A DNA stretch of 64,000 nt from Firmicutes bacterium CAG:321_26_22 (GTDB taxonomy: Bacteria; Bacillota_I; Bacilli_A; RF39; UBA660): NCBI GenBank assembly GCA_001916775.1, contig MNTB01000030.1, positions 120,901-184,900 on the forward strand, given 5' to 3'. Position 1 is the first letter of the stretch. Each line of letters opens with the position of its first letter. This document shows, in pieces, positions 1-64,000 of this stretch. A program made the translations under genes and the position numbers. A model generated the notes under the pieces. The model made no database searches, was not told the DNA's origin, and was given only the letters and a program-made list of their open reading frames with translations.

Positions 1-1
1 T

Positions 2-646
2 AAGGAACTTATTATTAGTTTATCTTTTATTTATGATATTGATGCTATTAAGATGACTAATATTGTTAAAGGAAGTCTTAATGAAAGAGGTACTATTAAT
101 AAAGAAACTCTTAGAAAGACCGCTAGAAACTTTTACCAATTTGATAATGGCGGTAATCTTCCTACAATTGTATCTAATTGTCAACCAGAGTATTTGAGAA
201 AACCAATTGGAGATACTTCAAAGAGGGCTAAAATGATATATACTTTTGAAACTATTTCTCCTAGAGAACTTCTTATTAGTAAGAATAAAGGTAATGAACC
301 TACTAAAAGAGATTTAAGATTAGTTGAAGATTTACTTCTTGATTATAATTTAAAACCTGGTGTTGTTAATGTTTTAATTGATTATGTTCTTAATATTAAT
401 GATAAAAAGCTTACAAGAGGATTAGTAGAAACAATGGCGGGTGAATGGCAAAGAAAAGGTATTGAAACAGTTGAAGATGCTATGAGTCTTTGTGAAAAAG
501 AACATAAGAAAAGAACTAAAAAAACTATTGAAGAGAAGAGAATTATTACTAAAACACCTGATTGGTTTGATAAAGAAATTGAAAAAGAAAAAATTAATGA
601 TGGTGAAGATAATCAATTAGAAGAACTTTTAAAGGAGTATAAATGA
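2..646 (+). CDS. dnaB: Replication initiation / membrane attachment protein with DnaD-type C-terminal domain (B. subtilis DnaB-like); 5' end lies outside the window
   Basis: The frame is open from nt 2, with no stop before the ATG at 53, so the window edge truncates the gene. DnaD/DnaB_2-like segment LLDYNLKPGVVNVLIDYVL...TRGLVETMAGEWQRKGIETVEDA. The stop overlaps the dnaI start (ATGATG at 643), as in the conserved dnaB-dnaI pair of Bacillota. Confidence 0.6.
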   Translation, partial: KELIISLSFIYDIDAIKMTNIVKGSLNERGTINKETLRKTARNFYQFDNGGNLPTIVSNCQPEYLRKPIGDTSKRAKMIYTFETISPRELLISKNKGNEPTKRDLRLVEDLLLDYNLKPGVVNVLIDYVLNINDKKLTRGLVETMAGEWQRKGIETVEDAMSLCEKEHKKRTKKTIEEKRIITKTPDWFDKEIEKEKINDGEDNQLEELLKEYK

Positions 647-1554
647 TGAAGGATACTAAGAATATTATTAATAAATATAGTTTTGATAGATATGAGTTAG
701 AGAGAAATTTTGATATTGAAATGGAAGATGAAAATTTTAAAAAGTTAGTTAGTAAACTTAAGTTATCTAAAGATGAACTTATTAAATATACTTCTAGAAT
801 TAAGGATGCTTCTTTAGAACTTAAAAATTGTGCTAATTGTAAAAATATTATGGAATGTAAGAATAATATATGTGGATATGTTTATTATCCTAGTGTACTT
901 CAAGATAATTTAGTTTTTTCTTATGTTCCCTGCAAATACAAGAAAAAGTTAGATAATGATACTAAATATCAAGATAATATTATTTCTTTTGATATGCCTA
1001 AGGAAATAGTTAATGCTTCAATGAAAAATATATATACTGATGATAAGAATAGACTAGAAACTATTAAATGGCTTACTATTTTTATTAAAAAAATTGAAAA
1101 TAATGAAAAAAGTAAGGGCTTATTCTTGACAGGTAACTTTGGATGTGGTAAAACATATGTAGTGGCTGCGGCCTTCAACGAACTTGCTAAGAAAGGTAAA
1201 AAGGTAGCTTGTCTATATTATCCAGAGTTTTTAAGAAGTCTTAAAGAAAGATTTTCTGATGACTATAGAGAAGTATTTGATAAAGTTAAGAAATGTGATC
1301 TTTTATTAATTGATGATATTGGAGCAGAGACTGTTACTAGCTGGAATAGAGACGAAGTACTTGGTACTATCTTACAATATCGTATGCAAGAATCATTACC
1401 AACATTTTTTACTTCTAATTTATCTTTAAAGGAATTGGAAGTACATCTTGCCGGTAATGATAGTGAAGGTAAAATTAAAGCAAGACGAATTATTGAAAGA
1501 ATTAAATATTTGACAGATAATATTACAATGATCGCAGAAAATAGAAGAAAGTGA
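643..1554 (+). CDS. dnaI: Primosomal helicase loader DnaI (AAA+)
   Basis: N-terminal Cys-rich zinc module (CANCKNIMECKNNICG), Walker A GNFGCGKTY, Walker B LLLIDDIG. Translationally coupled to the upstream DnaD-domain gene. Confidence 0.85.
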   Translation: MMKDTKNIINKYSFDRYELERNFDIEMEDENFKKLVSKLKLSKDELIKYTSRIKDASLELKNCANCKNIMECKNNICGYVYYPSVLQDNLVFSYVPCKYKKKLDNDTKYQDNIISFDMPKEIVNASMKNIYTDDKNRLETIKWLTIFIKKIENNEKSKGLFLTGNFGCGKTYVVAAAFNELAKKGKKVACLYYPEFLRSLKERFSDDYREVFDKVKKCDLLLIDDIGAETVTSWNRDEVLGTILQYRMQESLPTFFTSNLSLKELEVHLAGNDSEGKIKARRIIERIKYLTDNITMIAENRRK

Positions 1555-1859
1555 GGATAAAAATGGAAAACAATAGTAATGCATTTAAGTTTGATCCTAA
1601 TAAATTAGAGAAGTCTTTTACTGATAAAAATGGTACTTCGAAGATTGAAATGGAAAGTGATGGAGCATATCTTAATATGCCAGAGAATGTTACTCTTGCT
1701 AATAGACCTAAGACTAAAATTCTTACCAAAGAGATAAAGACTCCTAAAGAGGGAGCTAACATTGGTGTTGGTAGTAATGGATTTGCCGGTGTTATAACTC
1801 TTGCAGGTATTATTGCAATAGCAGGAGTAATTATTGCTTATTTAACACTTAGATATTAA
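1551..1859 (+). CDS. Hypothetical small protein with C-terminal transmembrane anchor
   Basis: 102-aa ORF overlapping the dnaI stop. Hydrophobic C-terminus GFAGVITLAGIIAIAGVIIAYL. No recognisable family. Confidence 0.45.
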   Translation: MRIKMENNSNAFKFDPNKLEKSFTDKNGTSKIEMESDGAYLNMPENVTLANRPKTKILTKEIKTPKEGANIGVGSNGFAGVITLAGIIAIAGVIIAYLTLRY

Positions 1860-1887
1860 TTAACTTATATATAAAGGAGGAGTAGTT

Positions 1888-4806
1888 ATGCTTTGTGCTT
1901 TAGAAGTTAAAACTTGTTATTCTATTTTGAGTAGTTTAAATAGAATTGATATTTTGACTAAAAAGGCTAAGGAGATGGGCTACTCCTCTTTAGCTATTAC
2001 AGATTTGAATAATATGTTTGGAGTATATGAATTCTATTTAGCTTGTCTTAATAATGATATTAAACCTATTATTGGTATGGAAGTTAAAACTAATCAAGAT
2101 AATTTTATTTTAATTGCTAAGAATAATAATGGTTATAGAAATCTTATTAAAATAGCTACAATTATATCTGATAGAGAAATTACTTTTGATGATTTGAAGA
2201 CATATTCTAAAGATATTATTTTAATTATACCTTATAGTTCTTATAATGAAAAGATTACTAATTTTTTTGATGAATATTATATAGGATATACCTCTGTAGA
2301 AGAAAGAGATAAAGTTAAAGATAAGGGAGTTCTTATTACAGATATTTCTTATATTGAAAAGAATGACTATAAGTACTTAGATTATTTATTGATGATCAAA
2401 GATGATAAGAAATTAGGAGAGATGGAACTTAATACTTATACTGGGAAACATTTACTTGATAAAGAAGAATTTAATAATCTTACTAATGATATTGTTAGAA
2501 GTAATATGAAATATATTTGTGATGAATGTAATGTTACTTTTGAGAAAAGAGATGGATTATTACCTATATATAATAAAGATGTTGATTCTTTTGAATATTT
2601 GAATAGTTTGTGTAATAAAGGTCTTAATAAAAGACTCTCAGGTAATATTTCTAAAGAATATCAAGATAGACTTAATTATGAACTTGATGTTATTAATAAG
2701 ATGGGCTTCTGTGACTACTTCTTAGTAGTATGGGATTATGTTAAATATGCCAAGTTTAATAATATATTAGTAGGTCCTGGTAGAGGTAGTGCAGCTGGTA
2801 GTTTAGTTAGTTATTGTCTTGGTATTACAGATGTTGATCCTATTAAATATGATTTGTTATTTGAAAGATTTTTAAATCCTGAAAGAGTAACTATGCCCGA
2901 TATTGATATTGACTTTGATAGTGAAAAAAGGGGATTAGTAACAGATTATGTTATGAATAAATATGGTGAGAAAAGAGCAATTGGTATTATTACTTTTAAT
3001 ACATTAGGAGCTAAACAAGTTATAAGAGATGTTGGCAGAGTACTTAATATTTCACTTCCTATTATTGACGAAATTGCTAAGGCTATTACTACTAAAAACC
3101 TTAAAGATAGTTATATAGTAGGTAGTAAGTTTCATAGACTTATTAATTCTAATCCTGATTATATAAAATTATATAATGCTTCGGTTAAACTAGAGGGACT
3201 TCCTAGACATATATCAGTTCATGCTGCTGGGGTTGTTATGAGTAATATAGATATCGATGAAGTTATTCCTTTATATAAGAATCCTTTAGGTATGTATGTA
3301 TCAGCCTTCTCAAAGGATTATTTGGAGCCATTAGGACTATTAAAAATGGACTTTTTAGGACTTGATAATTTAACTTTAATTAGTAATGTTATTGAAGAAA
3401 TTAGAAAAAATGAAGGTATTAATATTAGTTTTGAAAAGATTCCTCTTGATGATAAGAAGACACTAAAAGTATTTAGAGATGTTGATACTGATGGTATATT
3501 TCAATTTGAATCTGTTGGTATGAAGAGATTTCTATCTAAACTTAAAGTTAATTCATTTGATGATATTGCTACGGCTTTAGCATTATATAGACCAGGACCT
3601 ATGGATAATATTGATTTATTTATTGCTAGAAGAGAAGGCAGAGAGAGGGTTGATTATATTCATCCTGACTTAGAAGATATTCTTAAACCTACTTATGGTA
3701 TTATTATTTATCAGGAGCAAATTATGCAAATAGTTAGAAAGATGGCTAGTTATTCTTATGGTGAGGCTGATATTTTAAGAAGAGCAATGTCAAAGAAAAA
3801 AGAAAGTATTATTTTAGCAGAAAAGCCTAAGTTTATTAAGGGATGTCTAGATAATGGATATGATGAAAGGACCGCTACTGAGGTGTATGACTTGATTTTA
3901 AAGTTTGCTAATTATGGTTTTAATAAATCACACTCTGTTTCTTATGCTATTACTGCTTATAAGATGGCTTTTATTAAAACATATTTCCTTAAGTACTTTA
4001 TCGCAGGAATCTTAACTAATTCTATTGGTAATACTAGTAAAATTAATATTTATGTTAATAGAGCAAGAAAATCCTTAATTAAAATTCTTCCTCCAGATAT
4101 TAATGAAAGTAGTAATAAATTTTATGCTGGTAAGGATGGTATTAGATGTCCTTTATCTATTATTAATGGCGTTGGTACTTCTATTTCTAATGATATCATT
4201 AGTGAAAGAGAAAATGGTAAGTTTACTGATCCTATTGATTTTATTGTAAGAATGTCGAATAAAGGTATTAATAAAAAGACTATTTCTAGTCTTATATATG
4301 CAAGAGCAATTAATTTTGGATATAATAAAAATACTCTTATACAAAATTTAGATACTATTTTAAATTATGCGGATATTGCTAAAGATGCTGGAATGATTGA
4401 AACTTTAAAACCAGAAATTATTTTATATGATGAATATGATAAGAATGAACTTATTTCTTTAGAACTTAAAACTATTGGTTTTTATCTTACTGAACATCCT
4501 GCTTCTAAATATAGAGATGATAGTATTATTGTTAATACTTCTAATATTAGTGATTTCTTTGATAAGAGAATTTTTATGATTGTTATGATTAGTAGACTTA
4601 AGGAGACTACTACTAAGAATAATGATGTTATGGCTTTTATTGTAGGTAGTGATGAATTTGGAGAAGTTGATCTTACTTGTTTTCCAGATGTTTATAAGAA
4701 ATTTAATAATATTAAAGTTGGTAATATTATTAAGATTTTTGGTAAAGTAGAAAAAAGATATGATAAATATCAAGTTATTATAAATAATATTAGTATATTG
4801 GAGTGA
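1888..4806 (+). CDS. dnaE: DNA polymerase III alpha subunit DnaE
   Basis: 972 aa. AAGGAGG RBS before the ATG. N-terminal PHP domain, the conserved GPGRGSAAGSLVSYCLGITDVDP and PDIDIDF motifs, and a C-terminal OB fold region. Confidence 0.95.
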   Translation: MLCALEVKTCYSILSSLNRIDILTKKAKEMGYSSLAITDLNNMFGVYEFYLACLNNDIKPIIGMEVKTNQDNFILIAKNNNGYRNLIKIATIISDREITFDDLKTYSKDIILIIPYSSYNEKITNFFDEYYIGYTSVEERDKVKDKGVLITDISYIEKNDYKYLDYLLMIKDDKKLGEMELNTYTGKHLLDKEEFNNLTNDIVRSNMKYICDECNVTFEKRDGLLPIYNKDVDSFEYLNSLCNKGLNKRLSGNISKEYQDRLNYELDVINKMGFCDYFLVVWDYVKYAKFNNILVGPGRGSAAGSLVSYCLGITDVDPIKYDLLFERFLNPERVTMPDIDIDFDSEKRGLVTDYVMNKYGEKRAIGIITFNTLGAKQVIRDVGRVLNISLPIIDEIAKAITTKNLKDSYIVGSKFHRLINSNPDYIKLYNASVKLEGLPRHISVHAAGVVMSNIDIDEVIPLYKNPLGMYVSAFSKDYLEPLGLLKMDFLGLDNLTLISNVIEEIRKNEGINISFEKIPLDDKKTLKVFRDVDTDGIFQFESVGMKRFLSKLKVNSFDDIATALALYRPGPMDNIDLFIARREGRERVDYIHPDLEDILKPTYGIIIYQEQIMQIVRKMASYSYGEADILRRAMSKKKESIILAEKPKFIKGCLDNGYDERTATEVYDLILKFANYGFNKSHSVSYAITAYKMAFIKTYFLKYFIAGILTNSIGNTSKINIYVNRARKSLIKILPPDINESSNKFYAGKDGIRCPLSIINGVGTSISNDIISERENGKFTDPIDFIVRMSNKGINKKTISSLIYARAINFGYNKNTLIQNLDTILNYADIAKDAGMIETLKPEIILYDEYDKNELISLELKTIGFYLTEHPASKYRDDSIIVNTSNISDFFDKRIFMIVMISRLKETTTKNNDVMAFIVGSDEFGEVDLTCFPDVYKKFNNIKVGNIIKIFGKVEKRYDKYQVIINNISILE

Positions 4807-4810
4807 TGTT

Positions 4811-5362
4811 ATGAAAAAAGGTAAATTTGTTATTATTTCTGGTCCTTCAGGAGTAGGAAAAGATACTATTTGTGATGAGTTAGTTAAAAAAGGAGTGGGC
4901 AGATATTCTGTATCTATGACTACTAGAAAGAAAAGATCTAATGAAATAGAAGGTATTAGTTATTTCTTTGTAAGTAAAGAAGAATTTAAAAGACATATTG
5001 AAGAAGATTATTTTCTAGAATATGCTATGTATAATGGTAATTATTATGGTACTCCTAATGAATTTATTAAAGAGACTACGAATAATGGGGATAATGTTAT
5101 TGCAGTACTAGAAATGAATGGGGCTATTAACGCTAAGAAGATTTTTAGTAATGCTATTACTATATTTATTATGCCTCCTTCTTTTGATGAATTAGAAAGA
5201 AGACTTAGGGGTAGAAAATCTGAAGATGATAATATTATTAGTGAGAGACTTAATATTGCTAAAGAAGAAATTAAATGTAAGGATAAATATGATTATATAG
5301 TTATCAACAATACTGTTGATGAGGCTGTTTTAGAAATTAAAAATATTATTAATAATTGTTAG
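4811..5362 (+). CDS. gmk: Guanylate kinase
   Basis: P-loop GPSGVGKDT, TTRKKRSNEIEGISYFFVS and RLRGR motifs, typical length (183 aa). Confidence 0.9.
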   Translation: MKKGKFVIISGPSGVGKDTICDELVKKGVGRYSVSMTTRKKRSNEIEGISYFFVSKEEFKRHIEEDYFLEYAMYNGNYYGTPNEFIKETTNNGDNVIAVLEMNGAINAKKIFSNAITIFIMPPSFDELERRLRGRKSEDDNIISERLNIAKEEIKCKDKYDYIVINNTVDEAVLEIKNIINNC

Positions 5363-5363
5363 T

Positions 5364-5386
5364 TTATCAACAGATACTGTGGATAA
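5364..5386. repeat. DnaA-box-like inverted repeat TTATCAACA-gatac-TGTGGATAA (palindrome family PAL-D)
   Basis: Read directly. The right arm is a perfect DnaA box (complement of TTATCCACA). It starts 2 nt after the gmk stop. Confidence 0.7.
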
Positions 5387-5402
5387 GTGGTAATTATATA
5401 AC

Positions 5403-5432
5403 AAAAACTCAAGAAATTAATCTTGAGTTTTA
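5403..5432. terminator. Bidirectional intrinsic terminator between convergent genes
   Basis: aaaactcaaga-aattaa-tcttgagtttt: an 11-bp stem with an A-run on one side and a T-run on the other. Confidence 0.7.
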
Positions 5433-5437
5433 CTATT

Positions 5438-5803
5438 TTATCTTCCTTTTCCTACGTTACCAAAGTTATAACCCTCTTCTTGCATTCTTTTATCAACAAA
5501 TTCTTCCCAATTTGCATAGTCTGACTTGATAGGATCTCCTGTAAGATCTGCCCTTTTCTTAGCCTCGTTATAATAATTGTAAAATTCTAAATAACTTTGT
5601 ACCATTAATTCTAAAGCATATGGATCATCTAATTCAGCCTTTAAATACTTATCATACATTTTATTGAATAATTGTTTATCTATGATATCATTATTTCTAG
5701 TTTCTACTACTAGACGATTATAATAGAATTCTCTTTCTTTTAAATCATCATGTGATAAACCTTCATCAGGAATAACGGCTTTATTTTTCTTCCTCCAGTT
5801 CAA
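5438..5803 (-). CDS. Hypothetical protein (121 aa)
   Basis: ORF only. It apparently starts at TTG with no clear RBS. No recognisable motifs. Confidence 0.4.
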   Translation of the reverse strand: MNWRKKNKAVIPDEGLSHDDLKEREFYYNRLVVETRNNDIIDKQLFNKMYDKYLKAELDDPYALELMVQSYLEFYNYYNEAKKRADLTGDPIKSDYANWEEFVDKRMQEEGYNFGNVGKGR

Positions 5804-5858
5804 TTTCTATATTAATTGTCTCATACCTAAATTGATATTTCAATATTAATTTTAGATG

Positions 5859-5886
5859 TTTACATTTTCTTTATTTTTGATATAAT
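5859..5886 (+). promoter_or_regulatory. Sigma-A type promoter with extended -10
   Basis: TTTACA (5859-5864), a 16-nt spacer, then TGATATAAT (5878-5886). This places the transcript start near 5893. Confidence 0.5.
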
Positions 5887-5958
5887 TATATTATAAGTAT
5901 GCATATAATATATATATTTTTTTATTCTTTTAAACATAAAATTGGGAGGAAATATGAT

Positions 5959-6669
5959 ATGATAAATGATGACTGTTATAAGTTTTTAAAACTAGATATT
6001 GTTAGTGATACAGATAATATGATTAGTGTTTACTCTTTATACAAATTATTAAATGAATACTTTGAAGATTTTAGAATATTAAGATATGGTAATGATAAAA
6101 TGATTAATAGTATGAATAATGAATATACTTTTGTAGATAGAATTAAAAATAACATGATAAATCCTTGGTTTAGAAAAATCTTTATTTCAGAATTTAATGA
6201 TAATTTTATTAAGATGGTTATTATAGTTAATCCAATATATAGAAGAAAAGAATTTTCTACTAATAATATTTATTATTATATAATAAAGGATAGAAATAGT
6301 GGTAATATTTACTTTGAGAATAATGTACTAAAAAATAGGGTATTTGATAAATTTTATCAAGAAATTATAAATATATTTTCTTTAGCTGAAATTTATACTG
6401 ATATTTTTATGCTTGATAAAAGAGATTTTCCTATATATCATCAGACATTTGACTTAGATAATGTTGGCGCCAGTGTTGATTATAATAATTTTGGTAATGT
6501 CTCTTCTTATATTATATATGATGGTAAAATATGTAGTAATAATGAAATTAAAGATATTAAAAATGATATCTTAAAAAGAATTCCTGTATATACAGATAAT
6601 CTTGATGTTATAAGTAGTTATATTGTTAATGAACAAAGAAAAGCTAAAATTAGAAAAAAAGAATATTAA
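5959..6669 (+). CDS. Hypothetical protein (236 aa from the ATG at 5959)
   Basis: GGGAGGA RBS at 5944-5950, 8 nt before the ATG at 5959. The ORF-track start at 5899 lies too close to the predicted promoter. No recognisable family. Confidence 0.5.
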   Translation: MINDDCYKFLKLDIVSDTDNMISVYSLYKLLNEYFEDFRILRYGNDKMINSMNNEYTFVDRIKNNMINPWFRKIFISEFNDNFIKMVIIVNPIYRRKEFSTNNIYYYIIKDRNSGNIYFENNVLKNRVFDKFYQEIINIFSLAEIYTDIFMLDKRDFPIYHQTFDLDNVGASVDYNNFGNVSSYIIYDGKICSNNEIKDIKNDILKRIPVYTDNLDVISSYIVNEQRKAKIRKKEY

Positions 6670-6720
6670 AGTAGAGACAATGTGGCTCTACTTTCTTTCT
6701 GAAGACTTATGGCTTCAGAA
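6669..6720. repeat. Two tandem hairpins of the AGAC...GGCT family (HP-AG); the first probably terminates the upstream gene
   Basis: aagtagAGACaatgtGGCTctactt and ttctgaAGACttatGGCTtcagaa, read directly. Confidence 0.7.
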
Positions 6721-6821
6721 ACAACGAACAACGAAGTGTGAGATGCCTAAATAAATTAGATATTTTACTTGAAAATTATATGATTTTATTATATACTTAT
6801 ATTAACCAAAGGAGGTATTTT

Positions 6822-7580
6822 ATGAAAAGTAGTAGAATTATGAAAATATTTGAACAATATGTCAGAAAATATGATATGAATAATATAGATATTAAAGCTA
6901 GATATTTTCATTCACTGAAAGTTATGGAACTTGCAAGAGAACTAGCTACTGGTTTGGGTATTTTTTCTGAGGAAGAAGTAGCCGTCTGTGAACTTATTGG
7001 TCTATTTCATGAGATAGGTAACTTTTCTAAAACTCCTAATTATCAAATGGATGATGATATTAATGATAGTTATAATAGAACTATTGATGTTTTATTTAAT
7101 AAAAAGTTAATTAGAGAAATTAGTAAAGAAACTAAGTATGATACAGTTATTAAAATGGCTATCTTTGCTTATGATAAAAATGGATTCCCTGCTGATATTG
7201 ATGAGAAAGGTAGACATATGTGTGCTATTATAAAAGATGCTCATAATTTAGATTCTTTTAGATTATTTGTTAATTATCCATATGTAGATACAGTAATCAA
7301 AAGTTATCCTAGTAGTCTCGTGTATGATGACTTTAAAAGTTTTAAGACTATTAGTTCTAAAGTAAGTGATAATGCTAGTGATGAAGTATTAGTTACTTTA
7401 TCGAAGATGTATTCATTTAATTATAAATATTCTTATTATTTATTAAAACAAAATGATTATGTTAATAAGATATTTAATTTTTTAAATTTTGATAATAGTG
7501 AATTAGAGGGGTTCTTTAAACAACTTATGGTTGTTCTTAATAATTATATCGATAAAAGGATAGGTGTTGTAAATGCTTGA
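6822..7580 (+). CDS. HD-superfamily-like domain protein
   Basis: AAGGAGG RBS before the ATG at 6822. [14 protein letters not shown] ... LIGLFHEIG pattern typical of HD-domain phosphohydrolases. The stop overlaps the valS start. Confidence 0.55.
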
Positions 7581-10107
7581 TAAAAAATATGACCACTTGA
7601 TGGTTGAAAAAGATAAATATGATAATTGGAAGAAAAAGGGGTATTTTAAATCTGGTGATTTAAGTAAGGAACCATACTGTATAGTTATTCCTCCTCCTAA
7701 TGTAACGGGTAAATTACATTTAGGTCATGCTTGGGATACTTCAATTCAAGATATTATTATTAGATATAAGAGAATGCAAGGGTTTGATACTTTATGGCTT
7801 CCAGGTATGGATCATGCTGGTATTGCTACGCAGGCTAAGGTAGATAAAAAACTTAAGAGTGAAGGTATTAATCCTAGAAGTATGTCTCGTGAAGAGTGGC
7901 TTAAGGTTGCTTGGTCTTGGAAAGAAGAATATGCTGAAAATATTCATAGTCAGTGGGCTAAACTTGGTTTATCTCTTGATTATGATAAGGAAAGATTTAC
8001 TTTAGATGATGGTTTATCTCATGCTGTTAGAAAGGTATTTGTTGATTTATATAACAAAGGTCTTATCTATAGAGGTGAGAGAATTATTAATTGGGATCCT
8101 GCAGCGATGACTGCTCTAAGTAATGAAGAGGTTATTTATAAAGATGTTGAAGGAGCCTTCTACCACATTAAATATATGATTGAAGGTACTGATGAGTATC
8201 TAGAGGTTGCTACGACTAGACCAGAGACTTTATTTGGTGATACTGCAGTTGCAGTTAATCCAGATGATGATAGGTATAAGAAATATATTGGTAAGAATGT
8301 TATGCTTCCAATAGTTAATAAACTTATTCCTATTATTGGTGATGAACACGCTGATATGGAGTTTGGTACTGGTGTTGTTAAGATTACTCCTGCTCATGAC
8401 CCTAATGACTTTGAAGTAGGTAATAGACATAATCTAGAGAGAATTGTCGTTATGAATCCTAATGGTACAATGAACGAGAATGCTGGTAAATATAATGGTA
8501 TGGATAGATTTGAATGTAGAGATGCTGTTATTAAGGACTTAGATAGTGAAGGACTTCTTATTAAGATTGAACCTATTAATCATAACGTTGGTTTTTCTGA
8601 GAGAAGCGATGTTATGGTTGAACCTTATCTTTCTAAACAATGGTTTGTTAAGATGAGACCACTAGCAGATAGAGTTCTTGAAAACCAAAAGGATAAAGAT
8701 AAGAAAGTTAACTTTGTTCCTCCTAGATATGAAAAGACTATGAATCACTGGATGGAGATCACATATGATTGGTGTATCTCTAGACAATTATGGTGGGGTC
8801 ACAGAATACCTGCTTGGTATAAAGGTGAGGAAGTTTATGTTGGTATGGAAGAACCTAAAGGTGATGGTTGGGTACAGGATAATGATGTACTTGATACTTG
8901 GTTTTCTTCAGCACTATGGCCTTTTAGTACTTTAGGATGGCCTGATAATACTGACTTACTTAAGAGATATTATCCTAATAATGTACTAGTTACTGGTTAT
9001 GATATTATTCCTTTCTGGGTTAATAGAATGACTTTTCAAGGACTTGAGTTCTTAAATGAAAGACCTTTTAAAGATTGTTTAATTCATGGTCTTATTAGAG
9101 ATAAAAAAGGTAGAAAGATGAGTAAGAGTCTAGGTAATGGTATTGACCCTATGGATGTTATTGATATGTATGGTGCTGACTCTTTAAGATTCTTCTTAAC
9201 TACAAATACCGCTCCTGGTATGGATTTAAGATATGATGAAGAAAAAGTTAAATCAACTTGGAACTTTATTAATAAGATTTGGAATGCTTCAAGATTTGTT
9301 TTAATGAAACTAGAAGACTTTAAAGAGGAAGATTATACTCTTGATAATTTAAAAGAAGAAGATAAGTGGATTTTAAATAGATTAAATACTACGATTAAAG
9401 ATGTTACTAAAAATATGGATAAATATGATTTTCATATTGTAGGTAATACACTATATGATTTTGTATGGGGAGACTTCTGTGACAAGTATATTGAGTTATC
9501 TAAGTTCTATAATGATAATACTACGAAGAGTGTACTTATTAGAGTTCTTACAGATATTCTGAAGATGCTTCATCCTTTTATGCCTTATGTTACTGAAGAA
9601 ATATATGGTATGATGCCTATTAAAGAAGCAGAATCTATTATGATTAGTAATTATCCTGTATATAATAAGAAAGAGGTATTTACCACTAATATTGATAATG
9701 TACTTGAATTTATTACAATGTTTAGAAATAAAAAGGCTGAACTTGGTAATATTGGAGAGTATAAGGTATATATTGATATTGATGACGAGACTTCTAAAGA
9801 CATTATTATTAATATGCTAAAATTAAGTGATAAGATTTCTTTAGAAGATGGTAATGGTATAAAAATAGAATATGCTGGTATGAAGGCTTCTATTATATAT
9901 GATAATAGTAAGAGTTTAGAAGAAGAAAAAGAAAAACTTCTTAAAGAAAAAGAAAGTCTAGAGGCTTCAATTGCAAGAAGAGAGAAACTTCTTAGTAATA
10001 GTAATTATGTTGAGAAGGCTCCTAAAGCAATTGTTGATAAAGATAGAGAAGCTCTTCTTAAAGAAAAAGAAATGTTAGATATTATTTTAAATAAAATTAA
10101 TGGTTAG
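7573..10107 (+). CDS. valS: Valyl-tRNA synthetase
   Basis: [15 protein letters not shown] (HIGH region), KMSKSLGN, class Ia editing domain, and the C-terminal coiled coil typical of ValRS. 844 aa. Confidence 0.95.
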
Positions 10108-10130
10108 TTTATAAAAAGGAGGTTATATTT

Positions 10131-10466
10131 ATGGCTAAGTATTGTGCAAATTGTGGAAAGGAATTAACTGATGAACAAGATATTTGTTTAAATTGTGGTG
10201 TTAGAGTTAAAAAGAGTACTACTTCAAGTGATCCTAATGCTAAATCTAAACTTGCTGCTGGGTTATTTGGTATTTTCTTAGGTGCCTTTGGTGTTCATAA
10301 CTTTTACCTTGGTTTTACTGGTAAAGCAGTTGCTCAACTTTTAATCACTGTTTTATCTTGTGGTATCTTAAGTCCTGTGTCCGCTATATGGGGACTTATT
10401 GAAGGTATTATGATTCTTTCTAGTAATGACTATAAAGATGCTGATGGTAATACTTTAAGAGACTAA
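10131..10466 (+). CDS. Zinc-ribbon plus TM2-domain membrane protein
   Basis: N-terminal CANCG...CLNCG ribbon, then GLFGIFLGAFGVHNFYLGFTGKAVAQLL, which matches the TM2 domain signature. Confidence 0.75.
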   Translation: MAKYCANCGKELTDEQDICLNCGVRVKKSTTSSDPNAKSKLAAGLFGIFLGAFGVHNFYLGFTGKAVAQLLITVLSCGILSPVSAIWGLIEGIMILSSNDYKDADGNTLRD

Positions 10467-10837
10467 TGAAAAAAAGAATTATTAATTTAATTATTTTGCT
10501 TTCTGGTACTTTATTTATTTTTATAATAGTTACTGGGAAGGTTAATGTGGAATGTCTTTTTAAGAAGATATTCCATATTTCTTGTCCTGGATGTGGTTTA
10601 ACTAGATCTTTTAGGTCTATTCTTAATTTAGATTTTATTAATGCTTTTAAATATAACATTCTTGGTATACCTTTATTTATTTTATGTATTATTTATATTA
10701 TTCTCTTAATTAGAGATGTTATAATAGGTAGTGATAAAGGTAATAAGTTAGTACTTTATATTTTTAGTAAATACTATATACTTATTATTTGTTTATTTAT
10801 TATTTCTATGATCATTAATAATATTAATGGTATATAA
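10466..10837 (+). CDS. DUF2752-family membrane protein
   Basis: CPGCGLTRSF motif followed by TM helices. ATGA overlap with the TM2 gene, a commonly co-occurring pair. Confidence 0.7.
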   Translation: MKKRIINLIILLSGTLFIFIIVTGKVNVECLFKKIFHISCPGCGLTRSFRSILNLDFINAFKYNILGIPLFILCIIYIILLIRDVIIGSDKGNKLVLYIFSKYYILIICLFIISMIINNINGI

Positions 10838-10875
10838 TTATTTTTACACTTCATACTAATTATGAGGTGTTTTTT

Positions 10876-11586
10876 ATGAGCAATTTTTTTAATATTTGTT
10901 TTAGAACAATACTAGTTCTTATTATTCTTTTCTTTATTACTAAGATGATGGGAAAGAAACAGATATCTGAACTTAATTTTTTTGACTATGTTGTTGGTAT
11001 TACGATTGGTTCTATTGCCGCGGATATTTCTTTAGATATTGAAAAGAATATGATTGCAGGAATAGCGGCATTATTTATATATGGATTTATATCTTATATA
11101 ATTTCATTTGTATCTATAAAAAGTATTTGGGCAAGAAGATTTTTTATTGGTGTACCAACAGTTCTTGTGGAAAAAGGTAAAATTATTGAATCTGGTTTAA
11201 AGAAATCTAAAATTGATGTTAATGATTTATTAATGGAGGCAAGAGAAAATGGTTATTTTAATTTAGATGAAATTGATTATGCTCTTATGGAAGTTAATGG
11301 TAATATTAGTTTTCTTCCTAAAGAAAAAGAAAAGCCTGTGACTAAAAAAGATATGAAAATTAAATGTAGTAATGAAGGACTTACTGTAAATGCCATCATT
11401 GATAGTAAGTATATGGTTAATAATATGAAGGCGATTAATAAGGATAAAGAATGGTTAGATCATGAACTTAAAGTTAATGGTTATGATAATTATGATAATA
11501 TTCTTTTAGCTATGATTAATAATAATTATAAAGTTACTATTTACGAAAAGAATGTAAAGCCAGATAAAAATACTGTTTTGGAGTAG
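10876..11586 (+). CDS. DUF421 (YetF-like) membrane protein
   Basis: MGKKQISELNFFDYVVGITIGSIAA is the characteristic YetF/DUF421 N-terminus. GAGGTG RBS 6 nt before the ATG at 10876. Confidence 0.7.
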   Translation: MSNFFNICFRTILVLIILFFITKMMGKKQISELNFFDYVVGITIGSIAADISLDIEKNMIAGIAALFIYGFISYIISFVSIKSIWARRFFIGVPTVLVEKGKIIESGLKKSKIDVNDLLMEARENGYFNLDEIDYALMEVNGNISFLPKEKEKPVTKKDMKIKCSNEGLTVNAIIDSKYMVNNMKAINKDKEWLDHELKVNGYDNYDNILLAMINNNYKVTIYEKNVKPDKNTVLE

Positions 11587-11610
11587 TATTTTTTTTATAG
11601 TGATGATATA

Positions 11611-13011
11611 ATGAAATCTGATATGGAAGTAGATAATATGAAGTTTAAAAAGACAATAATTATCTCTATAGTTATTTCAGTAATTTTACTTATATGTTCT
11701 TTATTATTACCTAATATTAATATTGATAAAGATACAATTGGTTATAATGGTAATGATACATATAATATAAAAGCTTATAACACTATAAGAGACATAAATA
11801 AGTATATTAAAATTAGTGATAATATAGATAAAAAGATGCTTGGAAATTATCAAGTTACTGTTAAAGTTAGATATTTATTTTATAGATATAATAAAGTTTT
11901 TGATATTAAAGTTGTCGATAAAGTAAAACCAGAAGTTGAATTAAAAGGAAATAATCCAAGTTATGTTTGTCCTAATAAAGATTATGATGAAGAAGGATAT
12001 ACAGCAAGTGATGATTATGATGGAGACATTACTGATAAAGTAAATATAGAAAAGAATGGTAATTTTATTATTTATAGTGTTAAAGATAGTTCAGGTAATA
12101 AAAATGAAATTAGAAGAAGTATTATATTTGAAGATAAAGAAGAGCCTTCACTTACTTTAATAGGTGATGATAATATTGTTATTTATAAAAATAGTAAATA
12201 TATTGAAAAAGGATATACGGCAATTGATAAATGTGATGGTGATATCACTGATAAGGTTATAGTAACAGGTACTGTTGATACTAATAAGGTTGGAACTTAC
12301 ACTATTAATTATAAAGTAGTAGATAATAGTGGTAATGAAGCTTCAGCAGATAGAAAAATTACTGTCAGAGAAAGACCAAGTTATTATGGAAATGGTAGTA
12401 TTTATTTAACCTTCGATGATGGGCCTAGTTATTTGACAAAAGAAATTTTAGATATTTTAGATGAAGAAGGTATTAAAGCAACTTTCTTTGTAACTAGTGG
12501 TGGTGAATATGTAAAGAGAGCCTACAATAGTGGACATACAATTGCTTTACATACTTCTAGTCATAAATACAGTTATGTGTACTCTAGTGAAGAAAATTAC
12601 TTTAATGATTTAAATACTGTTAGTGATAGTGTTTATAATTCTATTGGAATTAGATGTAAATTTATTAGATTTCCTGGAGGTAGTTCTAATACTATAAGTA
12701 GAAATTATAATAAAGGTATTATGTCTAGACTTGTTAATGCTGTCACTAATAAAGGATATGTATATTTTGATTGGAATGTTGATTCTAATGATGCTGGTGG
12801 TGATGGTAATAACAGTAATAAAATATACAATAATGTTATAAATGGTTTATCTCATAATAAAACAAACATAGTACTTATGCATGATTCTGCTAATCACAGG
12901 GGTACTGTGAATGCTTTAAGAGACATTATTAGATATGGTAAAGATAATGGATATTCATTTAAAGCTATTACTAATGATACACCAGTAGTAAGACATGGAG
13001 TTAATAATTAA
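11611..13011 (+). CDS. Membrane-anchored polysaccharide deacetylase (NodB homology domain) with two Ig-like repeats
   Basis: N-terminal TM helix. Two GYTA.D..DGDITDKV repeats (DUF5011-like). C-terminal YLTFDDGPS ... HTSSH ... LMHD NodB motifs. The start may instead be the ATG at 11638. Confidence 0.8.
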   Translation: MKSDMEVDNMKFKKTIIISIVISVILLICSLLLPNINIDKDTIGYNGNDTYNIKAYNTIRDINKYIKISDNIDKKMLGNYQVTVKVRYLFYRYNKVFDIKVVDKVKPEVELKGNNPSYVCPNKDYDEEGYTASDDYDGDITDKVNIEKNGNFIIYSVKDSSGNKNEIRRSIIFEDKEEPSLTLIGDDNIVIYKNSKYIEKGYTAIDKCDGDITDKVIVTGTVDTNKVGTYTINYKVVDNSGNEASADRKITVRERPSYYGNGSIYLTFDDGPSYLTKEILDILDEEGIKATFFVTSGGEYVKRAYNSGHTIALHTSSHKYSYVYSSEENYFNDLNTVSDSVYNSIGIRCKFIRFPGGSSNTISRNYNKGIMSRLVNAVTNKGYVYFDWNVDSNDAGGDGNNSNKIYNNVINGLSHNKTNIVLMHDSANHRGTVNALRDIIRYGKDNGYSFKAITNDTPVVRHGVNN

Positions 13012-13046
13012 ATAGTTGTAAAAAAAAATTTACAACTATTTTTTTA
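13011..13046 (+). terminator. Intrinsic terminator
   Basis: aatagttgtaaa-loop-tttacaactatt followed by a T-run. Confidence 0.7.
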
Positions 13047-13105
13047 GTTATGTTGTTGTAATTTTTGGTAATTTTGTTATAATATTGTTAGAAAGGATGG
13101 TTAGT

Positions 13106-13669
13106 ATGATTAAGAAAATAAATGAGTACATTAATTTATCAATTATATTGTCAGTTTTATTTATGATAGTGGGAGTATTACTTATAGTATGGCCTAAAGC
13201 ATCTCTTGATACTTTTGCTTATGTTATTGGTACTATTATGATTATCTATGGTATTTATAGTTTTATAGATAGTTTTAGTATTAATCCTGCTCTTTGTTTA
13301 TTCCAAATGACAAATAGTATTTTATCATTTTTACTTGGTATTTGTGTATTCTTAAATCCTAGTATTTTTGAGAGTATTTTACCAATTGCTTTAGGTATTT
13401 TCTTTATTATAAGTGGTGCATTTAGTTCTAGAATATCATTTATTATTAAAGATATTGATAATAGTTATATTCTATCTTTATTTACCTCTATCTTAATGAT
13501 CATATGTGGTGTAGTATTAATTATTAATCCAGGAAATACTGCTCTTGTTATTACTACATTAATTGGTATTATTCTTATTGTATACTCTGTAAGTGCCATA
13601 ATTGACATGTTTGTATTTAAATCAAGAGTAAAAGAAATAGATAAGTACTTTAGTAAATTACTTAAATAA
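13106..13669 (+). CDS. HdeD/DUF308-family integral membrane protein
   Basis: Six predicted TM helices in the repeated pattern typical of DUF308. RBS AAGGATGG before the ATG at 13106. Confidence 0.55.
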   Translation: MIKKINEYINLSIILSVLFMIVGVLLIVWPKASLDTFAYVIGTIMIIYGIYSFIDSFSINPALCLFQMTNSILSFLLGICVFLNPSIFESILPIALGIFFIISGAFSSRISFIIKDIDNSYILSLFTSILMIICGVVLIINPGNTALVITTLIGIILIVYSVSAIIDMFVFKSRVKEIDKYFSKLLK

Positions 13670-13778
13670 TCCTATTAACTTAGGGTTATTTTTTTGTAAA
13701 GTATTCTGTAAAATATGAATCATTTCCTTTATTGTTATTTCTAAATATGATATATTTATACTAGAAAAGGTGATAACT

Positions 13779-16280
13779 ATGGATGATAACATGAGAAATG
13801 CTTGGCTAGATATGATATCTAAAGTTTATACTAATTTACATAATAGTGATAGAGTTCTTAGAGCTTCAAATGTATCTGATAAAAAAAGAGAAAGATTATT
13901 AAAATATTTTGAAAGACTTGAAGAACTACATAATAGAGTATCTGAGACAAGAAGTGTTAATGGTGAAAAATTACTTAAAAGTTTTTATTATGACTTATAT
14001 GTTATTAAACCAGAAAACATACCTGATGCTTACTTTCAAAACCAAGTTAGACTTGCTAGAGAAAGAGGTTATGGTAACATAGAATTAACTGAAGAAGATA
14101 AGAGGAGAATGACTGAAGAAGTTATTGATGATCAAAGGAAAAGTTTAGATAAATGGATTGAATACTTTTTATATGATGAAGAAAGTAAATCTTATGGAAT
14201 GTGGGAAAAATACTGGGTATTTCAAGGACTACAAAGTTTAGGTAAATATGATAAGGAAACTGGTAAATTTAGTAAAAGAGATAAAAGTACTGTATATCCT
14301 TTTCCTCTAGTAGAAAGAGAATATATTTTTACTACTTTAAAACTAATGGAAGATTTTCTTAAAGATAAAAAAAGCAAAGAAGATATTAAACAAGCATTAA
14401 GTACTGGTAATTTTAAACTTTTATATGAGTATGTTATTAAGCAAAGCTTTTTAAAAGGAGAACATCAAAGTAATAGTACTGATGGTAAATGGATTAAATA
14501 TGAACAAGAAAGTGATTATAATATTTTAAGAGATTCACTTCAAGGCTATTATACTGGTTGGTGTACTGCTGCTGGGGAGAACTTTGCCAAAGACCAGTTG
14601 GCAGGTGGTGACTTTTATGTTTACTACTCATTAGATAAGAATGGTGAAGCAAAAGTACCTAGAATTGCTATTAGAATGGATGGTAAAGATAAAATTGGAG
14701 AGATTAGAGGTATTGCAGATAATCAAAATATGGAACCTGAAATGATGCCCATTCTTGAAGAAAAACTAAAAGATTTTCCTGATAAAGGTAAATATCTAAA
14801 AAAAGAACATGATATGAAATTACTTACTTTAATTGATAAAAAGGTAAATGATAATATTGATCTTACTCTTGAAGAACTTAAATTTTTATATGAAATAGAT
14901 GGTCAAATCATAGGTTTCGGGTATGGAAAAGATCCTAGAATAGAAGAAATTAAAAGAAAAAGAAATGAAAGAAGAGATTATAGTCTTATATTTAATGTTA
15001 AAGAAGAAGAGGTTGCTTTATCACAAAAAGAATGGCTAAATAATCCAAAAAAATTTAAAGCTCTTCCGGGTAATATAGATTTAGGCTCTCTTACTAGTGC
15101 TGATGGACTTGTTCTTCCTCAACATGTTGGTGGCAATATAGATTTAAATTCTCTTGCTAGCGCTGATGGGCTTGTTCTTCCTCAACATGTTGGTGGCAAT
15201 ATATTTTTAAGACATCTTACTAATGCTGAGGGACTTGTTCTTCCTAAACAACTTGGTGGTGGTATAGATTTAAGATCTCTTACTAGTGCTGAGGGACTTG
15301 TTCTTCCTCAACATGTTGGTGGCAATATATTTTTAAGACATCTTACTAGTGCTGAAGGACTTGTTCTTCCTCAACATGTTGGTGGCAATATATATTTAAG
15401 TTCTCTTGCTAGTGCTGATGGACTTATTCTTCCTCAACATGTTGGTAATAGTATAGATTTAAGTTCTCTTACTAGTGCTGATGGACTTGTTCTTCCTAAA
15501 CAACTTGGTGGTGGTATAGATTTAAGTTCTCTTGCTAGTGCTGATGGACTTGTTCTTCCCGAAAGTATTGGTGGTAGGATAGATTTAAGTTCTCTTACTA
15601 GTGCTGATGGACTTATTCTTCCTCAACATGTTGGTAATAGTATAGATTTAAGTTCTCTTGCTAGTGCTAAAGGACTTGTTCTTCCCGAAAGTATTGGTGG
15701 TAGGATAGATTTAAAATCTCTTACTAGTGCTGATGGACTTGTTCTTCCTCAACATGTTGGTAGTAGTATAAATTTAAGTTCTCTTACTAGTGCTGATGGA
15801 CTTGTTCTTCCTCAACATGTTGGTGGCTATATAGATTTAAGATCTCTTACTAGTGCTGATGGACTTATTCTTCCTAAACAACTTGATGGTAGTATAGATT
15901 TAAGATCTCTTACTAGTGCTGATGGACTAGATTTAAGATCTCTTACTAGTGCTGATGGACTTGTTCTTCCTCAACATGTTGGTGGCTATATAGATTTAAG
16001 CTCTCTTACTAGTGCTGATGGGCTTGTTCTTCCAGAAAGTATTGGTGGTGATATATATTTAAACTCTCTTACTAGTGCTGATGGGCTTGTTCTTCCAGAA
16101 AGTATTGTTGGTGATATATATTTAAACTCTCTTACTAGTACTGATGGACTTGTTCTTCCTCATGATTTTAATTTATTTATGCTATATTGTCCTTATTATA
16201 TTGAAAAAGAAATTATGAATAATCCTGATAAATATTATATGGCTCCTACTGAAGATGATAAAAAAGAAATAAAAAGATAA
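13779..16280 (+). CDS. Large repeat protein: about 430-aa N-terminal domain of unknown function plus about 17 tandem 21-aa LRR-like repeats; no signal peptide seen
   Basis: RBS AAAGGTGA before the ATG at 13779. The C-terminal 364 aa consist of G(G/N)xIDLxSLTSADGLVLP(QHV/KQL/ESI)G units. The N-terminal part contains GWCTAAGENFAKDQLAGGDFYVYYS...IGEIRGIADNQN. Confidence 0.8.
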   Translation: MDDNMRNAWLDMISKVYTNLHNSDRVLRASNVSDKKRERLLKYFERLEELHNRVSETRSVNGEKLLKSFYYDLYVIKPENIPDAYFQNQVRLARERGYGNIELTEEDKRRMTEEVIDDQRKSLDKWIEYFLYDEESKSYGMWEKYWVFQGLQSLGKYDKETGKFSKRDKSTVYPFPLVEREYIFTTLKLMEDFLKDKKSKEDIKQALSTGNFKLLYEYVIKQSFLKGEHQSNSTDGKWIKYEQESDYNILRDSLQGYYTGWCTAAGENFAKDQLAGGDFYVYYSLDKNGEAKVPRIAIRMDGKDKIGEIRGIADNQNMEPEMMPILEEKLKDFPDKGKYLKKEHDMKLLTLIDKKVNDNIDLTLEELKFLYEIDGQIIGFGYGKDPRIEEIKRKRNERRDYSLIFNVKEEEVALSQKEWLNNPKKFKALPGNIDLGSLTSADGLVLPQHVGGNIDLNSLASADGLVLPQHVGGNIFLRHLTNAEGLVLPKQLGGGIDLRSLTSAEGLVLPQHVGGNIFLRHLTSAEGLVLPQHVGGNIYLSSLASADGLILPQHVGNSIDLSSLTSADGLVLPKQLGGGIDLSSLASADGLVLPESIGGRIDLSSLTSADGLILPQHVGNSIDLSSLASAKGLVLPESIGGRIDLKSLTSADGLVLPQHVGSSINLSSLTSADGLVLPQHVGGYIDLRSLTSADGLILPKQLDGSIDLRSLTSADGLDLRSLTSADGLVLPQHVGGYIDLSSLTSADGLVLPESIGGDIYLNSLTSADGLVLPESIVGDIYLNSLTSTDGLVLPHDFNLFMLYCPYYIEKEIMNNPDKYYMAPTEDDKKEIKR
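15069..16160 (+). repeat. Tandem 63-bp coding repeat array (16 full units plus one partial)
   Basis: Direct reading: the period is exactly 63 nt and many units are more than 85% identical at the DNA level. One unit carries an internal 33-bp duplication (15897-15929 / 15930-15962). Confidence 0.95.
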
Positions 16281-16286
16281 ACTTAA

Positions 16287-16367
16287 AATTGAAGACTACA
16301 GGCTTCAATTTTTTCATTAAAGACCTTAGGCTTTAATGATAGTAAAGAGATTACAAGCTCTTTACTA
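16287..16367. repeat. HP-AG hairpin pair plus tail element; the first hairpin is the terminator of the repeat-protein gene
   Basis: aattgaAGACtacaGGCTtcaatt+TTTT. Then cattaaAGACcttaGGCTttaatgatagt..., which is 29/30 identical to 52722-52751. Then the hairpin agtaaagag-attacaag-ctctttact. Confidence 0.75.
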
Positions 16368-16474
16368 AACACTATAATATTTTATATACATTTGTTTGAT
16401 TTTTTTATATTTTCTATTTACTTGATATTAAATATATGATATACTTTAAATGTGAAATATGGAGGTATAAAAAA

Positions 16475-17545
16475 ATGTTAGATTATATAATTATAGGACT
16501 ACTTATTGTAGTAATTATCTTAGTTATTATAGCAATTAGTAAGAATGTTAATGAAGGAAAAATTACTGAAAGACTTGGTAATTTAGAAACTACTACTGTT
16601 AAAGAGTTATCTAGTTTTCAAATAGATATAATGAAAACAATGAATGATAATTTTAATGGATTAAATGAAAGAATGGAAAAGAAACTTAGTCAAATTAATG
16701 ATAAAGTTAATGAAAGATTAGATGATAATTTTGCTAAGACTAATAAAACATTTACTAATATATTAGAAAGATTATCTAGAATAGATGAAGCACAAAAGAA
16801 AATTGATACTTTATCTACTGATATTGTTTCTCTTCAAAGTATTTTAACTGATAAAAAGAGTCGTGGTATATTTGGTGAAATTAATCTTAAGCATATTCTT
16901 GTTAGTATATTTGGTGAAAGAAATGATAATGTATATAGACTTCAGTATACTTTTCCTAATACCACTATTGCGGACGCAGTAATATTTGCTCCCGAGCCAT
17001 TAGGTACTGTTGCTATTGATTCAAAGTTTCCTTTAGAGCACTATCAAAAAATGGTTGATAAGAATCTTTCTCCACTAGAAAGAACTGCTGCGGAAAAAGA
17101 ATTTAAGGCTGATGTTAAAAAACATATTGATGCTATTAGTTCTAAATATATTATTCCTGGTATTACTTCAGATCAAGCTATTATGTTCTTACCTGCTGAG
17201 GCTTTATTCGCCGAAATTAATGCTTATCATAGTGATTTAGTTGAATATGCTCATAGAAAAAGAGTATGGATATGTTCCCCTACAACATTAATTAGTACAT
17301 TTACTGTTATTGAAGTTCTTCTTAAGAATATGGAAAGAGATAAATATACTAGTATAATTCATGATGAACTTAATAAGTTAGGTGTTGAATTTAGTAGATA
17401 TAAAGATAGATGGGATAAGTTATCTAGAAGTATAGAAACTGTTAATAAAGATATTGAAAGTATTCATGTTACTACTGATAAGATTACTAAAAGATTTGAT
17501 TCTATTAGTAGAGTAGAAATTAAAAATAATAACGAAATTGAGTAA
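16475..17545 (+). CDS. rmuC: DNA recombination protein RmuC
   Basis: N-terminal TM helix, coiled coil, KSRGIFGEINLKHIL and a C-terminal restriction-endonuclease-like fold region typical of RmuC. GGAGG RBS before the ATG at 16475. Confidence 0.85.
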   Translation: MLDYIIIGLLIVVIILVIIAISKNVNEGKITERLGNLETTTVKELSSFQIDIMKTMNDNFNGLNERMEKKLSQINDKVNERLDDNFAKTNKTFTNILERLSRIDEAQKKIDTLSTDIVSLQSILTDKKSRGIFGEINLKHILVSIFGERNDNVYRLQYTFPNTTIADAVIFAPEPLGTVAIDSKFPLEHYQKMVDKNLSPLERTAAEKEFKADVKKHIDAISSKYIIPGITSDQAIMFLPAEALFAEINAYHSDLVEYAHRKRVWICSPTTLISTFTVIEVLLKNMERDKYTSIIHDELNKLGVEFSRYKDRWDKLSRSIETVNKDIESIHVTTDKITKRFDSISRVEIKNNNEIE

Positions 17546-17587
17546 GTAAAAACTCTTAATAATATCTATTTATTTGAATATGTTTAA

Positions 17588-17821
17588 ATGAGGGATATTA
17601 TGGTAAGAGTTTTTTTCTTTTTACTTGGATTTGGTTTTATGGTTATTGGATGTAGTTTTATTATTTTATATCTTAATTTAATGTCTATGGGGTATAATTT
17701 TTTGAATTATGTTAATTTTATTGTTAGAAGATTTGAATGTTATTTTAGTATTATCGGTCTTATTATGATGATTTTATCAATGACTATTAAAGGAGAAGAT
17801 AAGAATGAATTATATTTATGA
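17588..17821 (+). CDS. Small hypothetical membrane protein (77 aa)
   Basis: Two hydrophobic helices. Overlaps the next ORF by 17 nt. Confidence 0.4.
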   Translation: MRDIMVRVFFFLLGFGFMVIGCSFIILYLNLMSMGYNFLNYVNFIVRRFECYFSIIGLIMMILSMTIKGEDKNELYL

Positions 17822-18431
17822 TATTGTACTTAATTTTAATAAGGAATATTATTCTTTTTATGAATGGAATAGAAAAGATAATATTATTAATGTTAAGAAG
17901 ATTCCTCTGTTTCTAGTAGATAATGAATGCTTTAATATTATGAAATATGATAATGTCTATGTTAGTAAGGATTTTATTAATGTTATTAGGGATAAAACTT
18001 ATACTTATACCAGAAGTAAACTTGGTCCTTCTCTTCTTATTTCTAATGAGAAAGAAGTAATAGCTATTATGTTTAATGAAAATGGTAACTTAATTAAAAG
18101 AAGTAGTCTTACTCTTGATGAAGAAGAAGAGGTACTAGATGAAATTGTAAACAATGAAATATACAATATTCCTATCATTAAACATACTAAAGTTAATAAT
18201 GATAATGTTACTAGAAGTATTAGAGAAAAGAGAGACTTTCTTCTAAAATATATTAGTAATGAAAAGAATGATATTAATTTAAAATATTTATACTATGATT
18301 ATTTTGAGAAGGATGAAGATAATATTAAAGATATTAAAGATAAGTTAATTAAAGAAATTAAAAATGATTGGAATAAAAGACTTAATAAATTTTATGATAC
18401 AGCAATTATATTTAGTAAGATTAAGAATTAA
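17805..18431 (+). CDS. Hypothetical protein (208 aa)
   Basis: ORF with an AAGGAGAAG-like RBS inside the upstream ORF. No family recognised. Confidence 0.5.
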   Translation: MNYIYDIVLNFNKEYYSFYEWNRKDNIINVKKIPLFLVDNECFNIMKYDNVYVSKDFINVIRDKTYTYTRSKLGPSLLISNEKEVIAIMFNENGNLIKRSSLTLDEEEEVLDEIVNNEIYNIPIIKHTKVNNDNVTRSIREKRDFLLKYISNEKNDINLKYLYYDYFEKDEDNIKDIKDKLIKEIKNDWNKRLNKFYDTAIIFSKIKN

Positions 18432-18561
18432 ACTTATATTTATTTGTATAAAAAAAAGAAAGTTTTTACATAATTATAATAGAATATTCGCAGATATTCA
18501 CTTAAGAAAATATTTATTTATTTTCTTTTTTTTGATATACTTATAGTGGAGGTAACCTAAT

Positions 18562-18918
18562 ATGGATATATTTTGTAAAATTATTAATAATGAAATACCA
18601 TCATATACAATATATGAAGATGATATTGTAAAGGTATTTTTAGATGTTAACCCTAATAGTACTGGCCACTGTTTAATTGTACCTAAAGAACATTATCAAG
18701 ACTTCTTTGATATTGATAAAGAGGTACTTAATCATGTTTTAGAAACTGCGAAAGTTATAGCAAATAGATTAAAAGAAAGACTAAATTGTGACGGTATTAC
18801 TTTTGCTCAAAATAATGGCCTTGGTCAAGATGTTAAGCATTATCATTTACATCTAATTCCTAAGTATCATAATGATGATAAATTATCTATTGAAGAAGTA
18901 TATAATAAATTAAAGTAG
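18562..18918 (+). CDS. HIT-family nucleotide hydrolase
   Basis: Histidine triad HYHLHLIP, N-terminal CIFCKI-like DIFCKIINNEIPS. GGAGGT RBS. Confidence 0.85.
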   Translation: MDIFCKIINNEIPSYTIYEDDIVKVFLDVNPNSTGHCLIVPKEHYQDFFDIDKEVLNHVLETAKVIANRLKERLNCDGITFAQNNGLGQDVKHYHLHLIPKYHNDDKLSIEEVYNKLK

Positions 18919-18943
18919 GCAAATGTCTGCTTTTTTTGATATG

Positions 18944-18965
18944 AAAAAACTATCCGAAGATAGTT
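18944..18965 (-). terminator. Intrinsic terminator for the minus-strand tiny-peptide genes
   Basis: On the minus strand: aactatc-ttcg-gatagtt followed by TTTT. Confidence 0.6.
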
Positions 18966-18982
18966 TCTCTAATATAAATATT

Positions 18983-19102
18983 TTAATATAAGAAAGCATT
19001 TCCTAATATGATAGCAAGTAAGATGTATAATACAATAACAATTAATAAACCATTATTGCTTTTATGACTGCAAGTGCTGCTGCAAGAACTATTTCCAGAC
19101 AT
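18983..19102 (-). CDS. Tiny hydrophobic peptide, 39 aa (MSGNSSCSSTCSHKSNNGLLIVIVLYILLAIILGNAFLY)
   Basis: Not in the ORF track because it is under 60 aa. AAGGAGGTG RBS 7 nt upstream of the ATG (complement of 19100-19102). Small Ser/Cys/Gly-rich head plus one TM helix. Confidence 0.6.
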   Translation of the reverse strand: MSGNSSCSSTCSHKSNNGLLIVIVLYILLAIILGNAFLY

Positions 19103-19122
19103 TATAATGCACCTCCTTTAAA

Positions 19123-19215
19123 TTATATCCAAGCGCCTAGTATGATTATTAGTAGGATAAATAGTACTAATACAATAGCAGCACTAGATCCAGTACCGCA
19201 TCCACAGTTACCCAT
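19123..19215 (-). CDS. Tiny hydrophobic peptide, 30 aa (MGNCGCGTGSSAAIVLVLFILLIIILGAWI), YjcZ-like
   Basis: Not in the ORF track. AGGAGGAATG RBS upstream of the ATG (complement of 19213-19215). The Gly/Cys head plus the VLFILLII core resembles the YjcZ / tiny-TM family of Bacillota (from memory). Confidence 0.65.
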   Translation of the reverse strand: MGNCGCGTGSSAAIVLVLFILLIIILGAWI

Positions 19216-19402
19216 AATACATTCCTCCTTTTTTTCTATTCACAATATTTTATGGAAAAATAAGAAAAGTGTGCTGTACTTTATAAACAATAAAAAAATA
19301 AAATTTAAAATTGTGGTAATTTGCCCATATTTACAAAATAGCCTTGTATTTTTAGCCTAGATTTGATATTATATTAGTGTATCTTTGAAAGGAGAATGAA
19401 AA

Positions 19403-20545
19403 ATGGCAAAGAAAAAACAAGAGACAAAAAATAATAAAAAAGAAAAGAAAGAGGTAGTAGTAAAGGAAGAGAAAGTAGTTAAAGAAGTTCCTAAAAAAGA
19501 GTCTAAAAAAGAATCAAAGAAAGATACTAAAAAAGTAAATAAAGTTAATGATGATAAAGTATTTAAAATGCTTGAATTCTTTGATAAATATAGACTTGCA
19601 ATTTATGGAGCAGTTGGTGGTATATTAATTACTGTATTAGTAGTTGTTATTATATGGCCTGATAGAATTGCTACATTAAAAGATGGTACTCAACCTGTTG
19701 CAGAAATTGATGGTTATACAGTAACTGCAAATGACTTATATGAAGATATGAAAGATGTATATTCTATTAGTTCATTATTAGATAAGATTGACAATAAAAT
19801 TCTTGAAGAAAAATATCCTGAAACTGATGAAATGAACGATGAATTAAAACAGCAAGCAGAAAGTTATTATAGTGCTTATGAACAATACTATAAAATGGAT
19901 AAAGAAACTTTCTTATCAAATAATGGTTTTGGTAGTGAAAAAGCTTTCTTAGAATATTTAAGACTACAATATAGAAGAAATAAATATGCTGAAGACTATA
20001 TCAAAACTTTAATTTCTGATAAAGAAGTAAAAAAATACTATGAAGATAAAGTTTATGGTGATATTAATACTAAACACATCTTAGTAAAAGTAGATAGTTC
20101 TGCGAGTGATGAAGATAAGAAAAAAGCTGAAGATTTAGCTAAAGAAATTATATCTAAATTAAATAATGGTAAATCTTTTGATGATGTTAAAGAAGAATAT
20201 AAAGATCAAATTACTTATGAAGAATTAGGATATAAATCTTATAATGCCAACTTAGAATCTGCTTATATGGAAGCTATGCAAAAACTAGAAAATAATAGTT
20301 ATAGCAAAGAACCTGTTAAGACTTCTTATGGTTATCATGTAATTTATAGAATAGACCAAAAAGAAAAACCTGTTCTTGAAGATGTTAAAGAAGAAATAAT
20401 TGATTCATTAGTAAGTGAAAAGAAATCAGAAGATAAGAATATCTCTTATGTTGCTTTAGATAAAATGAGAGAAGAATCAGGTCTTAAATTCTCTGATACT
20501 GTATTAGAAAAGAAATATAATACATATATGTCTCAATATAAATAA
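19403..20545 (+). CDS. prsA: PrsA-like membrane-anchored parvulin peptidyl-prolyl isomerase (foldase)
   Basis: Lys-rich N-terminus, one TM helix, SurA-N-like region, parvulin core INTKHILVKV ... SYGYHVIYR. Confidence 0.8.
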   Translation: MAKKKQETKNNKKEKKEVVVKEEKVVKEVPKKESKKESKKDTKKVNKVNDDKVFKMLEFFDKYRLAIYGAVGGILITVLVVVIIWPDRIATLKDGTQPVAEIDGYTVTANDLYEDMKDVYSISSLLDKIDNKILEEKYPETDEMNDELKQQAESYYSAYEQYYKMDKETFLSNNGFGSEKAFLEYLRLQYRRNKYAEDYIKTLISDKEVKKYYEDKVYGDINTKHILVKVDSSASDEDKKKAEDLAKEIISKLNNGKSFDDVKEEYKDQITYEELGYKSYNANLESAYMEAMQKLENNSYSKEPVKTSYGYHVIYRIDQKEKPVLEDVKEEIIDSLVSEKKSEDKNISYVALDKMREESGLKFSDTVLEKKYNTYMSQYK

Positions 20546-20550
20546 TTTAA

Positions 20551-20580
20551 ATGGTATACACTCTGTGTACCATTTTTTTA
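20551..20580 (+). terminator. Intrinsic terminator of prsA
   Basis: atggtatac-actct-gtgtaccat followed by TTTTTTT. Confidence 0.75.
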
Positions 20581-20676
20581 TGTTTTTTGTAGTATATTCT
20601 TCACTTTTATCATTTTATTTGATATAATTTAGTTATAAAAGAATATAAGGTGTACATTTAAGAAAGAGAGGATTAT

Positions 20677-21591
20677 ATGAAAAAAGATGTAACATTAGTT
20701 ATTTTAGCTGCTGGTATGGGTAGTAGATTTGGAGGTTTAAAACAGATAGAACCAATGGGTCCTAGTGATGAATTTATTATAGACTATTCCGTTTATGATG
20801 CTATAAAAGCAGGATTTAATAAGATAGTATTTATCATAAAAAGAGAAAATTATGAACTATTTAAGGAAACTATTGGTAAGAGAGTAGAACCACATATTAA
20901 GGTAGAATATGCTTTTCAAGAATTAAATAATTTACCTAAGGGATGGGATATTTCAAGTGGTAGAATGAAACCTTTAGGGACTGCTCATGCGGTATTATGT
21001 GCTAAAAATTTTGTTAATGAACCTTTTGCTATGATTAATTCTGATGATTTCTATGGTAGAGATGCATTTATTAAAGCATATGAATATTTAAGTAATACCG
21101 ATAATGACTCTAGTAAATATGGTATGATTGGCTATATGGTAGCGAATACTTTAACAGAAAATGGTTCTGTTAAAAGAGGTGTTTGTGAAGTAGATAGTAA
21201 TAATTATTTAAAATCTATTACTGAGAGTAAAATAGAAAAAATTGGCAATGAAATTGTAGCTAGTCCACTTGATGGTAGTGATAGTTTCACTGTTAATAGC
21301 GATGATACTGTAAGTATGAATTTTCTACTATTTACTCCTAGTATATTTGGATATATTGAAGAAGGTTTTAGTAAATTCTTTATAGATAATAAAGAAGACT
21401 TACTTACTTCAGAATATTTAATTCCTGATGTTGTAAGTAATCTAATTAAAGATGGCAAGGCATCAATGAAAGTAATTAGAACTACTGCTAGTTGGCATGG
21501 TGTTACTTATAGGGAAGATACTCCTGATGTTAAAAATTCTATTAAGAAATTAGTAGATGAAGGGGAATATAAAGAAAATCTTTGGTCTTAA
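20677..21591 (+). CDS. Sugar-phosphate nucleotidyltransferase family protein
   Basis: LAAGMGSRFGGLKQ nucleotide-binding signature at the N-terminus. Extended -10 TGATATAAT at 20620-20628. Confidence 0.7.
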   Translation: MKKDVTLVILAAGMGSRFGGLKQIEPMGPSDEFIIDYSVYDAIKAGFNKIVFIIKRENYELFKETIGKRVEPHIKVEYAFQELNNLPKGWDISSGRMKPLGTAHAVLCAKNFVNEPFAMINSDDFYGRDAFIKAYEYLSNTDNDSSKYGMIGYMVANTLTENGSVKRGVCEVDSNNYLKSITESKIEKIGNEIVASPLDGSDSFTVNSDDTVSMNFLLFTPSIFGYIEEGFSKFFIDNKEDLLTSEYLIPDVVSNLIKDGKASMKVIRTTASWHGVTYREDTPDVKNSIKKLVDEGEYKENLWS

Positions 21592-21699
21592 TTTTACTCA
21601 AATTATGTTTAAATTATGTTAAATTATGTTATTTTCATTTTTCTATTTTATTTTTAAATTATTTCTGATATACTTTAATTATAGGAGGAGGATGTTGAT

Positions 21700-22227
21700 A
21701 TGAAATACAATATTCGTGGTGATAAAATGCTTATTACCGATGCAATAAAAGACTATACGGAAACTAAATTAGGAAGACTTGAAAAATATTTTAAGGACGA
21801 TGATATTACCGCTAATGTACTGGCTAAAGTAAGAGGTAATTCACAAATAGTGGAAGTTACTATTCCTACTAGTAAATTTATTCTTAGAAGTGAAGAAGAA
21901 AGTGATGATTTATATGCTGCTATTGACTTGGTAAGTGATAAATTAGAAAGACAAATCAGAAAGAATAAAACTAGATTAAACAGAAATGTTAAAGATAATA
22001 TTAAAGAATTTAACTTTGATTTTGATATAAAAGAGGAGGAAGAACCTAAAGAAAAAATTGTTAAAAGAAAAGATATTGAAATGAAACCTATGGATGAAGA
22101 AGAGGCCATTTTAGAAATGGAACTTCTTGGTCACTCATTCTTTGTATATAAAGATATGGATACTAATAAAACTTGTGTTCTTTATAAAAGAAAAGATGGA
22201 GACTATGGTTTAATTGAAACTAAGTAA
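21700..22227 (+). CDS. hpf: Ribosome hibernation promoting factor (long form)
   Basis: N-terminal S30AE domain (NIRGDKMLITDAIKDYTETKLGRLEKYF) and C-terminal dimerisation domain (KPMDEEEAILEMELLGHSFFVY). Confidence 0.9.
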   Translation: MKYNIRGDKMLITDAIKDYTETKLGRLEKYFKDDDITANVLAKVRGNSQIVEVTIPTSKFILRSEEESDDLYAAIDLVSDKLERQIRKNKTRLNRNVKDNIKEFNFDFDIKEEEEPKEKIVKRKDIEMKPMDEEEAILEMELLGHSFFVYKDMDTNKTCVLYKRKDGDYGLIETK

Positions 22228-22232
22228 AATAA

Positions 22233-22257
22233 AGTATCAACAATTGTTGTTGATACT
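22233..22257 (+). terminator. hpf terminator formed by a PAL-D palindrome
   Basis: agtatcaaca-attgt-tgttgatact followed by ctttttattt. Confidence 0.75.
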
Positions 22258-22276
22258 CTTTTTATTTATAATTGGT

Positions 22277-22299
22277 TTATCCACAGATTATGTTGATAG
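22277..22299. repeat. PAL-D palindrome with a perfect DnaA box
   Basis: TTATCCACA-gatta-TGTTGATAG, read directly. Confidence 0.7.
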
Positions 22300-22324
22300 A
22301 ATGCTTTTCATTTTTTTATATTTA

Positions 22325-23209
22325 TTAGTTAGTTATTAAATTATTTTCTTCATTAACCTGGTTTTGTAATAATTCTAATTCTTTAATATTTTTATTGTCT
22401 CTTAATACTTTCATTTGCCTTATTGCAGAATTATTAAGTCTTATTAATCTTTCACCTTGTGGAATATTTTCTTCAATTAATTCGGCATTTGTATTTTGTA
22501 GATTATTTAATATTACTAAATGGAGTAAATCAGTATAATCTCTTATATTTCCATTTTTTGCTAGTTCAGGATTTGCTTCTCTCCACTCTTTAGCAGTCAT
22601 ACCAAATAATGCAACATTTAAAACATCTGCTTCTTCAGCATAAATATGCTTTTTTTGTTCTTCTGTAAGAGTTGGAACAATATAATTTTTTACTGCATCA
22701 GTATGAACCATATAATTTAATTTAGATAAAATTCTATTCGCACTCCAATCTAATTTGTACTGATAGGCTTCATTAGTTTTTAGTCTCTCAAATTCAGTTA
22801 TTAAATATAATTTAAATTCCGGACTTAACCAACTTGCAAATTCAAAAGCAATATCAGGATGGGCAAATGTGCCAATACTATATCTTCCACCTTTTGAAAT
22901 TATTCCTATTGCATTAGTCCTTTTTATCCATTGTGTTGGAGACATTGCAAACGAATTTCTACCATACTCCGTTTTAATTTGGTCGAATTCGACCAAATTA
23001 AAATCTTGATTATGAATTTCTTCCCATAAACCAATATAATCAATGGTACTTATCCTTCTTAACCAATTTTTCACCGTAAAAGATGGATCACTAGAATTTT
23101 GATACTTTGCCAAATCAGTTAATGAAATATAATTAACATTTCCTACCCTTAATATTCCTATTTTATTTTCTTTAACAGTGATTTCTGTTCTAACTATGTC
23201 TCTTTTCAA
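22325..23209 (-). CDS. KilA-N domain protein
   Basis: ILRVGNVNYISLTDLAKY ... TFAHPDIAFEFASWLSPEFKLYL matches KilA-N. TTG start 6 nt after AGGAGGG. Confidence 0.8.
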   Translation of the reverse strand: MKRDIVRTEITVKENKIGILRVGNVNYISLTDLAKYQNSSDPSFTVKNWLRRISTIDYIGLWEEIHNQDFNLVEFDQIKTEYGRNSFAMSPTQWIKRTNAIGIISKGGRYSIGTFAHPDIAFEFASWLSPEFKLYLITEFERLKTNEAYQYKLDWSANRILSKLNYMVHTDAVKNYIVPTLTEEQKKHIYAEEADVLNVALFGMTAKEWREANPELAKNGNIRDYTDLLHLVILNNLQNTNAELIEENIPQGERLIRLNNSAIRQMKVLRDNKNIKELELLQNQVNEENNLITN

Positions 23210-23286
23210 GTTTTTCCCTCCTAATGGTTATTATATCATACTTTATTTATTTAATATATTGTTTAAATTAAAATTTGTAATTATTC

Positions 23287-23352
23287 TATCAACAGTAGTT
23301 GTTGATATATTTTATCTTATATTTTAATTTTATCAACATATACTGTTAATAA
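23287..23352. repeat. Two PAL-D palindromes
   Basis: tatcaaca-gtagt-tgttgata (23287-23307) and ttatcaaca-tatac-tgttaataa (23330-23352). Confidence 0.7.
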
Positions 23353-23360
23353 CTTTAAAG

Positions 23361-23414
23361 TTTTAAAGACTTATGGCTTTAAAACTCTTTTTTGAAGACC
23401 TTAGGCTTCAAAAA
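23361..23414. repeat. Two HP-AG hairpins
   Basis: ttttaaAGACttatGGCTttaaaa and tttttgaAGACcttaGGCTtcaaaaa. Confidence 0.7.
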
Positions 23415-23528
23415 CACCAAAGTGACTATAGGAACGGAGGTGAAACTTCAATAAAATAAAGGAAATATTAAATATTTACTAGTTTTTTTAGTTAAAATAT
23501 AGTAAAATATTATTTAGGAGATGATTTG

Positions 23529-26024
23529 ATGTTTAAAACACTTAAAAAATTATTTGATAATGAGTATAAAGAATTATATAGATTTAGTAAATTAGCAGAT
23601 CAAATAGATGCTCTTGATGAAGAAATGAGTAAATTATCTGATAAAAAACTTGCTAGTTATACTGATAAATTTAAGAAAAGATTAGAGGAGGGAGAAACTC
23701 TTGATGATATCTTAGTTGAGGCTTTTGCAGTTGCAAGAGAGGCTGCTTATAGATGTCTTGGAATGAAACCGTTCTACTGTCAATTACTTGGTGGCCTTGC
23801 TATTCATTATGGTAATATTGCAGAAATGAAAACAGGTGAAGGTAAAACACTTACTTGTGTACTTCCTGCTTATTTAAATGCTTTAACTGGAAAAGGTGTT
23901 CATATCGTTACAGTTAATGAATTTTTGTCTACTAGAGATTCTGAATGGATGGGGAGTATATTTAAGTTCTTAGGTCTTACTGTAGGTCTTAACTTAAGAG
24001 AACTTTCTTTTAAAGAAAAACAAGAAGCTTATAACTGTGATATTTTATATAGTACTAATAATGAACTTGGTTTTGATTACTTAAGAGATAACATGGTTGT
24101 AAAAAAAGAAAATAGAGTGCAAAGACCTCTTAACTATTGTATTGTCGATGAAGTTGACTCTATCTTAATAGATGAGGCTAGAACTCCTCTTATTATATCT
24201 GGCGGAGTTATGCAGTCTGCTAATCTATATATTGATGCTGATAGATATGTTAAAAGTTTAAAAGAAAATGAAGATTACATTATGGATGAAAAATCTAAGG
24301 CTGTTAGTTTAACTGACGAAGGCAGTAGAAAAGCTGAAGAACATTTTCATCTAGATAATTTATATGATATTAATAATACAGCTTTAGTACATCATATTAA
24401 TCAAGCACTTAAAGCAAATTATGCTATGAGTTTAGATGTTGACTACGTTGTACAAGATGGTGAAGTTGTTATCGTAGACCAATTTACTGGTAGACTTATG
24501 AAAGGTAGAGCCTTCTCTGATGGACTTCATCAGGCAATTGAAGCTAAGGAAGGTGTTAAGATTCAACAAGAAACTAAAACTCTTGCTACGATTACTTTCC
24601 AAAACTACTTTAGAATGTATAACAAGATTGCTGGTATGACAGGTACTGCGAAGACTGAAGAAGAGGAGTTTAGAAATATTTATAATATGTTTGTTATTCA
24701 AATTCCTACTAATAAACCAGTTATTAGGGAAGACGCTACTGACTTATTATATCCTGGTAAAGAAGGTAAATATAATGCTATTATTAAAGAAATAGAAAAT
24801 AGACATGCTACTGGTCAACCAGTACTTGTTGGTACTATTGCTATCGAAACTTCTGAACTACTTAGTAAAATGCTTACTAAAAAGAAGATTCCTCATGAAG
24901 TATTAAATGCTAAGAATCATGCTAGAGAGGCTGAAATTATTGCTCATGCTGGTGAAAAAGGTGCTGTTACTATTGCTACCAATATGGCTGGTCGTGGTAC
25001 CGATATTAAACTTGGTGAAGGTGTTAAAGAACTAGGTGGTTTATGTGTTATCGGTAGTGAAAGACATGAATCTAGAAGAATAGATAATCAGCTTAGAGGT
25101 AGAAGTGGTAGACAAGGAGATCCTGGTTTTACACAATTCTTTGTATCATTTGAAGATGACCTTCTTGTTAGATTCGGTTCTGATAGATATAAGGATATGC
25201 TTAAAAATCTAGGTTTTACCGGGGATATGGCTATTCAAAATAAGATGTTCTCTAAAACTGTTGAATCTGCTCAAAGAAAAGTTGAGGGTAATAACTTTGA
25301 TATAAGAAAACAACTTCTTAACTATGATGATGTTATGAATAATCAAAGAGAAATTATCTATGGTAAGAGAAATGAAATATTAGATAATGATTCTATTCAT
25401 GAAACAGTTCTTAATGGTTTTAAGGAATATATTAGTGATATTGTTAATTCACATTTAGTGGAAAGTAATAAACTAAAAGAAAATGATTATAGTGAAATAC
25501 TTGAGGCTGTAAATGAAAACTTACTTAGAAAATATAGAATTAACTTATCTGAAATTAATGGTAAACATCCTAGTGAAGTTATTGATTTGATATATGAAAA
25601 TGCTCTAAAGGATTATGAAGAAAAATTAGAAGATATTCCAGAAGAAGTTAGAGATGAGTTTGAAAAGGCTATTTCTCTTAGGGTTATTGATAATTACTGG
25701 ATGGAACATATTTCTACGATGAGTCACTTAAGAGATGGTATTGGTCTTAGAGGTTATGCTAATACTAGTCCTCTTCAGGCATATACAATGGAAGGATATC
25801 AATTATTTGATGAAATGATTGCTAAAATTAATAGGGATATTAGTATTTATCTATTAAAATCTGAAATTAGACAAAATATTGAAAGAAAACAAGTAGCAAA
25901 GACCGCTATTACAAATGATAGTAAAGATCATGCTAAGGTACAAAAGAAGAGTACTAAGGTTGGTAGAAATGACCCTTGTCCATGTGGCAGTGGTCGCAAA
26001 TATAAGCAATGTCACGGTAAATAA
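23529..26024 (+). CDS. secA: Preprotein translocase ATPase SecA
   Basis: MKTGEGKT Walker [33 protein letters not shown], and C-terminal SEC-C zinc motif [15 protein letters not shown]. Confidence 0.95.
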
Positions 26025-26107
26025 TCGCTCAAACCCTTATAAATAAAGGGATTGCGGGTTTTTCTATGATTCCACATTTTAGGTAATTTTTGGAGTGACA
26101 ACTGTCC

Positions 26108-26169
26108 TAGATACGTTTTAGATACGTTATAAAAATCTTGCAAAGCCTTATAAAATAAGGCTAAAACGC
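26108..26169 (+). repeat. TAGATACGTTT doublet followed by a hairpin related to the secA 3' flank
   Basis: tagatacgttt-tagatacgtt (26108-26128), then cttgcaaAGCCTTAtaaaaTAAGGCTaaaacgc (26137-26169). An inverted half-site aaaacgtatcta lies at 26200-26211. Confidence 0.75.
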
Positions 26170-26256
26170 ATATTCAAACTTTAATTTCAAATTACATACA
26201 AAACGTATCTAAAAAATAAAAGTTTAATGATATAATATAAATAGGAGTTGATAATT

Positions 26257-27354
26257 ATGCTAAAACCACAAAAATTGAATAAAGGAGATAAAGTTGCAAT
26301 AGTTAGTTTATCTAGAGGATTATTGGGAATGCCTTTTTGTAAACATGAGTTAGATATAGCAATTAAAAGATTAGAAGAATTTGGATTAATACCGGTTATA
26401 ATGCCAAATGCATTGAAAGATATGGATTATCTTCAAAACCATCCAGAAGCAAGGGCAAGTGATTTAAAACAGGCTTTTATGGATGATAGTATAAAAGGAA
26501 TTATTTGTGCCATTGGTGGAGATGATACATATAAAACAATTCCATACTTAATGGAAGATGAGGAATTTATAAATGCAGTTCAAAATTATCCGAAATTATT
26601 TACAGGTTTTTCTGATACAACAAACAACCACTTAATGTTAAATAAATTAGGACTCTCAACTTTCTACGGTCCTTGCTTATTAGTTGATCTAGCAGAATTA
26701 GATAAAGAGATGTTGCCATATACAAAACAATATTTTGAAAAGTTTTTTATGAATGAATCTAATTTTGAAATAGCATCAAGTCCAATATGGTATTTTGATA
26801 GAGAAAGCTATGGCACTGAAGAAGTTGGAAAACCAAGAAAATCTCAAAATGAGCAACATGGGTTTGAAGTTTTGAATGGTAAAGGAAAAATAACAGGAAA
26901 ATTATATGGTGGATGTCTAGATAGTTTATACGATATTTATACAAGTGAAAGATATGGAAATGAAAATGAAATATACACTAAATATAATATATTACCAACT
27001 TTAGATGAATGGAAAGAAAAAATACTATTTATAGAAACTTCTGAGGAAAGAATGCATCCAGATAAATTGGAACTAATATTGAACTTTTTTAAGAATAATA
27101 AAGTATTGGAAAGCGTAAGAGGTATTATTGTTGGTAAACCTATAGATGAAAAATATTATGAAGAGTATAAGCAAGTTTACAAAAAGGTTTTTGCAGATTT
27201 AGAAACGCCTATTTTGTATAATGTTAATTTTGGACATTCTGTTCCAAGATGTATAATACCATATGATGCTGAAGCAACTATAGATTTTGATAATAAAAGG
27301 ATAACTATTAACACTCCAATATTTGAAGAAACAACAATTACTAAAAAATTGTAA
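26257..27354 (+). CDS. S66-family LD-carboxypeptidase / MccF-like serine peptidase
   Basis: GDKVAIVS..., nucleophile motif FTGFSDTTN, NFGHSVP histidine motif. Extended -10 TGATATAAT at 26228-26236 and a GGAG RBS. Confidence 0.8.
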   Translation: MLKPQKLNKGDKVAIVSLSRGLLGMPFCKHELDIAIKRLEEFGLIPVIMPNALKDMDYLQNHPEARASDLKQAFMDDSIKGIICAIGGDDTYKTIPYLMEDEEFINAVQNYPKLFTGFSDTTNNHLMLNKLGLSTFYGPCLLVDLAELDKEMLPYTKQYFEKFFMNESNFEIASSPIWYFDRESYGTEEVGKPRKSQNEQHGFEVLNGKGKITGKLYGGCLDSLYDIYTSERYGNENEIYTKYNILPTLDEWKEKILFIETSEERMHPDKLELILNFFKNNKVLESVRGIIVGKPIDEKYYEEYKQVYKKVFADLETPILYNVNFGHSVPRCIIPYDAEATIDFDNKRITINTPIFEETTITKKL

Positions 27355-27376
27355 AAAATTCAACAATGGCAAATTT

Positions 27377-27400
27377 TAGATACGTTTTTAGATACGTTTT
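27377..27400 (+). repeat. TAGATACGTTTT doublet (second copy)
   Basis: tagatacgttttTAGATACGTTTT, a direct repeat of 26108-26128. Confidence 0.8.
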
Positions 27401-27547
27401 GCTAGGTTTGCCGAGTGCTACGGAGTGCTCCCAAGTGCAACCAAGTGCCGAATTAACGAGCCAAGTGCTCCCAAACGCTCCCAAAAACCCCAATACAAAA
27501 AGCCATGTGGCAGTGGTAAAAAATATAAACAATGTTGTGGTAAATAA
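27392..27547 (+). pseudogene. Start-less open frame ending in a secA-like SEC-C tail (remnant 1)
   Basis: ...YKKPCGSGKKYKQCCGK*. The 15 nt ccatgtggcagtggt are identical to the secA 3' end. There is no ATG or RBS, and the frame opens right after a TAG inside the TAGATAC doublet. Confidence 0.7.
27411..27490 (+). repeat. Eight phased 10-nt GC-rich units (consensus CCAAGTGCTC)
   Basis: ccgagtgcta cggagtgctc ccaagtgcaa ccaagtgccg aattaacgag ccaagtgctc ccaaacgctc ccaaaaaccc. The period is exactly 10 nt, which is not a multiple of 3. Confidence 0.8.
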
Positions 27548-27593
27548 ACTTGCAAACCTGCATAAAATAAGGGAAAGCGTGAGCTTTTTCTTT

Positions 27594-27654
27594 GCTAAAA
27601 AATTGCGAGTTTATATGTTCTGAACCACTTTAGATACCTTTTAGATACCTTTTT
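27594..27654 (+). repeat. Direct repeat, left copy: gctaaaaaattgcga + TAGATACCTTTT doublet
   Basis: gctaaaaaattgcgaG...tagataccttttagataccttttt. Its partner is at 29718-29773. Confidence 0.8.
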
Positions 27655-27717
27655 CCGGTATTTTTAAATAGAAAAGAATTTATTATGTTATAATATATAT
27701 GAGAGGATAGTGATTTT

Positions 27718-29532
27718 ATGTTTAATTTAGAAGATGACGATACTTTAACAATCGAATTATTAAATAAAATTATTGAAACTGATGAGCAGTATAAAGATAA
27801 TGAGTATTTAAAATACTTGATTAACAACGAGATAATAAGTGGAATAAGTTATGGAAACTTTAAAAAGATATGTGAATTTATAGGTAAAGAGGATATATAT
27901 AATGTGTACGATTATAATTTTCTCAATTTAATATGTAAAAATATGGTTCTATTATATTCTGATGTAGATGAGGAAGATATAGATGATCCAGAAGAGGTAC
28001 AACATATTGATAAAATTAAAAAATCGGTAGATTCATTTTATGAGATAATTGACTCAGGGAATTTAAATGCATTTGATAAATTAATAAATCTTCTTCTTGA
28101 AAATAATAAAAATAAAAAAGATAAAATAAAATTAATGCTTGATGTTGCTTCAAATTTTAAAAAGTATTCACAATTAGTTGATGAGATAATAAAAAAAGGA
28201 CAATTAGATTTTAGAGAAAAATATGCTGTGCTTGGATTATTAAAATTTGATACAGAGTATTATGATGATCAATATTATAAAAGTGATTATGAAGAGTACG
28301 AAAGAGATTTTTATCCTGATGATGAAGTAATAAATAATATAACTACATTAGAAGATTTAAAAAAATATACTGATGCTTGTTATGTAGTACAAATTTCTAG
28401 AATTAAGGAATTAAATGAGGATGATTATTATGGTGATGCAAATTATATGATAAAGAATGAAATCACTAAAGCATTAGCAAACATAAAGTATTTTGGAAAT
28501 GAATCACTAGATACTATTGGATTTGAAACATCTTCATTAAAAGAGCTTAGAAATAGTGTTACAGATGAAAGTATAAAAGAAGAACTATCTAAATATATTT
28601 TATTTATGAGTTTAATAGATTCCATTTTAAAAATAGATGATTTAAGAAAACTTAAAGTAATTGCAAGTAGAATATTAAATTTTAAAAAGAGTAATGATAC
28701 AATTTATACAATTTATAATTATACAGAGAATATGGCAAAAAGAATTAAAGAAATATATGCTCATGAAATAAAAGAAAAATTAATTGATTTTACAAATTTA
28801 GAAAATGGAAATAATCAATTATACTCAAGAACAAATTCTAAATTTACTGCTGATAGTAAAATGTTATATGATGAGGATATTACTGGAAGAAAAGTTGATT
28901 ATATAGAATTATCAGGAATAGATTATGTTTCACTTGTTCATGTATTAAACGCTTATGGTGAAGGTGGAACTCTAAAAGATTTCAAAACTCCAAGAATAAT
29001 TGGTAAGGAATATATTTGTTTATCTGCAATTGATGAAACAAAAGAAAAAATAGCAAAGTCAAAACAAGACGATGAAGAACATGTATGCTTATTATTTAGC
29101 AATATTGCACCAGATCAATTAATATCTGAATCTTTTGAGGATTTATATTCAGACGGAGATTTAAATAGCCTATCAATAACTTTTGGAGAAAGAGAAAATT
29201 TTAGACCGATAAAAAAGCAAATTCAATTAAATGAGGGTAGCCATACAGAGTTTGTTTTATACAGAGATTCTTCAAATGGTAATTCAATTTATCCAAGCGG
29301 TATACTTATTCAAAATGAAATGCCAACACAAGCAGAAATTAATGCAGCTGCATATTTAAATGTGCCACTTGTTTTTATAAATCATGAAAAATATAAAAAT
29401 AAGTCTAATAGTCTTGAATCTAAAAGTGATAATACTGAACCTTATAAACCAACATCTGAAGATTATAGATTATTTAGAGAAAGTCTAATGGAATTACGAG
29501 ATTCTATAAATGGAAAGGGTAAAGGTAGATAG
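27718..29532 (+). CDS. Hypothetical protein, 604 aa, acidic, no recognisable domain
   Basis: GAGAGGA RBS and a long uninterrupted ORF. I found no P-loop, nuclease or HTH motif by eye. Confidence 0.7.
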   Translation: MFNLEDDDTLTIELLNKIIETDEQYKDNEYLKYLINNEIISGISYGNFKKICEFIGKEDIYNVYDYNFLNLICKNMVLLYSDVDEEDIDDPEEVQHIDKIKKSVDSFYEIIDSGNLNAFDKLINLLLENNKNKKDKIKLMLDVASNFKKYSQLVDEIIKKGQLDFREKYAVLGLLKFDTEYYDDQYYKSDYEEYERDFYPDDEVINNITTLEDLKKYTDACYVVQISRIKELNEDDYYGDANYMIKNEITKALANIKYFGNESLDTIGFETSSLKELRNSVTDESIKEELSKYILFMSLIDSILKIDDLRKLKVIASRILNFKKSNDTIYTIYNYTENMAKRIKEIYAHEIKEKLIDFTNLENGNNQLYSRTNSKFTADSKMLYDEDITGRKVDYIELSGIDYVSLVHVLNAYGEGGTLKDFKTPRIIGKEYICLSAIDETKEKIAKSKQDDEEHVCLLFSNIAPDQLISESFEDLYSDGDLNSLSITFGERENFRPIKKQIQLNEGSHTEFVLYRDSSNGNSIYPSGILIQNEMPTQAEINAAAYLNVPLVFINHEKYKNKSNSLESKSDNTEPYKPTSEDYRLFRESLMELRDSINGKGKGR

Positions 29533-29713
29533 TGTGAATAATAAAGATAATAGTCAAGATGATTTTATATTAGCGATTAATAATCTAATAAAAGAAACTA
29601 ATTTAAATGAATTCGAAGAATTAAAAGATTCAATAGATAATATTAATTCGGAAGCAAATAAAATTATTAAGAATAGTGAAGAAAAGAATCAAGAAAAATT
29701 TGATAATAATTAG
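29510..29713 (+). CDS. Small acidic hypothetical protein (about 60-67 aa)
   Basis: ORF overlapping the end of the 604-aa gene. The start is uncertain (ATG at 29510 or GTG at 29534). Confidence 0.4.
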   Translation: MERVKVDSVNNKDNSQDDFILAINNLIKETNLNEFEELKDSIDNINSEANKIIKNSEEKNQEKFDNN

Positions 29714-29717
29714 TTTT

Positions 29718-29773
29718 GCTAAAAAATTGCGAAAAACGATTAAAAAAGTATTTTAGATACCTTTTTAGATACC
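29718..29773 (+). repeat. Direct repeat, right copy: gctaaaaaattgcga + TAGATACC doublet
   Basis: gctaaaaaattgcgaA...tagatacctttttagatacc. Confidence 0.8.
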
Positions 29774-29923
29774 TCGGGAGTAAATTCACGGGTGCTGTTG
29801 GAAGCTACCAAGTGCATTCAAGAGCAAAAAAGGACCACAAAATGCTCTCAAGAACTCCCAAAAACCTCAAATTACAAGCCTTGTGGGTCTGGTAAGAAAT
29901 ATAAGAACTGCTGTGGAAAGTAA
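29744..29923 (+). pseudogene. Start-less open frame ending in a SEC-C tail (remnant 2)
   Basis: ...ATKCIQEQKRTTKCSQELPKTSNYKPCGSGKKYKNCCGK*. Homologous to remnant 1 (ATKC...Y(K)KPCGSGKKYK.CCGK). No start codon. Confidence 0.65.
29787..29866 (+). repeat. Second array of eight phased 10-nt units
   Basis: cacgggtgct gttggaagct accaagtgca ttcaagagca aaaaaggacc acaaaatgct ctcaagaact cccaaaaacc. Same architecture as 27411-27490. Confidence 0.7.
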
Positions 29924-30047
29924 GATAAATAAATTTAATTTTGTGTCTTAAAAATAATATATTAAAAATATATAGCAAAATAGAGGTGTCACCATGAGAT
30001 AATGTGCTGGCACCTTTTAAAATAATAACTGGAGGGGGAAAATAATA

Positions 30048-31064
30048 ATGAATAATAAAGTAATTGGAAATGAAAAAAATATAATATTTTATAATGATGG
30101 AGAAGGAAATACAAAAATTGAAGTTCTTCTGCAAGATGAAGATGTTTGGTTAAATACAGAGGCATTAGCAATACTTTTTAATGTCAAAAGACCCGCTATT
30201 ACTAAACATATAAATAATATATACAACGATGGCGAACTTAGTGAAAATAGCACATGTTCCAAAATGGAACATATGGGTAATGATGGTAAACAGAGTTATA
30301 ATACAAAGTACTATAATTTAGATATGATTATTTCTATTGGATTTAGAGTTAATTCTAAGAAAGCAATTAAGTTTAGAACTTGGGCTAATAAAATAATTAA
30401 AGATTATATAATTCAAGGCTTTGCTCTAAATGATGATAGATTTATGAAAGTAAGAAAATCTGACCAAGAATATTTTAATAGATTACTAGAGAGAATTAAA
30501 TTAATTAGAACAAGTGAAAGAATGTTTTATCAAAAAATCACTGATATATTTTCAGAGTGTTCTATTGATTATGATAGGAATAGTGAGACTGCTTCTACAT
30601 TTTATAAAATTATTCAAAATAAATTTCACTATGCTATAACTGGAAAAACAGCAGCGGAAATTGTATATGATAGAGCTGATGCAAAAAAAAAGAATATGGG
30701 ACTTACTACTTGGGAAAAATCTCCTGATGGCAAGATACTTAAATCAGATATAATTATTGCTAAAAACTATTTAGCTGAAAAGGAAATTAAAGGATTAAAT
30801 AACTTAGTAAACTTATTTCTAGATATTGCAGAAAATAATGCAGAAAGAAATATTCCAATGTATATGAATGATTGGAAAAATGAAGTTGAAAATGCTTTGA
30901 AAGTTTTTCATTATGAAGCACTAGAAGGAAAAGAAAATATTTCACATAAGCAAGCAATTCAAAAAGCAACAGGTGAATATGAAAAATATAGAGTTATTCA
31001 AGATAAGAATTATATCTCTGACTTTGATAAGTTAGTTAAAGAGACTGAACAATTAGAAAAATAA
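30048..31064 (+). CDS. RhuM-family (virulence protein RhuM-like) protein
   Basis: IIFYNDGEGNTKIEVLLQDEDVWLNTEALAILFNVKRPAITKHINNIYNDGEL and YYNLDMIISIGFRVNSKKAIKFRTWA are characteristic of RhuM. GGAGGGGG RBS. Confidence 0.8.
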   Translation: MNNKVIGNEKNIIFYNDGEGNTKIEVLLQDEDVWLNTEALAILFNVKRPAITKHINNIYNDGELSENSTCSKMEHMGNDGKQSYNTKYYNLDMIISIGFRVNSKKAIKFRTWANKIIKDYIIQGFALNDDRFMKVRKSDQEYFNRLLERIKLIRTSERMFYQKITDIFSECSIDYDRNSETASTFYKIIQNKFHYAITGKTAAEIVYDRADAKKKNMGLTTWEKSPDGKILKSDIIIAKNYLAEKEIKGLNNLVNLFLDIAENNAERNIPMYMNDWKNEVENALKVFHYEALEGKENISHKQAIQKATGEYEKYRVIQDKNYISDFDKLVKETEQLEK

Positions 31065-31150
31065 ATAAAAAAATACATTTTACATTAAAGTGTATCTTTT
31101 TTTGAAACTTTTTTATTTATATATGGGATAATTATAGTGTAGGTGATAAT

Positions 31151-31690
31151 ATGACTAGTCAAGCAAACCTAGATAAGTTTAATGAATTTTATAAAGAAAC
31201 TTATTCTAATATTCTTAGATATATTATTATTAAATGTCATAATATTAATGATGTAAATGATATTATTCAAGATGTTTATTTAGAATTATGGAAGATTATG
31301 AATAAGAAAAATATTGATGATACTAATATTAATAGTTATTTAATTGGAATTGCTATTAATAAAATTAAGAAGTATTATTCTTTAGTTATGAGAATAAGAG
31401 ATATTTCTTTATTTGATAAAAATAATAATGACTTAGAAATTATAGATAAAATAGATTCTTCATTTGATATTGAAAGTTTACTTATTAAAGATGAAGAATG
31501 GAAGTCAATATGGAATTTTATTAAAAAGAAAAAGAATCAAGATGTTCCAAAAGTATTTTATTTATATTACAAAGAAGAAATGACTATTAAAGAAATTAGC
31601 AAATTACTTAATACTAAAGAATCTTATATTAAAAATCTTATTTATAGAACATTAAATGAATTATGCTTATATTTTAAGGAATGTGATTAA
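31151..31690 (+). CDS. ECF-type sigma-70 family sigma factor
   Basis: Region 2 (DVNDIIQDVYLELWK) and region 4 HTH (MTIKEISKLLNTKESYIKNLIYRTLNEL). 179 aa. Confidence 0.8.
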   Translation: MTSQANLDKFNEFYKETYSNILRYIIIKCHNINDVNDIIQDVYLELWKIMNKKNIDDTNINSYLIGIAINKIKKYYSLVMRIRDISLFDKNNNDLEIIDKIDSSFDIESLLIKDEEWKSIWNFIKKKKNQDVPKVFYLYYKEEMTIKEISKLLNTKESYIKNLIYRTLNELCLYFKECD

Positions 31691-31691
31691 A

Positions 31692-32384
31692 ATGAATAAT
31701 GAAGATAAATTAAATAAAGTTATAACAAATGATTTTGATATAAATAATAATTATACTTCTATTAGAAAGAAAATGGAAAGAGGTAATAAAATGAATAAAA
31801 TATTTAAATATAGTCTAGTACCTATGGCTATAGTTATAACTATGACTGGTGTATTTCTTTTAAATAAAAAGAGTATTACAAATAATGTATTAGATAGTAA
31901 TGTTAAAAATAATGATGTTATTATTTTTAATAATATTGATAACAATTTTGATAATGCTAAGTTAGATATTGATGGAAGAAGTGAAGATATAACTACTGAT
32001 GATTTATATAAAATATATCCATTACTTAAAGATATTGTAGTACCAAATGACTATAATATAAATGGAATAATTAAATGCTATTTATTCAATGAGAATACTG
32101 GTAAATATGATAAATTATATGGATATAATATTATTTATAGTGGTGGTAATAATAAATATATAGATATATTTATTTTAATAGATACTACTAAGAGACTTAG
32201 ATGTTTTAGTATTGATACTGATGAAATGAAAAATTCTATAGTTAATAATACTAACATTAAAATTATGGGTGGAAATAAAAATTATTATGCTATATTTAGT
32301 TATAATAATATTAATTTTGATATTGAAACTGCTGGAATATCGGAGGAAGAGGTTATTCAGTTATTAAAATCTATTATTAAATAA
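31692..32384 (+). CDS. Putative single-pass anti-sigma-like membrane protein
   Basis: ATG 1 nt after the sigma stop. A short cytoplasmic N-terminus, one TM helix (IFKYSLVPMAIVITMTGVFLL) and an extracytoplasmic domain. The call is by position only. Confidence 0.45.
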   Translation: MNNEDKLNKVITNDFDINNNYTSIRKKMERGNKMNKIFKYSLVPMAIVITMTGVFLLNKKSITNNVLDSNVKNNDVIIFNNIDNNFDNAKLDIDGRSEDITTDDLYKIYPLLKDIVVPNDYNINGIIKCYLFNENTGKYDKLYGYNIIYSGGNNKYIDIFILIDTTKRLRCFSIDTDEMKNSIVNNTNIKIMGGNKNYYAIFSYNNINFDIETAGISEEEVIQLLKSIIK

Positions 32385-32387
32385 GTT

Positions 32388-32419
32388 ATCTATCAACAGA
32401 TATTGTTGATAGATTTTTT
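32388..32419 (+). terminator. PAL-D palindrome acting as an intrinsic terminator
   Basis: atctatcaaca-gatat-tgttgatagat followed by TTTTT. Confidence 0.75.
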
Positions 32420-32471
32420 ATTGAATATTTATATTTTATATGTTATTATTTTGTTATAGGAGGAAATGTAT

Positions 32472-32732
32472 ATGAACGATAAGAATTTACCTTATGAATA
32501 TAAACCTATATCTATGTGGGGATATTTTGGATATGAAATTTTGTTTTCTATTCCTTTTATAGGTTTTATTCTACTACTAGTATTTTCGTTTGGTGGTACT
32601 AAGAATATTAACCTTAGAAATTTTGCTAGATCATATTTTTGTTTTTCAATTATTGTCATTATCTTTATCGCTATTATATTTTTATTATATGGTAGTAGTT
32701 ATGTTAATAACGACTTTGGAACTACTATTTAG
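32472..32732 (+). CDS. Small hypothetical membrane protein (86 aa)
   Basis: AGGAGGA RBS 7 nt before the ATG at 32472. Two TM helices. Confidence 0.5.
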   Translation: MNDKNLPYEYKPISMWGYFGYEILFSIPFIGFILLLVFSFGGTKNINLRNFARSYFCFSIIVIIFIAIIFLLYGSSYVNNDFGTTI

Positions 32733-32739
32733 AATTTAG

Positions 32740-32770
32740 TCTATCAATAGGTATTGTTGATAGATTTTTT
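32740..32770 (+). terminator. Second, near-identical PAL-D terminator
   Basis: tctatcaata-ggtat-tgttgataga followed by TTTTTT. Nearly identical to 32388-32419. Confidence 0.75.
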
Positions 32771-32812
32771 ATATATAGTTATGGCTTATATAAATTAGGT
32801 ATGGATGATACA

Positions 32813-32864
32813 GTATAAGAAGACTTTGACTTCTTATACCACTAGTAAGACATTTATGGCTTAC
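32813..32864. repeat. Two hairpins, the second of the HP-AG family
   Basis: gtataagaag-actttga-cttcttatac and gtaAGACatttatGGCTtac. Confidence 0.65.
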
Positions 32865-32955
32865 AGTGAACATAAAAAAGAAAATAATTTTATGTTTTAA
32901 AAATACTATTTTAATGATATAATGGTTTATATAAGATTATAAGGATGTTGGTAGT

Positions 32956-34242
32956 ATGAAAGATATTAGTGATAAAAGAGTAAATATTTCTTTAGATAAT
33001 CCTTCAATTACATTTGATAAAAATAAGTGTGATGAATGCAGTATATGTAAAAATATTTGCAAATTTAATGTTGGAGTATATGGATTTAGTAAAGATGATT
33101 ATCCTTGTATAAATTGTGGTAGTTGTACTCTAGCTTGTCCAAATAAATGTTTATCAGAAAAAGATGAAACTGATAAATTAGAAGAATATTTACATAGTAA
33201 TAAAGTTATTGTAATGCAAACTGCTCCTGCTGTTAGAGTAAGTTTAGGAGAAGAGTTTGGTATGAAACTAGGTACTAATGTAGAAGGTAAAATGATTACT
33301 GCTCTTAGAACTATTGGTGCAGATTATGTTTTTGATACTACTTTTGGAGCAGATCTTACTGTTATGGAAGAAGCAAGTGAACTAGTTAATAGAATTAAAA
33401 CAAGTAAAAATTTACCAATGTTTACTAGTTGTTGTCCTTCATGGGTAAAATTTTGTGAAATGTTTTATCCTGAATATTTAGATAACTTATCTACTTGTAA
33501 AAGTCCTATATCAATGATGGGTTCTGTTATTAATAATTATTTTTGTAAAATTAATAATCTTAAGAGAGAAGATATTATTAGTATTGTAATAGTTCCTTGT
33601 ACTAGTAAAAAGATGGAAATACTTAGATATAACGATATTGATCTTGCTATTACTACTAGAGAACTAGCTAAATATTTAAAAAAAGAAAAAATAAACCTTG
33701 CAAGATTAAAAAATAGTAGTTATAATAGTTTACTCGGTAAAGGAAGTAGCGGAGGTATTATCTTTGGTACTTCTGGAGGAGTTATGGAAGCTACTTTAAG
33801 AGAGGTATATCACATTCTTTATAAAAGATACCCTAAAGGTAGGCTTCTTAATTTTAAGTCTATTAGAGGAACTTCAAATGTTAAAGAGGCAGTAGTTAAA
33901 ATTAATGGTACTCATATTAATGTAGCTATAATCAATGGTACTGGAGATGCTAGAAAAGTAATTGAAAAAATTAAAAATAAAGAAGTTTATTATGACTTTA
34001 TTGAAGTTATGGCTTGTGAAGGTGGTTGTATCTCTGGTGGAGGTCAACCTAGAGTGTTTCCTTTAAATAAAAACTTAAAAAATAAAAGAATGAATGCTTT
34101 ATATAAAAGTGATAAAAGAATGAAAATTAGATGTGCTTCAATGAATCCAGATATAAAAGATATATATGATAATTTTTTTGGAGAAGTTGGTAGTGATATT
34201 TCTTTAAAATACTTACATACTAAACATAGAAATGAGGAATAA
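32956..34242 (+). CDS. hydA: [FeFe]-hydrogenase catalytic subunit (monomeric, with N-terminal 2x[4Fe-4S] ferredoxin domain)
   Basis: H-cluster motifs FTSCCPSWV, VPCTSKKME and MACEGGCISGGGQP. N-terminal CxxCxxCxxxC clusters. Extended -10 TGATATAAT at 32915-32923. Confidence 0.9.
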   Translation: MKDISDKRVNISLDNPSITFDKNKCDECSICKNICKFNVGVYGFSKDDYPCINCGSCTLACPNKCLSEKDETDKLEEYLHSNKVIVMQTAPAVRVSLGEEFGMKLGTNVEGKMITALRTIGADYVFDTTFGADLTVMEEASELVNRIKTSKNLPMFTSCCPSWVKFCEMFYPEYLDNLSTCKSPISMMGSVINNYFCKINNLKREDIISIVIVPCTSKKMEILRYNDIDLAITTRELAKYLKKEKINLARLKNSSYNSLLGKGSSGGIIFGTSGGVMEATLREVYHILYKRYPKGRLLNFKSIRGTSNVKEAVVKINGTHINVAIINGTGDARKVIEKIKNKEVYYDFIEVMACEGGCISGGGQPRVFPLNKNLKNKRMNALYKSDKRMKIRCASMNPDIKDIYDNFFGEVGSDISLKYLHTKHRNEE

Positions 34243-34244
34243 TA

Positions 34245-34706
34245 ATGAAAGATATTATGAATTTTGGTATTGAAGAAGCAAGAAGAACTATGAATGAAAA
34301 TAAAGGTGGTCCTTTTGGAGCTGTTATTACTGATAGTGAAGGTAATATTATTAGTGTGGCTTCAAATAGAGTATTAGAGTTACATGATGCAACTGCTCAT
34401 GCGGAAGTTATGGCTATTAGAGAAGCAGGAAAAATACTTGGTACTCACGACTTATCTAATTGTATTTTATATGCTACTGGTTATCCTTGCCCTATGTGTT
34501 TGTCCGCTATTATATGGGCAAATATTAAGAAAGTTTATTATGGTACTAATTTAAAAGATGCTGAAGATATTGGCTTTAGAGATGATTTTATTTATCGGTA
34601 TTTAGAAAATAAAGACGCAAATACTTTGGAACTTTTAGAACTTGATCATGATGAATGTTTAGAGTTATTTAATGAATATAAAACAAAAAATAAGGAAATT
34701 TATTAG
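34245..34706 (+). CDS. guaD: Guanine deaminase (CDA-fold zinc deaminase)
   Basis: GGPFGAVI, HAEVMAIREA and PCPMCLSAIIWA. Closely resembles B. subtilis GuaD over its full length (from memory). Confidence 0.75.
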   Translation: MKDIMNFGIEEARRTMNENKGGPFGAVITDSEGNIISVASNRVLELHDATAHAEVMAIREAGKILGTHDLSNCILYATGYPCPMCLSAIIWANIKKVYYGTNLKDAEDIGFRDDFIYRYLENKDANTLELLELDHDECLELFNEYKTKNKEIY

Positions 34707-34718
34707 AGGTGATTAATA

Positions 34719-36335
34719 ATGGAAAAAGTTTATATATTTGGGCATAGAAATCCCGATACTGATAGTGTTACTGCTGCTATTACACTATCTTATTTAAAAA
34801 ATAAATTAGGAATGAATACCATTCCAGCAGTACTTAGTTCTATTAATTTAGAATCTAAATTTGCTCTTAACTATTTTAATGTGCCAGAACCTATCTTTCT
34901 AAATGATGTCAATATTAAGATTAAAGATTTAAGATATACTAAAAATTATACTGTTAAAGAGAAAGATTCTATATATGAAGCTTATTTTAGAATGAACAAA
35001 GTTGGTATTAGTAAAATACCTGTTGTTGATAAAGATAAAAATATGATTGGTATTCTTAGTATGAAAGATATTGCTAAAGATCAGTTTGCTTTTAATTATA
35101 GTTATGTTGATGCTACTTATGATAATATTTGTGAAGTTATCAAAGGTACTGAGATACTTAGATTTGATGATGATATTGAAGGTGAACTACTTGTTGCATC
35201 TTATAAAAGTACTACCTTTATGGAAGAAATTACTTTAAATAAAAACAATATTTTAATTGTTGGTGATAGACATAGTATTATAGAATACGCTGTTAATTCT
35301 GGAGTTAAACTTATTGTGGTTATTGGTAATGGAAAAATGAAAGAAGAACATTTAAAAATTGCTAAAAAAAATAAAGTTAATATTATTTATACTAGTTATA
35401 ATACTTTGGAAACTACTAAGATTTTTAATTTATGTAATAATGTTACTTCTATTCTTAATACTGAGAAAATCTTATGTGTTAATGAAAATGATGACGTTAA
35501 TGATTTTATTAAATTAGCTAACAAAACTAGATATAGTTACTATCCTGTACTTAATAAAAGAGGAAAATGTAATGGTATTATAAGATTTTCTGATGTTGGA
35601 TTTAGAAGCAAAAAGAATGTTATTTTAGTTGATCATAATTCTTATGAACAATCCGCTATCGGACTTGAGGAAGCTAATATCTTAGAAATTATTGACCATC
35701 ATAATATTGGTACTATTGGTACTAATATGCCTATTAGTTTTAGAAATATGCCTGTTGGTAGTACTAATACAATTATTTATAAATTATATAAAGAAAATAG
35801 AATTGCTATTCCTAAATCTATGGCAGGCCTTATGTTATCTGGTATTTTATCTGATACTTTGATTCTTACTAGTCCTACTACTACAGATATTGATAAAGAA
35901 GCTGTAAGTGAACTTGGTAAACTAGCTAAAGTTGATTATAAAGTATATGGTAGTAAAATGATTAAAGCTGGTTCTTCACTAAAGGGTATGACTAGAGAAC
36001 AAGTTCTATATAAGGATTATAAGACTTATACAATTGATAATTCTAAGATTGGACTTGGTCAAGTTATTACTATGGATATTGATGAAGTAATGAGTGAAAA
36101 AGATGAATATGTTAGTCTTCTTAATACTGTATGTGAAAGTAATAATTACTTATTTGTATGTTTATTTATTACTAATATATTAGAAAATGGTACTTATGTA
36201 TTATTTAGTGATAGAGCTAAAGAAGTACTTGAATCATCATTTAGTATTAAAAATATTAAACAAGGTGAATTTTTAAAAGGTATTGTTTCAAGAAAAAAAC
36301 AGATTCTTCCAGTACTTATGAATGATATGGATTAA
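34719..36335 (+). CDS. ppaC: Family II (DHH) inorganic pyrophosphatase with inserted CBS/DRTGG regulatory module
   Basis: N-terminal GHRNPDTDS, DHH motif VDHNS...IIDHH, CBS pair in the insert, C-terminal DHHA2 region. 538 aa, as in CBS-PPases. Confidence 0.85.
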   Translation: MEKVYIFGHRNPDTDSVTAAITLSYLKNKLGMNTIPAVLSSINLESKFALNYFNVPEPIFLNDVNIKIKDLRYTKNYTVKEKDSIYEAYFRMNKVGISKIPVVDKDKNMIGILSMKDIAKDQFAFNYSYVDATYDNICEVIKGTEILRFDDDIEGELLVASYKSTTFMEEITLNKNNILIVGDRHSIIEYAVNSGVKLIVVIGNGKMKEEHLKIAKKNKVNIIYTSYNTLETTKIFNLCNNVTSILNTEKILCVNENDDVNDFIKLANKTRYSYYPVLNKRGKCNGIIRFSDVGFRSKKNVILVDHNSYEQSAIGLEEANILEIIDHHNIGTIGTNMPISFRNMPVGSTNTIIYKLYKENRIAIPKSMAGLMLSGILSDTLILTSPTTTDIDKEAVSELGKLAKVDYKVYGSKMIKAGSSLKGMTREQVLYKDYKTYTIDNSKIGLGQVITMDIDEVMSEKDEYVSLLNTVCESNNYLFVCLFITNILENGTYVLFSDRAKEVLESSFSIKNIKQGEFLKGIVSRKKQILPVLMNDMD

Positions 36336-36447
36336 ATGAATGTTAGTTATTACTTTAAAAGATAGATATTTATAACTATTAGAAATGATATAAAATCTAT
36401 CTTTTTTACATTTATTAACGATTTTTCTTTCTAAATAGAAAAAAATT

Positions 36448-36456
36448 TGATATAAT
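36448..36456 (+). promoter_or_regulatory. Extended -10 element (TGATATAAT) upstream of ackA
   Basis: Read directly. The same 9-mer lies upstream of many genes here (5878, 20620, 26228, 32915, 40287). Confidence 0.5.
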
Positions 36457-36479
36457 ACTAAAAGGAAAGAGGTGTTTTA

Positions 36480-37658
36480 ATGATTATATTATCAATTAAT
36501 GCTGGTAGTTCTTCTTTAAAATTCACTGGTTTTGATATGCCAAGTGAAAAAGTTCTTATCAGCGGAGTATTTGAAAGAATTGGAATTGATGGTAGTTTTT
36601 ATACTATCAAAATTAATGGAGAAAAAATAAAGAAAGAGGTGCCTTTAAAAAGTCATGAAGATGCTGTTAAAATTTTAACAGAAGAATTAATTAACTATAA
36701 TATAGTTAAAGATTTAAGTGAAATTAAAGGTGTAGGTCATAGAGTAGTTCATGGTGGAGATAAATATGCAGATAGTACTATTATAAATAAGCATGTTACT
36801 GATACTATTCGTGAATTATTTCATCTTGCGCCACTTCATAATCCCGCTAATCTAATGGGAATTGAAGCGTTTCAAGAATATATTCCTGAGGCTCCTAACG
36901 TAGCTGTATTTGATACTGGTTTTCCACAATCTATGCCAGAAGAATCTTATACTTATGCTATTCCTTATGAATGGACTAAGAAATATGGAGCTAGAAAATA
37001 TGGTTTTCATGGTATAAGTCATGAATATCTAACTGAAACTATGAAAAAAGAATTAGGTAAGGAAGATATTAATTTAATTACTTGTCACTTGGGTAATGGT
37101 AGCAGTATTTTTGCTATTAAAGATGGGAAATGCTTTGATACTAGTTTAGGCTTTTCTACTAATTCAGGACTTGTTATGGGAACTAGATGTGGCGATATAG
37201 ATGCATTTTTAATTCCTTATATCATGAGAGAAACTGGTAAAAGTCTTGATGAAGTTGTAAATATACTAAATAAAGAAAGTGGTTTACTTGGCGTTTCTGG
37301 TGTAAGTAGTGATTCAAGAGATGTTGAGGACGGAATTAAAGCGGGTAATGAAAGATGTATTCTAGCACAAAAACTATTTGTTAATAGAGTTGTTGGATAT
37401 ATTGCTAAATTATGGTGTGAATTACAAAATGTTGATGCTATCTGTTTTGCTGGTGGCATCGGAGAAAATTCTATTATGACTAGAAAACAAATTATAGATA
37501 AGTTAGCTCCTCTTGGTATTACACTAGATGAAGAAGCTAATGATATTCGTGGAGAATTTAGATTAATTACAAAAGAAGGTTCTAAAATTCCATGTTATAT
37601 AGTTCCTACTGATGAAGAGTTAATGATAGCTAGAGACACATATAGATTAATAGGATAA
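36480..37658 (+). CDS. ackA: Acetate kinase
   Basis: ILSINAGSSSLKF, GHRVVHGG, AVFDTGFPQSMP, KYGFHGISH and GGIGENS motifs. Confidence 0.95.
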   Translation: MIILSINAGSSSLKFTGFDMPSEKVLISGVFERIGIDGSFYTIKINGEKIKKEVPLKSHEDAVKILTEELINYNIVKDLSEIKGVGHRVVHGGDKYADSTIINKHVTDTIRELFHLAPLHNPANLMGIEAFQEYIPEAPNVAVFDTGFPQSMPEESYTYAIPYEWTKKYGARKYGFHGISHEYLTETMKKELGKEDINLITCHLGNGSSIFAIKDGKCFDTSLGFSTNSGLVMGTRCGDIDAFLIPYIMRETGKSLDEVVNILNKESGLLGVSGVSSDSRDVEDGIKAGNERCILAQKLFVNRVVGYIAKLWCELQNVDAICFAGGIGENSIMTRKQIIDKLAPLGITLDEEANDIRGEFRLITKEGSKIPCYIVPTDEELMIARDTYRLIG

Positions 37659-37662
37659 TATT

Positions 37663-38619
37663 ATGAATATTTATAAACAAATATTTAAGCAAATAAAAAA
37701 ATATGATACTATTGTAATTGCGAGACACATTGGTGCAGATCCTGATGCTCTTGGTTCTCAATTTGCTTTAAAAAATATTATTCTAGAACTTTTTCCAGAT
37801 AAAAAAGTTTATACAGTTGGTAATCCTGCTAGTAGATTTAAGTTTTTTGGAAGTCAAGATAAGATTGATAATCTAAATACTAGTAAGGCAATGTGTATTG
37901 TCCTAGATACTCCAGATATTAAAAGAATTGATGGAGCAAATATTAATAATTTTGAATATGTTATTAAAATTGATCATCATCCAATAATTGATAAGTATGC
38001 TAATATTGAAGTTATTGATGATAACGCATGTAGTACTTGCCAATTAATTCTTGAATTTGCTTTTGCTAATAAAATTAATTTAAGTAAAAGTGTTGGTGAA
38101 AAACTTTATTTAGGAATTGTTGGTGACACTGATAGATTCTTACATGACTATACGTCTCCTAAAACATTTAAATTAGTTAGTAAATTACTTGAACAAACTA
38201 ATATTGATTTTACTGGATTATATGGCTACTTATATCAAAGACCACTTAATGAAGTTAGATTTGAAGGATATATTTATCAAAATCTTACTTTAACAGATAA
38301 TGGTGTTGCATATATTAAAATAACTGATAAGTTTATGAAAGAATATGGTGTTGATAGTGCCGCTGCTGGTAATATGATTAATGATTTAAAATTTGTTAAT
38401 GAAATTACTGTATGGATATTCCTATCTGAGGATATTAAAAGCAACTTAATTAGGGCAAATATTAGATCTGTTGGTCCATATGTTAATGATACTGCTTCTA
38501 AATATGGTGGTGGTGGTCATAAGTATGCTTCTGGAGCTAAACTTAAAGATTGGGAAACTGCTGATAAGTTAATTAATGAGTTAGATAATTTAACAAAAAA
38601 GTACAAACAAAATGATTAA
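37663..38619 (+). CDS. nrnA: DHH/DHHA1 phosphoesterase (NrnA-like nanoRNase / pAp phosphatase)
   Basis: ARHIGADPDALGS, IDHHP and GGGGHKYASGA motifs. 318 aa. Confidence 0.75.
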   Translation: MNIYKQIFKQIKKYDTIVIARHIGADPDALGSQFALKNIILELFPDKKVYTVGNPASRFKFFGSQDKIDNLNTSKAMCIVLDTPDIKRIDGANINNFEYVIKIDHHPIIDKYANIEVIDDNACSTCQLILEFAFANKINLSKSVGEKLYLGIVGDTDRFLHDYTSPKTFKLVSKLLEQTNIDFTGLYGYLYQRPLNEVRFEGYIYQNLTLTDNGVAYIKITDKFMKEYGVDSAAAGNMINDLKFVNEITVWIFLSEDIKSNLIRANIRSVGPYVNDTASKYGGGGHKYASGAKLKDWETADKLINELDNLTKKYKQND

Positions 38620-38697
38620 TTATGCAATTAATCAGTGTTTGACTTTTTTTTGTTTATGTGTTAAAATATTTACTCGATCAAAGAGGAGGTTTATTTT

Positions 38698-40236
38698 ATG
38701 AATAGTAGTAATAAGATTATTGTTGAAAAAATTAAAAGTTTTAAATTGTTTGACCTAAATTCTTATAATATACTTGTTAATAATTTTGGTATTGATAGAG
38801 TAAAAGAAGTATTTAATGAACTATATAATGCTGCTGATGAAGTAGAAAAAGAAAAATTGCTTAATTTATATTATCCTTATTTTATTTCAGCTGATTTAGA
38901 AAATATTGATTTGAGTAATGATGATTGTTTTTTATTAATTGATAAATATGGATATGAAAATATTGAAAACTATTTTACTGAATTATTATTACAAACCAAG
39001 AATCCTAGTTATTTGAAGAAAAAATATGAATTTTTCTATAATATTATTGATGATAATAGTTTAAGTATAGATGATAAAAGTGAAGATTTTGATGTTCAAT
39101 ATAATGATGCTTTTCAATTATATTTAAAGGATATTGGACAATATCCTCTACTAAGTAGAAACGAAGAAAAAAGAATCTTTAAATTATTAAGTGACTTAAA
39201 AGAAAAATTTAGTATATTTTCTCTTAATGAAAATAATAACTTAGTTTTTGTTGATTCTCCCACTATGATAGCTTCTATAAAAAATATTAATGATAAAAAA
39301 AGATTAGCTAAACTTAGTAAATATTTAGGTACTGATGATAAAATTTTAATACAAAAATATATTAAAATATGGGAAGAAATAAATGGTAAAAAGAAAGAAA
39401 ATATTATTCTTCCAGATAAAAAGACAATTAAAAATAAGCTTGGTATTAATCTTACAAATAAAGGATATGATTATGATCTATTTGATAAACAAATTGAATA
39501 TGCTTTAATGTATTGTAATAATAGAGAATATATATATAATTGCAACTTAAGACTTGTTGTTTCGATAGCAAAAAAATACAGAAACTTTTCTTTTCCAATT
39601 GAAGATAGAGTTAGTGAAGGTAACATAGGTCTCATGAAAACGGTTGCTAAATTTGATTACACTAAGGGATATAAGTTTTCTACTTATGCTACTTGGTGGA
39701 TTAGACAATCTATTACAAGAGCTATGGCAGATCAAGCAAGAGCTATTAGAATACCAGTCCATTTACTTGAATTAATAAATAGAATTTTTGCTGTTAAACG
39801 TGATTTTATGCAAAAGTATAATAGGGAGCCTTCTAATGAGGAAATTGCAGAAATTCTTAATACTACTCCAGAAAAAATAGAAGATGCTATTATGGTATCA
39901 GTTGAACCAACATCTTATGATATTCCTGTTAAAGAAGATGAGGATACTAGTTTTAGAGATTTTATTCCTGATAGAGCAGAATCAACAGAAAGCATTGTAT
40001 TTAATAGTTCTCTTGGAGATGACATTAATAAAATACTTGAAAGTTTAAACCCACGTGAACAAGAAGTAATAAAACTTAGATATGGTCTTGGTGGCAAAAA
40101 TCCAATGACTCTTGAAGATGTCGGTAAAAAGTTTGGAGTAACAAGAGAACGTGTTAGACAAATTGAAGGTAAAGCATTAAGAAAGTTAAAACATCCTTCA
40201 CGTGGAAAAAGAATTAAAGATTATTTACTAGATTAA
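38698..40236 (+). CDS. sigA: Primary RNA polymerase sigma factor (SigA/RpoD) with an unusually long N-terminal extension
   Basis: Region 2 (NLRLVVSIAKKYRN...GNIGLMKTVAKFDYTKGYKFSTYATWWIRQSITRA), region 3, and region 4 (TLEDVGKKFGVTRERVRQIEGKALRKLKHP). 512 aa. Confidence 0.9.
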   Translation: MNSSNKIIVEKIKSFKLFDLNSYNILVNNFGIDRVKEVFNELYNAADEVEKEKLLNLYYPYFISADLENIDLSNDDCFLLIDKYGYENIENYFTELLLQTKNPSYLKKKYEFFYNIIDDNSLSIDDKSEDFDVQYNDAFQLYLKDIGQYPLLSRNEEKRIFKLLSDLKEKFSIFSLNENNNLVFVDSPTMIASIKNINDKKRLAKLSKYLGTDDKILIQKYIKIWEEINGKKKENIILPDKKTIKNKLGINLTNKGYDYDLFDKQIEYALMYCNNREYIYNCNLRLVVSIAKKYRNFSFPIEDRVSEGNIGLMKTVAKFDYTKGYKFSTYATWWIRQSITRAMADQARAIRIPVHLLELINRIFAVKRDFMQKYNREPSNEEIAEILNTTPEKIEDAIMVSVEPTSYDIPVKEDEDTSFRDFIPDRAESTESIVFNSSLGDDINKILESLNPREQEVIKLRYGLGGKNPMTLEDVGKKFGVTRERVRQIEGKALRKLKHPSRGKRIKDYLLD

Positions 40237-40267
40237 AGCATAAATGTTAAGTTTATGCTTTTTATTT
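40236..40267 (+). terminator. Intrinsic terminator of sigA
   Basis: aagcataaa-tgttaag-tttatgctt followed by a T-rich run. Confidence 0.7.
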
Positions 40268-40318
40268 ACCTTATTTTTTAAAAATATGATATAATTATAT
40301 GTGAAATGAGGGATTATT

Positions 40319-41089
40319 ATGCTTAAAATTAATAACTTAGAAGTAGCTACTGATAACAAGATTATTTTAAAGGATTTTAATTTAATTATTAACGATGGTG
40401 AAATACATACTATTATGGGTCCTAATGGCGTTGGTAAATCAACTTTATCAAGAGTAATTATGGGTGATCCTAATTATAAAGTTCTTAATGGTGAAATGAC
40501 TTTTAATGGAGATAATTTAATGGTACTATCTACTGATGAAAGAGCTAAAAAAGGTATTTTTCTTGCTATGCAGTATCCTATGGAAATTGAAGGAGTAAGT
40601 AATCAAGATTTTTTAAGAACCGCTATCGGAAGTGTTAATAATAAAAGGATTGGTTTATATGACTTTATATTAAAATGTGAAAAAGGTGCAGAAGAACTTT
40701 CTATGAATAAAGATTTAATTCATAGAAGTCTTAATGTTGGTTTTTCTGGTGGTGAAAAAAAGAAAAATGAAGTACTTCAAATTAAATTATTGACTCCTAA
40801 GTTTATTATTTTAGATGAATTAGACTCTGGTCTTGATGTTGATAGTTTAAGAATAGTAGGAGAAAATATTAAAAAATATAAAGAAGAAAATCCTAATACA
40901 TCTATTTTAATTATTACACATCATCCTAAAATATTAGAATATTTAAAACCTGATTTTGTTCATGTTATGAGTAAAGGTAAGATTCTTGAAACAGGAGACT
41001 ATTCTCTTGCTAATGATATTGAAAAAAATGGATACAATAAATATTTAAATAAGGAAAATGTTATAACTAAAGAGGTTAATAATGAATAA
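40319..41089 (+). CDS. sufC: Fe-S cluster assembly ATPase SufC
   Basis: GPNGVGKST, FSGGEKKKNE and ILDELDSGLDVD. Extended -10 TGATATAAT at 40287-40295. Confidence 0.9.
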   Translation: MLKINNLEVATDNKIILKDFNLIINDGEIHTIMGPNGVGKSTLSRVIMGDPNYKVLNGEMTFNGDNLMVLSTDERAKKGIFLAMQYPMEIEGVSNQDFLRTAIGSVNNKRIGLYDFILKCEKGAEELSMNKDLIHRSLNVGFSGGEKKKNEVLQIKLLTPKFIILDELDSGLDVDSLRIVGENIKKYKEENPNTSILIITHHPKILEYLKPDFVHVMSKGKILETGDYSLANDIEKNGYNKYLNKENVITKEVNNE

Positions 41090-41846
41090 AATAAAAGTAG
41101 TAAACAATAAAATTATTCCATTTGTTAGTGATGATGTAGAAATTAATGATAATAGTATTAATTTTAATAATAATGGTAATTATTTTATTGATTATATAGA
41201 TTGTAATAATGTAAGTTTATGTATTAACGTTAATAATAATAAATGTATTCATTTATTTGAATATTCTAATAATAATGATATTAATTTTAATATTAAGTAT
41301 AATTTAGATATAGCTTCTTCTTTAATAATAAGTAAATTTTATTATAATAATAAATGTAATGAAGTAGTTAATATTAGTTTAAATAAAAAAGGAGCTAATA
41401 TTAAATATAATTTTTCTAGTATTAGTAATAATGATAATTTTTATAAAATTAATGTTTATCATTTAGATAATAATACTAGTAGTGATGTATTTAATAGAAT
41501 TGTAGCTAAAGAAAATAGTTCTAATTACTTTGATATTAATAGTTATGTTGATAATGGTATTAAGGACTGCTACTTAAATCAAAGTACAAAGATTGTTACT
41601 TTAGGTGATTCTGATAATAGAGTTAATCCTAATATGTTTATTAGTGAAGAAGATGTTACCGCTATTCATAGTTCTACTATTGGTAGTATTAATGAAGAAG
41701 ATTTATTCTATTTGATGAGTAGAGGTATATCATATAATGATTCTGTTAAATTAATTATTAAAGGTATGATACTTTCTAATATTAATCCTGATATGGAAAA
41801 TATGGAAAGAATACTTAATATTTTAGATTCGATTGGAGGTGAATAA
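41082..41846 (+). CDS. sufD: Short SufB/SufD-family Fe-S assembly protein (254 aa)
   Basis: Conserved C-terminal block AIHSSTIGSINEEDLFYLMSRGISYNDSVKLIIKGM. Sits between sufC and sufS. Confidence 0.65.
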   Translation: MNKIKVVNNKIIPFVSDDVEINDNSINFNNNGNYFIDYIDCNNVSLCINVNNNKCIHLFEYSNNNDINFNIKYNLDIASSLIISKFYYNNKCNEVVNISLNKKGANIKYNFSSISNNDNFYKINVYHLDNNTSSDVFNRIVAKENSSNYFDINSYVDNGIKDCYLNQSTKIVTLGDSDNRVNPNMFISEEDVTAIHSSTIGSINEEDLFYLMSRGISYNDSVKLIIKGMILSNINPDMENMERILNILDSIGGE

Positions 41847-43043
41847 ATGCATAGAGATGATTTTGCAATGCTTTCTAATAATATTGTTTACTTTGATAAT
41901 GGTGCTACTACTTTAAAACCTAAATGTGTTAGAGATGCTATTTGTAAATACTATGATGAATATACTGCTAATGCACATAGAGGAGACTATAAAACTAGTA
42001 CTATTGTTGATAATTTATATGAAAGTACAAGAGAAGAAATTAAAAATTTTATAAATGCTAAAGAAAACTCAGAAATCGTTTTTACTAGTGGTACTACTAA
42101 TGGAATGAATATGATAGTTACAGGCTTTTTTAAGAATTATCTTAAGAAAGATGATGAAGTATTAATTACACTTAGTGAACATGCTTCAAATATTCTTCCG
42201 TGGTTTATTTTACAAAAAGAAATTGGTATCAAAGTTAAATATATTCCTTTAAATGAAAATCATGAAGTTACTATTGATAATTTTAAAAAGAGTATTACTA
42301 ATAAGACTAAAGTTGTATCACTTGCTTATGTTACTAATGTTGTAGGAGATGAAAGACCTATTAAAGAAATTAGTAAGATAGCTCACGATAATAATATTTT
42401 AGTAGTAGTAGATGCTGCTCAGGGTATTCCTCATAAGAAGATTGATGTTCAAAAAGATGATATAGATTTTATGGCTTTTTCAGGGCATAAGATGTATGGA
42501 CCTACTGGAGTTGGAGTTTTATATGCTAAATTTGATTTACTTGATAAGATTACTCCTATGAACTATGGTGGTGGTATGAATGCCATATTTACTAAAGATG
42601 GTTATGTTGAACTTAGAGAAATTCCTACTAGACTAGAAGGAGGTACTCCTAATATAGAGGGAGTATTAGGTCTTAGTGCTGCTATCAAATATTTAAATAA
42701 TATAGGTATGGATAAAATTAATAAATATGAAAAAGATCTTAGAAGATACTTAATTAATGAACTTAATAAACTAGACTTTATTGAAGTATATAATAAAGAT
42801 GTTGATACTAATATTGTAGCATTTAATATTAAAGGAGTATTTGCTCAAGATGCTGCTATTTACTTAGATAAATATAATATATGTGTTAGAGCAGGTAATC
42901 ATTGTGCTAAAATTCTTGATAATGTATTTAATATTAGTAATACTGTTAGAATTAGTTTAAGTTTCTATAATAATAAGGAAGAAATTGATTTACTTATTAA
43001 TGTACTTAAGAATAGTAGTAATATATGGAAGGAAATATTATAA
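41847..43043 (+). CDS. sufS: Cysteine desulfurase SufS (class II)
   Basis: FSGHKMYGPTGVGVLY (PLP lysine) and RAGNHCA active-site Cys loop. Confidence 0.9.
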   Translation: MHRDDFAMLSNNIVYFDNGATTLKPKCVRDAICKYYDEYTANAHRGDYKTSTIVDNLYESTREEIKNFINAKENSEIVFTSGTTNGMNMIVTGFFKNYLKKDDEVLITLSEHASNILPWFILQKEIGIKVKYIPLNENHEVTIDNFKKSITNKTKVVSLAYVTNVVGDERPIKEISKIAHDNNILVVVDAAQGIPHKKIDVQKDDIDFMAFSGHKMYGPTGVGVLYAKFDLLDKITPMNYGGGMNAIFTKDGYVELREIPTRLEGGTPNIEGVLGLSAAIKYLNNIGMDKINKYEKDLRRYLINELNKLDFIEVYNKDVDTNIVAFNIKGVFAQDAAIYLDKYNICVRAGNHCAKILDNVFNISNTVRISLSFYNNKEEIDLLINVLKNSSNIWKEIL

Positions 43044-43468
43044 TGGATAGAGATTTAAAAAGAAGTATTATTTTAGATAATTATCAGAATCCTAATATGA
43101 AACATACTAGTAATGAAGATTATGTTAAGATTAATACTAGAAATGTTAGTTGTATTGATAATTTAGATATTTATTTAAAAATAGAAGATAATATTATTAG
43201 AGATATTTCTTTTGAAGGCGAAGCTTGTGTTATTAGTATATCTTCTACTAATATTTTAGCTAATATGCTAGTAGGTAAATCTAAGGAAGAAGGTATTTAT
43301 TTAATTGATAATTATCTTAAGATGATTAATGAAGAAGAATATGATAAAGATGTACTTAAAGAATTACTTGTTTTTGATGATACTAGTAAGCAACCATCAA
43401 GAATTAAATGTGCTACTTTATCCGCTAATGGTATAAAAGATTATTTAGAAGAAGAAAATCACTCATAG
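43043..43468 (+). CDS. sufU: Fe-S scaffold / sulfur acceptor SufU
   Basis: ILDNYQNP, GEACVISISS and SRIKCATLS motifs. The ATG overlaps the sufS stop (TAATG). The track start at 43025 lies inside sufS. Confidence 0.85.
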   Translation: MDRDLKRSIILDNYQNPNMKHTSNEDYVKINTRNVSCIDNLDIYLKIEDNIIRDISFEGEACVISISSTNILANMLVGKSKEEGIYLIDNYLKMINEEEYDKDVLKELLVFDDTSKQPSRIKCATLSANGIKDYLEEENHS

Positions 43469-43516
43469 TTAAATGGGTGATTTTTATGTATCAACAGGTG
43501 TTGTTGATACTTTTTT
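43458..43516 (+). repeat. sufU 3' end + hairpin + PAL-D terminator (copy 1 of a roughly 55-nt direct repeat)
   Basis: aatcactcatagttaaatgggtgatttttatgtatcaacaggtgttgttgatac + TTTTTT. Confidence 0.8.
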
Positions 43517-43608
43517 ACGATATATATTATATCATAAAATATGGTTATTTTCAAGACTTGTAGTTTTGAAAATAATAACTTATAATTGTTACGAGGTGAG
43601 ATTCTAGT

Positions 43609-45339
43609 ATGAAAAAAGATAATTTTAAAATAAACTTAAAAAAAGTATGGCAATATGTTAAAAAGAAGAAAGGTTTATTAATTATAAATATTTTTCTTAA
43701 TATCATATATTGTGCTGTCTGTATTATTATTCCTTTAATATCTGCAAAGATAATTTTGAATATTACAAGTGGATTATTTGATGAACTTTTAATTACCGCT
43801 ATTATGCTATTTGGAATTTATATTATTGAAGTTATAGTATCATATTTTCATGGTAAATTACTCCAGATAATTTCTAGAGAAACATTAGTTAATATTCAAT
43901 CTGATTTGGCCAAAGCAACATTAAACTTGGATATACAAATAATTGACAAAAATGGTTCAGGGATGTTACTGGAAAGAATTAATGGAGATTGTAATAAAAT
44001 AACTTCATTATTTTTTGATATATCTGGAATGCTATCTAAAATAATTACCCTTATTGGAGTATTTATTTCAATTCTTGTAATTAATAAATATATGTTTATA
44101 TATATGATTGTTAATTCCATTATTATTTTTATCATTAATAAAAAAATGATAAATAAAAGATTTGAAATAGATAAAAATAAGAGAAAATTTTCAGAAAAGA
44201 AAACGAGTCTTATTAGCGAACTAGTCAGAGGTATTAGAGATATTAAAGTGTTAAACATATCTGATTCTTTTGAAAAAATGCTAGATGAACAATTAATAAT
44301 AGATAACAATTACAATTATGCAATGGCTAGTGTTAATAGAAAATTATCTTACTTAACGGCATTTACTCAATATTTATTTTCTTTCCTGTTTATTATTTTT
44401 GGTATTATATTGTGTAAAAATAATCTACTAGAAATATCTGGCTTTTTAATAATATATAATTATAGAAATAAGGCTTTTAATTCTCTATCATTTATAACAA
44501 AAATAAATGAAAGTTTAAAAGATTTTAATTTATCTGCGAGTAGGATATTTGAGATTATTGATGGCAAAGATTTTAAGAAAGAAAAATTTGGTAAGAAAAT
44601 GATTAAAAATGCAGAAGGTCATTTTAAATTTGAAAATGTTAATTTTTCTTATAATGGTGAAGAAAAAATTATTAAAGATTTATCTTTTGAAATTAAACCT
44701 AATGAAACTGTTGCTTTTGTTGGTAAATCAGGGACAGGAAAAACTACTATATTTAGTTTACTCGATAAATTATATACGATAGATAGTGGAAACATCTATA
44801 TTGATAATATTAATATTAATGATTTAGATAGAGATAGTATTCGTAATAATATTTCTATCATTACTCAAAATCCTTATATATTTAACTTTAGTATTAGAGA
44901 AAATCTGAGACTAGTAAGACCTAATATGACTGATGAAGAAATGATTGAAGCCTGTAGGATGGCTTGTATAGATGATTATATTAATAAATTACCTCAGAAG
45001 TACGATACTATTTTGGGTGAGGGTGGTATTATTTTATCTGGAGGTCAAAAGCAAAGACTTGCTATTGCTAGAGCTCTTCTTAAAAAAACAGAAATAATTT
45101 TATTTGATGAGGCCACTAGTTCTTTGGATAATGAGACTCAACAAAAAATACAAACTGCGATTAAAAATATGCAGGGAGAGTATACAATACTTATAATTGC
45201 ACATAGATTATCTACTGTTATTAATAGTGATAGAATTATAGTTATTGACGATGGTCATGTAATTGCAGAAGGTACTCATGATGAACTTATAAATGACAAT
45301 GAATTTTATAAAAATTTATATCATAATGAATTAGAATAG
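43609..45339 (+). CDS. ABC exporter, fused permease/ATPase (MsbA/MdlB type)
   Basis: Six N-terminal TM helices, Walker A GKSGTGKTT, signature LSGGQKQR, Walker B ILFDEATS. Confidence 0.85.
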   Translation: MKKDNFKINLKKVWQYVKKKKGLLIINIFLNIIYCAVCIIIPLISAKIILNITSGLFDELLITAIMLFGIYIIEVIVSYFHGKLLQIISRETLVNIQSDLAKATLNLDIQIIDKNGSGMLLERINGDCNKITSLFFDISGMLSKIITLIGVFISILVINKYMFIYMIVNSIIIFIINKKMINKRFEIDKNKRKFSEKKTSLISELVRGIRDIKVLNISDSFEKMLDEQLIIDNNYNYAMASVNRKLSYLTAFTQYLFSFLFIIFGIILCKNNLLEISGFLIIYNYRNKAFNSLSFITKINESLKDFNLSASRIFEIIDGKDFKKEKFGKKMIKNAEGHFKFENVNFSYNGEEKIIKDLSFEIKPNETVAFVGKSGTGKTTIFSLLDKLYTIDSGNIYIDNININDLDRDSIRNNISIITQNPYIFNFSIRENLRLVRPNMTDEEMIEACRMACIDDYINKLPQKYDTILGEGGIILSGGQKQRLAIARALLKKTEIILFDEATSSLDNETQQKIQTAIKNMQGEYTILIIAHRLSTVINSDRIIVIDDGHVIAEGTHDELINDNEFYKNLYHNELE

Positions 45340-45353
45340 AATAAACTTATTTA

Positions 45354-45410
45354 TGATCATTCATAGTTAAATAGGTGATTTTTTATGCATCTACAGTTAT
45401 TGTTGATAGG
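45354..45410 (+). repeat. Copy 2 of the sufU-3'-end/terminator repeat (degenerate)
   Basis: gatcattcatagttaaataggtgattttttatgcatctacagttattgttgatag aligns to 43458-43510 at roughly 45 of 54 positions, including the non-coding cat-tca-tag. Confidence 0.75.
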
Positions 45411-45413
45411 TTA

Positions 45414-45495
45414 ATTTAGAGACTTTTTTAGAAAGGCTCTAAATTATTATAGAAAGACCTAGGCTTTCTATAACACGAAAGAGACTACAGGCTCT
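45414..45495. repeat. Three HP-AG hairpins
   Basis: atttagAGAC...GGCTctaaat, tatagaaAGACctaGGCTttctata, agAGACtacaGGCTct. Confidence 0.7.
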
Positions 45496-45585
45496 GAAGT
45501 AAAAAAAGTTTGTAAAAAGAATGTAAATATGTTTAATTTACTTCTTTTTTTTAGTATAATATTATTTAGGAAGTCAGGTGATATT

Positions 45586-48500
45586 ATGCAGGATAAAATG
45601 GAAAGATTGCTTAATCAAATAGGCATGAACAAAGATTATTTAGAGAATGCTAGTATTGATAAGATTATAGTGTATGAGAAAAATAATTTATGGGAGTTTA
45701 TTATTAGTAATGATAAAGTTTTACCTGTATATATATATGATGAATTATGTAATAAAATAATGAATACTTTTAAAACTATTAAAGATATTAATGTTGTTAT
45801 TACTACGAATAATAATAGTAATGAATATTTAGAAGATTATTTTGATAGATTAATAGATTTATTTAGTGATGATAGTATTAAATATAAGACTTTTATTGAT
45901 AGAAAGTTAAATATTGATAATGATAATTATATATTTGATGTTTATAATAAAGCAGAGCTTGCTTATATGACTGAAAAGAAAGAATATTTGAATGAAATGC
46001 TTAATAGATATGGATTTAATGGTAATTTTGTTTTAAATCTTTGTGAGAATAAAGAGAATGATATTCTTAATCAAATTGAAAAAGATAAAATAGTTAATAT
46101 ACCTAGTATGGTGTCTCCTAGAAAGGAAAGTGTTCCTGATAAAGTAGAAGAAAAAAAATACTTTAGACCAAAGAGAGATACTAGTATTACTCCTATTAAG
46201 GATTTAATGTATGAAGTAGATAATATTACTATTAATGGGATGATATTTGGTATGGATATGTTTGAATCTAAGAGTGGATATAAGATTATTACTCTTAAGG
46301 TTACTGATAATAGTGATAGTATTTATGTTAAGATGTTTACTAAAGATAATGATGAATATGCTAGAATTAAAGATTTACTTAAGGTTGGTTCTTGGTATAA
46401 CTTTTATGGTAAAGTAGCTATGGATAAGTATTCTAACGAACTTACTTTTACTACTAGATATAAAGATGTTGATAAGACAGAGAGTCCTGAAAAAGAAAAG
46501 GTAGTAGATAATGCTCCTGTTAAGAGAGTTGAACTTCATGCTCATACAATGATGAGTCAGATGGATGGTATTACTAATGTTGATTTAAATAAACATACTT
46601 GTGAACTTGTTAGTAAGTGTATTGATATGGGTTACAGAGGGGTTGCTATTACCGATCATAGTGGTTGTCAAGCTTTTCCTATTGCTTATGATATTATTAA
46701 AAGTTATAATAAAAAGATAGAAGATCCTAGTAAACATTTTAAGGGATTATATGGTACTGAACTTACTGTTGTTGATGATACTGTTAATATTGTTGTTAGA
46801 CCTGATGATAGAATTCTTAAGGATCTTACTTATGTTGTTTTTGATACAGAGACTACTGGTTTTAATGCTGGTGGGGCTGATCAAATGATTGAAATAGGTG
46901 CTGTTAAGATTAAAGATGGTGCTATTATTGATAGATTTGATGAATTAATTGATCCAGGAAGACATATTCCTGATAAGATTACAGAACTTACTTGTATTAC
47001 TGATGATATGGTAAAAGGTAAAGACAATGAAGAGAATGTTACAAAGAGATTCTTAGAATGGGCAGGAGATAATCCAATGGTTGCTCATAATGCTAAGTTT
47101 GATATTTCGTTTATTTCTAGTGCTATGAAAAAATATAATCTTGGTGAATTTAATAGTACTGTTATTGATACTTTGGAGTTATCTAGAGCGTTAGATACTG
47201 GGTATTCTAGGCATAGTTTATCTGCATTAGTTAAAAGATATAATGTTCCTTGGGATGAAGACGCCCATCATAGAGCTGATTATGATGCTGAAGGTACTGC
47301 TTTAGTCTTCTACAAGATGCTTGGTAAATTATTTACACAGAACTTTGAGAAGATAAGTGATTTAGAGAAACTTATTCCAAAAGATGAAATATATAAATTT
47401 GGTAGAACTTATCATTTTAATGCTATTGCTCTTAATAAGACAGGACTTAAGAATCTATTTAAGATTATTTCTCTTGCTAATACTACTTATTTATATAAGA
47501 CCCCAAGAATTCTTAGAAGTAAACTTAATGAACTTAGAGAAGGTCTTATTATTGGTAGTGGCTGCTACGAAAGCGAAGTTTTTATTGAGGGGAGAAGTAA
47601 AGAGGGAGAAGAACTTACTAATATTATTAATTTCTATGATTATGTTGAAGTACAGCCTCCGGAAGTATATGACCATTTGATTCAGACTAGTGATTTTAAA
47701 GATGTTAATGAAATTAAGGAACATATTAAGAAGATTATTAATGCTACTCGTGAGGCTGGTAAGCTTATCGTGGCTACTGGGGATGTTCATCATTTTAGTA
47801 AAGAAGATAAGATATATAGAGAAATTATTGTTAATCAGAAGGTTCCTGGTGGTGGTAGACATCCTCTTGCTAAGAGTAGTATTAAGAGTATTCCTTCACA
47901 GCACTTTAGAACTACTGAGGAAATGCTTAATGATTTTGCTTTTCTAGGAGAAGAACTTGCTTATGATATTGTTGTTACTAATACTAATAAGGTTCTTGAT
48001 ATGGTAGATGAGATTGAGGTTATTATTGATACTGGTGGTATTCCTTTTTCACCTAGAGTTAAGAGTGATGATGGTAAGTCTTATTTGGATTGTCCTAGAG
48101 TGGTTACTGACTTAGTATTTGATAGGGCTAAAGAATGGTATGGTGATGATTTACCTCATAATATTGAAGAGAGAATATCTAAGGAATTATATGGTGATAT
48201 TGTCTACAAATGCTGGAAAGAACTTATTAGTGAAGATAATCCTAATATTAGTGATGATGAACTAGATTCTAAGTTATTTGAAAATTTACATAATACTTTA
48301 GTTAATGGATTTGATGAGGTTAAGATGCTTGTTAGTGATTATGTTAAAAAACATTGGAGTGAAGAAGATGGTGAAATGACTGATAAGGCACTAGATAAAA
48401 AAATTAAAAAGTCTCTAGGTGGTGTTATTGGTGGGGGATTTGATCCTATTTACTTGATTGCTCAAAGACTTGTTAAACACTCTAATGATGAAGGATTCTT

Positions 48501-50208
48501 GGTTGGTTCAAGAGGTAGTGTTGGTTCTTCATTTGTAGCTACGATGATGGGTATTACTGAGGTTAATCCTCTTCCTGCTCATTATAGATGCCTTAAATGT
48601 AAAAATAGTATTTTTAAAGATGATAATGGTAATGATTTAGGTGCTACTTATTCTAGTGGATTTGATTTGCCTGATAAGATTTGTCCTAATTGTGGTGAGC
48701 ATATGTATAAAGATGGACAAGATATGCCATTTGCTACTTTCCTTGGGTTTAATGCTGATAAGGTTCCTGATATTGATCTTAATTTTTCGGATTTGAATCA
48801 AGCATCTGCTCATGAATATACTAAAGTTTTATTTGGTGTTGATAATGTTTATAGGGCTGGTACAATTGGTACTGTTGCTGAAAAAACAGCCTTTGGTTTT
48901 GTTAAGGGATACTTTGAAGATAAGGGTATTATGAATAAGAGATCTTGTGAAATTGAGAGACTAGCGATGGGGTGTACTGGTGTTAAGAGAACAACTGGTC
49001 AGCATCCTGGTGGTATTGTTGTTGTTCCTGATTATATGGATGTATCTGACTTTACACCTTTTCAATTTCCTGCTGAAGATCCTACTAGTGCATGGAGAAC
49101 GACACACTTTGATTATCATGCTATTGACCAAGATTTACTTAAACTTGATATATTAGGTCATTCTGATCCTACGCAGCTTAGATTAATTCAAGAATTATCT
49201 GGTACGGATATTCTTAAGGTTCCTCTTGATGATAAAGATACGATGAGTATATTTACTTCTACTAAGGTACTTGGTGTTACTAATGAACAAATTATGTGTG
49301 ATACTGGTACTCTTGGTATTCCTGAGTTTGGTACTCCCTTTACTATTTCTATGGTAGCGGAAACTAAACCTACTACTTTTGCGGAACTTATTAAGATATC
49401 TGGATTATCTCATGGTACTGATGTATGGCTTGGTAATGCGCAAGAACTTATTAAAAATAATATTGTTCCTTTTAAAGATGTTATTGGATGTCGTGATGAT
49501 ATAATGGTTTATCTGATGTATCATGGTGTTGAACCTATTAAGGCATTTAAAATAATGGAATTTGTACGTAAGGGTAAGGCTAGTAAAGATCCTGAAACTT
49601 GGGCTAAGCATAAAGAAACTATGGAAAAGGCTGGTATTGAATCTTGGTTTATTGATAGTTGTCATAAGATTAAGTACATGTTCCCTAAAGCACATGCTGC
49701 TGCTTATGTTATTAGTGCTTTTAGAATTGCTTGGTATAAGGTACATATGCCTGTATACTTCTATGCTAGTTGGTATACTACTAAGGCTACTGATTTTAAT
49801 ATTGAGGCTATGATTAGAGGATATGATAGTATTAAGAATGCTATTATTGAAATTGAGAGTAAGGGATTTGATGCTTCTAATAAAGAGAATGGTATATCTG
49901 AATCTTTAAAGGTTGCTTTAGAGATGGCTGCAAGAGGTATTAAGGTTGCTCCTTATAATTTATATAAGAGTAAGGGTTCTATCTTTACAGTAGAAGATGA
50001 TAAGACTATTATTCCTCCATTTAGAGCTATTGATGGTCTTGGTGATGTTGTTGCTAAGAATATTGAAAAAGAGGCTGCGAGAGCTCCATTTATTAGTATT
50101 GAGGATTTTCAAACTAGATGTAAGGTATCTCAAACTTTAATTGATAAGATGAGAACGATGGGTATATTTGAAGATATGCCTGAGACTAGTCAACTTAGTT
50201 TATTTTAG
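45586..50208 (+). CDS. polC: DNA polymerase III PolC (Gram-positive type, with 3'-5' exonuclease)
   Basis: 1540 aa from the ATG at 45586 (AGGTG RBS; -10 TAGTATAAT at 45552-45560, upstream of which the track start at 45529 lies). PHP domain, exonuclease motifs VVFDTETTG and HNAKFD, zinc finger CLKC...CPNCG, polymerase core PDIDLNF. Confidence 0.95.
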   Translation: MQDKMERLLNQIGMNKDYLENASIDKIIVYEKNNLWEFIISNDKVLPVYIYDELCNKIMNTFKTIKDINVVITTNNNSNEYLEDYFDRLIDLFSDDSIKYKTFIDRKLNIDNDNYIFDVYNKAELAYMTEKKEYLNEMLNRYGFNGNFVLNLCENKENDILNQIEKDKIVNIPSMVSPRKESVPDKVEEKKYFRPKRDTSITPIKDLMYEVDNITINGMIFGMDMFESKSGYKIITLKVTDNSDSIYVKMFTKDNDEYARIKDLLKVGSWYNFYGKVAMDKYSNELTFTTRYKDVDKTESPEKEKVVDNAPVKRVELHAHTMMSQMDGITNVDLNKHTCELVSKCIDMGYRGVAITDHSGCQAFPIAYDIIKSYNKKIEDPSKHFKGLYGTELTVVDDTVNIVVRPDDRILKDLTYVVFDTETTGFNAGGADQMIEIGAVKIKDGAIIDRFDELIDPGRHIPDKITELTCITDDMVKGKDNEENVTKRFLEWAGDNPMVAHNAKFDISFISSAMKKYNLGEFNSTVIDTLELSRALDTGYSRHSLSALVKRYNVPWDEDAHHRADYDAEGTALVFYKMLGKLFTQNFEKISDLEKLIPKDEIYKFGRTYHFNAIALNKTGLKNLFKIISLANTTYLYKTPRILRSKLNELREGLIIGSGCYESEVFIEGRSKEGEELTNIINFYDYVEVQPPEVYDHLIQTSDFKDVNEIKEHIKKIINATREAGKLIVATGDVHHFSKEDKIYREIIVNQKVPGGGRHPLAKSSIKSIPSQHFRTTEEMLNDFAFLGEELAYDIVVTNTNKVLDMVDEIEVIIDTGGIPFSPRVKSDDGKSYLDCPRVVTDLVFDRAKEWYGDDLPHNIEERISKELYGDIVYKCWKELISEDNPNISDDELDSKLFENLHNTLVNGFDEVKMLVSDYVKKHWSEEDGEMTDKALDKKIKKSLGGVIGGGFDPIYLIAQRLVKHSNDEGFLVGSRGSVGSSFVATMMGITEVNPLPAHYRCLKCKNSIFKDDNGNDLGATYSSGFDLPDKICPNCGEHMYKDGQDMPFATFLGFNADKVPDIDLNFSDLNQASAHEYTKVLFGVDNVYRAGTIGTVAEKTAFGFVKGYFEDKGIMNKRSCEIERLAMGCTGVKRTTGQHPGGIVVVPDYMDVSDFTPFQFPAEDPTSAWRTTHFDYHAIDQDLLKLDILGHSDPTQLRLIQELSGTDILKVPLDDKDTMSIFTSTKVLGVTNEQIMCDTGTLGIPEFGTPFTISMVAETKPTTFAELIKISGLSHGTDVWLGNAQELIKNNIVPFKDVIGCRDDIMVYLMYHGVEPIKAFKIMEFVRKGKASKDPETWAKHKETMEKAGIESWFIDSCHKIKYMFPKAHAAAYVISAFRIAWYKVHMPVYFYASWYTTKATDFNIEAMIRGYDSIKNAIIEIESKGFDASNKENGISESLKVALEMAARGIKVAPYNLYKSKGSIFTVEDDKTIIPPFRAIDGLGDVVAKNIEKEAARAPFISIEDFQTRCKVSQTLIDKMRTMGIFEDMPETSQLSLF

Positions 50209-50210
50209 AA

Positions 50211-50299
50211 AATATTTCCCGGGAAATAATTTGGGAAATATTTTTTTCAGTTCGAGCTTGTAATCTCTCACTGTTAAATAAAGCCTGTAGTCTTTATTT
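50211..50299. repeat. Composite repeat module (left): CCCGGG-centred palindrome + tail + inverted HP-AG hairpin
   Basis: tatttcccgggaaata-atttgggaaata...agttcgagcttgtaatctctcactg...aaataaAGCCtgtaGTCTttattt. Confidence 0.75.
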
Positions 50300-50372
50300 A
50301 AAGTGTTTTTGTTCTAAATATATTTTATATAAAAATGCACAAAAATTTAAATAATTTGTGCATTTTTTTGTT

Positions 50373-50840
50373 TTAATTAAATATTGATAATTTTCTTACT
50401 GGTAATTCTTTTGGTTTTTGATTAGTTATATACTTTTTAATTTTGATATCTATAGTTATTAAATTAGTAAGATTAATTCTTATTATATTAATTTCATCAT
50501 CAGTTAAATTATTTACTGGTAATATATATTTTTTATATATTCTTGGAGAGACTCCTACTAAAGTAGTAAATATTTCTGAGTAATATTCTAATGAATTATA
50601 ACCACTTTTAAAGGCTATGTTTAATATTTTATTATTATAATTATAATGTTCTAAACTATTTAGAATTTTTTTTATATTTATATATTCTTTAATAGTTATA
50701 TTTAATTCTCTTTTGAATCTTTTCATTATATATGTTTTATCATAACTGAATATTTTACTTAATTCATTAATAGTTATTTCTCTATTTAAATTTTCATTTA
50801 TGTACTCTATTATATTACATACTAGTTCATTAGAATAAAT
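50373..50840 (-). CDS. AraC-family HTH-only protein; the coding frame extends upstream of the track start
   Basis: Two HTH units: ITINELSKIFSYDKTYIMKRFKREL (upstream of the track Met at 50726, same frame) and GYNSLEYYSEIFTTLVGVSPRIYKK. The frame is open to 50852 with no in-frame ATG. ATT/ATA codons follow a GGAGGG at 50847-50852. Confidence 0.55.
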   Translation of the reverse strand: MYSNELVCNIIEYINENLNREITINELSKIFSYDKTYIMKRFKRELNITIKEYINIKKILNSLEHYNYNNKILNIAFKSGYNSLEYYSEIFTTLVGVSPRIYKKYILPVNNLTDDEINIIRINLTNLITIDIKIKKYITNQKPKELPVRKLSIFN

Positions 50841-50939
50841 AATTATCCCTCCTTATTATTATTTTATCATAAAAAAGCCATTTTTGTTTAATTTTTTTAT
50901 CATTTTTAGGTCTATAATTAATTTGAAAGGAGGAATAAT

Positions 50940-52301
50940 ATGTTTTATTCAAAATGGACTTCTGAAAAAGATTTAAAAAAATATCTTACAGAAGTAGAGA
51001 TTGGCTTTGAGATGCAAAAGTCTGGAATACAAATGTTATCAGAAGGAAATAAAATTTATATTAAGGATGATGAATCTCATAGTCTTGTTATTGGTTCTGC
51101 TGGTAGTGGTAAAACACAAGCTGTTGTATTACCACTTGTTAGAACTATTATCAAATCAAATGAATCTTTTTTGATTAATGATGTCAAAGGAGAAATAATG
51201 AACAAAGTGGGAGGTGAGTTAAAGAAAAGAGGGTATAATATAATAGTTTTAGATTATGCTAATTTAAAAATTGGTAATCATTATAATGTACTTGATTTTC
51301 CATATTATCTTTATAATAATGATGAAAAAGATAAAGCTATTGAAATATTAGAAAATATTGCCTACTATATAATGCATGATATTGATTCTACTAGTGATCC
51401 TTTCTGGGAAAAAACTGCTGGTGATTACTTTGTTGGACTTGCTTTATATTTATTTGATAATGCTAAAAGCGAAGAAATTAATTTAAATAGTATATTTAAT
51501 TTATCAAATGATATTTTTAAAGATGAAAAGGGATATGATAAACTAATTATGAATAGTTTGGATAAATCTTCTAGTACTTATCAGTTCCTATCAGGTACTT
51601 TGTTTTCGCCTAAAGAAACTAGTGGTGGTATTATTGCTACTTTTAGTCAAAAAATTAAGGGGTTTGTTACTAGAGAAAAATTATCTAGCATGATGGCTAC
51701 ATCTGACTTTGATTTTAAAAATATTGGTAATGAAAAAACTGCTATCTTTGTTATTACTGGTACTGCTAACTACGCTAATGATTTAGTTTCAATACTAGTA
51801 GATGAGTTATTTTATAGTTTAGATTTATTTAAAAATAAAAATAATAGATTTAATTTAATATTAGATGAATTCGATAGTATGAAACCAATAAAAGATTTTT
51901 ATAATAGAATTAACTATGCTAGAGGAAACAATATTAAAATTACTGCTTTAATAAAAGATCTTACTAATTTAAATATTGTTTATGGTACCAATTATAAAGA
52001 TTTAATTAGAATGTGTTTTAATAATATTATTTATTTACTAGCTAATGATTTATATACTTTAGAAGAAATTAGTAAGTTATGTGGTGATACTGAAAAAGGA
52101 CCACTAATTAGTATTCAAGAACTTAAAACACTAGATAATTTTGAAGAAGTTATTCTTATGACAAGGATGTATCCTGTTAGAACTAAAGTTCTTCCTGATT
52201 ATAAAATTAATTGGAATTTTGATAATTCAGAATTAGGGTTTAATAATCTAGAAAAAAATCAAATTAATTTATTTGATATTGAAAAATTTTTGAAAAAATA
52301 A
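50940..52301 (+). CDS. Soluble TraG/VirD4-like (type IV coupling protein family) P-loop ATPase lacking N-terminal TM helices
   Basis: Walker A GSAGSGKTQ, NDVKGE, Walker B LILDEFDSM, and overall T4CP-like spacing. AAAGGAGGA RBS. Confidence 0.7.
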   Translation: MFYSKWTSEKDLKKYLTEVEIGFEMQKSGIQMLSEGNKIYIKDDESHSLVIGSAGSGKTQAVVLPLVRTIIKSNESFLINDVKGEIMNKVGGELKKRGYNIIVLDYANLKIGNHYNVLDFPYYLYNNDEKDKAIEILENIAYYIMHDIDSTSDPFWEKTAGDYFVGLALYLFDNAKSEEINLNSIFNLSNDIFKDEKGYDKLIMNSLDKSSSTYQFLSGTLFSPKETSGGIIATFSQKIKGFVTREKLSSMMATSDFDFKNIGNEKTAIFVITGTANYANDLVSILVDELFYSLDLFKNKNNRFNLILDEFDSMKPIKDFYNRINYARGNNIKITALIKDLTNLNIVYGTNYKDLIRMCFNNIIYLLANDLYTLEEISKLCGDTEKGPLISIQELKTLDNFEEVILMTRMYPVRTKVLPDYKINWNFDNSELGFNNLEKNQINLFDIEKFLKK

Positions 52302-52381
52302 TATTTAATATTATGTATTTAGAAAAGAAATATATGAAAGGAGGGTAAGTAGCAGGATAATGGGGGACTGCTACTGAATAT

Positions 52382-52675
52382 ATGACTTGTTCTAGTTGTA
52401 AATACTTAAATGAAAATAAAAAACTAGATGGAAAAGTAAGTGGCTGTGAATATTTCTGTAATAAAAATAAATATTTTGTTAATGGTCAAAATAATGCTTG
52501 TAATAAGTATGAAAGTTCTTTTAGAAGTACTAATAGATGTAATGAAATATATAACGAAGGTAAAGATTTTTATAATGACATTCATTCTGTTAGTTATTAT
52601 TTATTTATTCTTATTATAGTTATTATTATAGCTATTATTGCTCGTATTAGTAATCCAGAACTTTTCCCATTTTAA
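52382..52675 (+). CDS. Cys-rich small protein with C-terminal TM anchor (97 aa)
   Basis: CSSC...C..FC...C...C pattern, then YYLFILIIVIIIAIIARI. The RBS spacing is poor, so the start is uncertain. Confidence 0.45.
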   Translation: MTCSSCKYLNENKKLDGKVSGCEYFCNKNKYFVNGQNNACNKYESSFRSTNRCNEIYNEGKDFYNDIHSVSYYLFILIIVIIIAIIARISNPELFPF

Positions 52676-52685
52676 AAATATTGTT

Positions 52686-52797
52686 AAATATGAAGACTAT
52701 TTTTATAGGCTTCATATTTTTCATTAAAGACATTAGGCTTTAATGATAGTGAGAAACGTAGATTCGAACTAATAAATTATTTCCTGGGAAATAATTT
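52686..52797. repeat. Composite repeat module (right, inverted relative to 50211-50299)
   Basis: aaatatgaAGAC...GGCTtcatattt, cattaaAGACattaGGCTttaatg, atagtgagaaacgtagattcgaac, aattatttcctgggaaataatt. Confidence 0.75.
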
Positions 52798-52878
52798 ATA
52801 TAAATAAAATAACATAGAAAGACTTTATTTTAAGGCTTTTTTTTAGTATAATTATATATAGAAAGACTTGGTGATGTT

Positions 52879-55473
52879 ATGAAAAAAATAGTTTTAGTAG
52901 ATGGTAATAATCTTTTATTTAGAAGCTATTATGCTACTCTTTATACAGGTAATATAATGAGAAATAAAGATGGATTCCCTACGAATGGAGTATATGGTTT
53001 TGTTAATATGATTAATAAAATTGTTAATGATGAAAAACCAGAATACATGATGGTTGCTTTTGATATAGGTAAGACTTTTAGACATGAAAAATATGAAAGA
53101 TATAAAGATGGAAGAAAAGAAACTCCTGATGACTTAAAGGTACAATTTCCAATTGCTAAGAAAATACTTGCAGCAATGGGAATTAAATATTTAGAATGTG
53201 CCGGTTATGAAGCGGATGATATTATTGGTACTGTATCTATGTGGTGTGAGAAAGATCCAGAATATGAGGCTTTAATTGTAAGTAGTGATAAAGATTTACT
53301 TCAGTTAATTAGTGATGAGACAACAGTTAAATTACTTAAAACTAAAGATTATATTATGATGGATAGAAAAACTTTTAATGAGACATATGGTTTTGAACCT
53401 ATTCATATGATAGATTTAAAGGCTTTAATGGGAGATGCTTCAGATAACATTCCTGGTGTTCGTGGTATTGGAGAAAAGGGAGCTATTAAATTAGTTAGTG
53501 AATATACTACTATTGAAAATATTTATGCTAATATTAATAATATTAAAGGTGCTACACAAACTAAACTTATTGAAGGTGAAGATGATGCTTATTATAGTAA
53601 AGATTTAGTTACGATATATAGAGAAGTTCCTCTTGATGTTAGTTTTGATGATTTAAAATATAAAAATTGTAATATTGAAGAACTTACTAATATTTATAAG
53701 GAATTAGGTTTTTATTCTCTTCTTAAGAAATTGGATGATGTAATTGAAGAAGATAAAAAGAAAGACGAACATAATAGTATAGATAACTTTAAAGTTATTA
53801 CTGATATTAATGAAGTTAAAATTAATGAGGAGACCGCTATCTGGTTAGATACCACTATTGGTAATTATCATGATGCTGAATTACTTGGTATTTCTTTATA
53901 TAATAATAATTTAGCCTACTATATTCCTTTTGATATATTAAAAAATAATTATAATGTTTTAAATACTGAATTTAATTTATTTACTTATGATTATAAGAAG
54001 TTAATTGTAATATTTAATAGATATGGTATTAAAGTACCTAAGATTGGTTTTGATACTATGATTAGTGCTTATTTACTTAACTACGAAACTAAAGATGATA
54101 TTGCTTATCTTGCTAATAATATGAATTTTAATATTCCTATTTATGATAAGAAAGAAGTAGTAAGTGATGAAGAAGCTAGTAAGAGAGCTATTCTTAAAGC
54201 TAAATTTATTTATACTTCAAAGAAAGAACTATATAATAAGATGAAAGAAGAAGATAATATTTATCTATTTGAAAATATTGAAATGCCTCTAGCAAAGGTA
54301 CTTGCTAAGATGGAAATTGAAGGTATTAGAGTTGATAAAAATATTTTAAAAGAAATGGGAGAAGAAATTAAAATTAAATTAGAACTTATTACTAAGGATA
54401 TTTATAATTATGCTGGATGTGAATTTAATATTAATTCTCCTAAACAACTCGGTGAAATTTTATTTGAAACGCTTAATCTTCCTTATGGAAAGAAAAATAA
54501 AAGTGGGGGATATACTACTGATGCTGATGTTCTTAAAAAATTAGTGGATTATCCTATTGTTAATTGTATCTTAGAATATAGAGCACTTACTAAACTTTAT
54601 TCTACTTATATTGATGGTATGATTAACTGTATTAGAGAGGATGGTAAAATACATACTATTTACACACAGACTTTAACAAGAACTGGTAGATTATCTTCAA
54701 TTGAACCTAACTTACAAAATATTCCAATGAGAAGTGAGTATGGTAGACTTATTAGAAAGGCTTTTATTCCAGAAAGTAATAGTGTTATTTTATCTTCTGA
54801 CTACTCACAGATTGAACTTAGAGTATTTGCTCATTTATCAGGAGTTAATGATTTAATAAATGCTTTTAATGAAGGTATAGATATTCATACTAAGACCGCT
54901 ATGGATATATTTAAAGTACCACAAGAAGGTGTTACTAAAAATATGCGTAGGCAGGCTAAAGCTGTTAACTTTGGTATTTTATATGGTATTAGTAGTTATG
55001 GCTTAGCTGAAGACTTAGGTATTCCAGTTAAAGAGGCTAAAGAATTTATTAATAAATATTTTGATACTTATCCAGGTGTTAGAGACTATATGGATAAAGA
55101 AATTGAAACTGCTAAAAAGAATGGCTATGTTAAAACTATTATGAATAGAAAGAGAGTTATTGATGAATTAAAGAGTACTAATTATATGATTAGAAATATG
55201 GGTGAAAGAATGGCTCTTAATACTCCTGTTCAAGGGTCAGCTTCAGATATTTTGAAAAAAGCTATGATTGAAATTGATGAAATATTTGAAAAAGAAAATA
55301 TTAAGAGTAAGATGCTTCTTCAAGTACATGACGAATTAATATTTAATGTATACGATGATGAAATTGATAAAGTTAAAGAGATTGTATATAATACTATGAC
55401 TAATGTATTTGATTTAAAGGTACCACTTGATGTAGATATAGAGTTGGGAAATAATTGGTATGAGGCTAAATAG
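52879..55473 (+). CDS. polA: DNA polymerase I
   Basis: 5' nuclease domain (LVDGNNLLFRSYYA, GVRGIGEKGA) and polymerase motifs A (LSSDYSQIELRV), B (RRQAKAVNFGILYG) and C (LQVHDEL). Confidence 0.95.
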   Translation: MKKIVLVDGNNLLFRSYYATLYTGNIMRNKDGFPTNGVYGFVNMINKIVNDEKPEYMMVAFDIGKTFRHEKYERYKDGRKETPDDLKVQFPIAKKILAAMGIKYLECAGYEADDIIGTVSMWCEKDPEYEALIVSSDKDLLQLISDETTVKLLKTKDYIMMDRKTFNETYGFEPIHMIDLKALMGDASDNIPGVRGIGEKGAIKLVSEYTTIENIYANINNIKGATQTKLIEGEDDAYYSKDLVTIYREVPLDVSFDDLKYKNCNIEELTNIYKELGFYSLLKKLDDVIEEDKKKDEHNSIDNFKVITDINEVKINEETAIWLDTTIGNYHDAELLGISLYNNNLAYYIPFDILKNNYNVLNTEFNLFTYDYKKLIVIFNRYGIKVPKIGFDTMISAYLLNYETKDDIAYLANNMNFNIPIYDKKEVVSDEEASKRAILKAKFIYTSKKELYNKMKEEDNIYLFENIEMPLAKVLAKMEIEGIRVDKNILKEMGEEIKIKLELITKDIYNYAGCEFNINSPKQLGEILFETLNLPYGKKNKSGGYTTDADVLKKLVDYPIVNCILEYRALTKLYSTYIDGMINCIREDGKIHTIYTQTLTRTGRLSSIEPNLQNIPMRSEYGRLIRKAFIPESNSVILSSDYSQIELRVFAHLSGVNDLINAFNEGIDIHTKTAMDIFKVPQEGVTKNMRRQAKAVNFGILYGISSYGLAEDLGIPVKEAKEFINKYFDTYPGVRDYMDKEIETAKKNGYVKTIMNRKRVIDELKSTNYMIRNMGERMALNTPVQGSASDILKKAMIEIDEIFEKENIKSKMLLQVHDELIFNVYDDEIDKVKEIVYNTMTNVFDLKVPLDVDIELGNNWYEAK

Positions 55474-55479
55474 GTAAAA

Positions 55480-55509
55480 TTATTTCCCGGGAAATAATTT
55501 GGGAAATAA
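55480..55509. repeat. Third copy of the CCCGGG palindrome (probable polA terminator)
   Basis: tatttcccgggaaataatttgggaaata is identical over 28 nt to 50213-50240 downstream of polC. Confidence 0.75.
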
Positions 55510-55535
55510 TTTAAGTAATAAAAGAGGTGATATAT

Positions 55536-56363
55536 ATGCCAGAATTACCAGAGGTAGAGACTGTTAAAGAATCTTTAAAGTTAAGATTGAATAATAAAAA
55601 AATAATTAGAACTAGAGTTTTATGGGATAATATTATTGCATATCCTAGTAAAGAGAAATTTATTAAAGAGACTGCTAATCAAAGTATTAATGATGTTAAA
55701 AGAAGAGGTAAATTCTTGCTGTTTGATTTAGACGATTATTATCTTCTGTCACATCTTAGAATGGAAGGTAAATACTTTTTTAAGACTAAAGATGATGATA
55801 TTAATAAACATGAACATGTTATTTTTGACTTAGATGATGGTAGCGAACTTAGATATATGGATACTAGAAAATTTGGTAAAATGTATCTTATAAAAAAAGA
55901 AGATATCGATAAGATAGGACCACTAGTGGAACTTGGTCTTGAACCTTGGGATGATAATCTTACTAGTGAATATTTACTTGATAAATATAAGAAAAAGAGA
56001 TTACCTATTAAGAGCGTTTTACTTGATCAAAATATAATCGTTGGTATTGGTAATATATATGCTGATGAAATTTTATTTCTATCTAAAATTAATCCTTTGA
56101 AGAAATGTAATCTAATTACTAAAGAAGAAGCTGAAAATATAATTAAATATACAAAAAAAGTTTTAGAGGCCGCTATTGAAAAAGGAGGAACTACTATTAG
56201 AACATATAGTTCTGTTGATGGAGTTCACGGTTTATTTCAAAATGAATTATTTGTTCATGGTAAGGATAAAAATAATTGTCCTATTTGTAATACGAAAATT
56301 GAAAAGATTAAAGTTGGTGGTAGAGGTACTTATTATTGTCCTAAGTGCCAAACTTTACAATAA
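55536..56363 (+). CDS. mutM: Formamidopyrimidine-DNA glycosylase
   Basis: Begins MPELPEVE (the catalytic Pro2 requires the ATG at 55536, not the GTG at 55527). H2TH region and C-terminal zinc finger CPICNTK...CPKCQ. Confidence 0.9.
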   Translation: MPELPEVETVKESLKLRLNNKKIIRTRVLWDNIIAYPSKEKFIKETANQSINDVKRRGKFLLFDLDDYYLLSHLRMEGKYFFKTKDDDINKHEHVIFDLDDGSELRYMDTRKFGKMYLIKKEDIDKIGPLVELGLEPWDDNLTSEYLLDKYKKKRLPIKSVLLDQNIIVGIGNIYADEILFLSKINPLKKCNLITKEEAENIIKYTKKVLEAAIEKGGTTIRTYSSVDGVHGLFQNELFVHGKDKNNCPICNTKIEKIKVGGRGTYYCPKCQTLQ

Positions 56364-56374
56364 TTTGACACTGA

Positions 56375-56408
56375 AAATGTAACCCATTTGGTTACATTTT
56401 ATTTTTTT
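56375..56408 (+). terminator. Intrinsic terminator of mutM
   Basis: aatgtaacc-cattt-ggttacatt followed by a long T-run. Confidence 0.8.
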
Positions 56409-56456
56409 TATTGACTTTACTATTATCTATATGGTAATTTAAAAGTGGTGAATTTT

Positions 56457-56864
56457 ATGAATGACGAAATATTTAGATTATCTTTAATTGATGTAATGAA
56501 TGAGGGGTTACTTAATGACTTTGTAAATGATATTTTTGGTTATGATTTTGATATTAAAAAGGAAGAGTATGTCTATATTCAATATAAAATATTAGGAGAC
56601 AATATTATTCTTAATATTTATGATAATAAGAATAATAATAGATTTAAAGCTTATATATTTACTATGAATGATATCGATAGTGATGAAGATACTAAATATA
56701 TTAATGTAAAAGAAAAATATGATAAATATAAGAAAGGTAACAAGGAAAAAATTACTTTAATAGCTAGTTTACTTTTATCTAAGGATAATGATGAAAAAAA
56801 AGAGATTATTGAATCTCTATTTAGTGGGAAAATAAAAGACATTTTTAGTCATTATTTTCTTTAA
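56457..56864 (+). CDS. Hypothetical protein (135 aa)
   Basis: RBS AGTGGTG before the ATG at 56457. The 3' end overlaps convergent tmcAL by 20 nt. No family recognised. Confidence 0.45.
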   Translation: MNDEIFRLSLIDVMNEGLLNDFVNDIFGYDFDIKKEEYVYIQYKILGDNIILNIYDNKNNNRFKAYIFTMNDIDSDEDTKYINVKEKYDKYKKGNKEKITLIASLLLSKDNDEKKEIIESLFSGKIKDIFSHYFL

Positions 56865-57987
56865 TTATTGGTTTTATTTGATATTCTCTTTTAATAAGAG
56901 ACATATCTGTAACTAAGGCATATATTTTTGTAGCCTTTAATTCTATATCTAATACTTTAGATATATTTTTTTTATATCCTATAACTAAAGGTATTGATAA
57001 TTCTTTTTTTATTTTATTTAAATATTCTTGACCACTTCTAGTAAAACCTAATATTCTTATGTAGTCTATAGATATATTATTAGCTTCTTCTTTAGTAAAG
57101 CCTACGAGTATATGAAGAAGCATTCTAGATATTTTATTATAAGTATATCTTTTAGTTTTGATATTTTGAATTAATTCTTCATAGTTATTTGATATATAAA
57201 TACTTTTTATTATTCTTGATTCAATGCCTTCATCTACTGTTTGATATTTACTGATACTTGTATCTTCTATTAATATTTTGTATTTTAGTATGTCATAATA
57301 CTTATTCATATCTATTTTATAAAGATATTTTTTATCAAAAGGTACTAGGTTATCTATACAATTATCTGATAGATATAGTTTTCTGATATTTGATGCTGAT
57401 GTTATGTTATCTAATACTTCTGAGCCATGATATGATGTTGTTCTTTTTATATTTAAATATTCTATTGAATAATTATGTTTTTTTATTTGTTTTATATAAG
57501 ATAGGGCTAATAGGTCATTTGGAGTATCTACTTTTATACTAGTTAAATCTTCAAGGGCTTTATTAGTAGATGTTGCATAATTTAATCCTTGACTTAGATA
57601 TTCTTTTACTTTGTCTTGATACTCTATATTATTTATTTGAATATCTGCTAGAAGTTCTAAGTCGCTAATATTATCTCTTTCTGTACCAAAAACAAGAGTA
57701 TCTATTTTTAAGGTATTTAGAATACTAATTGCTCCTTCTGCAAAAAGATCAGAAGACTGAGTTGAATAGACAAATGGTAGTTCTACGACTAAATCAACAT
57801 TATTATCTAAAGCTATTTTTGTTTTATCCCATTTATTTAATAGTGAGATATTTCCTCTTTGGGTAAAAGAAGAAGAAGTGACCACTACTAAAAGACTATT
57901 GGGATATTTTTCTTTTATTTTATTTATTTGATATAAATGTCCTTTGTGAAAAGGATTATATTCCGCTATTACTCCTATTACATGCAT
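56845..57987 (-). CDS. tmcAL: tRNA(Met) cytidine acetate ligase (YlbM/TmcAL family nucleotidyltransferase)
   Basis: N-terminal GVIAEYNPFHKGHLYQI signature of the YlbM/UPF0348 family. Size about 380 aa. Confidence 0.8.
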   Translation of the reverse strand: MHVIGVIAEYNPFHKGHLYQINKIKEKYPNSLLVVVTSSSFTQRGNISLLNKWDKTKIALDNNVDLVVELPFVYSTQSSDLFAEGAISILNTLKIDTLVFGTERDNISDLELLADIQINNIEYQDKVKEYLSQGLNYATSTNKALEDLTSIKVDTPNDLLALSYIKQIKKHNYSIEYLNIKRTTSYHGSEVLDNITSASNIRKLYLSDNCIDNLVPFDKKYLYKIDMNKYYDILKYKILIEDTSISKYQTVDEGIESRIIKSIYISNNYEELIQNIKTKRYTYNKISRMLLHILVGFTKEEANNISIDYIRILGFTRSGQEYLNKIKKELSIPLVIGYKKNISKVLDIELKATKIYALVTDMSLIKREYQIKPIIKENND

Positions 57988-58111
57988 AATTATCACCGGT
58001 TATATAATATCATATTTAACATAATTATTCAAACATTTTTTATTAGGGAGTTTTTTTATTGTATTAAATGTCAATGTATGATACAATATTTCTGAAGTGA
58101 GGTTGTATGTG

Positions 58112-59620
58112 ATGTATTTTTTAAATATTATTAATTCAATAGGGGATTCTTATCTTGCTTGGAAAAATGTATACAATATTATTGGTAAGATTCTTGTTAT
58201 TATGATGGTTTATAAAACTTTATATTGGTTAATTGGTGTTTTCTTTACTAGGAAGTTTAAACCTGCTAAAAATAAACATAAATATGCTATATTGATAGCA
58301 GCGAGAAATGAAAAAAATGTTATTGGTAACTTACTTGATAGTATTAATAAGCAAGATTATCCAAAAGAACTTATTACTACTTTTGTAGTAGCGGATAATT
58401 GTACTGATAATACTGCTGAGATTGCTAGAAAGCATGGAGCCATCTGCTACGAAAGATTTGATAATGAACATAAAACTAAAGGATTTGCTCTTCAATATTT
58501 ATTAGAAAAAATAGGTGAAGATTATGGTAGAATGAGTTTTGAGGGATACTTTATCTTTGATGCTGATAATCTTCTTAATGGAAATTATATTTCTAAGATG
58601 AATGATGCCTTTGATTCTGGTGAAAAAATTATTACTTCTTATCGTAATACGAAGAATTTTGATGAAAACTGGATTGCTTCTACTTATGCTATTCACTGGA
58701 TTAGATCGATAAGATGTAATCATAGAGCTAGGTCTGTTCTTAGACTAGCTACTAATATACAGGGTACTGGTTTTTTATTTGCTAGTGAGATAGTAAAGGA
58801 TGGGTGGAAGTATACTTCTCTTACTGAGGATAGAGCACTTACAGCAGATGCTGTTGCACAGGGATATCAGATTACTTATAATGATGAAGCTATGTTTTAT
58901 GATGAACAACCTACTAGCTTAAAGATTGCATTAAGACAAAGACTTAGATGGTCAAAAGGTCATTTACTTGCCTTCTGTGAAAGTGGTCCTTATTTATTTT
59001 TAAATATTTTCTTTGGTAAATTATTTATTAAAACTAAGTGGAGAGAAAATACTAAAAAAAATAATAAATCTTTTAAAGATATTATTCTTAGTATTATTGA
59101 ATCTATTAGACATAGATTTGCTTCTTATGATACTTTACTTCAATTAACACCTTTTTCAGTATTTAATTTAGCTAAATGGATTATTGTTATTCTTATTATG
59201 GGAAGTTGCTACTACTACAACAATGGTATTAATAATATTGATTTACTTAGTGGCGGTACTTATTTGGCTAAGGGTCTTAGAAATTTATTTTCAATTAAGA
59301 TTTCTGTAGAGCCTGGTATTAATGCTTTATTTATTGGAATGATTACTGCTATTTGGCTTAGATTATTCTATCGAATGGGTATGTATATACAGAACATGTG
59401 GGTAGCTGTTTATGTATTTATTATTGAAAGAAAAAATATTAAAAAGATGACTTTTAAGAAAAAAGTATTATATACTATTACTTGGCCAATATTTGATATT
59501 ATTGGTAGATATACTACTTATGCAGCATTATTTATGAAAGTTACATGGAAACCTATACCACATGATAGTAAAGTTACTATTGATGATATTGATACTAATG
59601 TAAAAGAAAAAGTTCACTAA
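58112..59620 (+). CDS. Membrane-embedded processive family-2 glycosyltransferase
   Basis: N-terminal TM helix, GT2 core (ILIAARNE, FDADN) and QRLRWSKG (QxxRW), followed by several C-terminal TM helices. Confidence 0.8.
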   Translation: MYFLNIINSIGDSYLAWKNVYNIIGKILVIMMVYKTLYWLIGVFFTRKFKPAKNKHKYAILIAARNEKNVIGNLLDSINKQDYPKELITTFVVADNCTDNTAEIARKHGAICYERFDNEHKTKGFALQYLLEKIGEDYGRMSFEGYFIFDADNLLNGNYISKMNDAFDSGEKIITSYRNTKNFDENWIASTYAIHWIRSIRCNHRARSVLRLATNIQGTGFLFASEIVKDGWKYTSLTEDRALTADAVAQGYQITYNDEAMFYDEQPTSLKIALRQRLRWSKGHLLAFCESGPYLFLNIFFGKLFIKTKWRENTKKNNKSFKDIILSIIESIRHRFASYDTLLQLTPFSVFNLAKWIIVILIMGSCYYYNNGINNIDLLSGGTYLAKGLRNLFSIKISVEPGINALFIGMITAIWLRLFYRMGMYIQNMWVAVYVFIIERKNIKKMTFKKKVLYTITWPIFDIIGRYTTYAALFMKVTWKPIPHDSKVTIDDIDTNVKEKVH

Positions 59621-59637
59621 ATTAAAGTGAGCTTTTT

Positions 59638-61629
59638 TTATACTTCTTTATCTTTTGAAGTAGATATCTTTTTGAAATAATTATATTTTAATGTTAAATC
59701 GTTTTTTCTTATAATGTAGTTTATATAATAATTTTTATCTTCTAATGATACTTGGTCTATATATTTATTATTGGTTACTGCTCCGCCATCAACATATACA
59801 TTTCCATCATACCATGAATAATCACTAAAGAAGACTATGCCGTTGTAACTACTATTTAAAGCATCTTTTCCTATATAGTAATTAGGATGATATTCTAGAC
59901 CTAATAGATTTATTATAGTAGGTAATATATTTAATTGTGATGTTACAGATGTTACTTTCTTTTTAGTATTTCCATTGTCCCATATAAAGAATGGAGTATG
60001 ATTTATTAAATTATTACTTGTATCTTTATATTTATCTAATATTGTTTGATCTGATAAGGTATATAGATAATGGTCAGTGAATACTACTATTACTGTATTG
60101 TCTATTAAATTCTTCTCAGTTAGTGTATTTATTAGAAGTTCAACCATATAATCTGTTTCTTTAGCTTGTCTTCTAGCACAATCTTCTTCACTCATAGTAG
60201 GTAGAACATAATCTGATGGAAGTTCTTCTAATCCTTGTTCTTTTAATATATCTTCAGTTACTAATTTTTTACATACACCTTTTTCTGTAGTAAATGGTAA
60301 GTGTCCTGAGTAAGTTATTATATAATCGGCAAATTTTTCTTCACTAAACATTTTTTCTTTAAATGTTTCATTTAATATTAATTCTCTATCTAAAGTATAG
60401 GCATCATCTTTATATGTTCCTAGTTCTTTTAAACCATAATAGTTATCATAACCCCAATTTTTATAATTTGTTGCTCTTGAATAATATTCTCCATCATTCA
60501 TATGGAAGGCATTAACACTATAATTTTCATTTTTTAATAATTTTGCTAATGAATATGGGAATGAATTTTTATTAAATGAATAAGCGTTTTGGGTATATGA
60601 TAGAGGAGTTATAAATCCTGTATTTACTGCAAACTCTGAATTGAATGTTGATCCACCGCCATTATAATATGAATAATGATTAGTAAAGTTAATAGAATTA
60701 TTCATCATATTATATAGAGTTGGTGTATCTTCTTTTGTTATTAACCAGTTATCGGTTCCCTCTAATTGAAGAAAGATTACATTTTTATCTTTAAATTTTC
60801 CAGTATAACTTGTTTGATAATTTTCTTCTTCTTTATTATATTCTTCTTCAAGAAAAGTTATATCTTCTTCATTATCTGTTTTTTTAGCTTTAATAAATGT
60901 TATATAGAAATTTCTAACACTATATTCATATATTCCTGATACCATCATACTTTTATTGTTATCATTGAAATTTATATATATATTTCTTGGATTTCTCCAT
61001 GTACTCCATGTTAAGGCATCATTTGGTTTTCCTAAGAATAATGGAGTTATTAAATGAAGAATTAAAAATAAGAAAAATACTTTTATTATTTTTTTTAAGT
61101 CTGTTTTTTTTCTTTCTTTAAATTGTTTTAATCCAAATATATAAGATATTATTATTACTACACTTGATATATATACCCAAATATTACAATTTAAAATAGC
61201 ATCCATAAAGTAATCTGAGCCTTCTCCTGCTAACATAATTAAACTAAAATCAAAGAATGTGTTAGTCATTGAATAGTAGATATTGTTAGTTATAAATAAA
61301 GCAAAGGCTAATATAAAAAAGATTGTATATACTATCTTACCTTTCTTTTTTTCTAAGAATAGGGATATTCCAACCATTAGGATTATATATGTGATAGTAA
61401 ATAAACATGGTACTAATCTAAATATTCCATAGAAATGTATTTTGTATCCCAATATTTTAGTTATTATATCGATTAATATAAAAGGTAATGATATAATTAA
61501 TATATAATAATATTTTAAAATAAAATCTTTAACTTTATTTTTTATTTCTTCATATTTTGTTTTTTTATTTTTATTTATATTTTTTTTATTCTTTTTTTGT
61601 TTTACTTCTTTTTTCACAGAAATCACCAC
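59638..61629 (-). CDS. LtaS-family sulfatase-domain membrane protein (lipoteichoic acid synthase-like)
   Basis: Five N-terminal TM helices plus an extracytoplasmic alkaline-phosphatase/sulfatase domain (FLQLEGTDNW, GGGSTFNSEFAVNTG, VVFTDH). The start codon is uncertain (GTG at 61629 or 61617). Confidence 0.8.
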   Translation of the reverse strand: MVISVKKEVKQKKNKKNINKNKKTKYEEIKNKVKDFILKYYYILIISLPFILIDIITKILGYKIHFYGIFRLVPCLFTITYIILMVGISLFLEKKKGKIVYTIFFILAFALFITNNIYYSMTNTFFDFSLIMLAGEGSDYFMDAILNCNIWVYISSVVIIISYIFGLKQFKERKKTDLKKIIKVFFLFLILHLITPLFLGKPNDALTWSTWRNPRNIYINFNDNNKSMMVSGIYEYSVRNFYITFIKAKKTDNEEDITFLEEEYNKEEENYQTSYTGKFKDKNVIFLQLEGTDNWLITKEDTPTLYNMMNNSINFTNHYSYYNGGGSTFNSEFAVNTGFITPLSYTQNAYSFNKNSFPYSLAKLLKNENYSVNAFHMNDGEYYSRATNYKNWGYDNYYGLKELGTYKDDAYTLDRELILNETFKEKMFSEEKFADYIITYSGHLPFTTEKGVCKKLVTEDILKEQGLEELPSDYVLPTMSEEDCARRQAKETDYMVELLINTLTEKNLIDNTVIVVFTDHYLYTLSDQTILDKYKDTSNNLINHTPFFIWDNGNTKKKVTSVTSQLNILPTIINLLGLEYHPNYYIGKDALNSSYNGIVFFSDYSWYDGNVYVDGGAVTNNKYIDQVSLEDKNYYINYIIRKNDLTLKYNYFKKISTSKDKEV

Positions 61630-61684
61630 TAATGAAATTATACTATATATTTAATATTTTGTAAATAATTGAAGAAAAATATTA

Positions 61685-61761
61685 ATTTTAAGACAATTTT
61701 GGCTTAAAATTATTTTTTAAAGACCTAAGGCTTTAAAAATAGTGAGCAACAAAGTGCGAAC
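61685..61761. repeat. Two HP-AG hairpins plus tail element
   Basis: attttaAGACaattttGGCTtaaaat, ttttaaAGACctaaGGCTttaaaa, atagtgagcaacaaagtgcgaac (compare 52746-52769). Confidence 0.75.
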
Positions 61762-61843
61762 TACTCTAAAAAATTATTAAAAAGTTATTTATTTTTTGAT
61801 ATTTATTTGGTATAATTTACTTAGAATAGAAAGAAGGGCGATT

Positions 61844-63604
61844 ATGTTTAAAGAAATTATTGCTATTAGTAAAAATTATGCTATTGTTAAAATTGATAAT
61901 GTTATTACTGATGATTTACTTAACTTAAATGTTGTTTTTGAAGAAAATAATAAAAAAATATTAGGTGAAGTAGAAGAAATTATGAACGGAGAGGCTAAAA
62001 TTAGTTTTTTAGGAGAATTTCATGGAAGTAAATTTTATGATGGTATTATTAGAAAACCTAGTATTAATTCTAAAATTAGAATTATTAATGCTGATGAATT
62101 AGCAGAACTCACTGGGTATAATGACAATACTGCAATGATGCTAGGACTTTCTCCTTTGTATAATGATAGCCCTATTAAAATTAATATTGATGATATGTGG
62201 AGCAATCATAGTGCTATTTTTGGTAATACTGGTTCTGGTAAAACTTATGGTGTTGCTAGATTAGTACAAAATTTATTTACTATGCCTAATTACATTCCTT
62301 TTAATAGTATTATTTTTATATTTAATAATACTGATGAATATGATAGTGCTTTTAGTAGTATTTCTAGTTATAATTATAATTTTAATTACAAGATGTTTAG
62401 TACTGATACTGATAAAGAAGTTAATATTCTTAAATTACCCTTATGGTTACTTTCTGTTGATGATTATGCTAATATACTTGATGTAACTGATTATTCACAA
62501 ATTATGATTATTGAAAAGATGCTTGCTTATGTTTCTTTATTTGCTAAAAATGATGAGAAATCTAATAGATATAAAAACCATTTAATTGCATCCGCTATTG
62601 TATCAGTTATGTATTCTAATCAAGTATCTGCTAGAATTAGAGACCAAATATTTTCTATTTTAACTGATTGTCATACACCTGAACTTAACTTAGATGTTGA
62701 AGTACCTGGTGTTGGTTATACTAGAACTTTTAGAAAATGTTTTGAAATTGATAGTCAGGGACAATTTGTAGAAAGAATTCTTATTACTGAATATATTAAA
62801 AAGTTTGTAGATAATGAGACTAAGTGGAATGAAGATTATGTACCTACTTTCTTTACAATTGACGATTTAGAAGTAGCTCTTAACTTTACATTAATATCTG
62901 AAGGACTTCTTCTTAATGAGAAATCTTATGCTGAAGCTACGGCTTTAAAAGTTAAATTACATACTATTGCTAATAGTTCTATGAGAAAGTATTTTGAATG
63001 TGATAAGTTTATTACTGTAAATGAATTTATATCTGATTTAATATTAGTTGGTAATAATAAGAGAGCACAAATTATTAATTTTGTATTAGAAAATATAGAT
63101 GATAGATTTGCTAAAGCTCTTGTTAAGGTATATGCAAGAATTATCTTTAACTTTGCTAAAAAACTTCCTACTAGAGGTAGTATGCCAATGCATCTTATGC
63201 TAGAGGAGGCTCATAGATATGTTCAGAAGGATAATGATATTAATATTCTTGGATACAATATATTTGAAAGAATTGCTAAGGAAGGTAGAAAATTTGGTAT
63301 ATGTCTTGACTTAATTACACAAAGACCTACTGAACTATCTGAAACTGTTTTATCACAGTGTAGTAATTTCTTAATATTTAAAATTAACCATCCTAGTGAT
63401 TTGGAGTATATTGAAAAGATGGTTCCTAATATTAGTAGTGATGTTATTGAAAAACAAAAATCACTTCAATCTGGTACTTGTGTTGCTTTTGGTAAGATGA
63501 TGAAGATTCCACTTATTGTAAAAATGCAACTTCCTAATCCAGAACCACAGAGTACAAATGCTAAAATATTTGACAAGTGGATGATACAGTGGAAAAGTAA
63601 CTAG
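61844..63604 (+). CDS. HerA-like (FtsK/HerA superfamily, DUF87-type) ATPase with N-terminal HAS-barrel-like domain
   Basis: Walker A GNTGSGKTY, Walker B LMLEEAHRY, EGRKFGICLDLITQRPTELSETVLSQCSNFLIFK. Extended -10 TGGTATAAT at 61808-61816. ATG at 61844. Confidence 0.75.
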   Translation: MFKEIIAISKNYAIVKIDNVITDDLLNLNVVFEENNKKILGEVEEIMNGEAKISFLGEFHGSKFYDGIIRKPSINSKIRIINADELAELTGYNDNTAMMLGLSPLYNDSPIKINIDDMWSNHSAIFGNTGSGKTYGVARLVQNLFTMPNYIPFNSIIFIFNNTDEYDSAFSSISSYNYNFNYKMFSTDTDKEVNILKLPLWLLSVDDYANILDVTDYSQIMIIEKMLAYVSLFAKNDEKSNRYKNHLIASAIVSVMYSNQVSARIRDQIFSILTDCHTPELNLDVEVPGVGYTRTFRKCFEIDSQGQFVERILITEYIKKFVDNETKWNEDYVPTFFTIDDLEVALNFTLISEGLLLNEKSYAEATALKVKLHTIANSSMRKYFECDKFITVNEFISDLILVGNNKRAQIINFVLENIDDRFAKALVKVYARIIFNFAKKLPTRGSMPMHLMLEEAHRYVQKDNDINILGYNIFERIAKEGRKFGICLDLITQRPTELSETVLSQCSNFLIFKINHPSDLEYIEKMVPNISSDVIEKQKSLQSGTCVAFGKMMKIPLIVKMQLPNPEPQSTNAKIFDKWMIQWKSN

Positions 63605-63607
63605 AAT

Positions 63608-63634
63608 AAAGCCTTATAAATCAAGGCTTTTTTT
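63608..63634 (+). terminator. Intrinsic terminator of the HerA-like gene
   Basis: aaagcctt-ataaatc-aaggcttt followed by TTTTT. Confidence 0.8.
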
Positions 63635-63636
63635 AT

Positions 63637-63770
63637 TTATCCACAATATCCACAGGGCTGTGGAAAAGTAAAACTGTTGACTGTTGACAACAAAAATTGA
63701 CAAAAATTGTGGAAAAGTCTTTTAAAGTCTTATTTTATATGGTATTATATTGTTGATAAGTTGTGGATAA
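63637..63770. promoter_or_regulatory. oriC-type DnaA-box cluster upstream of dnaA
   Basis: TTATCCACA (63637-63645, perfect), ATATCCACA (63646-63654), TGTGGAAAA (63659-63667 and 63708-63716), TGTTGATAA (63751-63759), TGTGGATAA (63762-63770, perfect). An AT-rich tract follows at 63771-63830. Confidence 0.8.
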
Positions 63771-63804
63771 CTTGTTATTTTACCTGTTAATTAAAAAAAA
63801 TATC

Positions 63805-63832
63805 TAGACAAAATTTTTTTTTGAGATATAAT
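63805..63832 (+). promoter_or_regulatory. Candidate dnaA promoter
   Basis: TAGACA (63805-63810), a 16-nt spacer, TATAAT (63827-63832). AAGGAGG RBS at 63855-63861. Confidence 0.5.
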
Positions 63833-63868
63833 AAGATTAATGGCAGATTTGATTAAGGAGGTTTTGAT

Positions 63869-64000
63869 ATGAATACGGATAATTTATGGAATGAATTTCT
63901 TGATAAAATTAAAGAACGTATTACTCCTTTATCTTATGATACTTGGTTTAAGGATACTAAATTATATAAGTTAGATGGTGGTACTGCCACTATTATTGTT
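63869..64000 (+). CDS. dnaA: Chromosomal replication initiator DnaA, first 44 codons (3' end outside the window)
   Basis: MNTDNLWNEFLDKIKERITPLSYDTWFKDTKLYKLDGGTATIIV is the typical DnaA domain I N-terminus. Preceded by DnaA boxes. Confidence 0.9.
   Translation, partial: MNTDNLWNEFLDKIKERITPLSYDTWFKDTKLYKLDGGTATIIV

Follow-up and report, generated by a model that had tools for sequence, protein, structure and literature searches.

The stretch of DNA analysed here, 64,000 nucleotides long and referred to as the window, comes from an uncultured gut 'RF39'-type Bacilli/Tenericutes MAG lineage. It ends in the start of dnaA (63865-64000, plus strand), which runs off the window; in L204, from the same species, the gene order continues as dnaA-dnaN-comK. 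Pfam matches bear out the original calls of gmk, hpf, KilA-N, secA, sufU, an ABC exporter and polC. We scanned the 64-kb window for ATCAACA-N5-TGTTGAT with at most two mismatches and obtained 10 matches versus 0.46 expected, a number reached in none of 100 shuffles. Nine of them are intergenic (5366, 22236, 22279, 23288, 23332, 32392, 32743, 43490 and 45389), where the original prediction had placed a palindrome family, designated P here; palindromes and box clusters are given without strand. The tenth, at 12261, falls within a polysaccharide-deacetylase ORF and has the appearance of coding or chance sequence. Two further P-like copies, at 5303 and 63648, have a 4-nt spacer.

Palindrome copies along the window

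The first copies lie at gmk. The P-like palindrome ATCAACAATACTGTTGAT (5303-5320, 4-nt spacer) is located in the gmk 3' end and is kept in strains L091 and L336; its membership in the family is uncertain. It is followed, 3' of gmk, by TTATCAACA-gatac-TGTGGATAA (5364-5386), the arms of which are 1- and 0-mismatch DnaA boxes, with a weak hairpin and no U-tract. In L271, four copies downstream of gmk are spaced by exactly 42 bp.

The hpf-secA gap holds four copies. PA (GTATCAACA-attgt-TGTTGATAC, 22233-22257) starts 8 nt past the hpf stop codon and is followed by a T-run, and PB (TTATCCACA-gatta-TGTTGATAG, 22277-22299), 43 bp after PA, has a perfect DnaA box as its left arm and forms a weak hairpin. 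Beyond the KilA-N cassette gene (22325-23209, minus strand), P1 (CTATCAACA-gtagt-TGTTGATAT, 23286-23308), the right-hand module copy, closes the cassette. PC (TTATCAACA-tatac-TGTTAATAA, 23330-23352) lies 44 bp after P1 and adjoins the secA upstream region in every P-clade species. The cassette is bracketed by two modules of ~96 bp with two palindromes each (22204-22298 and 23257-23351, both plus strand), which are direct repeats with 70% identity.

Downstream of secA, a copy that combines a 12-bp stem with a T-run (32388-32414) marks the right edge of a strain-variable island. Its TTGATA also reads as a -35-like hexamer for a gene of 88 aa. Another copy with a T-run (32740-32764) comes after this 88-aa membrane gene and upstream of the Fe-hydrogenase gene. 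The last two copies belong to 53-bp repeats around the ABC exporter gene (43609-45339, plus strand). The left repeat (43458-43509, plus strand) comprises the last sufU codons, a small terminator hairpin and a P copy (43488-43510); the right one (45356-45408, plus strand) is 87% identical and carries the degenerate copy GCATCTACA-gttat-TGTTGATAG.

Overall, copies in arrays are spaced ~42-43 bp apart, with 4-8 boxes per 60-170 bp at hpf-secA and in L271. The flanks of different copies resemble each other, showing spread by duplication.

Palindromes at strain-variable junctions

The hpf-secA gap is hypervariable between strains. The KilA-N gene, the product of which is a full-length match to the PADLOC candidate defence protein PDC-S22, is one of at least five alternative contents of the gap; we found five different cassette sets in arrays of 1-4 cassettes, with a module at every junction. 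Empty PA-PB-PC arrays occur in L017 and L019, and relative to these the KilA-N insertion adds exactly one palindrome. New DNA begins directly 3' of PB (TGTTGATA) in every strain; in L004, one insertion lies inside an inter-palindrome spacer, ~17 nt after P1, and not at a palindrome. All four allele combinations are found within 43 bp around PA. Similarly, the ABC exporter shows presence/absence polymorphism between its 53-bp repeats: it occurs in a minority of strains, always at the sufU-polC locus and at no other, and the empty site is seen in 10 strains.

The original prediction that all copies border variable inserts holds for hpf|secA, for sufU|polC and for the right-hand border of the secA island. 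It does not extend to the 88-aa gene, which is conserved in all strains seen, with no strain variation seen at the 32740-32764 copy, or to the gmk copy, to which we found no variation tied. Furthermore, several variable junctions carry no motif copy, and some copies lie between conserved genes.

Could the palindrome be the core site of site-specific (att/attC-like) recombination? A recombinase acting in trans would insert circular cassettes and duplicate the palindrome, leading to integron or CIME/IMEX-type accretion. The inverted arms with a fixed 5-bp spacer agree with this, as do the three loci at which direct repeats that end at or contain the palindrome lie on both sides of a variable or bracketed segment, the uniform insertion point after PB, the single extra palindrome of the KilA-N insertion and the arrays of 1-4 cassettes. 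However, no recombinase was found associated with the palindromes, and the integrase seen after secA in some strains belongs to another element, which has the secA 3' end as its repeats. In every insert the spacer sequence at one end differs from that at the other, and spacers also vary between strains, which is unfavourable for tyrosine recombinases; the L004 insertion falls within a spacer; cassette genes point both ways and have their own promoters (at least one an extended -10 promoter); and GTTGATA departs from the attC core GTTRRRY. The exporter gene was found at a single locus only, where deletion between repeats explains the polymorphism equally well, and the same palindrome is found in oriC of relatives. 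We consider this explanation unlikely. The hairpin-recognising recombinase or transposase suggested originally finds no direct support: no such gene was found, IS110 and rve elements of other strains are not inserted in palindromes, and breakpoints are not at one fixed position.

Hairpins and terminators

Four of the nine intergenic copies (22236, 32392, 32743 and 43490) combine a strong hairpin with a U-tract (z -4.4 to -6.1) and are predicted to act, probably, as terminators. PA (-12.4 kcal/mol, z -5.2) is probably the hpf terminator; the hairpin at 32388-32414 reaches -13.2 kcal/mol. The other five (5366, 22279, 23288, 23332 and 45389) form poor hairpins without a U-tract and still keep their arms. 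Thus, the earlier proposal of a spreading terminator marked by T-runs suits 4/9 copies, which have a stable hairpin and a T-run, but not the remaining 5/9.

The PA stem after hpf is invariant in ~15 species, with no compensatory change, while its loop and flanks vary freely. Among 124 distinct copies, arm positions are ~75-99% conserved, the A/C position varies independently between the two arms, and covariation is limited to the base just outside TATC (0.47 observed versus 0.26 expected). The arms are under sequence constraint beyond pairing alone.

These observations bear on the possibility that the palindrome is nothing more than a terminator module or a REP/MITE-type selfish stem-loop, multiplied by copying, its resemblance to the DnaA box being incidental. 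The four strong hairpins right after stop codons, the covarying closing base pair and the flank similarity indicative of duplication would all be expected. Against it are the five weak copies, the unchanging stem across ~15 species, and the arrangement at sufU, where a separate hairpin and T-run precede the palindrome and empty-site strains have the palindrome without a T-run. Other terminators in the window have stems unrelated to the palindrome, copy number is low and local among the matches listed, and oriC contains the unit as a conserved element. We consider this possibility unlikely.

Match to the DnaA boxes of the organism's own origin

The arms have the form nTATC(A/C)ACA. The original claim that every arm lies within one mismatch of TTATCCACA is true for 4/18 arms only (0 mismatches in 2, 1 in 2, 2 in 12 and 3 in 2); the two perfect boxes that it named, at 22277 and 5378, are present. 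The arms fit the A-variant TTATCAACA instead, mostly with 0-1 mismatch and a variable position 1. As 9-mers they match TTATNCACA or TT(T/A)TCAACA, the DnaA-box motif proposed for mollicutes (PMC3322544).

The same box is used in the clade's own oriC (TTATCAACA/TTATCCACA, including an inverted pair with N5 geometry). Upstream of dnaA, a cluster of sequence matches to the DnaA box (63630-63775) contains TTATCCACA at 63637, ATATCCACA at 63646, TGTGGAAAA at 63659 and 63708, TGTTGATAA at 63751 and TGTGGATAA at 63762, and includes the inverted pair ATCCACAgggcTGTGGAA at 63648; TTATCAACA/TGTTGATAA boxes occur both here and in the dnaA-dnaN spacer. In L204 the 75-bp spacer reads TTGTTGATAGTGGATAA...TTATCAACAagtatTGTGGATAA, which is the P unit itself (TTATCAACA-N5-TGTGGATAA). 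In a sister species (L278, L228 and L252) it contains AGTGGATAA, a perfect TATCAACA-N5-TGTTGATA and tandem ATATCAACAATATCAACA, the tandem boxes being ATATCAACA next to (TAA)n, and reads as a box-pair-plus-trio layout. A P copy is also present in the spacer in L316 and L331, and just after dnaN in L289. With the window ending in dnaA and the organism's own oriC using these boxes and the N5 inverted pair, the sequence favours the original reading of the palindromes as putative DnaA boxes. At box position 1 the palindromes mostly have G or C and the oriC boxes T or A, a difference that fits hairpin selection better than box optimisation.

A further reading would take the paired DnaA-box hairpins as recognition sites of a cassette-exchange system, integron-like in outcome, in a Gram-positive-type gut bacterium with a reduced genome. 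If so, an initiator binding site, or its hairpin, would serve as a landing pad for cassettes, and a few arrays near the origin would be the sites at which accessory genes, those for defence included, are shuffled, with the replication-control role kept. We hold such a system to be decidedly unlikely.

Clade-restricted and local distribution

The palindrome family is confined to one genus-level clade. Relatives whose hpf is less than ~85% identical lack the motif; in one of them, hpf is followed by an ordinary terminator with a GC hairpin. Most intergenic metagenome matches, among the matches listed, belong to the window region (~65 kb next to dnaA) or to oriC. Exact matches in low-GC metagenome contigs fall at P sites of the window (at least 12) and at dnaA-dnaN (at least 6); thus, at least 18 placed low-GC exact matches are in the window or oriC and several boxes lie outside oriC near the origin, an estimate of clustering in which conserved sites are over-sampled across species and which rests on exact matches among those listed, 5-13 intergenic low-GC matches being without placement. 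Throughout the 60 kb left of dnaA, GC skew is that of a leading strand pointing toward dnaA, so 'origin-proximal' presumes that dnaA marks the active origin. Rather than following most genes genome-wide, the outcome that the original prediction had set against itself, the family is local and clade-specific among the matches listed.

Three candidate classes were rejected. Dispersed REP/BIME or MITE repeats, typically many copies round the chromosome together with a RAYT or transposase, do not agree with the concentration, among the matches listed, in one 64-kb region and oriC. DNA uptake sequences (DUS/USS), words strongly enriched throughout a genome, including single copies and coding DNA, do not agree with the local family or with ATCAACA occurring 11 times in the window, mostly within palindromes; TGTTGAT singles in the window track codon usage. 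Finally, the parS consensus TGTTNCACGTGAAACA has 0 matches in the window, and in L228 the canonical parS sites lie after gyrA, in an array of their own.

The ComK AT-box has the form A4-N5-T4, with two boxes on one helix face. The N5 geometry and ~4-turn phasing of ComK boxes, reportedly described by Hamoen and colleagues in 1998, are comparable to those of the palindromes. That the palindrome binds another protein, such as a ComK-type factor, a ParB-like protein or a receptor for DNA uptake, as with the paired uptake sequences that make terminators in Neisseria or Haemophilus, is very improbable. In its favour, comK adjoins dnaN, the palindrome lies between dnaN and comK in relatives, and uptake sequences provide known cases of terminators with a common stem (PMC1852404). 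Against it, the arms have AACA/TGTT within a longer specific 8-mer where A4/T4 would be expected, competence genes are not among the targets, parS sites are located elsewhere, and half-sites occurring singly on the ATCAACA strand show no excess outside palindromes, in a family that is local, unlike uptake sequences.

Discussion

We give a probability of about one half to the reading that the palindromes are origin-proximal DnaA-box clusters, some doubling as terminators, the repetition of which promotes cassette gain and loss. In sequence, each palindrome is an inverted pair of the clade's own 'mollicute-type' DnaA box, TTATC(A/C)ACA, 5 bp apart, in a unit also present in oriC. Within one genus-level RF39-type clade, copies of this unit have come to occupy intergenic sites across the tens of kilobases beside dnaA, as single copies or in arrays with a period of ~42-43 bp, about four helical turns. 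On duplex DNA they would bind DnaA and might serve as reservoir or titration sites, possibly also as regulators of the next gene or as roadblocks to it, in the manner of the DnaA-box clusters (DBCs) of B. subtilis and datA of E. coli. Copies placed right after a stop codon, with a perfect stem closed by G-C and then a T-run, would have been put to use as intrinsic terminators. Since the modules are repeated palindromes, they may be preferred crossover or breakage points, and cassettes gained or lost there would end up bracketed by duplicated module copies. DnaA binding by itself leaves the duplication of modules by insertions unexplained.

Comparison with known systems

Several known systems share features with the palindrome family. 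As in integron attC arrays, cassettes are parted by imperfect palindromic sites and their composition differs between strains. However, an integron (intI, attC with R''/L''-L'/R' and a GTTRRRY core, co-oriented promoterless cassettes) was not recognised in ~20 arrays: no intI was called in any of them, two short separate palindromes stand where a single attC would be, the core sequence departs from the motif, and the genes, which face either way, bring their own promoters. In Neisseria, the dRS3/NIME repeats of minimal mobile elements lie on either side of inserts that vary between strains and are exchanged by recombination. Paired DNA uptake sequences are short palindromes after genes that act as terminators (PMC1852404). 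Both resemble our family in being short palindromes of shared sequence located after genes and flanking strain-variable inserts, but they number hundreds to thousands of copies genome-wide plus singles, whereas the palindrome family consists of about a dozen local copies whose sequence matches the DnaA box.

In the FST inverted repeats of T5-like phages, TTATCAACA and TTATCCACA occur as DnaA and DnaA* boxes (bioRxiv 10.1101/866236). Those are long inverted repeats within a phage terminal repeat of unknown function, and we found no phage with several P copies. The A site of the ABC primosome is likewise an inverted repeat of a DnaA box, in which the box forms a duplex in a hairpin stem when DNA is single-stranded and DnaA binds and loads the helicase (PMC6127211). 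Selection for both box sequence and pairing, as in the A site, would fit the conservation and covariation of the palindrome arms. Unlike our family, the A site is known from E. coli, in the ssDNA of plasmids and phages, and not as a chromosomal repeat family.

In B. subtilis, oriC-proximal DBCs restrain initiation in a position-dependent manner (PMC3245932). As putative DnaA-box clusters, the palindromes differ from DBCs and datA in that their boxes are strictly paired in inverted orientation across 5 bp, their arrays have a period of 42-43 bp and carry strain-variable cassettes, and some copies probably serve as terminators too. All three are DnaA-box clusters outside oriC, intergenic and near the origin.

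Copy number of the palindrome in the window

Scanning the window for ATCAACA-N5-TGTTGAT with up to two mismatches returned 10 matches, whereas 0.46 were expected from dinucleotide shuffles. The feature is real and non-random. Nine of the ten are the intergenic copies listed in the original prediction; the tenth, at 12261, lies inside a polysaccharide-deacetylase ORF and most likely reflects coding constraint or chance. With relaxed criteria, two copies with a 4-nt spacer were added, at 5303 (3' end of gmk) and 63648. All earlier gene calls (gmk, hpf, KilA-N, secA, sufU, the ABC exporter and polC) are correct. The palindrome does not follow most genes: only about 7 of some 55 gene ends in the window carry it, and the other terminators in the window have unrelated stems.

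The window has a GC content of 26%, and genetic code 11 gives long ORFs; its host is one of the RF39-type gut bacteria, which have reduced genomes. The index blocks of a public assembly collection that list the window's exact hpf protein number more than 10,000, and some contigs of the assemblies that contain it reach 1.2-1.4 Mb. For leftward extension, the first gene of the window was found on short contigs only.

The palindrome arms match the origin box

The ORF from 63865 reads MNTDNLWNEFLDKIKERITPLSYDTWFKDTK and is the start of dnaA, inside which the window ends; in a contig of the same species (L204) the order continues dnaA-dnaN-comK. Upstream of dnaA, positions 63630-63775 hold six DnaA-type boxes (TTATCCACA, ATATCCACA, two copies of TGTGGAAAA, TGTTGATAA and TGTGGATAA), and this cluster contains the inverted pair ATCCACAgggcTGTGGAA. 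The 75-bp dnaA-dnaN spacer of L204 reads TTGTTGATAGTGGATAAgtttaaagTTATCAACAagtatTGTGGATAA, precisely the unit of the palindrome family, with two inverted boxes and 5 nt between them. In a sister species (L278, L228 and L252; ~82% nucleotide identity), the same spacer contains, in order, AGTGGATAA, a perfect TATCAACAggtttTGTTGATA and ATATCAACAATATCAACA, the last abutting (TAA)n. It is the box-pair-plus-DnaA-trio arrangement that Richardson et al. reportedly described in 2016 for Firmicute origins. A palindrome also lies within the dnaA-dnaN spacer of two further contigs (L316 and L331) and just 3' of dnaN in another (L289).

The arms of the palindromes match the A-variant box used at the clade's own origin, so that the original idea of DnaA boxes stands in substance. 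Its mismatch count does not: each arm was said to lie 0-1 mismatch from TTATCCACA, and only 4 of the 18 arms are within one mismatch. For mollicutes, a phytoplasma genome review quotes TT(T/A)TCAACA as the DnaA box that has been proposed (PMC3322544).

Several other features of this region were observed. A ComK-family gene (L204, 4940-5431) lies directly 3' of dnaN, a hint that this uncultured lineage may be naturally competent. The entire 60 kb on the left of dnaA shows a strongly positive GC skew (+0.15 to +0.35), with nearly all genes on the + strand, and the skew is still positive right of dnaA (window, L204 and L278). A bidirectional origin at dnaA predicts a change of sign there, yet the dnaA-dnaN spacer still resembles a genuine origin core. 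Possible readings of the one-sided skew are that the active origin lies elsewhere or that the two replication arms are extremely unequal. The palindrome finding also exposes an unexplained origin architecture, a dnaA/oriC region flanked by leading-strand skew on both sides.

Three palindromes of another kind, ATTTCCCGGGAAAT or ATTTCCTGGGAAAT (0.11 expected), stand after polC (50214-50227), before polA (52779-52792) and after polA (55482-55495); they are identical to the B. subtilis Noc-binding-site consensus and occur in strains without the AraC-TraG insert too. A parS array is found ~9 kb right of dnaA in a relative. On the reverse complement of L228, a non-coding stretch ~1.3 kb after gyrA carries seven canonical parS sites (TGTTTCACGTGAAACA or TGTTCCACGTGAAACA) together with a single Noc-site-like palindrome; several of the parS sites have a DnaA-type box (TTTTCCACA or ATATCCACA) 1-3 nt beyond.

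Constraint on sequence and predicted terminators

The comparison covered 124 distinct palindrome copies, drawn from related species and other strains as well as from the window. Arm positions are ~75-99% conserved, and the 5-nt spacer is free (75 different spacers). At the A/C position the arms vary independently (0.63 paired, 0.58 expected), whereas the base just outside TATC, mostly G or C, covaries clearly (0.47 paired, 0.26 expected). We conclude that the constraint on the 8-nt arm is one of sequence, which is what a site for a protein would show.

Some copies have, in addition, the form of predicted terminators. The original prediction that several copies work as intrinsic terminators probably holds for four of the nine: in folding, 22236, 32392 and 32743 (~-11.5 to -13 kcal/mol) and 43490 (-22.3 kcal/mol, folded only jointly with the adjacent sufU hairpin) have z of -4.4 to -6.1, a U-tract and a position no more than ~20 nt from a stop codon. 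The other five have weak hairpins with z above -2.1 and no U-tract; 5366, 22279, 23288 and 23332 reach ~-4.4 to -7.2 kcal/mol at various positions, and the -9.5 kcal/mol of 45389 belongs to a larger fragment without the palindrome stem formed. The stem of the copy after hpf, GTATCAACA, is unchanged in ~15 species, always with the T-run on its 3' side, while its loop and upstream flank vary; a GC hairpin terminator unrelated to the palindrome takes its place in one relative, whose hpf identity is 85%. At sufU a separate small hairpin and T-run precede the palindrome, which itself has no T-run in strains without the ABC gene. No Rfam family reached the gathering threshold across the window, and the matches in the array region were all at chance level.

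Adjacent palindromes are 39-44 bp apart from start to start, mostly 42-43, and four copies in L271, from another species, are spaced exactly 42 bp. As 42 bp is four helical turns, all sites lie on one side of the helix. The L271 array is downstream of gmk and falls in the putative C-terminal tail of an ORF (7480-8253) for a 257-aa membrane protein, where each palindrome reads L-S-T-x-P-V-D.

Other identities were rejected. For a pair of operators, with the first palindrome over the -35 element and the second at the transcription start, the spacing to a -10 is right at 32392 alone; secA and the cassette genes have their promoters further downstream than the palindromes. By inspection, arms and spacer are unlike the geometry of a Xer/dif-like site, and parS was rejected as well.

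Distribution

Near hpf, the motif is present only in species with roughly 85% hpf identity or more and some 55 relatives that are less close lack it. Exact TATCAACA-N5-TGTTGATA, looked for in metagenome contigs, gave at least 120 stretches. At least 70 sites are in contigs of 33% GC or more; these are mostly chance, because 46 of the 70 are within ORFs, among the matches listed. The 53 low-GC-contig sites among the matches listed, in which conserved sites are over-counted across species, comprise 12 at palindrome sites of the window (six at 22236, one at 23288, three at 32392 and two at 32743), five in the dnaA-dnaN spacer, one just after dnaN, one at the L271 array of four copies, 16-17 inside long ORFs and 5 to 13 that are intergenic without an assigned locus. 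In contigs at least 95% identical to the window, all 7 of 7 sites among the matches listed fall in the window, which is ~4% of a 1.46-Mb genome. An evenly spread chromosomal family would not give this distribution. Viral contigs gave 98 matches, with a single site in every locus listed and none multi-copy, consistent with chance background and no phage link.

Variable junctions and gene cassettes

The original prediction placed all copies at junctions with variable inserts. This is true of hpf|secA, the right edge of the secA island and sufU|polC; it does not hold for the copy after the 88-aa gene (32743) or for the gmk copy, where no linked variation was seen.

Ten same-species contigs have five different contents in the hpf-secA gap: KilA-N; a 500-aa gene; 154-aa and 171-aa genes; 174-aa and 171-aa genes; or 174-aa and 173-aa genes with a KilA-N remnant and a 383-aa gene. 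A module of palindrome, ~24 nt AT-rich spacer and palindrome stands at every junction; in the window it forms a 96-bp direct repeat flanking KilA-N on both sides (copies PA, 22236; PB, 22279; P1, 23288; PC, 23332). "Empty" arrays in related species are PA-PB-PC (L017, L019) or PA-PC (L013, L024). The PA region shows two loop alleles and two spacer alleles in all four combinations inside 43 bp, which indicates frequent exchange. Breakpoints vary, the spacers at an insert's two ends differ and no recombinase gene was found, which makes a dedicated site-specific recombination system acting at the palindromes the less likely account. Inserted DNA always starts directly after TGTTGATA of PB, apart from one L004 insertion that sits in the spacer, ~17 nt past a palindrome, between spacer-like repeats. 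Abutted transposon ends with a 5-bp target duplication were rejected, as the 5-nt spacers at an insert's two ends are never identical.

Along its full length the KilA-N protein (22325-23209, - strand) matches PDC-S22, a candidate defence protein in PADLOC (E = 4e-117); it also matches PHROG transcriptional regulators. Truncated KilA-N copies persist beside secA in other species.

Copy 32392 is the conserved right edge of the variable island downstream of secA, and the 88-aa gene between 32392 and 32743 is in all strains compared. Two further copies of the 3' end of secA with its downstream region lie in the island, at 65-67% identity (25980-26128 / 27503-27651; 27338-27547 / 29716-29923). Other strains have an arm-type tyrosine integrase with ParA/ParB and pilin genes, a vanG-like operon or an ABC/FtsX pair here. 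The island resembles the product of successive integrase-type insertions at the 3' end of secA, a conventional mechanism that is separate from the palindromes.

At sufU|polC, ten strains have an empty site with a single palindrome. The ABC exporter is present in 25 index blocks compared with 201 for sufU, always at this junction. An imperfect 53-bp repeat, which takes in the last codons of sufU, lies on either side of the exporter; Campbell-type insertion and deletion between repeats are equally compatible with its polymorphism. No variation is linked to the gmk copy. At that junction the 121-aa "orphan" is a 478-aa gene with an internal deletion, and its variation is unrelated to the palindrome.

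Strain comparison also identified four variable junctions without the motif: HIT|prsA, DUF308|large repeat protein (where one strain has an IS110 insertion), an rve insertion sequence and polC|AraC-TraG|polA. IS110/bridge-type targeting of the palindrome was rejected, since the IS110 copy (L009) sits in ordinary intergenic DNA. Nor is polC|AraC-TraG|polA a second palindrome-bracketed insert: both Noc-site-like palindromes are already in empty-site strains and the inserted DNA is located between the two, so there was no duplication.

A second repeat family consists of tandem twin hairpins, whose AT-rich stems differ among copies yet remain paired; thirteen are on the + strand and one on the - strand. 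Those on the + strand at 6668-6721, 16285-16339, 23359-23414, 45412-45473, 52686-52746 and 61683-61739 lie upstream of predicted promoters of conserved genes, namely an HD-domain gene, rmuC, secA, polC, polA and a HerA-like gene. Their conserved top is aGAC-N3..12-GGCt, a third GACTAyAGG hairpin often comes after them, and they have no Rfam match. Separately, an 836-aa ORF (13770-16280, +) has ~63-bp internal tandem repeats between 15056 and 16169 and varies from 571 to 843 aa among strains.

Discussion

The palindromes are best read as putative DnaA-box clusters outside oriC, a known kind of element. The simplest account would be that DnaA sites were exported from oriC to nearby intergenic regions and that some copies were co-opted as terminators. 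Box-bound DnaA can reportedly block RNA polymerase (Schaefer and Messer 1988). As repeats, the palindromic modules would be preferred points of homologous or illegitimate exchange and breakage, and inserts would be bracketed by module copies for this reason.

Human gut metagenomes very commonly contain RF39-type bacteria, which have never been cultured, and the palindrome family offers a concrete, testable handle on their replication control. It raises the questions of whether origin-proximal clusters buffer DnaA in these genomes as in B. subtilis, whether a DnaA site can come to serve as a terminator, and whether the repeats are hot spots for strain-specific gene turnover, including that of a candidate defence gene.

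The "A site", a hairpin whose stem contains a DnaA box, loads helicase on single-stranded DNA (PMC6127211); a helicase-loading hairpin of this kind would explain joint selection on sequence and pairing. The exported palindromes would act like the oriC-proximal DnaA-box clusters of B. subtilis, which exert a position-dependent restraint of initiation (PMC3245932). What is new relative to known DnaA-box clusters is the palindromic, phased, terminator-forming layout and the link to cassette hot spots.

Follow-up and report, generated by a model that had tools for sequence, protein, structure and literature searches.

The gene at 13779..16280 in the window, by which we mean the whole 64,000-nucleotide stretch of DNA that was analysed, likely encodes a protein that couples a conserved module to a rapidly diversifying domain for ligand binding, the diversity in this case arising by repeat recombination. 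In the mechanism that we favor, the two-part protein would join a constant 430-residue N-terminal module to a C-terminal solenoid of 21-residue LRR-like units, and this solenoid would act as a variable recognition surface for which phage, the surface of a partner or host cell, or a competitor are candidate ligands. Units or blocks of units are added or removed as the 63-bp repeats recombine, by strand slippage or unequally, replacements gather at the exposed unit positions 1, 3, 5 and 17-19, and lineages trade whole alleles. The gene is the repeat-based representative of a family in which other members bear a DGR-hypermutated C-terminal domain. The gene, its array and its flanks have the following features.

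13766..13773, + strand: Shine-Dalgarno sequence AAAGGTGA, from a reading of the sequence, overlapping the GTG start of the mechanical ORF call; the ATG lies 5 nt downstream
13779..16280, + strand: complete CDS, 833 aa plus stop codon, with no signal peptide, TM helix or LPXTG
15072..16175, + strand: array of 17 full and one partial 63-bp/21-aa units, xIxLxSLTSADGLVLPxxxGG (TRF, unit parsing, AF2 model, population-level unit statistics)
15450..15638, + strand: three-unit block (units 7-9), missing from the nearest allele, P0305/L046 (allele comparison)
15891..15923, + strand: 33-bp in-frame duplication giving an 11-aa partial unit, private to the window allele (TRF, allele comparison, AF2 model)
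16176..16277, + strand: C-terminal cap FxLxxLxCPxxIxxEIxxNPxKYY..., with short helices, conserved in orthologues from many species
16285..16367, + strand: three small tandem hairpins 3' of the stop codon (inverted repeats I2 and I4, direct repeat D1)

The mechanical ORF call (13770..16280, + strand) gives 836 aa when counted from an upstream GTG. Because this GTG sits within the Shine-Dalgarno sequence and homologues begin MDDNM, we read the ATG at 13779 as the real start, which gives a protein of 833 aa. With either start, the ORF and the tandem 63-bp array in which it ends are real, as originally predicted. TRF reports a 63-bp-period array at 15069-16159 (13.7 + 3.7 copies, 85-91% matches) with a perfect 33-bp duplication inside it, and unit parsing places 17 full 21-aa units at nt 15072-16175 and one 11-aa partial unit at nt 15891-15923. 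All three linker subtypes named in the original prediction are present on parsing (QHV in nine units, KQL in three and ESI in four, with HDF terminal). The same prediction was right about the repeats and somewhat overstated their near-identity, the pairwise nucleotide identity of the units averaging 83% (range 68-95%). The "HP-AG" repeat elements placed after the gene are the three hairpins at 16285-16367, the first of which, followed by a T-run, is probably a terminator. A consensus terminator scan downstream of the gene found none because the hairpin stems are AT-rich.

The array was expected to be recombinationally unstable, and its copy number indeed differs among near-identical strains. 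Comparison of ~146 strain variants, in which the N-terminal domain is 92-100% identical, gives protein lengths of 550-836 aa in 21-aa steps, with arrays that differ through cassette-like indels, although some of these length variants could be mis-assembled, the comparison alleles being mostly from short-read metagenome assemblies. The nearest allele has flanks 99.7% identical to those of the window gene, and its 1,290 nt of N-terminal coding sequence show 0 substitutions; its sole differences are the three-unit (189-bp) block, which lies between two perfect 62-nt direct repeats (15409-15470 and 15598-15659), and the 33-bp in-frame duplication. All 14 of the units common to the two alleles (14/14) are identical at 63/63 nt, and their order is unchanged. 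Moreover, the reading frame and the C-terminal cap are retained in all alleles examined, the frame always being kept because the unit length is a multiple of 3. On/off phase variation, a feature of contingency loci, is not seen here, the lengths of the unit (63 bp) and of the partial unit (33 bp) both being multiples of 3, and on the evidence of the sequences array change is size and specificity variation rather than on/off switching. The complete chromosome L022 was considered as long-read confirmation and rejected, because its copy of the gene has the many frameshifts that are usual when a long-read assembly is left uncorrected.

It is most improbable that mis-assembly of repetitive sequence accounts for the array length in the window and, perhaps, for much of the variation in length. 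Such an artefact would fit the finding that the exact window allele has no match in any other assembly, its unit count and partial unit resting on one assembly, and also the fact that the private 11-aa partial unit breaks the predicted solenoid; short-read metagenome assemblies, moreover, supply most of the comparison alleles. The longest exact repeat in the array, however, is 62 nt, which is shorter than the read length and than the k=141 of the comparison assembly, and k-mer collapse does not yield an out-of-register 33-bp join. In addition, the block indel bears the direct-repeat signature of genuine recombination, the shared units match perfectly and in the same order, identical alleles turn up repeatedly in independent assemblies and samples, and the units are diverged with the frame unbroken throughout. 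Judged from these sequences, the array is not an assembly artefact.

Changes within the array fall at unit positions 1, 3, 5 and 17-19 and are nearly all non-synonymous. Within the window allele, in which the scaffold positions of the unit are invariant, positions 1, 3 and 5 account for 296 non-synonymous versus 10 synonymous pairwise differences. The strains together yield 698 units, of which 205 are distinct, and the same three positions have entropies of 2.2-2.5 bits and are rich in N/S/D/Y/R/G. The claim that the array marks a fast-evolving binding surface is supported by these replacements, which center on alternate residues of one beta-strand and are overwhelmingly non-synonymous. The N-terminal module has a dN/dS of ~0.2 and is, on this sequence comparison, under purifying selection. 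For L003, the dS of the target is 0.32 versus 0.07-0.10 for the flanks, and for L002 the pattern is reversed; on these comparisons, whole alleles are swapped by recombination between lineages.

In the AF2 full-length model, the array is predicted as a regular solenoid to which each unit contributes two short strands (pLDDT 85-93 across the array); the 33-bp duplication disrupts it locally (pLDDT 42-46), and the C-terminal cap has helices at aa 809-835. The description of the repeat as LRR-like yet outside the standard LRR classes holds. The window protein has no match among Pfam LRR models, the SlrP model reaches only E=0.099, and a Foldseek search of PDB with the full-length model returns no significant LRR match, the best being the LH receptor at E=3.3. 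The LRR segment LxxLxLxx(N/C)xL of 20-30-residue repeats is absent from the unit consensus, in which the hydrophobic spacing is I2-L4-L7-A10-L13-L15-P16 and the Asn/Cys ladder position is missing. Some orthologous arrays match LRR_5 (2.2e-8), LRR_EndoS (1.5e-5), SlrP (2.4e-9) and XopAE (6.6e-7).

Upstream of the array lies the part of the protein that defines the family.

13779..15068, + strand: conserved N-terminal module, ~430 aa (AF2 model, alignments, dN/dS)
14484..14729, + strand: best-conserved core, residues 239-320 counted from the GTG (invariant columns, alignments A1-A4)

In the AF2 model (pLDDT 84.4), the module has three parts: an entirely helical half (aa 6-228), a small beta core of four strands, and a C-terminal part that is again helical. 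Foldseek finds no significant match to this fold in PDB or BFVD; searches with the N-terminal model (PDB, BFVD) and the full-length model (PDB) gave nothing below E=0.08, with TM ~0.1-0.2, and on the predicted structure the fold is novel. The module also has no match in Pfam, NCBIfam, PADLOC, PHROGs or PDB sequences, the last giving 0 matches at E<=10 in both single-sequence and profile searches. The four profile collections yielded nothing informative for the whole protein, the module or isolated core segments, or for 48 diverse and 8 unusually long family members, and no informative domain fusions were found in the long members. The family nevertheless numbers about 1,850 (1,845) clusters at 50% identity, and the public names of relatives are "hypothetical protein" only, plus one stray "phage protein U". 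Alignments A1-A4 define core motifs W241-K-Y, TGWCTAG, GDFYVYY, PRxAIRM, IxExRG and QN, and TGWCTAG holds the invariant Cys265 (GTG numbering; codon 14562-14564). Among members 36-50% identical to the window protein, ~40-55 columns are invariant. The many invariant polar and aromatic residues, a single cysteine among them, suggest a role in catalysis or in handling a specific ligand, and the conserved core is a candidate active or ligand site.

In other lineages, the N-terminal module is joined to a C-terminal region verified as the target of a DGR, and the DGR-type and repeat-type modules are 36-50% identical over ~420 aa (E down to 1e-183). For P0271, comparison of VR (L034:7660-7798) with TR (8123-8261) gives 24 mismatches, 23/24 of which are at TR adenines, and bAvd and RVT_1 adjoin; for P0279, 25/26 TR-VR mismatches are at TR adenines, and bAvd and an RT again adjoin, as they do in P0282. 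Three members thus have Avd and RT next door, and many more finish in a VR-type tail like those of P0271 and P0279, although an RT is absent from the available DNA for 3/6 informative VR-type members. Only one relative carries an annotation as Ca. Paceibacterota. The window gene itself has no VR/TR pair or TR-like copy, its unit differences are not A-specific, and tblastn of the 64-kb window with two DGR RTs and one Avd found nothing below E=1. That the N-terminal module is shared with DGR target proteins had been overlooked in the original prediction. The presence of repeat-type and DGR-type tails on one module points to a constant activity coupled to re-programmable binding specificity as the common function of the family.

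The N-terminal module had been likened to PcfJ, an idea for which we find no statistical support. By eye, the PcfJ-like domain (PF14284, from conjugative plasmids) has the same motif order, namely (H/W)-C, a G-hydrophobic strand, a P-x-hydrophobic strand and I-x-(Q/E)-I-x-G-x-x-N, and hhalign twice chose this by-eye register. We know of no function for PcfJ itself. Searches with Pfam PF14284, for which pCF10 PcfJ served as positive control (1.1e-43), matched none of the 8 isolated core segments and none of the 34 family members (~40) at E<=10. The PcfJ profile, shallow at first, was deepened with PcfJ domains from Alicyclobacillus, Clostridium, Bacteroides, Listeria, Enterococcus and Vagococcus, and hhalign of the family (44 sequences) against this diverse PcfJ alignment (11 sequences) returned a score of 16.6 and a probability of 0.25%. 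This score lies within the column-shuffled null (mean 15.4, sd 2.9), 17/60 shuffles reaching or exceeding it. A "PcfJ-like" motif has been reported upstream of VR in some CPR DGR targets (PMC5758913).

The gene lies between DUF308 and rmuC in conserved chromosomal synteny and is found in 32 species-level genomes of the lineage, which speaks against the suggestion that it may be accessory; its alleles are nonetheless exchanged by recombination. There is no conserved partner gene beyond the immediate RF39 synteny. The absence of a secretion signal is confirmed for the window protein: it shows neither a signal peptide nor a TM helix, lipobox or LPXTG-like motif, its maximum Kyte-Doolittle value over 19 aa is 0.98, and its first 60 aa are hydrophilic. 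Approximately 12% of family representatives, however, have signal-peptide-like N-termini.

These observations bear on where the protein acts. One possibility, to which we give rather little weight, is a cytoplasmic single-protein immune sensor-effector in which the solenoid or DGR domain would sense phage or invader molecules and the N-terminal module would be the effector, by analogy with NLR-like proteins and with the "antigen sensors" that DGRs diversify, though lacking the NTPase switch. Neither the RF39-type window protein nor any VR-type member examined has a signal peptide, TM helix or anchor, the gene stands alone, and the module is enzyme-like, with its invariant Cys and many invariant charged residues; DGR-diversified intracellular sensors, moreover, have been described as a concept (PMC10907252, PMC7159879). 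On the other hand, no NTPase or known effector domain was found, the neighbors are housekeeping genes rather than defence islands, and PADLOC gives a single weak, non-significant match (PD-T4-10_A), over the repeats and with no stretch passing alone, and nothing for the N-terminal module. The signal-peptide-like N-termini of some representatives also argue against this role, since the module then works outside the cytoplasm as well.

A surface or secreted adhesin or effector of a host-dependent small-genome bacterium, binding partner cells or host molecules, is somewhat less improbable, though still doubtful. RF39 and CPR-like organisms would export the protein by a non-classical route, and the signal-peptide-bearing relatives would use Sec; signal peptides, or N-termini that resemble a lipobox, occur in certain family members. 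In some members, the repeats match LRR regions of type III effectors (SlrP, XopAE, XopAC, GogB) and BspA-type LRR_5, reduced-genome lineages carry the family, the closest analogues (hypervariable LRR proteins of Flavobacterium psychrophilum) are surface proteins (PMC10392669), and so are most cellular DGR targets (PMC8144416). Set against this are the lack of any of these export or anchoring signals in the window protein and the absence of adjacent dedicated secretion genes.

The favored reading of a conserved module coupled to a diversifying binding domain can be extended, tentatively, to the proposal that the ~430-aa module is a new-fold enzyme or effector aimed at changing targets through interchangeable, fast-diversifying recognition domains in small-genome, partner-dependent bacteria (RF39, CPR-like), having been coupled independently to DGR retro-mutagenesis and tandem-repeat recombination. 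If true, this would be a programmable single-protein recognition-effector system of a kind not yet described. CPR DGR targets have been reported to lack recognisable domains, with the question of whether they are membrane-bound left unresolved (Roux et al. 2021, PMC8144416), and a large conserved module (~1,850 clusters) would now be defined for targets previously called domain-less. Diversification would be convergent, human-gut RF39-type bacteria pairing the module with a different mechanism than their DGR relatives, and convergence on two mechanisms argues that the module needs a re-programmable binding partner and offers two independent handles on function. Strain individuality in an abundant, uncultured gut lineage is likely to be determined in part by the repeat gene, which may also serve as a natural marker for strain tracking. 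Since the predicted module fold has no PDB or BFVD counterpart, its structure or activity would be new biology.

Among known systems, the SlrP/SspH/IpaH NEL ligases likewise combine an LRR-type recognition domain with a domain containing a conserved cysteine, and the SlrP model is weakly matched by family repeats (best E 2.4e-9 for a relative, 0.099 for the window protein). Their domain order is opposite to that of the window protein, however, the NEL domain has no sequence or fold similarity to it, and the window context holds no secretion system. The hypervariable LRR loci of F. psychrophilum (Altae-Tran et al. 2020, PMC10392669) are closer in that they too encode solenoids with units of ~21-22 residues, gather hypervariable residues on one face, and vary in unit number between strains via recombination or slippage while flanking genes are conserved. 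Unlike the window protein, the F. psychrophilum proteins have a signal peptide and T9SS sorting domain, are encoded in tandem loci of several genes, and do not carry the 430-aa N-terminal module; the window unit lacks the canonical LxxLxLxxN motif and matches no LRR model. CPR/Patescibacteria-type DGR targets (Wu et al. 2018, PMC5758913; Roux et al. 2021, PMC8144416), by comparison, have a homologous N-terminal module and, like the window protein, join a constant N-terminal part to a hypervariable C-terminal binding part, lack a signal peptide, and stand alone among housekeeping genes. They differ at the C-terminus, which is a VR domain of the ...GLWL...FVFRLRK type instead of a tandem-repeat solenoid, and their diversity comes from adenine-directed retro-mutagenesis, whereas that of the window gene comes from repeat recombination.

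The target gene is a single long open reading frame with a repeat array:

13770..16280, + strand: open reading frame called from a GTG codon, 836 aa
15069-16159, + strand: array with a 63-bp period (Tandem Repeats Finder, 85-91% matches)

The GTG falls within the Shine-Dalgarno sequence AAAGGTGA and has an ATG 5 nt downstream of it, and all close homologues begin with MDDNM; the true start is therefore the ATG at 13779, which gives a protein of 833 aa. This protein has no signal peptide, LPXTG motif or hydrophobic segment (maximum Kyte-Doolittle value over 19 aa, 0.98), in agreement with the original remark that a secretion signal is missing. Directly 3' of the stop codon are three consecutive small hairpins (16285-16367; arms AAAATTGAAGACT/AGGCTTCAATTTT, ATTAAAGACC/AGGCTTTAAT and TAGTAAAGAGATT/AAGCTCTTTACTA), the first two being direct copies (77% identical) and the first being followed by a T-run. 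A consensus terminator scan makes no call at these hairpins because their stems are AT-rich.

At the protein level the array parses into 17 full 21-aa units (xIxLxSLTSADGLVLPxxxGG) and one 11-aa partial unit, and Tandem Repeats Finder also reports a perfect 33-bp internal duplication. Both the originally noted number of about 17 units and the three linker subtypes are recovered (QHV, nine; KQL, three; ESI, four), although describing the units as near-identical was somewhat generous given a mean pairwise nucleotide identity of 83% (range 68-95%). The stretch before the first full unit (15015-15071, aa 416-434, …KFKALPG) behaves like a degenerate unit that caps the array on its N-terminal side, and tblastn of the array against itself reaches back to 15015. 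Within the target allele, unit positions 1, 3, 5 and 17-19 vary while positions 2, 4, 7, 12, 13, 15 and 16 are fixed, and positions 1, 3 and 5 show 296 non-synonymous versus 10 synonymous pairwise differences. These three positions are alternate residues of the first predicted β-strand (xIxLxSL) and should therefore lie on one face; positions 17-19 form the linker triplet. Pooling 698 units from strain alleles gave 205 distinct units in 62 distinct arrays. The entropy at positions 1, 3 and 5 is 2.2-2.5 bits, each being occupied by 12-13 residue types (mainly N, S, D, Y, R and G), while L4, L7, L13 and P16 never vary. AlphaFold2 models the array as a regular solenoid to which each unit contributes two short strands (pLDDT 85-93); it is broken only at the 11-aa partial unit (pLDDT 42-46) and is followed by a helical, conserved C-terminal cap. 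Such variation on the modelled solenoid is what a rigid scaffold bearing a diversifying binding surface would be expected to show.

Arrays of some orthologues match BspA-type LRR_5, LRR_EndoS and the LRR regions of SlrP, XopAE, XopAC and GogB (E-values 9e-5 to 2e-9), but the target protein itself matches no LRR model, the sole trace being SlrP at E=0.099. In addition, the hydrophobic spacing of the unit differs from LxxLxLxxN, there is no Asn ladder, and Foldseek with the full-length model finds no significant LRR structure. The target repeat is LRR-like only, and that it works like an LRR is well supported.

Recombinational instability and a fast-evolving surface had been predicted, with a comparison of copy number among strains as the means of checking, and this is what near-clonal strains display in both unit number and exposed residues. 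About 146 proteins share 92-100% identity with the target over the N-terminal 430 aa, and their lengths (550, 571, 592, 613, 634, 654, 675, 696, 717, 738, 759, 780, 801 and 836 aa) move in 21-aa steps, the allele of the window being the longest. Written as strings of linker types, the arrays show cassette-like gains and losses, and the same strings recur in independent assemblies. The nearest allele, P0305 at locus L046, compares with that of the window as follows:

Flanks, 2.9 kb on each side: 99.7% identical DNA
N-terminal coding sequence, 1,290 nt: 0 substitutions
14 shared units: each 63/63 identical, order unchanged
15450-15638: difference, a 189-bp block of three units
15891-15923: difference, an in-frame 33-bp duplication

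Perfect 62-nt direct repeats (15409-15470 and 15598-15659) flank the 189-bp block and are exactly the expected substrate for slipped-strand or unequal recombination. No longer exact repeat than these 62 nt exists in the array, and both normal reads and the k-mers of the comparison assembly (k=141) exceed that length, so that, with this recombination signature, assembly collapse is unlikely. The array is thus genuine as well as hypervariable; the exact allele of the window, which is absent from every other public assembly, rests on one assembly.

Residues 1-430 define a large family: clustering at 50% identity yields 1,845 clusters, and 1,011 of these reach E≤1e-30. The dN/dS is approximately 0.2. 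Members 36-50% identical to the target protein retain about 40-55 invariant columns, including the motifs RExGxG, DQKxSLDxWxDY, W241-K-Y, TGWCTAG (which holds the only conserved cysteine), GDFYVYY, PRxAIRM, IxExRG, QN and FGxxxDPR. So dense a set of invariant residues, polar as well as aromatic, may mark a site of catalysis or of specific binding. No match to Pfam, NCBIfam, PADLOC, PHROGs or PDB sequences is obtained across 48 members, even with profiles, and long family members have no informative fused domain. In a confident AF2 model (pLDDT 84.4), a helical half is followed by a β core of four strands and then by a tail that is again helical; Foldseek finds no match for this model in the PDB or BFVD.

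The N-terminal domain had been likened to PcfJ, and a "PcfJ-like" motif upstream of the variable repeat is listed for some CPR targets of diversity-generating retroelements (DGRs) (Wu et al. 2018, PMC5758913). The resemblance is understandable by eye, HCVG...TTIVFIR...PYFTLEY...VIQIQGKCNRQ of pCF10 PcfJ aligning with WCTA...DFYVYYS...PRIAIRM...IGEIRGIADNQN of the target, and hhalign picks the same register twice. PcfJ homology of the module is nevertheless unsupported by these data. Pfam PF14284 matches none of about 40 family members at E≤10 (control, 1.1e-43), and the hhalign score against a PcfJ profile that draws on two phyla, Bacillota and Bacteroidota, and six genera is 16.6, a value within the range of column-shuffled controls (mean 15.4, sd 2.9; 17/60 at or above the observed value; reversed profile, 14.0). 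PcfJ-domain genes themselves consistently adjoin an AcrIIA9-family anti-CRISPR gene on Enterococcus, Listeria and Vagococcus plasmids (loci L033:17208-17984, L043, L044 and L045), which hints at an anti-defence role for PcfJ.

In the best profile-matching distant members (approximately 600-630 aa), a 180-aa C-terminal domain ending ...GLWLxxxWAxPxxxWxPxxxFVF(R/S/A/C)LRK replaces the repeats. Three of these VR-type proteins have DGR components, namely variable and template repeats (VR, TR), the accessory gene bAvd or a reverse transcriptase (RT):

P0271 (locus L034): VR 7660-7798, the last 139 nt of the gene; TR 8123-8261, 463 nt downstream; 23/24 VR-TR mismatches at TR adenines (A>T 9, A>G 8, A>C 6); bAvd and RVT_1 adjacent
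P0279 (locus L039): 133-nt VR/TR pair; 25/26 mismatches at TR adenines; bAvd and RT adjacent
P0282: bAvd and RT adjacent

For another three VR-type members, the 2.5-8 kb of DNA examined contains no RT, and a contig end truncates the locus of a fourth. On these sequence features, the elements are bona fide DGRs that act on the C-terminus of proteins with the target's N-terminal module. The window contains no RT, Avd, TR or paralogue. One relative is annotated Candidatus Pacebacteria/Paceibacterota, a label that applies to that relative alone. The cassettes are compact (L034:8123-9645, L039:10171-11686), running from the target gene through the TR and bAvd (opposite strand) to the RT, and lie among housekeeping genes (thyA, tmk, enolase, dUTPase and nusB; sortase and argS). 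In L034 the dUTPase gene beside the RT seems to be divided between two ORFs.

The window has 25% GC, a strong positive GC skew and genes almost all on the + strand, and the target gene sits among housekeeping neighbours in the order valS, DUF2752, yetF, polysaccharide deacetylase, DUF308, target, rmuC, prsA, secA. Orthologues occur at 32 loci from species-representative genomes labelled as uncultured Tenericutes/Bacilli gut MAGs (UMGS1739, UMGS610, Clostridium sp. CAG:302 and Hadza MAGs), the closed chromosomes among them measuring 1.3-1.5 Mb; we take this lineage to be the order RF39. DUF308-target-rmuC synteny persists in the closer species but breaks down at greater distance, where the only conserved neighbour is an occasional tandem paralogue. 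Given the 32 loci and the synteny in closer species, the gene is chromosomal and lineage-wide and is not an obvious accessory island, contrary to the suggestion that it may be accessory. Two family members stand in tandem in some related species (L006, L010, L012 and L016; for example L012:3506-5815 and 5971-...). In L022 (complete chromosome CP091726.1) the tandem copies (6010-8540 and 8678-10291) both have several frameshifts, which look like long-read assembly error rather than decay.

Compared with L003, the flanking genes of the window have dS values of 0.07-0.10 whereas the target module has a dS of 0.32 and an approximately ten-fold higher dN; compared with L002, the flanks have a dS of about 0.8 whereas DUF308 and the target have values of 0.08-0.25. 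Because target and flanks disagree in opposite ways in the two comparisons, the locus is a mosaic in which whole alleles, sometimes with the upstream DUF308, recombine between lineages. Allele exchange is then a third layer of diversification, beyond unit indels and point replacement. The DUF308 membrane-protein gene and the target (13085-15068) share a history unlike that of the rest of the neighbourhood in the comparisons with L002 and L003, suggesting that they are transferred together. Just upstream of the DUF308 gene, an intergenic 21-bp tandem duplication (13041-13083; 2 copies, 81% match) overlaps a sequence that matches a sigma-70-like promoter well (TTGTAA-16-TATAAT with TG, 13056-13083).

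The target gene joins a conserved, constrained module to a C-terminal solenoid that varies in unit number and exposed residues between near-clonal strains, with recombination signatures at the indel junctions, and homologous modules are fused to DGR-mutated domains. We infer that the C-terminal part binds ligand and determines specificity, that the N-terminal part supplies a constant activity, and that the family recognizes a fast-changing partner. The protein may be an intracellular sensor-effector, which the lack of export signals in RF39-type and VR-type members favours, or an extracellular adhesin or effector, which is favoured by the signal-peptide-like N-termini of approximately 12% of family representatives (absent from those two types) and by the surface-protein analogues. 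Neither hypervariable LRR-type repeat proteins nor DGR targets are a new kind of protein; the novelty lies in a large, uncharted N-terminal module with a predicted new fold, in the pairing of this module with two unrelated mechanisms of hypervariation, and in its presence in a strain-variable gene of a common, uncultured human-gut lineage.

Follow-up and report, generated by a model that had tools for sequence, protein, structure and literature searches.

Tandem integrase-less cassettes at the 3′ end of secA, probably accreted by a phage-type integrase

Organization of the secA locus

How did start-less copies of the secA 3′ end come to lie downstream of the intact gene in Firmicutes bacterium CAG:321_26_22, each of them behind a small set of other genes? 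The window, the whole stretch of 64,000 nucleotides analysed here, had been described in an earlier note, which read the displaced ends as attR scars of elements that integrate into the 3′ end of secA and bring a replacement end, and their repetition as tandem accretion. All features listed in that note are present, at its positions or 1-3 nt away, and the analysis supports its interpretation in the essentials: the locus is best described as a series of CIME-like elements that have no integrase and accreted in tandem, in a layout reminiscent of integrons.

The secA gene stops at 26024 and is followed by cassette 1 (26025-27502) and cassette 2 (27548-29878), at the end of each of which a start-less secA tail is found. 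The parts are as follows, promoters and ribosome-binding sites being readings of the sequence.

23526-26024, plus strand: secA, assigned by its open reading frame and SecA relatives
25980-25994, plus: common core CCATGTGGCAGTGGT, attL of cassette 1 and crossover region
26027-26066, plus: hairpin and U-run, part of the P′ arm and brought by cassette 1 (-9.2 kcal/mol fold, then UUUUU)
26108-26130, plus: P′-arm doublet, TAGATACG twice, candidate arm-type integrase sites, 83 nt past the stop codon
26137-26169, plus: tail-less copy of the post-stop hairpin (fold z -3.6), conserved in L003
26200-26211, minus: single inverted copy of TAGATACGTTTT, left end of cassette 1, conserved in L003
26228-26236, plus: extended -10 promoter TGATATAAT of cassette 1
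26243-26247, plus: ribosome-binding site AGGAG of cassette 1
26257-27354, plus: cargo of cassette 1, an S66 peptidase (LD-carboxypeptidase/MccF-like; Pfam PF02016, PF17676)
27333-27400, plus: start of the P arm of cassette 1, a conserved ACTAAAAAATTGTAAAAAA box and a doublet of TAGATACG (27377-27400)
27401-27499, plus: GC-rich P-arm spacer, phased at 10 nt (unit about GCYCCCAARR) with phased A-tracts, noncoding
27500-27547: tail 1, start-less, KPCGSGKKYKQCCGK and stop
27503-27547, plus: attR of cassette 1 and attL of cassette 2, core (27503-27517) followed by KKYKQCCGK and stop
27549-27592, plus: terminator-like hairpin, P′ arm of cassette 2 (-13.1 kcal/mol, z -2.2)
27631-27653, plus: P′-arm doublet of cassette 2, TAGATACC twice
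27686-27694, plus: extended -10 promoter TGTTATAAT of cassette 2
27701-27707, plus: ribosome-binding site of cassette 2
27718-29713, plus: cargo of cassette 2, a 604-aa protein (27718-29532) and a 67-aa ORF (29510-29713)
29716-29875, plus: P arm of cassette 2, consisting of a TTGCTAAAAAATTGCGAAAAA box, a doublet of TAGATACC (29754-29773) and a spacer phased at 10 nt (29774-29875)
29879-29923, plus: last tail, attR of cassette 2, core variant CCTTGTGGGTCTGGT followed by KKYKNCCGK and stop

Tail 1 was found as described except for an extra lysine, which is the codon at 27497-27499 and not part of the tail, and the second tail (29876-29923) likewise has no start codon. Both align to the secA end, with 61-77% nucleotide similarity across 67-77 nt. 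This similarity is far above chance, because the same pattern repeats in 124-182 independent orphan tails elsewhere, in which homology to the secA end sets in abruptly at Pro-Cys-Gly. The GC-rich stretches have a GC content of 0.52 and 0.41-0.42, compared with 0.263 for the whole window.

Hairpins follow the secA stop as well as tail 1. The hairpin and U-run at 26027-26066 are predicted to act as a terminator serving secA; the region is 86% identical to L003, and the homologous prophage hairpin has a 12-bp stem (-17.5 kcal/mol). The third, tail-less copy is probably a vestigial part of the conserved chassis. Family searches gave no match for the 604-aa and 67-aa proteins of cassette 2.

Precise insertion at the core and strain polymorphism

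The 15 nt ccatgtggcagtggt at 25980-25994 are repeated exactly at 27503-27517. An empty site is present in L248, a strain of the same species, and completes an exact attB/attL/attR triad with the two sites of the window; the 15-bp core is the same in all three, and the flanking sequences on both sides segregate by origin, on the 3′ side directly after the core. Cassette 1 is absent from L248-L251 and L253, all of the same species, and L001, also of this species, carries two other cassettes in its array. Within the species the unit of difference is the entire cassette, breakpoints coincide exactly with the core, and at least four array states occur. In sister strains this site is occupied by other cassettes or by elements that bear an integrase. 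Insertion is thus precise at the core, and the cassettes are polymorphic among strains.

Comparison with the sister strains also shows that the final 30 nt of secA (25995-26024, RKYKQCHGK and stop) were contributed by cassette 1. In strains without this cassette SecA ends in KKYKQCCGK, and the displaced end at 27503-27547 is identical to their secA end. The coding portion of each tail is a property of the cassette downstream of that tail, and the ancestral secA end is the last tail (29879-29923) alone. This tail and its downstream flank show 93% identity to L001, in which they are preceded by another cassette. The target reading frame is restored in every array state, secA being open and ending in C-x-C-x8-C-H/C. 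The RhuM gene that lies beyond this tail represents an indel of its own, without bounding tails.

Doublets and the phased spacer

The motif TAGATAC(G/C)TTTT has nine matches in the 64 kb where 2.1 are expected, a number reached in none of 100 shuffles, and eight of the nine lie inside 26108-29765. Together with a second half-site at 29766 the matches form four direct doublets and the single inverted copy at 26200-26211. The doublets flank the core on both sides at fixed distances: among 85 cassettes they are found 56 or 83 nt past the stop codon and mostly 129 nt ahead of the next tail, as is the case for the P-arm doublet of cassette 1, counted to the Cys codon of the tail. Left and right doublet types agree within a cassette in 60 of 76 cases (21.5 ± 3.6 at random, with a maximum of 35 in 5000 permutations) but across a tail in only 3 of 22. 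The 16 mismatched cassettes suggest fusions or other rearrangements.

The doublets are most likely arm-type sites of an integrase, since their types pair within a cassette and not across a tail and covary with the integrase clade (see below); position and covariation together suggest that the integrase binds them.

The GC-rich 10-mers preceding the tails are indeed phased, with an autocorrelation at 10 nt of z=5.6 for 27401-27499 and z=4.2 for 29774-29875, high values at lag 20 and low ones at lags 5 and 15. They are no separate repeat family but the noncoding P-arm spacer with its phased A-tracts; the prophage attR of L202 has the same P-arm architecture, the GC-rich phased spacer included. 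Such phasing may provide a built-in bend.

Integrases and prophages at secA

As had been noted, the window appears to lack a recombinase: its 164 ORFs were screened for tyrosine recombinases with a profile of 13 integrases, drawn from the two families discussed here, and none was detected even at E≤10. In other genomes a recombinase does lie beside the doublet. Doublet scans revealed nine loci (L185, L188, L205-L207, L211-L214) in which a doublet separates the core from the stop codon of an int gene of phage type. Six further loci came from an integrase scan independent of the doublet; in these the int stop and a canonical secA tail are 155-213 nt apart. The same succession, in which a doublet follows the int stop and a tail, canonical or degenerate, follows the doublet, was repeated in clades of at least 50% identity. 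A prophage of about 37 kb carries at its left end the secA end, the hairpin, a TAGATACC doublet, int on the opposite strand and a CI/S24 repressor, and at its right end a TAGATACC doublet, the phased GC-rich arm and an orphan tail. The cassette arms can be aligned with both prophage attL and attR; the P′ arm of cassette 2 is alignable to the prophage attL of L205 up to the integrase stop codon.

The integrase clade covaries with the doublet motif (clade 1 with ACC, clade 2 with ACG, clade 3 with AAG), the TAGATACC type corresponding to clade 1 and the TAGATACG type to clade 2. A second integrase family, with int about 280-310 nt ahead of a tail, pairs with TGTTTGCA or TGTCCAC. The Arm-DNA-bind_4 domain scores over threshold in this second family, and below the Pfam threshold in the phage integrase (19.8 vs 22.3 bits).

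The mobilizing enzyme had been proposed to act in trans or to be of unknown kind. The first part stands as a likely reading, given that the window has no integrase. The second does not: the enzyme most likely belongs to a tyrosine integrase family of temperate phages, and the second integrase family would also be at work on the site. Excised forms were sought as P-core-P′ junctions, of which viral contigs yielded none and metagenomes 24. All 24 junctions were without an adjacent phage integrase and their contigs without circular overlap, so that neither a free attP nor an excised circle could be recognized.

Cassettes across related gut genomes

Similar arrays occur in more than 100 MAG loci of gut Bacilli and Tenericutes-like bacteria, with 85 distinct cassettes of 0.7-3 kb (median 1.5 kb); all of these are metagenome assemblies, and the motif census is biased because most comparison loci were picked by the doublet itself. 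The arrays can be deep, with at least 5 tails per 8 kb. The cassettes are mostly single-gene (52/85), with metabolic, resistance or defence cargo. Clustering of the cargo proteins gave 103 clusters, and all but two of the 130 ORFs (128) have the orientation of secA. An extended -10 promoter of their own (TGNTAWAAT) is found in 59 of 84 cassettes (70%), as compared to 2.4% of control windows.

L003, with a SecA that is only 71% identical, has different cargo within a chassis of 86-91% identity. Cassette 1 as a whole has a counterpart with 93.8% identity over 1474 nt in the distant MAG L155, whose secA 3′ region is otherwise unalignable with the window. Whole cassettes have been transferred between distant hosts.

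Proposed mechanism and alternatives

The reading we favor, with a probability of roughly 80%, is that the locus consists of two small integrative cassettes in tandem whose att site lies in the last codons of secA and which were inserted by a phage-type integrase. Each cassette would formerly have been a circle carrying attP. The P arm of this attP would comprise the box, two copies of an arm-type motif of 8 nt as a doublet, and a spacer of about 100 nt phased at 10 nt; the 15-bp core and a replacement secA end of about 10 codons plus stop would follow, and then a P′ arm with the terminator hairpin and the second doublet, next to which come the cargo, of one or two genes, and ahead of it the extended -10 promoter. 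A lambda-type tyrosine integrase with an N-terminal arm-binding domain would carry out recombination between the core and its identical counterpart in secA, which would thereby gain a new, equivalent end while the previous one is displaced downstream; repeated insertion would produce the tandem array. Supplied by a phage in trans, or in cis beside a prophage, the integrase would insert the cassettes and possibly excise them. A phage integrase acting in this way is the most likely source because the cassettes encode none and their arms are those of phages at the same site. The cassettes may still be mobile.

The strongest competitor, unlikely as it is, holds that the cassettes are immobile scars, remnants of prophages or integrative elements that lost their interior by deletion. 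The homology of the arms to prophage attL and attR, the window without an integrase, the lack of circles among viral contigs and metagenome junctions and the split integrase genes of some arrays (L003, L247) would all fit such decay. However, the cassettes contain no phage gene fragments, phage homology ends exactly at the integrase stop codon, and the architecture is uniform and compact, one chassis with its own promoter around different cargo, mostly single and co-oriented genes. An intact cassette is common to distant hosts at 94% identity. Furthermore, cassettes were gained recently and by particular strains: the S66 protein of cassette 1 occurs in its exact form in 4 contigs, and the 604-aa protein of cassette 2 in 76 blocks of public assemblies.

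The unidirectional arrays of small and very diverse cassettes could also suggest an integron-like host platform, in which a chromosomal integrase captures promoterless cassettes via folded single-stranded attC-type sites. This is very improbable, and identity with integrons is rejected. No integrase, IntI included, adjoins secA in the window; the integrases found elsewhere are of the arm-binding phage type and score 57-65 bits against TIGR02249, for which the cut-off is 265; the sites consist of a core in a coding tail with asymmetric arms and not of imperfect palindromes; and most cassettes bring a promoter.

It is more doubtful still that the tails are small genes for SEC-C-motif peptides, such as the GTG-started ORFs 27425-27547 and 29792-29923, or that the GC-rich stretch is a structured RNA. 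The window does offer open frames of 40 and 43 codons, and GC-rich islands in AT-rich genomes are often RNA markers, but of 182 orphan tails 115 have an upstream frame that stays open over fewer than 20 codons, stop codons interrupt 50 of 77 arms of the TAGATAC type, a period of 10 nt cannot be reconciled with coding, Rfam gave no match, and other arm families are AT-rich and without ORF. Ordinary dispersed intergenic repeats (REP/BOX/MITE-like) that lie near secA by accident would likewise be short and present in many related genomes, but can be dismissed in view of the confinement of the doublets to the array within the window, their fixed distances from the tails, the pairing of types within cassettes and the exact insertion at the core.

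Comparison with known systems

The cassettes resemble the CIMEs (cis-mobilizable elements) of Streptococcus thermophilus, which accompany ICESt1/ICESt3 at the 3′ end of fda. CIMEs carry the att sites of an autonomous element at both ends, lack recombination and transfer genes, and form tandems where a housekeeping gene ends; mobilization by the integrase of the partner has been proposed. Similarly, the secA cassettes are flanked by prophage-type att sites and have no recombination or transfer genes of their own. Unlike CIMEs, they would have as partners a temperate phage and a second integrase family, and their target is the zinc-finger tail of SecA. They also differ in being small, mostly single-gene units on a standard chassis with its own promoter, in forming deep arrays in more than 100 species-level MAGs, and in being known from sequence alone. 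CIMEs and site-specific accretion are covered in a review (PMC5704250).

Lambda-type prophages and genomic islands that integrate into a gene 3′ end and supply a replacement end, such as the tRNA/tmRNA islands compiled in Islander (PMC4383910), share with the secA cassettes the core common to attL, attR and attB, the restoration of the target gene by the element, the displaced fragment that marks the island end, repeats that at secA are most likely of arm type too and, in autonomous members, an int gene adjoining att. At secA, however, the target is the end of a protein-coding gene, so that about 10 codons are replaced and the last residues of SecA vary with the neighboring cassette, and the P arm has a 10-nt phased GC/A-tract spacer.

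With integrons the arrays share unidirectional small cassettes, very diverse cargo, a single chromosomal site and a tyrosine recombinase, but they lack IntI, attI, Pc and palindromic attC; the cassettes possess arms, a terminator and a promoter, and the recombinase would come from mobile elements. A phage satellite of the PICI/SaPI type was also considered and rejected in view of the mostly single-gene cassettes with their metabolic, resistance or defence cargo, which have no set of genes for integration, regulation, replication and packaging hijack.

In Dehalococcoides, repeated 3′ ends of ssrA bound strain-variable islands in tandem, much as the secA 3′-end copies delimit tandem, strain-variable units, but those islands are larger, usually have their own integrase and target tmRNA (PMC3146451). 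The Tycheposons of Prochlorococcus (10.1101/2020.12.28.424599, preprint) are also small, cargo-bearing integrative elements that create variable islands by repeated site-specific insertion; they differ from the secA cassettes in carrying their own integrase (910 of 937), often with replication genes, and in targeting tRNA genes. Finally, in phage-ICE tandems a phage integrase excises a composite accreted at a single att site (PMC13651849); the partner there is a full ICE, whereas here it is a series of integrase-less single-gene cassettes.

Displaced secA ends and repeats

The earlier note had described, from the sequence alone, copies of the secA 3′ end without a start codon (here called tails), TAGATAC doublets (paired short motifs), GC-rich stretches phased at 10 nt, and hairpins. 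This description of the locus is accurate, and all of the elements were recovered in the following arrangement:

23526-26024, + strand, secA ORF
26025-27502, cassette 1, with a gene for an S66 peptidase as cargo
26228-26236, extended -10 motif of cassette 1
27500-27547, tail 1, start-less, last 15-16 secA codons only
27548-29878, cassette 2, with a gene for a 604-aa protein as cargo
27686-27694, extended -10 motif of cassette 2
29876-29923, last tail, start-less, last 15-16 secA codons only

The sequence TAGATAC(G/C)TTTT occurs nine times in the 64-kb window, as compared to 2.1 matches expected by chance, and eight of the nine lie within 26108-29765. With a second half-site at 29766 counted, they form four direct doublets and one inverted single copy. 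The stretches preceding the tails reach a GC content of 0.52 and 0.42, against 26.3% for the window, and show a 10-nt periodicity (z = 5.6 and 4.2 at lag 10, with lag 20 high and lags 5 and 15 low). Hairpins are found 3′ of the secA stop and of tail 1, and a third copy, without a tail, is located at 26137-26169. A known RNA is ruled out as an explanation, since an Rfam scan of the whole window gave no matches. A consensus scan of the window returned 33 promoter-like sites where 30 were expected and called no terminators; in this AT-rich DNA the scan is uninformative. Promoters were therefore identified as extended -10 motifs and then tested statistically.

Insertion at a 15-bp core and strain variation

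The source organism is an uncultured low-GC member of the gut Bacilli, known from metagenome-assembled genomes (MAGs). Many public assemblies from this species contain the exact 604-aa protein encoded by cassette 2, and their arrays differ. In five of the comparison loci (L248-L251 and L253) the 604-aa cassette directly follows secA, whereas in the window and in L246 the S66 cassette comes first. In L247 the 604-aa cassette is preceded by a 4.4-kb element with a split integrase and a SMODS gene, and in L252 by an element with a terminal HTH_17 excisionase-like gene and a 420-aa integrase. Locus L001, the flanks of which share ca. 95% nucleotide identity with the window, carries two quite different cassettes, and its breakpoints coincide exactly with the secA stop and with the beginning of the last tail. 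The comparison of strains proposed in the earlier note thus reveals several array states with breakpoints at the core or the tails, and the species is polymorphic at the level of whole cassettes.

Locus L248 represents the empty site for cassette 1. Alignment with both cassette 1 junctions shows secA...CCTTGT, then CCATGTGGCAGTGGT, and then an end that depends on origin: the old secA end, AAAAAATATAAACAATGTTGTGGTAAATAA followed by the cassette 2 left arm, or the end supplied by cassette 1, CGCAAATATAAGCAATGTCACGGTAAATAA followed by the cassette 1 hairpin. The old end reappears unaltered 3′ of the cassette 1 right arm. This triad of empty site, attL and attR places the crossover inside the 15-bp core CCATGTGGCAGTGGT and bears out the proposed integration into the secA 3′ end with a replacement end. 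It follows that the coding part and hairpin of each tail belong to the cassette downstream, and that the last tail alone is the ancestral secA end. Insertion at the core is precise and reciprocal, the secA end is replaced, and cassettes accrete in tandem. The C-terminus of SecA varies with the neighbouring cassette, being RKYKQCHGK in the window (25995-26024) and KKYKQCCGK in sister strains (L248:5789-5830), so that cassette content decides whether the fourth zinc ligand is His or Cys. A shared ancestry of tail 1 and the current secA end of L001 was considered and dropped, as the sequences after the stop differ and the proper comparison is with L248.

Some further observations concern the same site and its surroundings. 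The element at the secA site of L252 carries a group II intron reverse transcriptase (L252:755-1906), and that of L247 a SMODS/CBASS-like gene pair (L247:4003-5571). In L333 (ERZ824598 NODE_3588) the S66 cassette and a truncated 604-aa gene are followed by unrelated aldo-keto reductase, SDR and LysR genes, which may reflect a rearrangement or chimeric assembly of the contig. Directly 3′ of the last tail (29935-31062) lies a RhuM-family gene (30048-31064), which is an insertion relative to the same-species locus L001. Its edges carry a short A/T direct repeat, AAATAAAT(A)AA, and neither secA tails nor doublets, so it arose by a different indel mechanism. Between hpf and secA (22265-23300) lies a minus-strand gene with a KilA-N domain (22325-23209); L001 has unrelated sequence in its place, so that secA has a second strain-variable spot on its other flank.

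Distribution and composition of the cassettes

A doublet scan with one genome per species gave at least 120 matches. The low-GC matches listed are nearly all gut or rumen MAGs labelled Bacilli, Tenericutes, Mollicutes or Erysipelotrichaceae, and most have start-less secA tails beside the doublet. Among the matches listed there are at least 36 real secA ends and at least 124 orphan tails; the latter are homologous only from the Pro-Cys-Gly codons onward, with an abrupt start, and in real secA genes the homology extends further upstream. These tail and cassette counts are underestimates because the search pattern missed degenerate tails. Such tails (...GSGKKYKQCYF-stop, GGTGTGGACAAAAATATAA) were seen beside integrase clades with AGAACCA, GGAGCCA or TAGATCC doublets (L274, L263, L258, L268, L271, L257, L264 and L262).

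Between tails there are 85 distinct segments, with a median of 1.5 kb. Of these, 52 contain a single ORF, and all but two of 130 ORFs (128/130) are co-oriented with secA. An extended -10 motif (TGNTAWAAT) is present just upstream of the first ORF in 59 of 84 cassettes, as compared to 2.4% of control windows. Clustering sorted the 130 cargo proteins into 103 groups, which include GNAT acetyltransferases, S66 and S51 peptidases, NUDIX proteins, methyltransferases, an ABC-F protein, MmeI-type and other restriction-modification genes, and viperin. Extra aminoacyl-tRNA synthetases are unusually frequent (Met, class I Lys, Trp/Tyr, His, Arg and a Thr fragment; L003, L107, L117, L274 and others). The synthetase, GNAT, S66, S51 and ABC-F cargo looks like a tradable toolkit against synthetase inhibitors or peptide-nucleotide antibiotics.

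Whole cassettes are common to distant hosts. Over 1474 nt, the entire S66 cassette shows 93.8% identity to a cassette of a distant MAG, the secA 3′ region of which is otherwise unalignable. The left end of cassette 1 (hairpin, doublet, promoter and RBS) and its right end (box, doublet, spacer and tail) share 86-91% identity with the L003 cassette, which carries a GH10 gene in place of S66 in a host with a 71% identical SecA. The GH10 cassette was seen in eight genomes, where its position in the array varies.

Doublets, integrases and phages

On the left of a cassette the doublet is located 56 or 83 nt past the stop codon, and on the right mostly 129 nt ahead of the next tail. The 7-8-nt motifs differ by cassette (TAGATACG, TAGATACC, TAGATAAG, TGTTTGCA, TGTCCAC, TGTGCAC, GGAGCCA, AGAACCA). 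Left and right motif types agree in 60 of 76 cassettes, where random pairing gives 21.5 ± 3.6 and at most 35 (5000 permutations), whereas types agree across a tail in only 3 of 22 cases. This is expected if a cassette entered as a circle with P and P′ arms of a single type. The mismatched ends of the other 16 of 76 suggest that these cassettes are fusions.

The earlier note had proposed a search for a recombinase beside doublets elsewhere, and tyrosine integrases do adjoin doublets in other genomes and viral contigs. Integrase clades are physically linked to, and covary with, arm motifs: clade 1 (L205, L206, L212) goes with TAGATACC, clade 2 (59% identical; L185, L188, L207, L213, L214) with TAGATACG, and clade 3 (51% identical; L211) with TAGATAAG. 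A second integrase family (ca. 24% identical; Arm-DNA-bind_4, SAM_3 and Phage_integrase domains), encoded on the secA strand about 280-310 nt upstream of a tail, goes with TGTTTGCA or TGTCCAC doublets. Given this covariation and linkage and the pairing within cassettes, the doublets are candidate arm-type integrase sites. Cassette 1 is of the ACG type and cassette 2 of the ACC type; a tyrosine-integrase search found the cognate integrase of neither in the 64-kb window.

A complete order is found in the viral contig IMGVR_UViG_3300028833_003330. After the secA end there are a terminator with a 12-bp stem, a TAGATACC doublet and a 376-aa tyrosine integrase on the opposite strand, past which lie a CI/S24 repressor and recombination and SSB genes; ca. 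37 kb further on there is another TAGATACC doublet, a GC-rich arm phased at 10 nt and an orphan tail. Both cassette ends of the window can be aligned to these prophage junctions, and on the left the homology ends exactly where the phage integrase gene would end. The closest integrases in sequenced phages share 28-30% identity, and the enzymes thus have no characterised relative. A doublet-independent scan that started from the integrase found the same order of integrase stop, doublet and canonical or degenerate tail in clades at least 50% identical, and placed more distant clades at another locus, with other doublets. The latter (34-44% identity; L278, L295 and about 40 more loci) have no secA neighbour and carry doublets of their own, CTAGATACCA, CAACTACCA and TAGGTCAC. 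They adjoin a stretch of conserved, GC-rich non-coding DNA that follows a recG-like gene. This stretch is likely to be another attachment site and may be a small RNA gene.

The empty site exists (L248); excised circles or free attP were found neither in viral contigs nor in metagenomes. A P-core-P′ pattern had no match in viral contigs; metagenomes contained 24 such junctions, none with an adjacent phage integrase and none on a contig with terminal overlap.

The phased spacer

The repeat unit, approximately GCYCCCAARR, amounts to A-tracts phased with the DNA helical repeat, most clearly in the prophage version (GGGCAAAAAA)n/(GCCCCCAAAA)n. Phased A-tracts are linked to intrinsic DNA curvature, and we infer that the spacer is a built-in bend. 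It could let one integrase molecule bridge the -129 doublet and the core, like the IHF-induced bends in lambda attP. Alternatively, the phased units may form a binding-site array for an excisionase-like factor. Small-peptide ORFs ending in the tails were rejected, as homologous arms contain stop codons (50 of 77 TAGATAC-type arms); 115 of 182 orphan tails have an upstream open frame shorter than 20 codons, and a 10-nt period is incompatible with a reading frame, so the GC-rich stretch is non-coding.

Proposed mechanism and significance

From these sequence comparisons we infer that the integrase-less cassettes are still mobile and that phage integrases act on them in trans or move them in cis, a neighbouring prophage excising via an outer tail and taking cassettes along. 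With a probability of roughly 0.4, the secA-tail arrays of low-GC gut Bacilli could be an analogue of integrons that is driven by phages. A standard attP-plus-promoter chassis would then be loaded with almost any gene, and integrases of temperate phages would excise, re-insert and shuffle single cassettes in trans. Arm specificity (ACC, ACG, AAG and others) would set compatibility groups, and the phased GC/A-tract spacer would take the place of a host bending protein. Upon joint excision with a neighbouring prophage, cassettes might move between species as exchangeable morons.

The SecA zinc-finger tail is an integration hot spot; our literature searches turned up no earlier account of it or of secA as an attachment site. 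Very compact integrase-less cassettes appear to account for much of the gene variation between strains of a large uncultured gut group, and their cargo (aminoacyl-tRNA synthetases, GNATs, S66/S51 peptidases, ABC-F, restriction-modification and defence) suggests an exchangeable set of resistance and defence functions. The paired integrase clades and arm motifs offer a ready set of orthogonal att/Int pairs for studying arm recognition and possibly for genome engineering, and the locus is a concrete system for cassette generation and mobilisation outside classical integrons.

Comparison with known systems

The likeness to integrons is one of layout. Identity with integrons is rejected: no IntI-type enzyme is present (the integrases score 57-65 bits against a cut-off of 265), attC-type palindromes are absent, and the cassettes have their own promoters.

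In streptococci, integrase-less elements known as CIMEs have accreted beside ICESt1/3. The secA arrays resemble them in this accretion, which is covered in a review (PMC5704250). They share their integration logic with tRNA/tmRNA islands, where lambda-type integration into a gene 3′ end brings a replacement end (PMC4383910). The earlier reading of the locus is upheld and extended. The arrays belong to a known kind of system, in which elements lacking an integrase accrete in tandem at the 3′ end of a gene. There are looser similarities to the Dehalococcoides ssrA islands (PMC3146451), to tycheposons (10.1101/2020.12.28.424599) and to phage-ICE tandems (PMC13651849). What sets the secA arrays apart is the SecA zinc-finger tail as target, temperate phages and a second integrase family as partners, the extremely compact and standardised cassettes with their phased spacer, and the depth and spread of the arrays.
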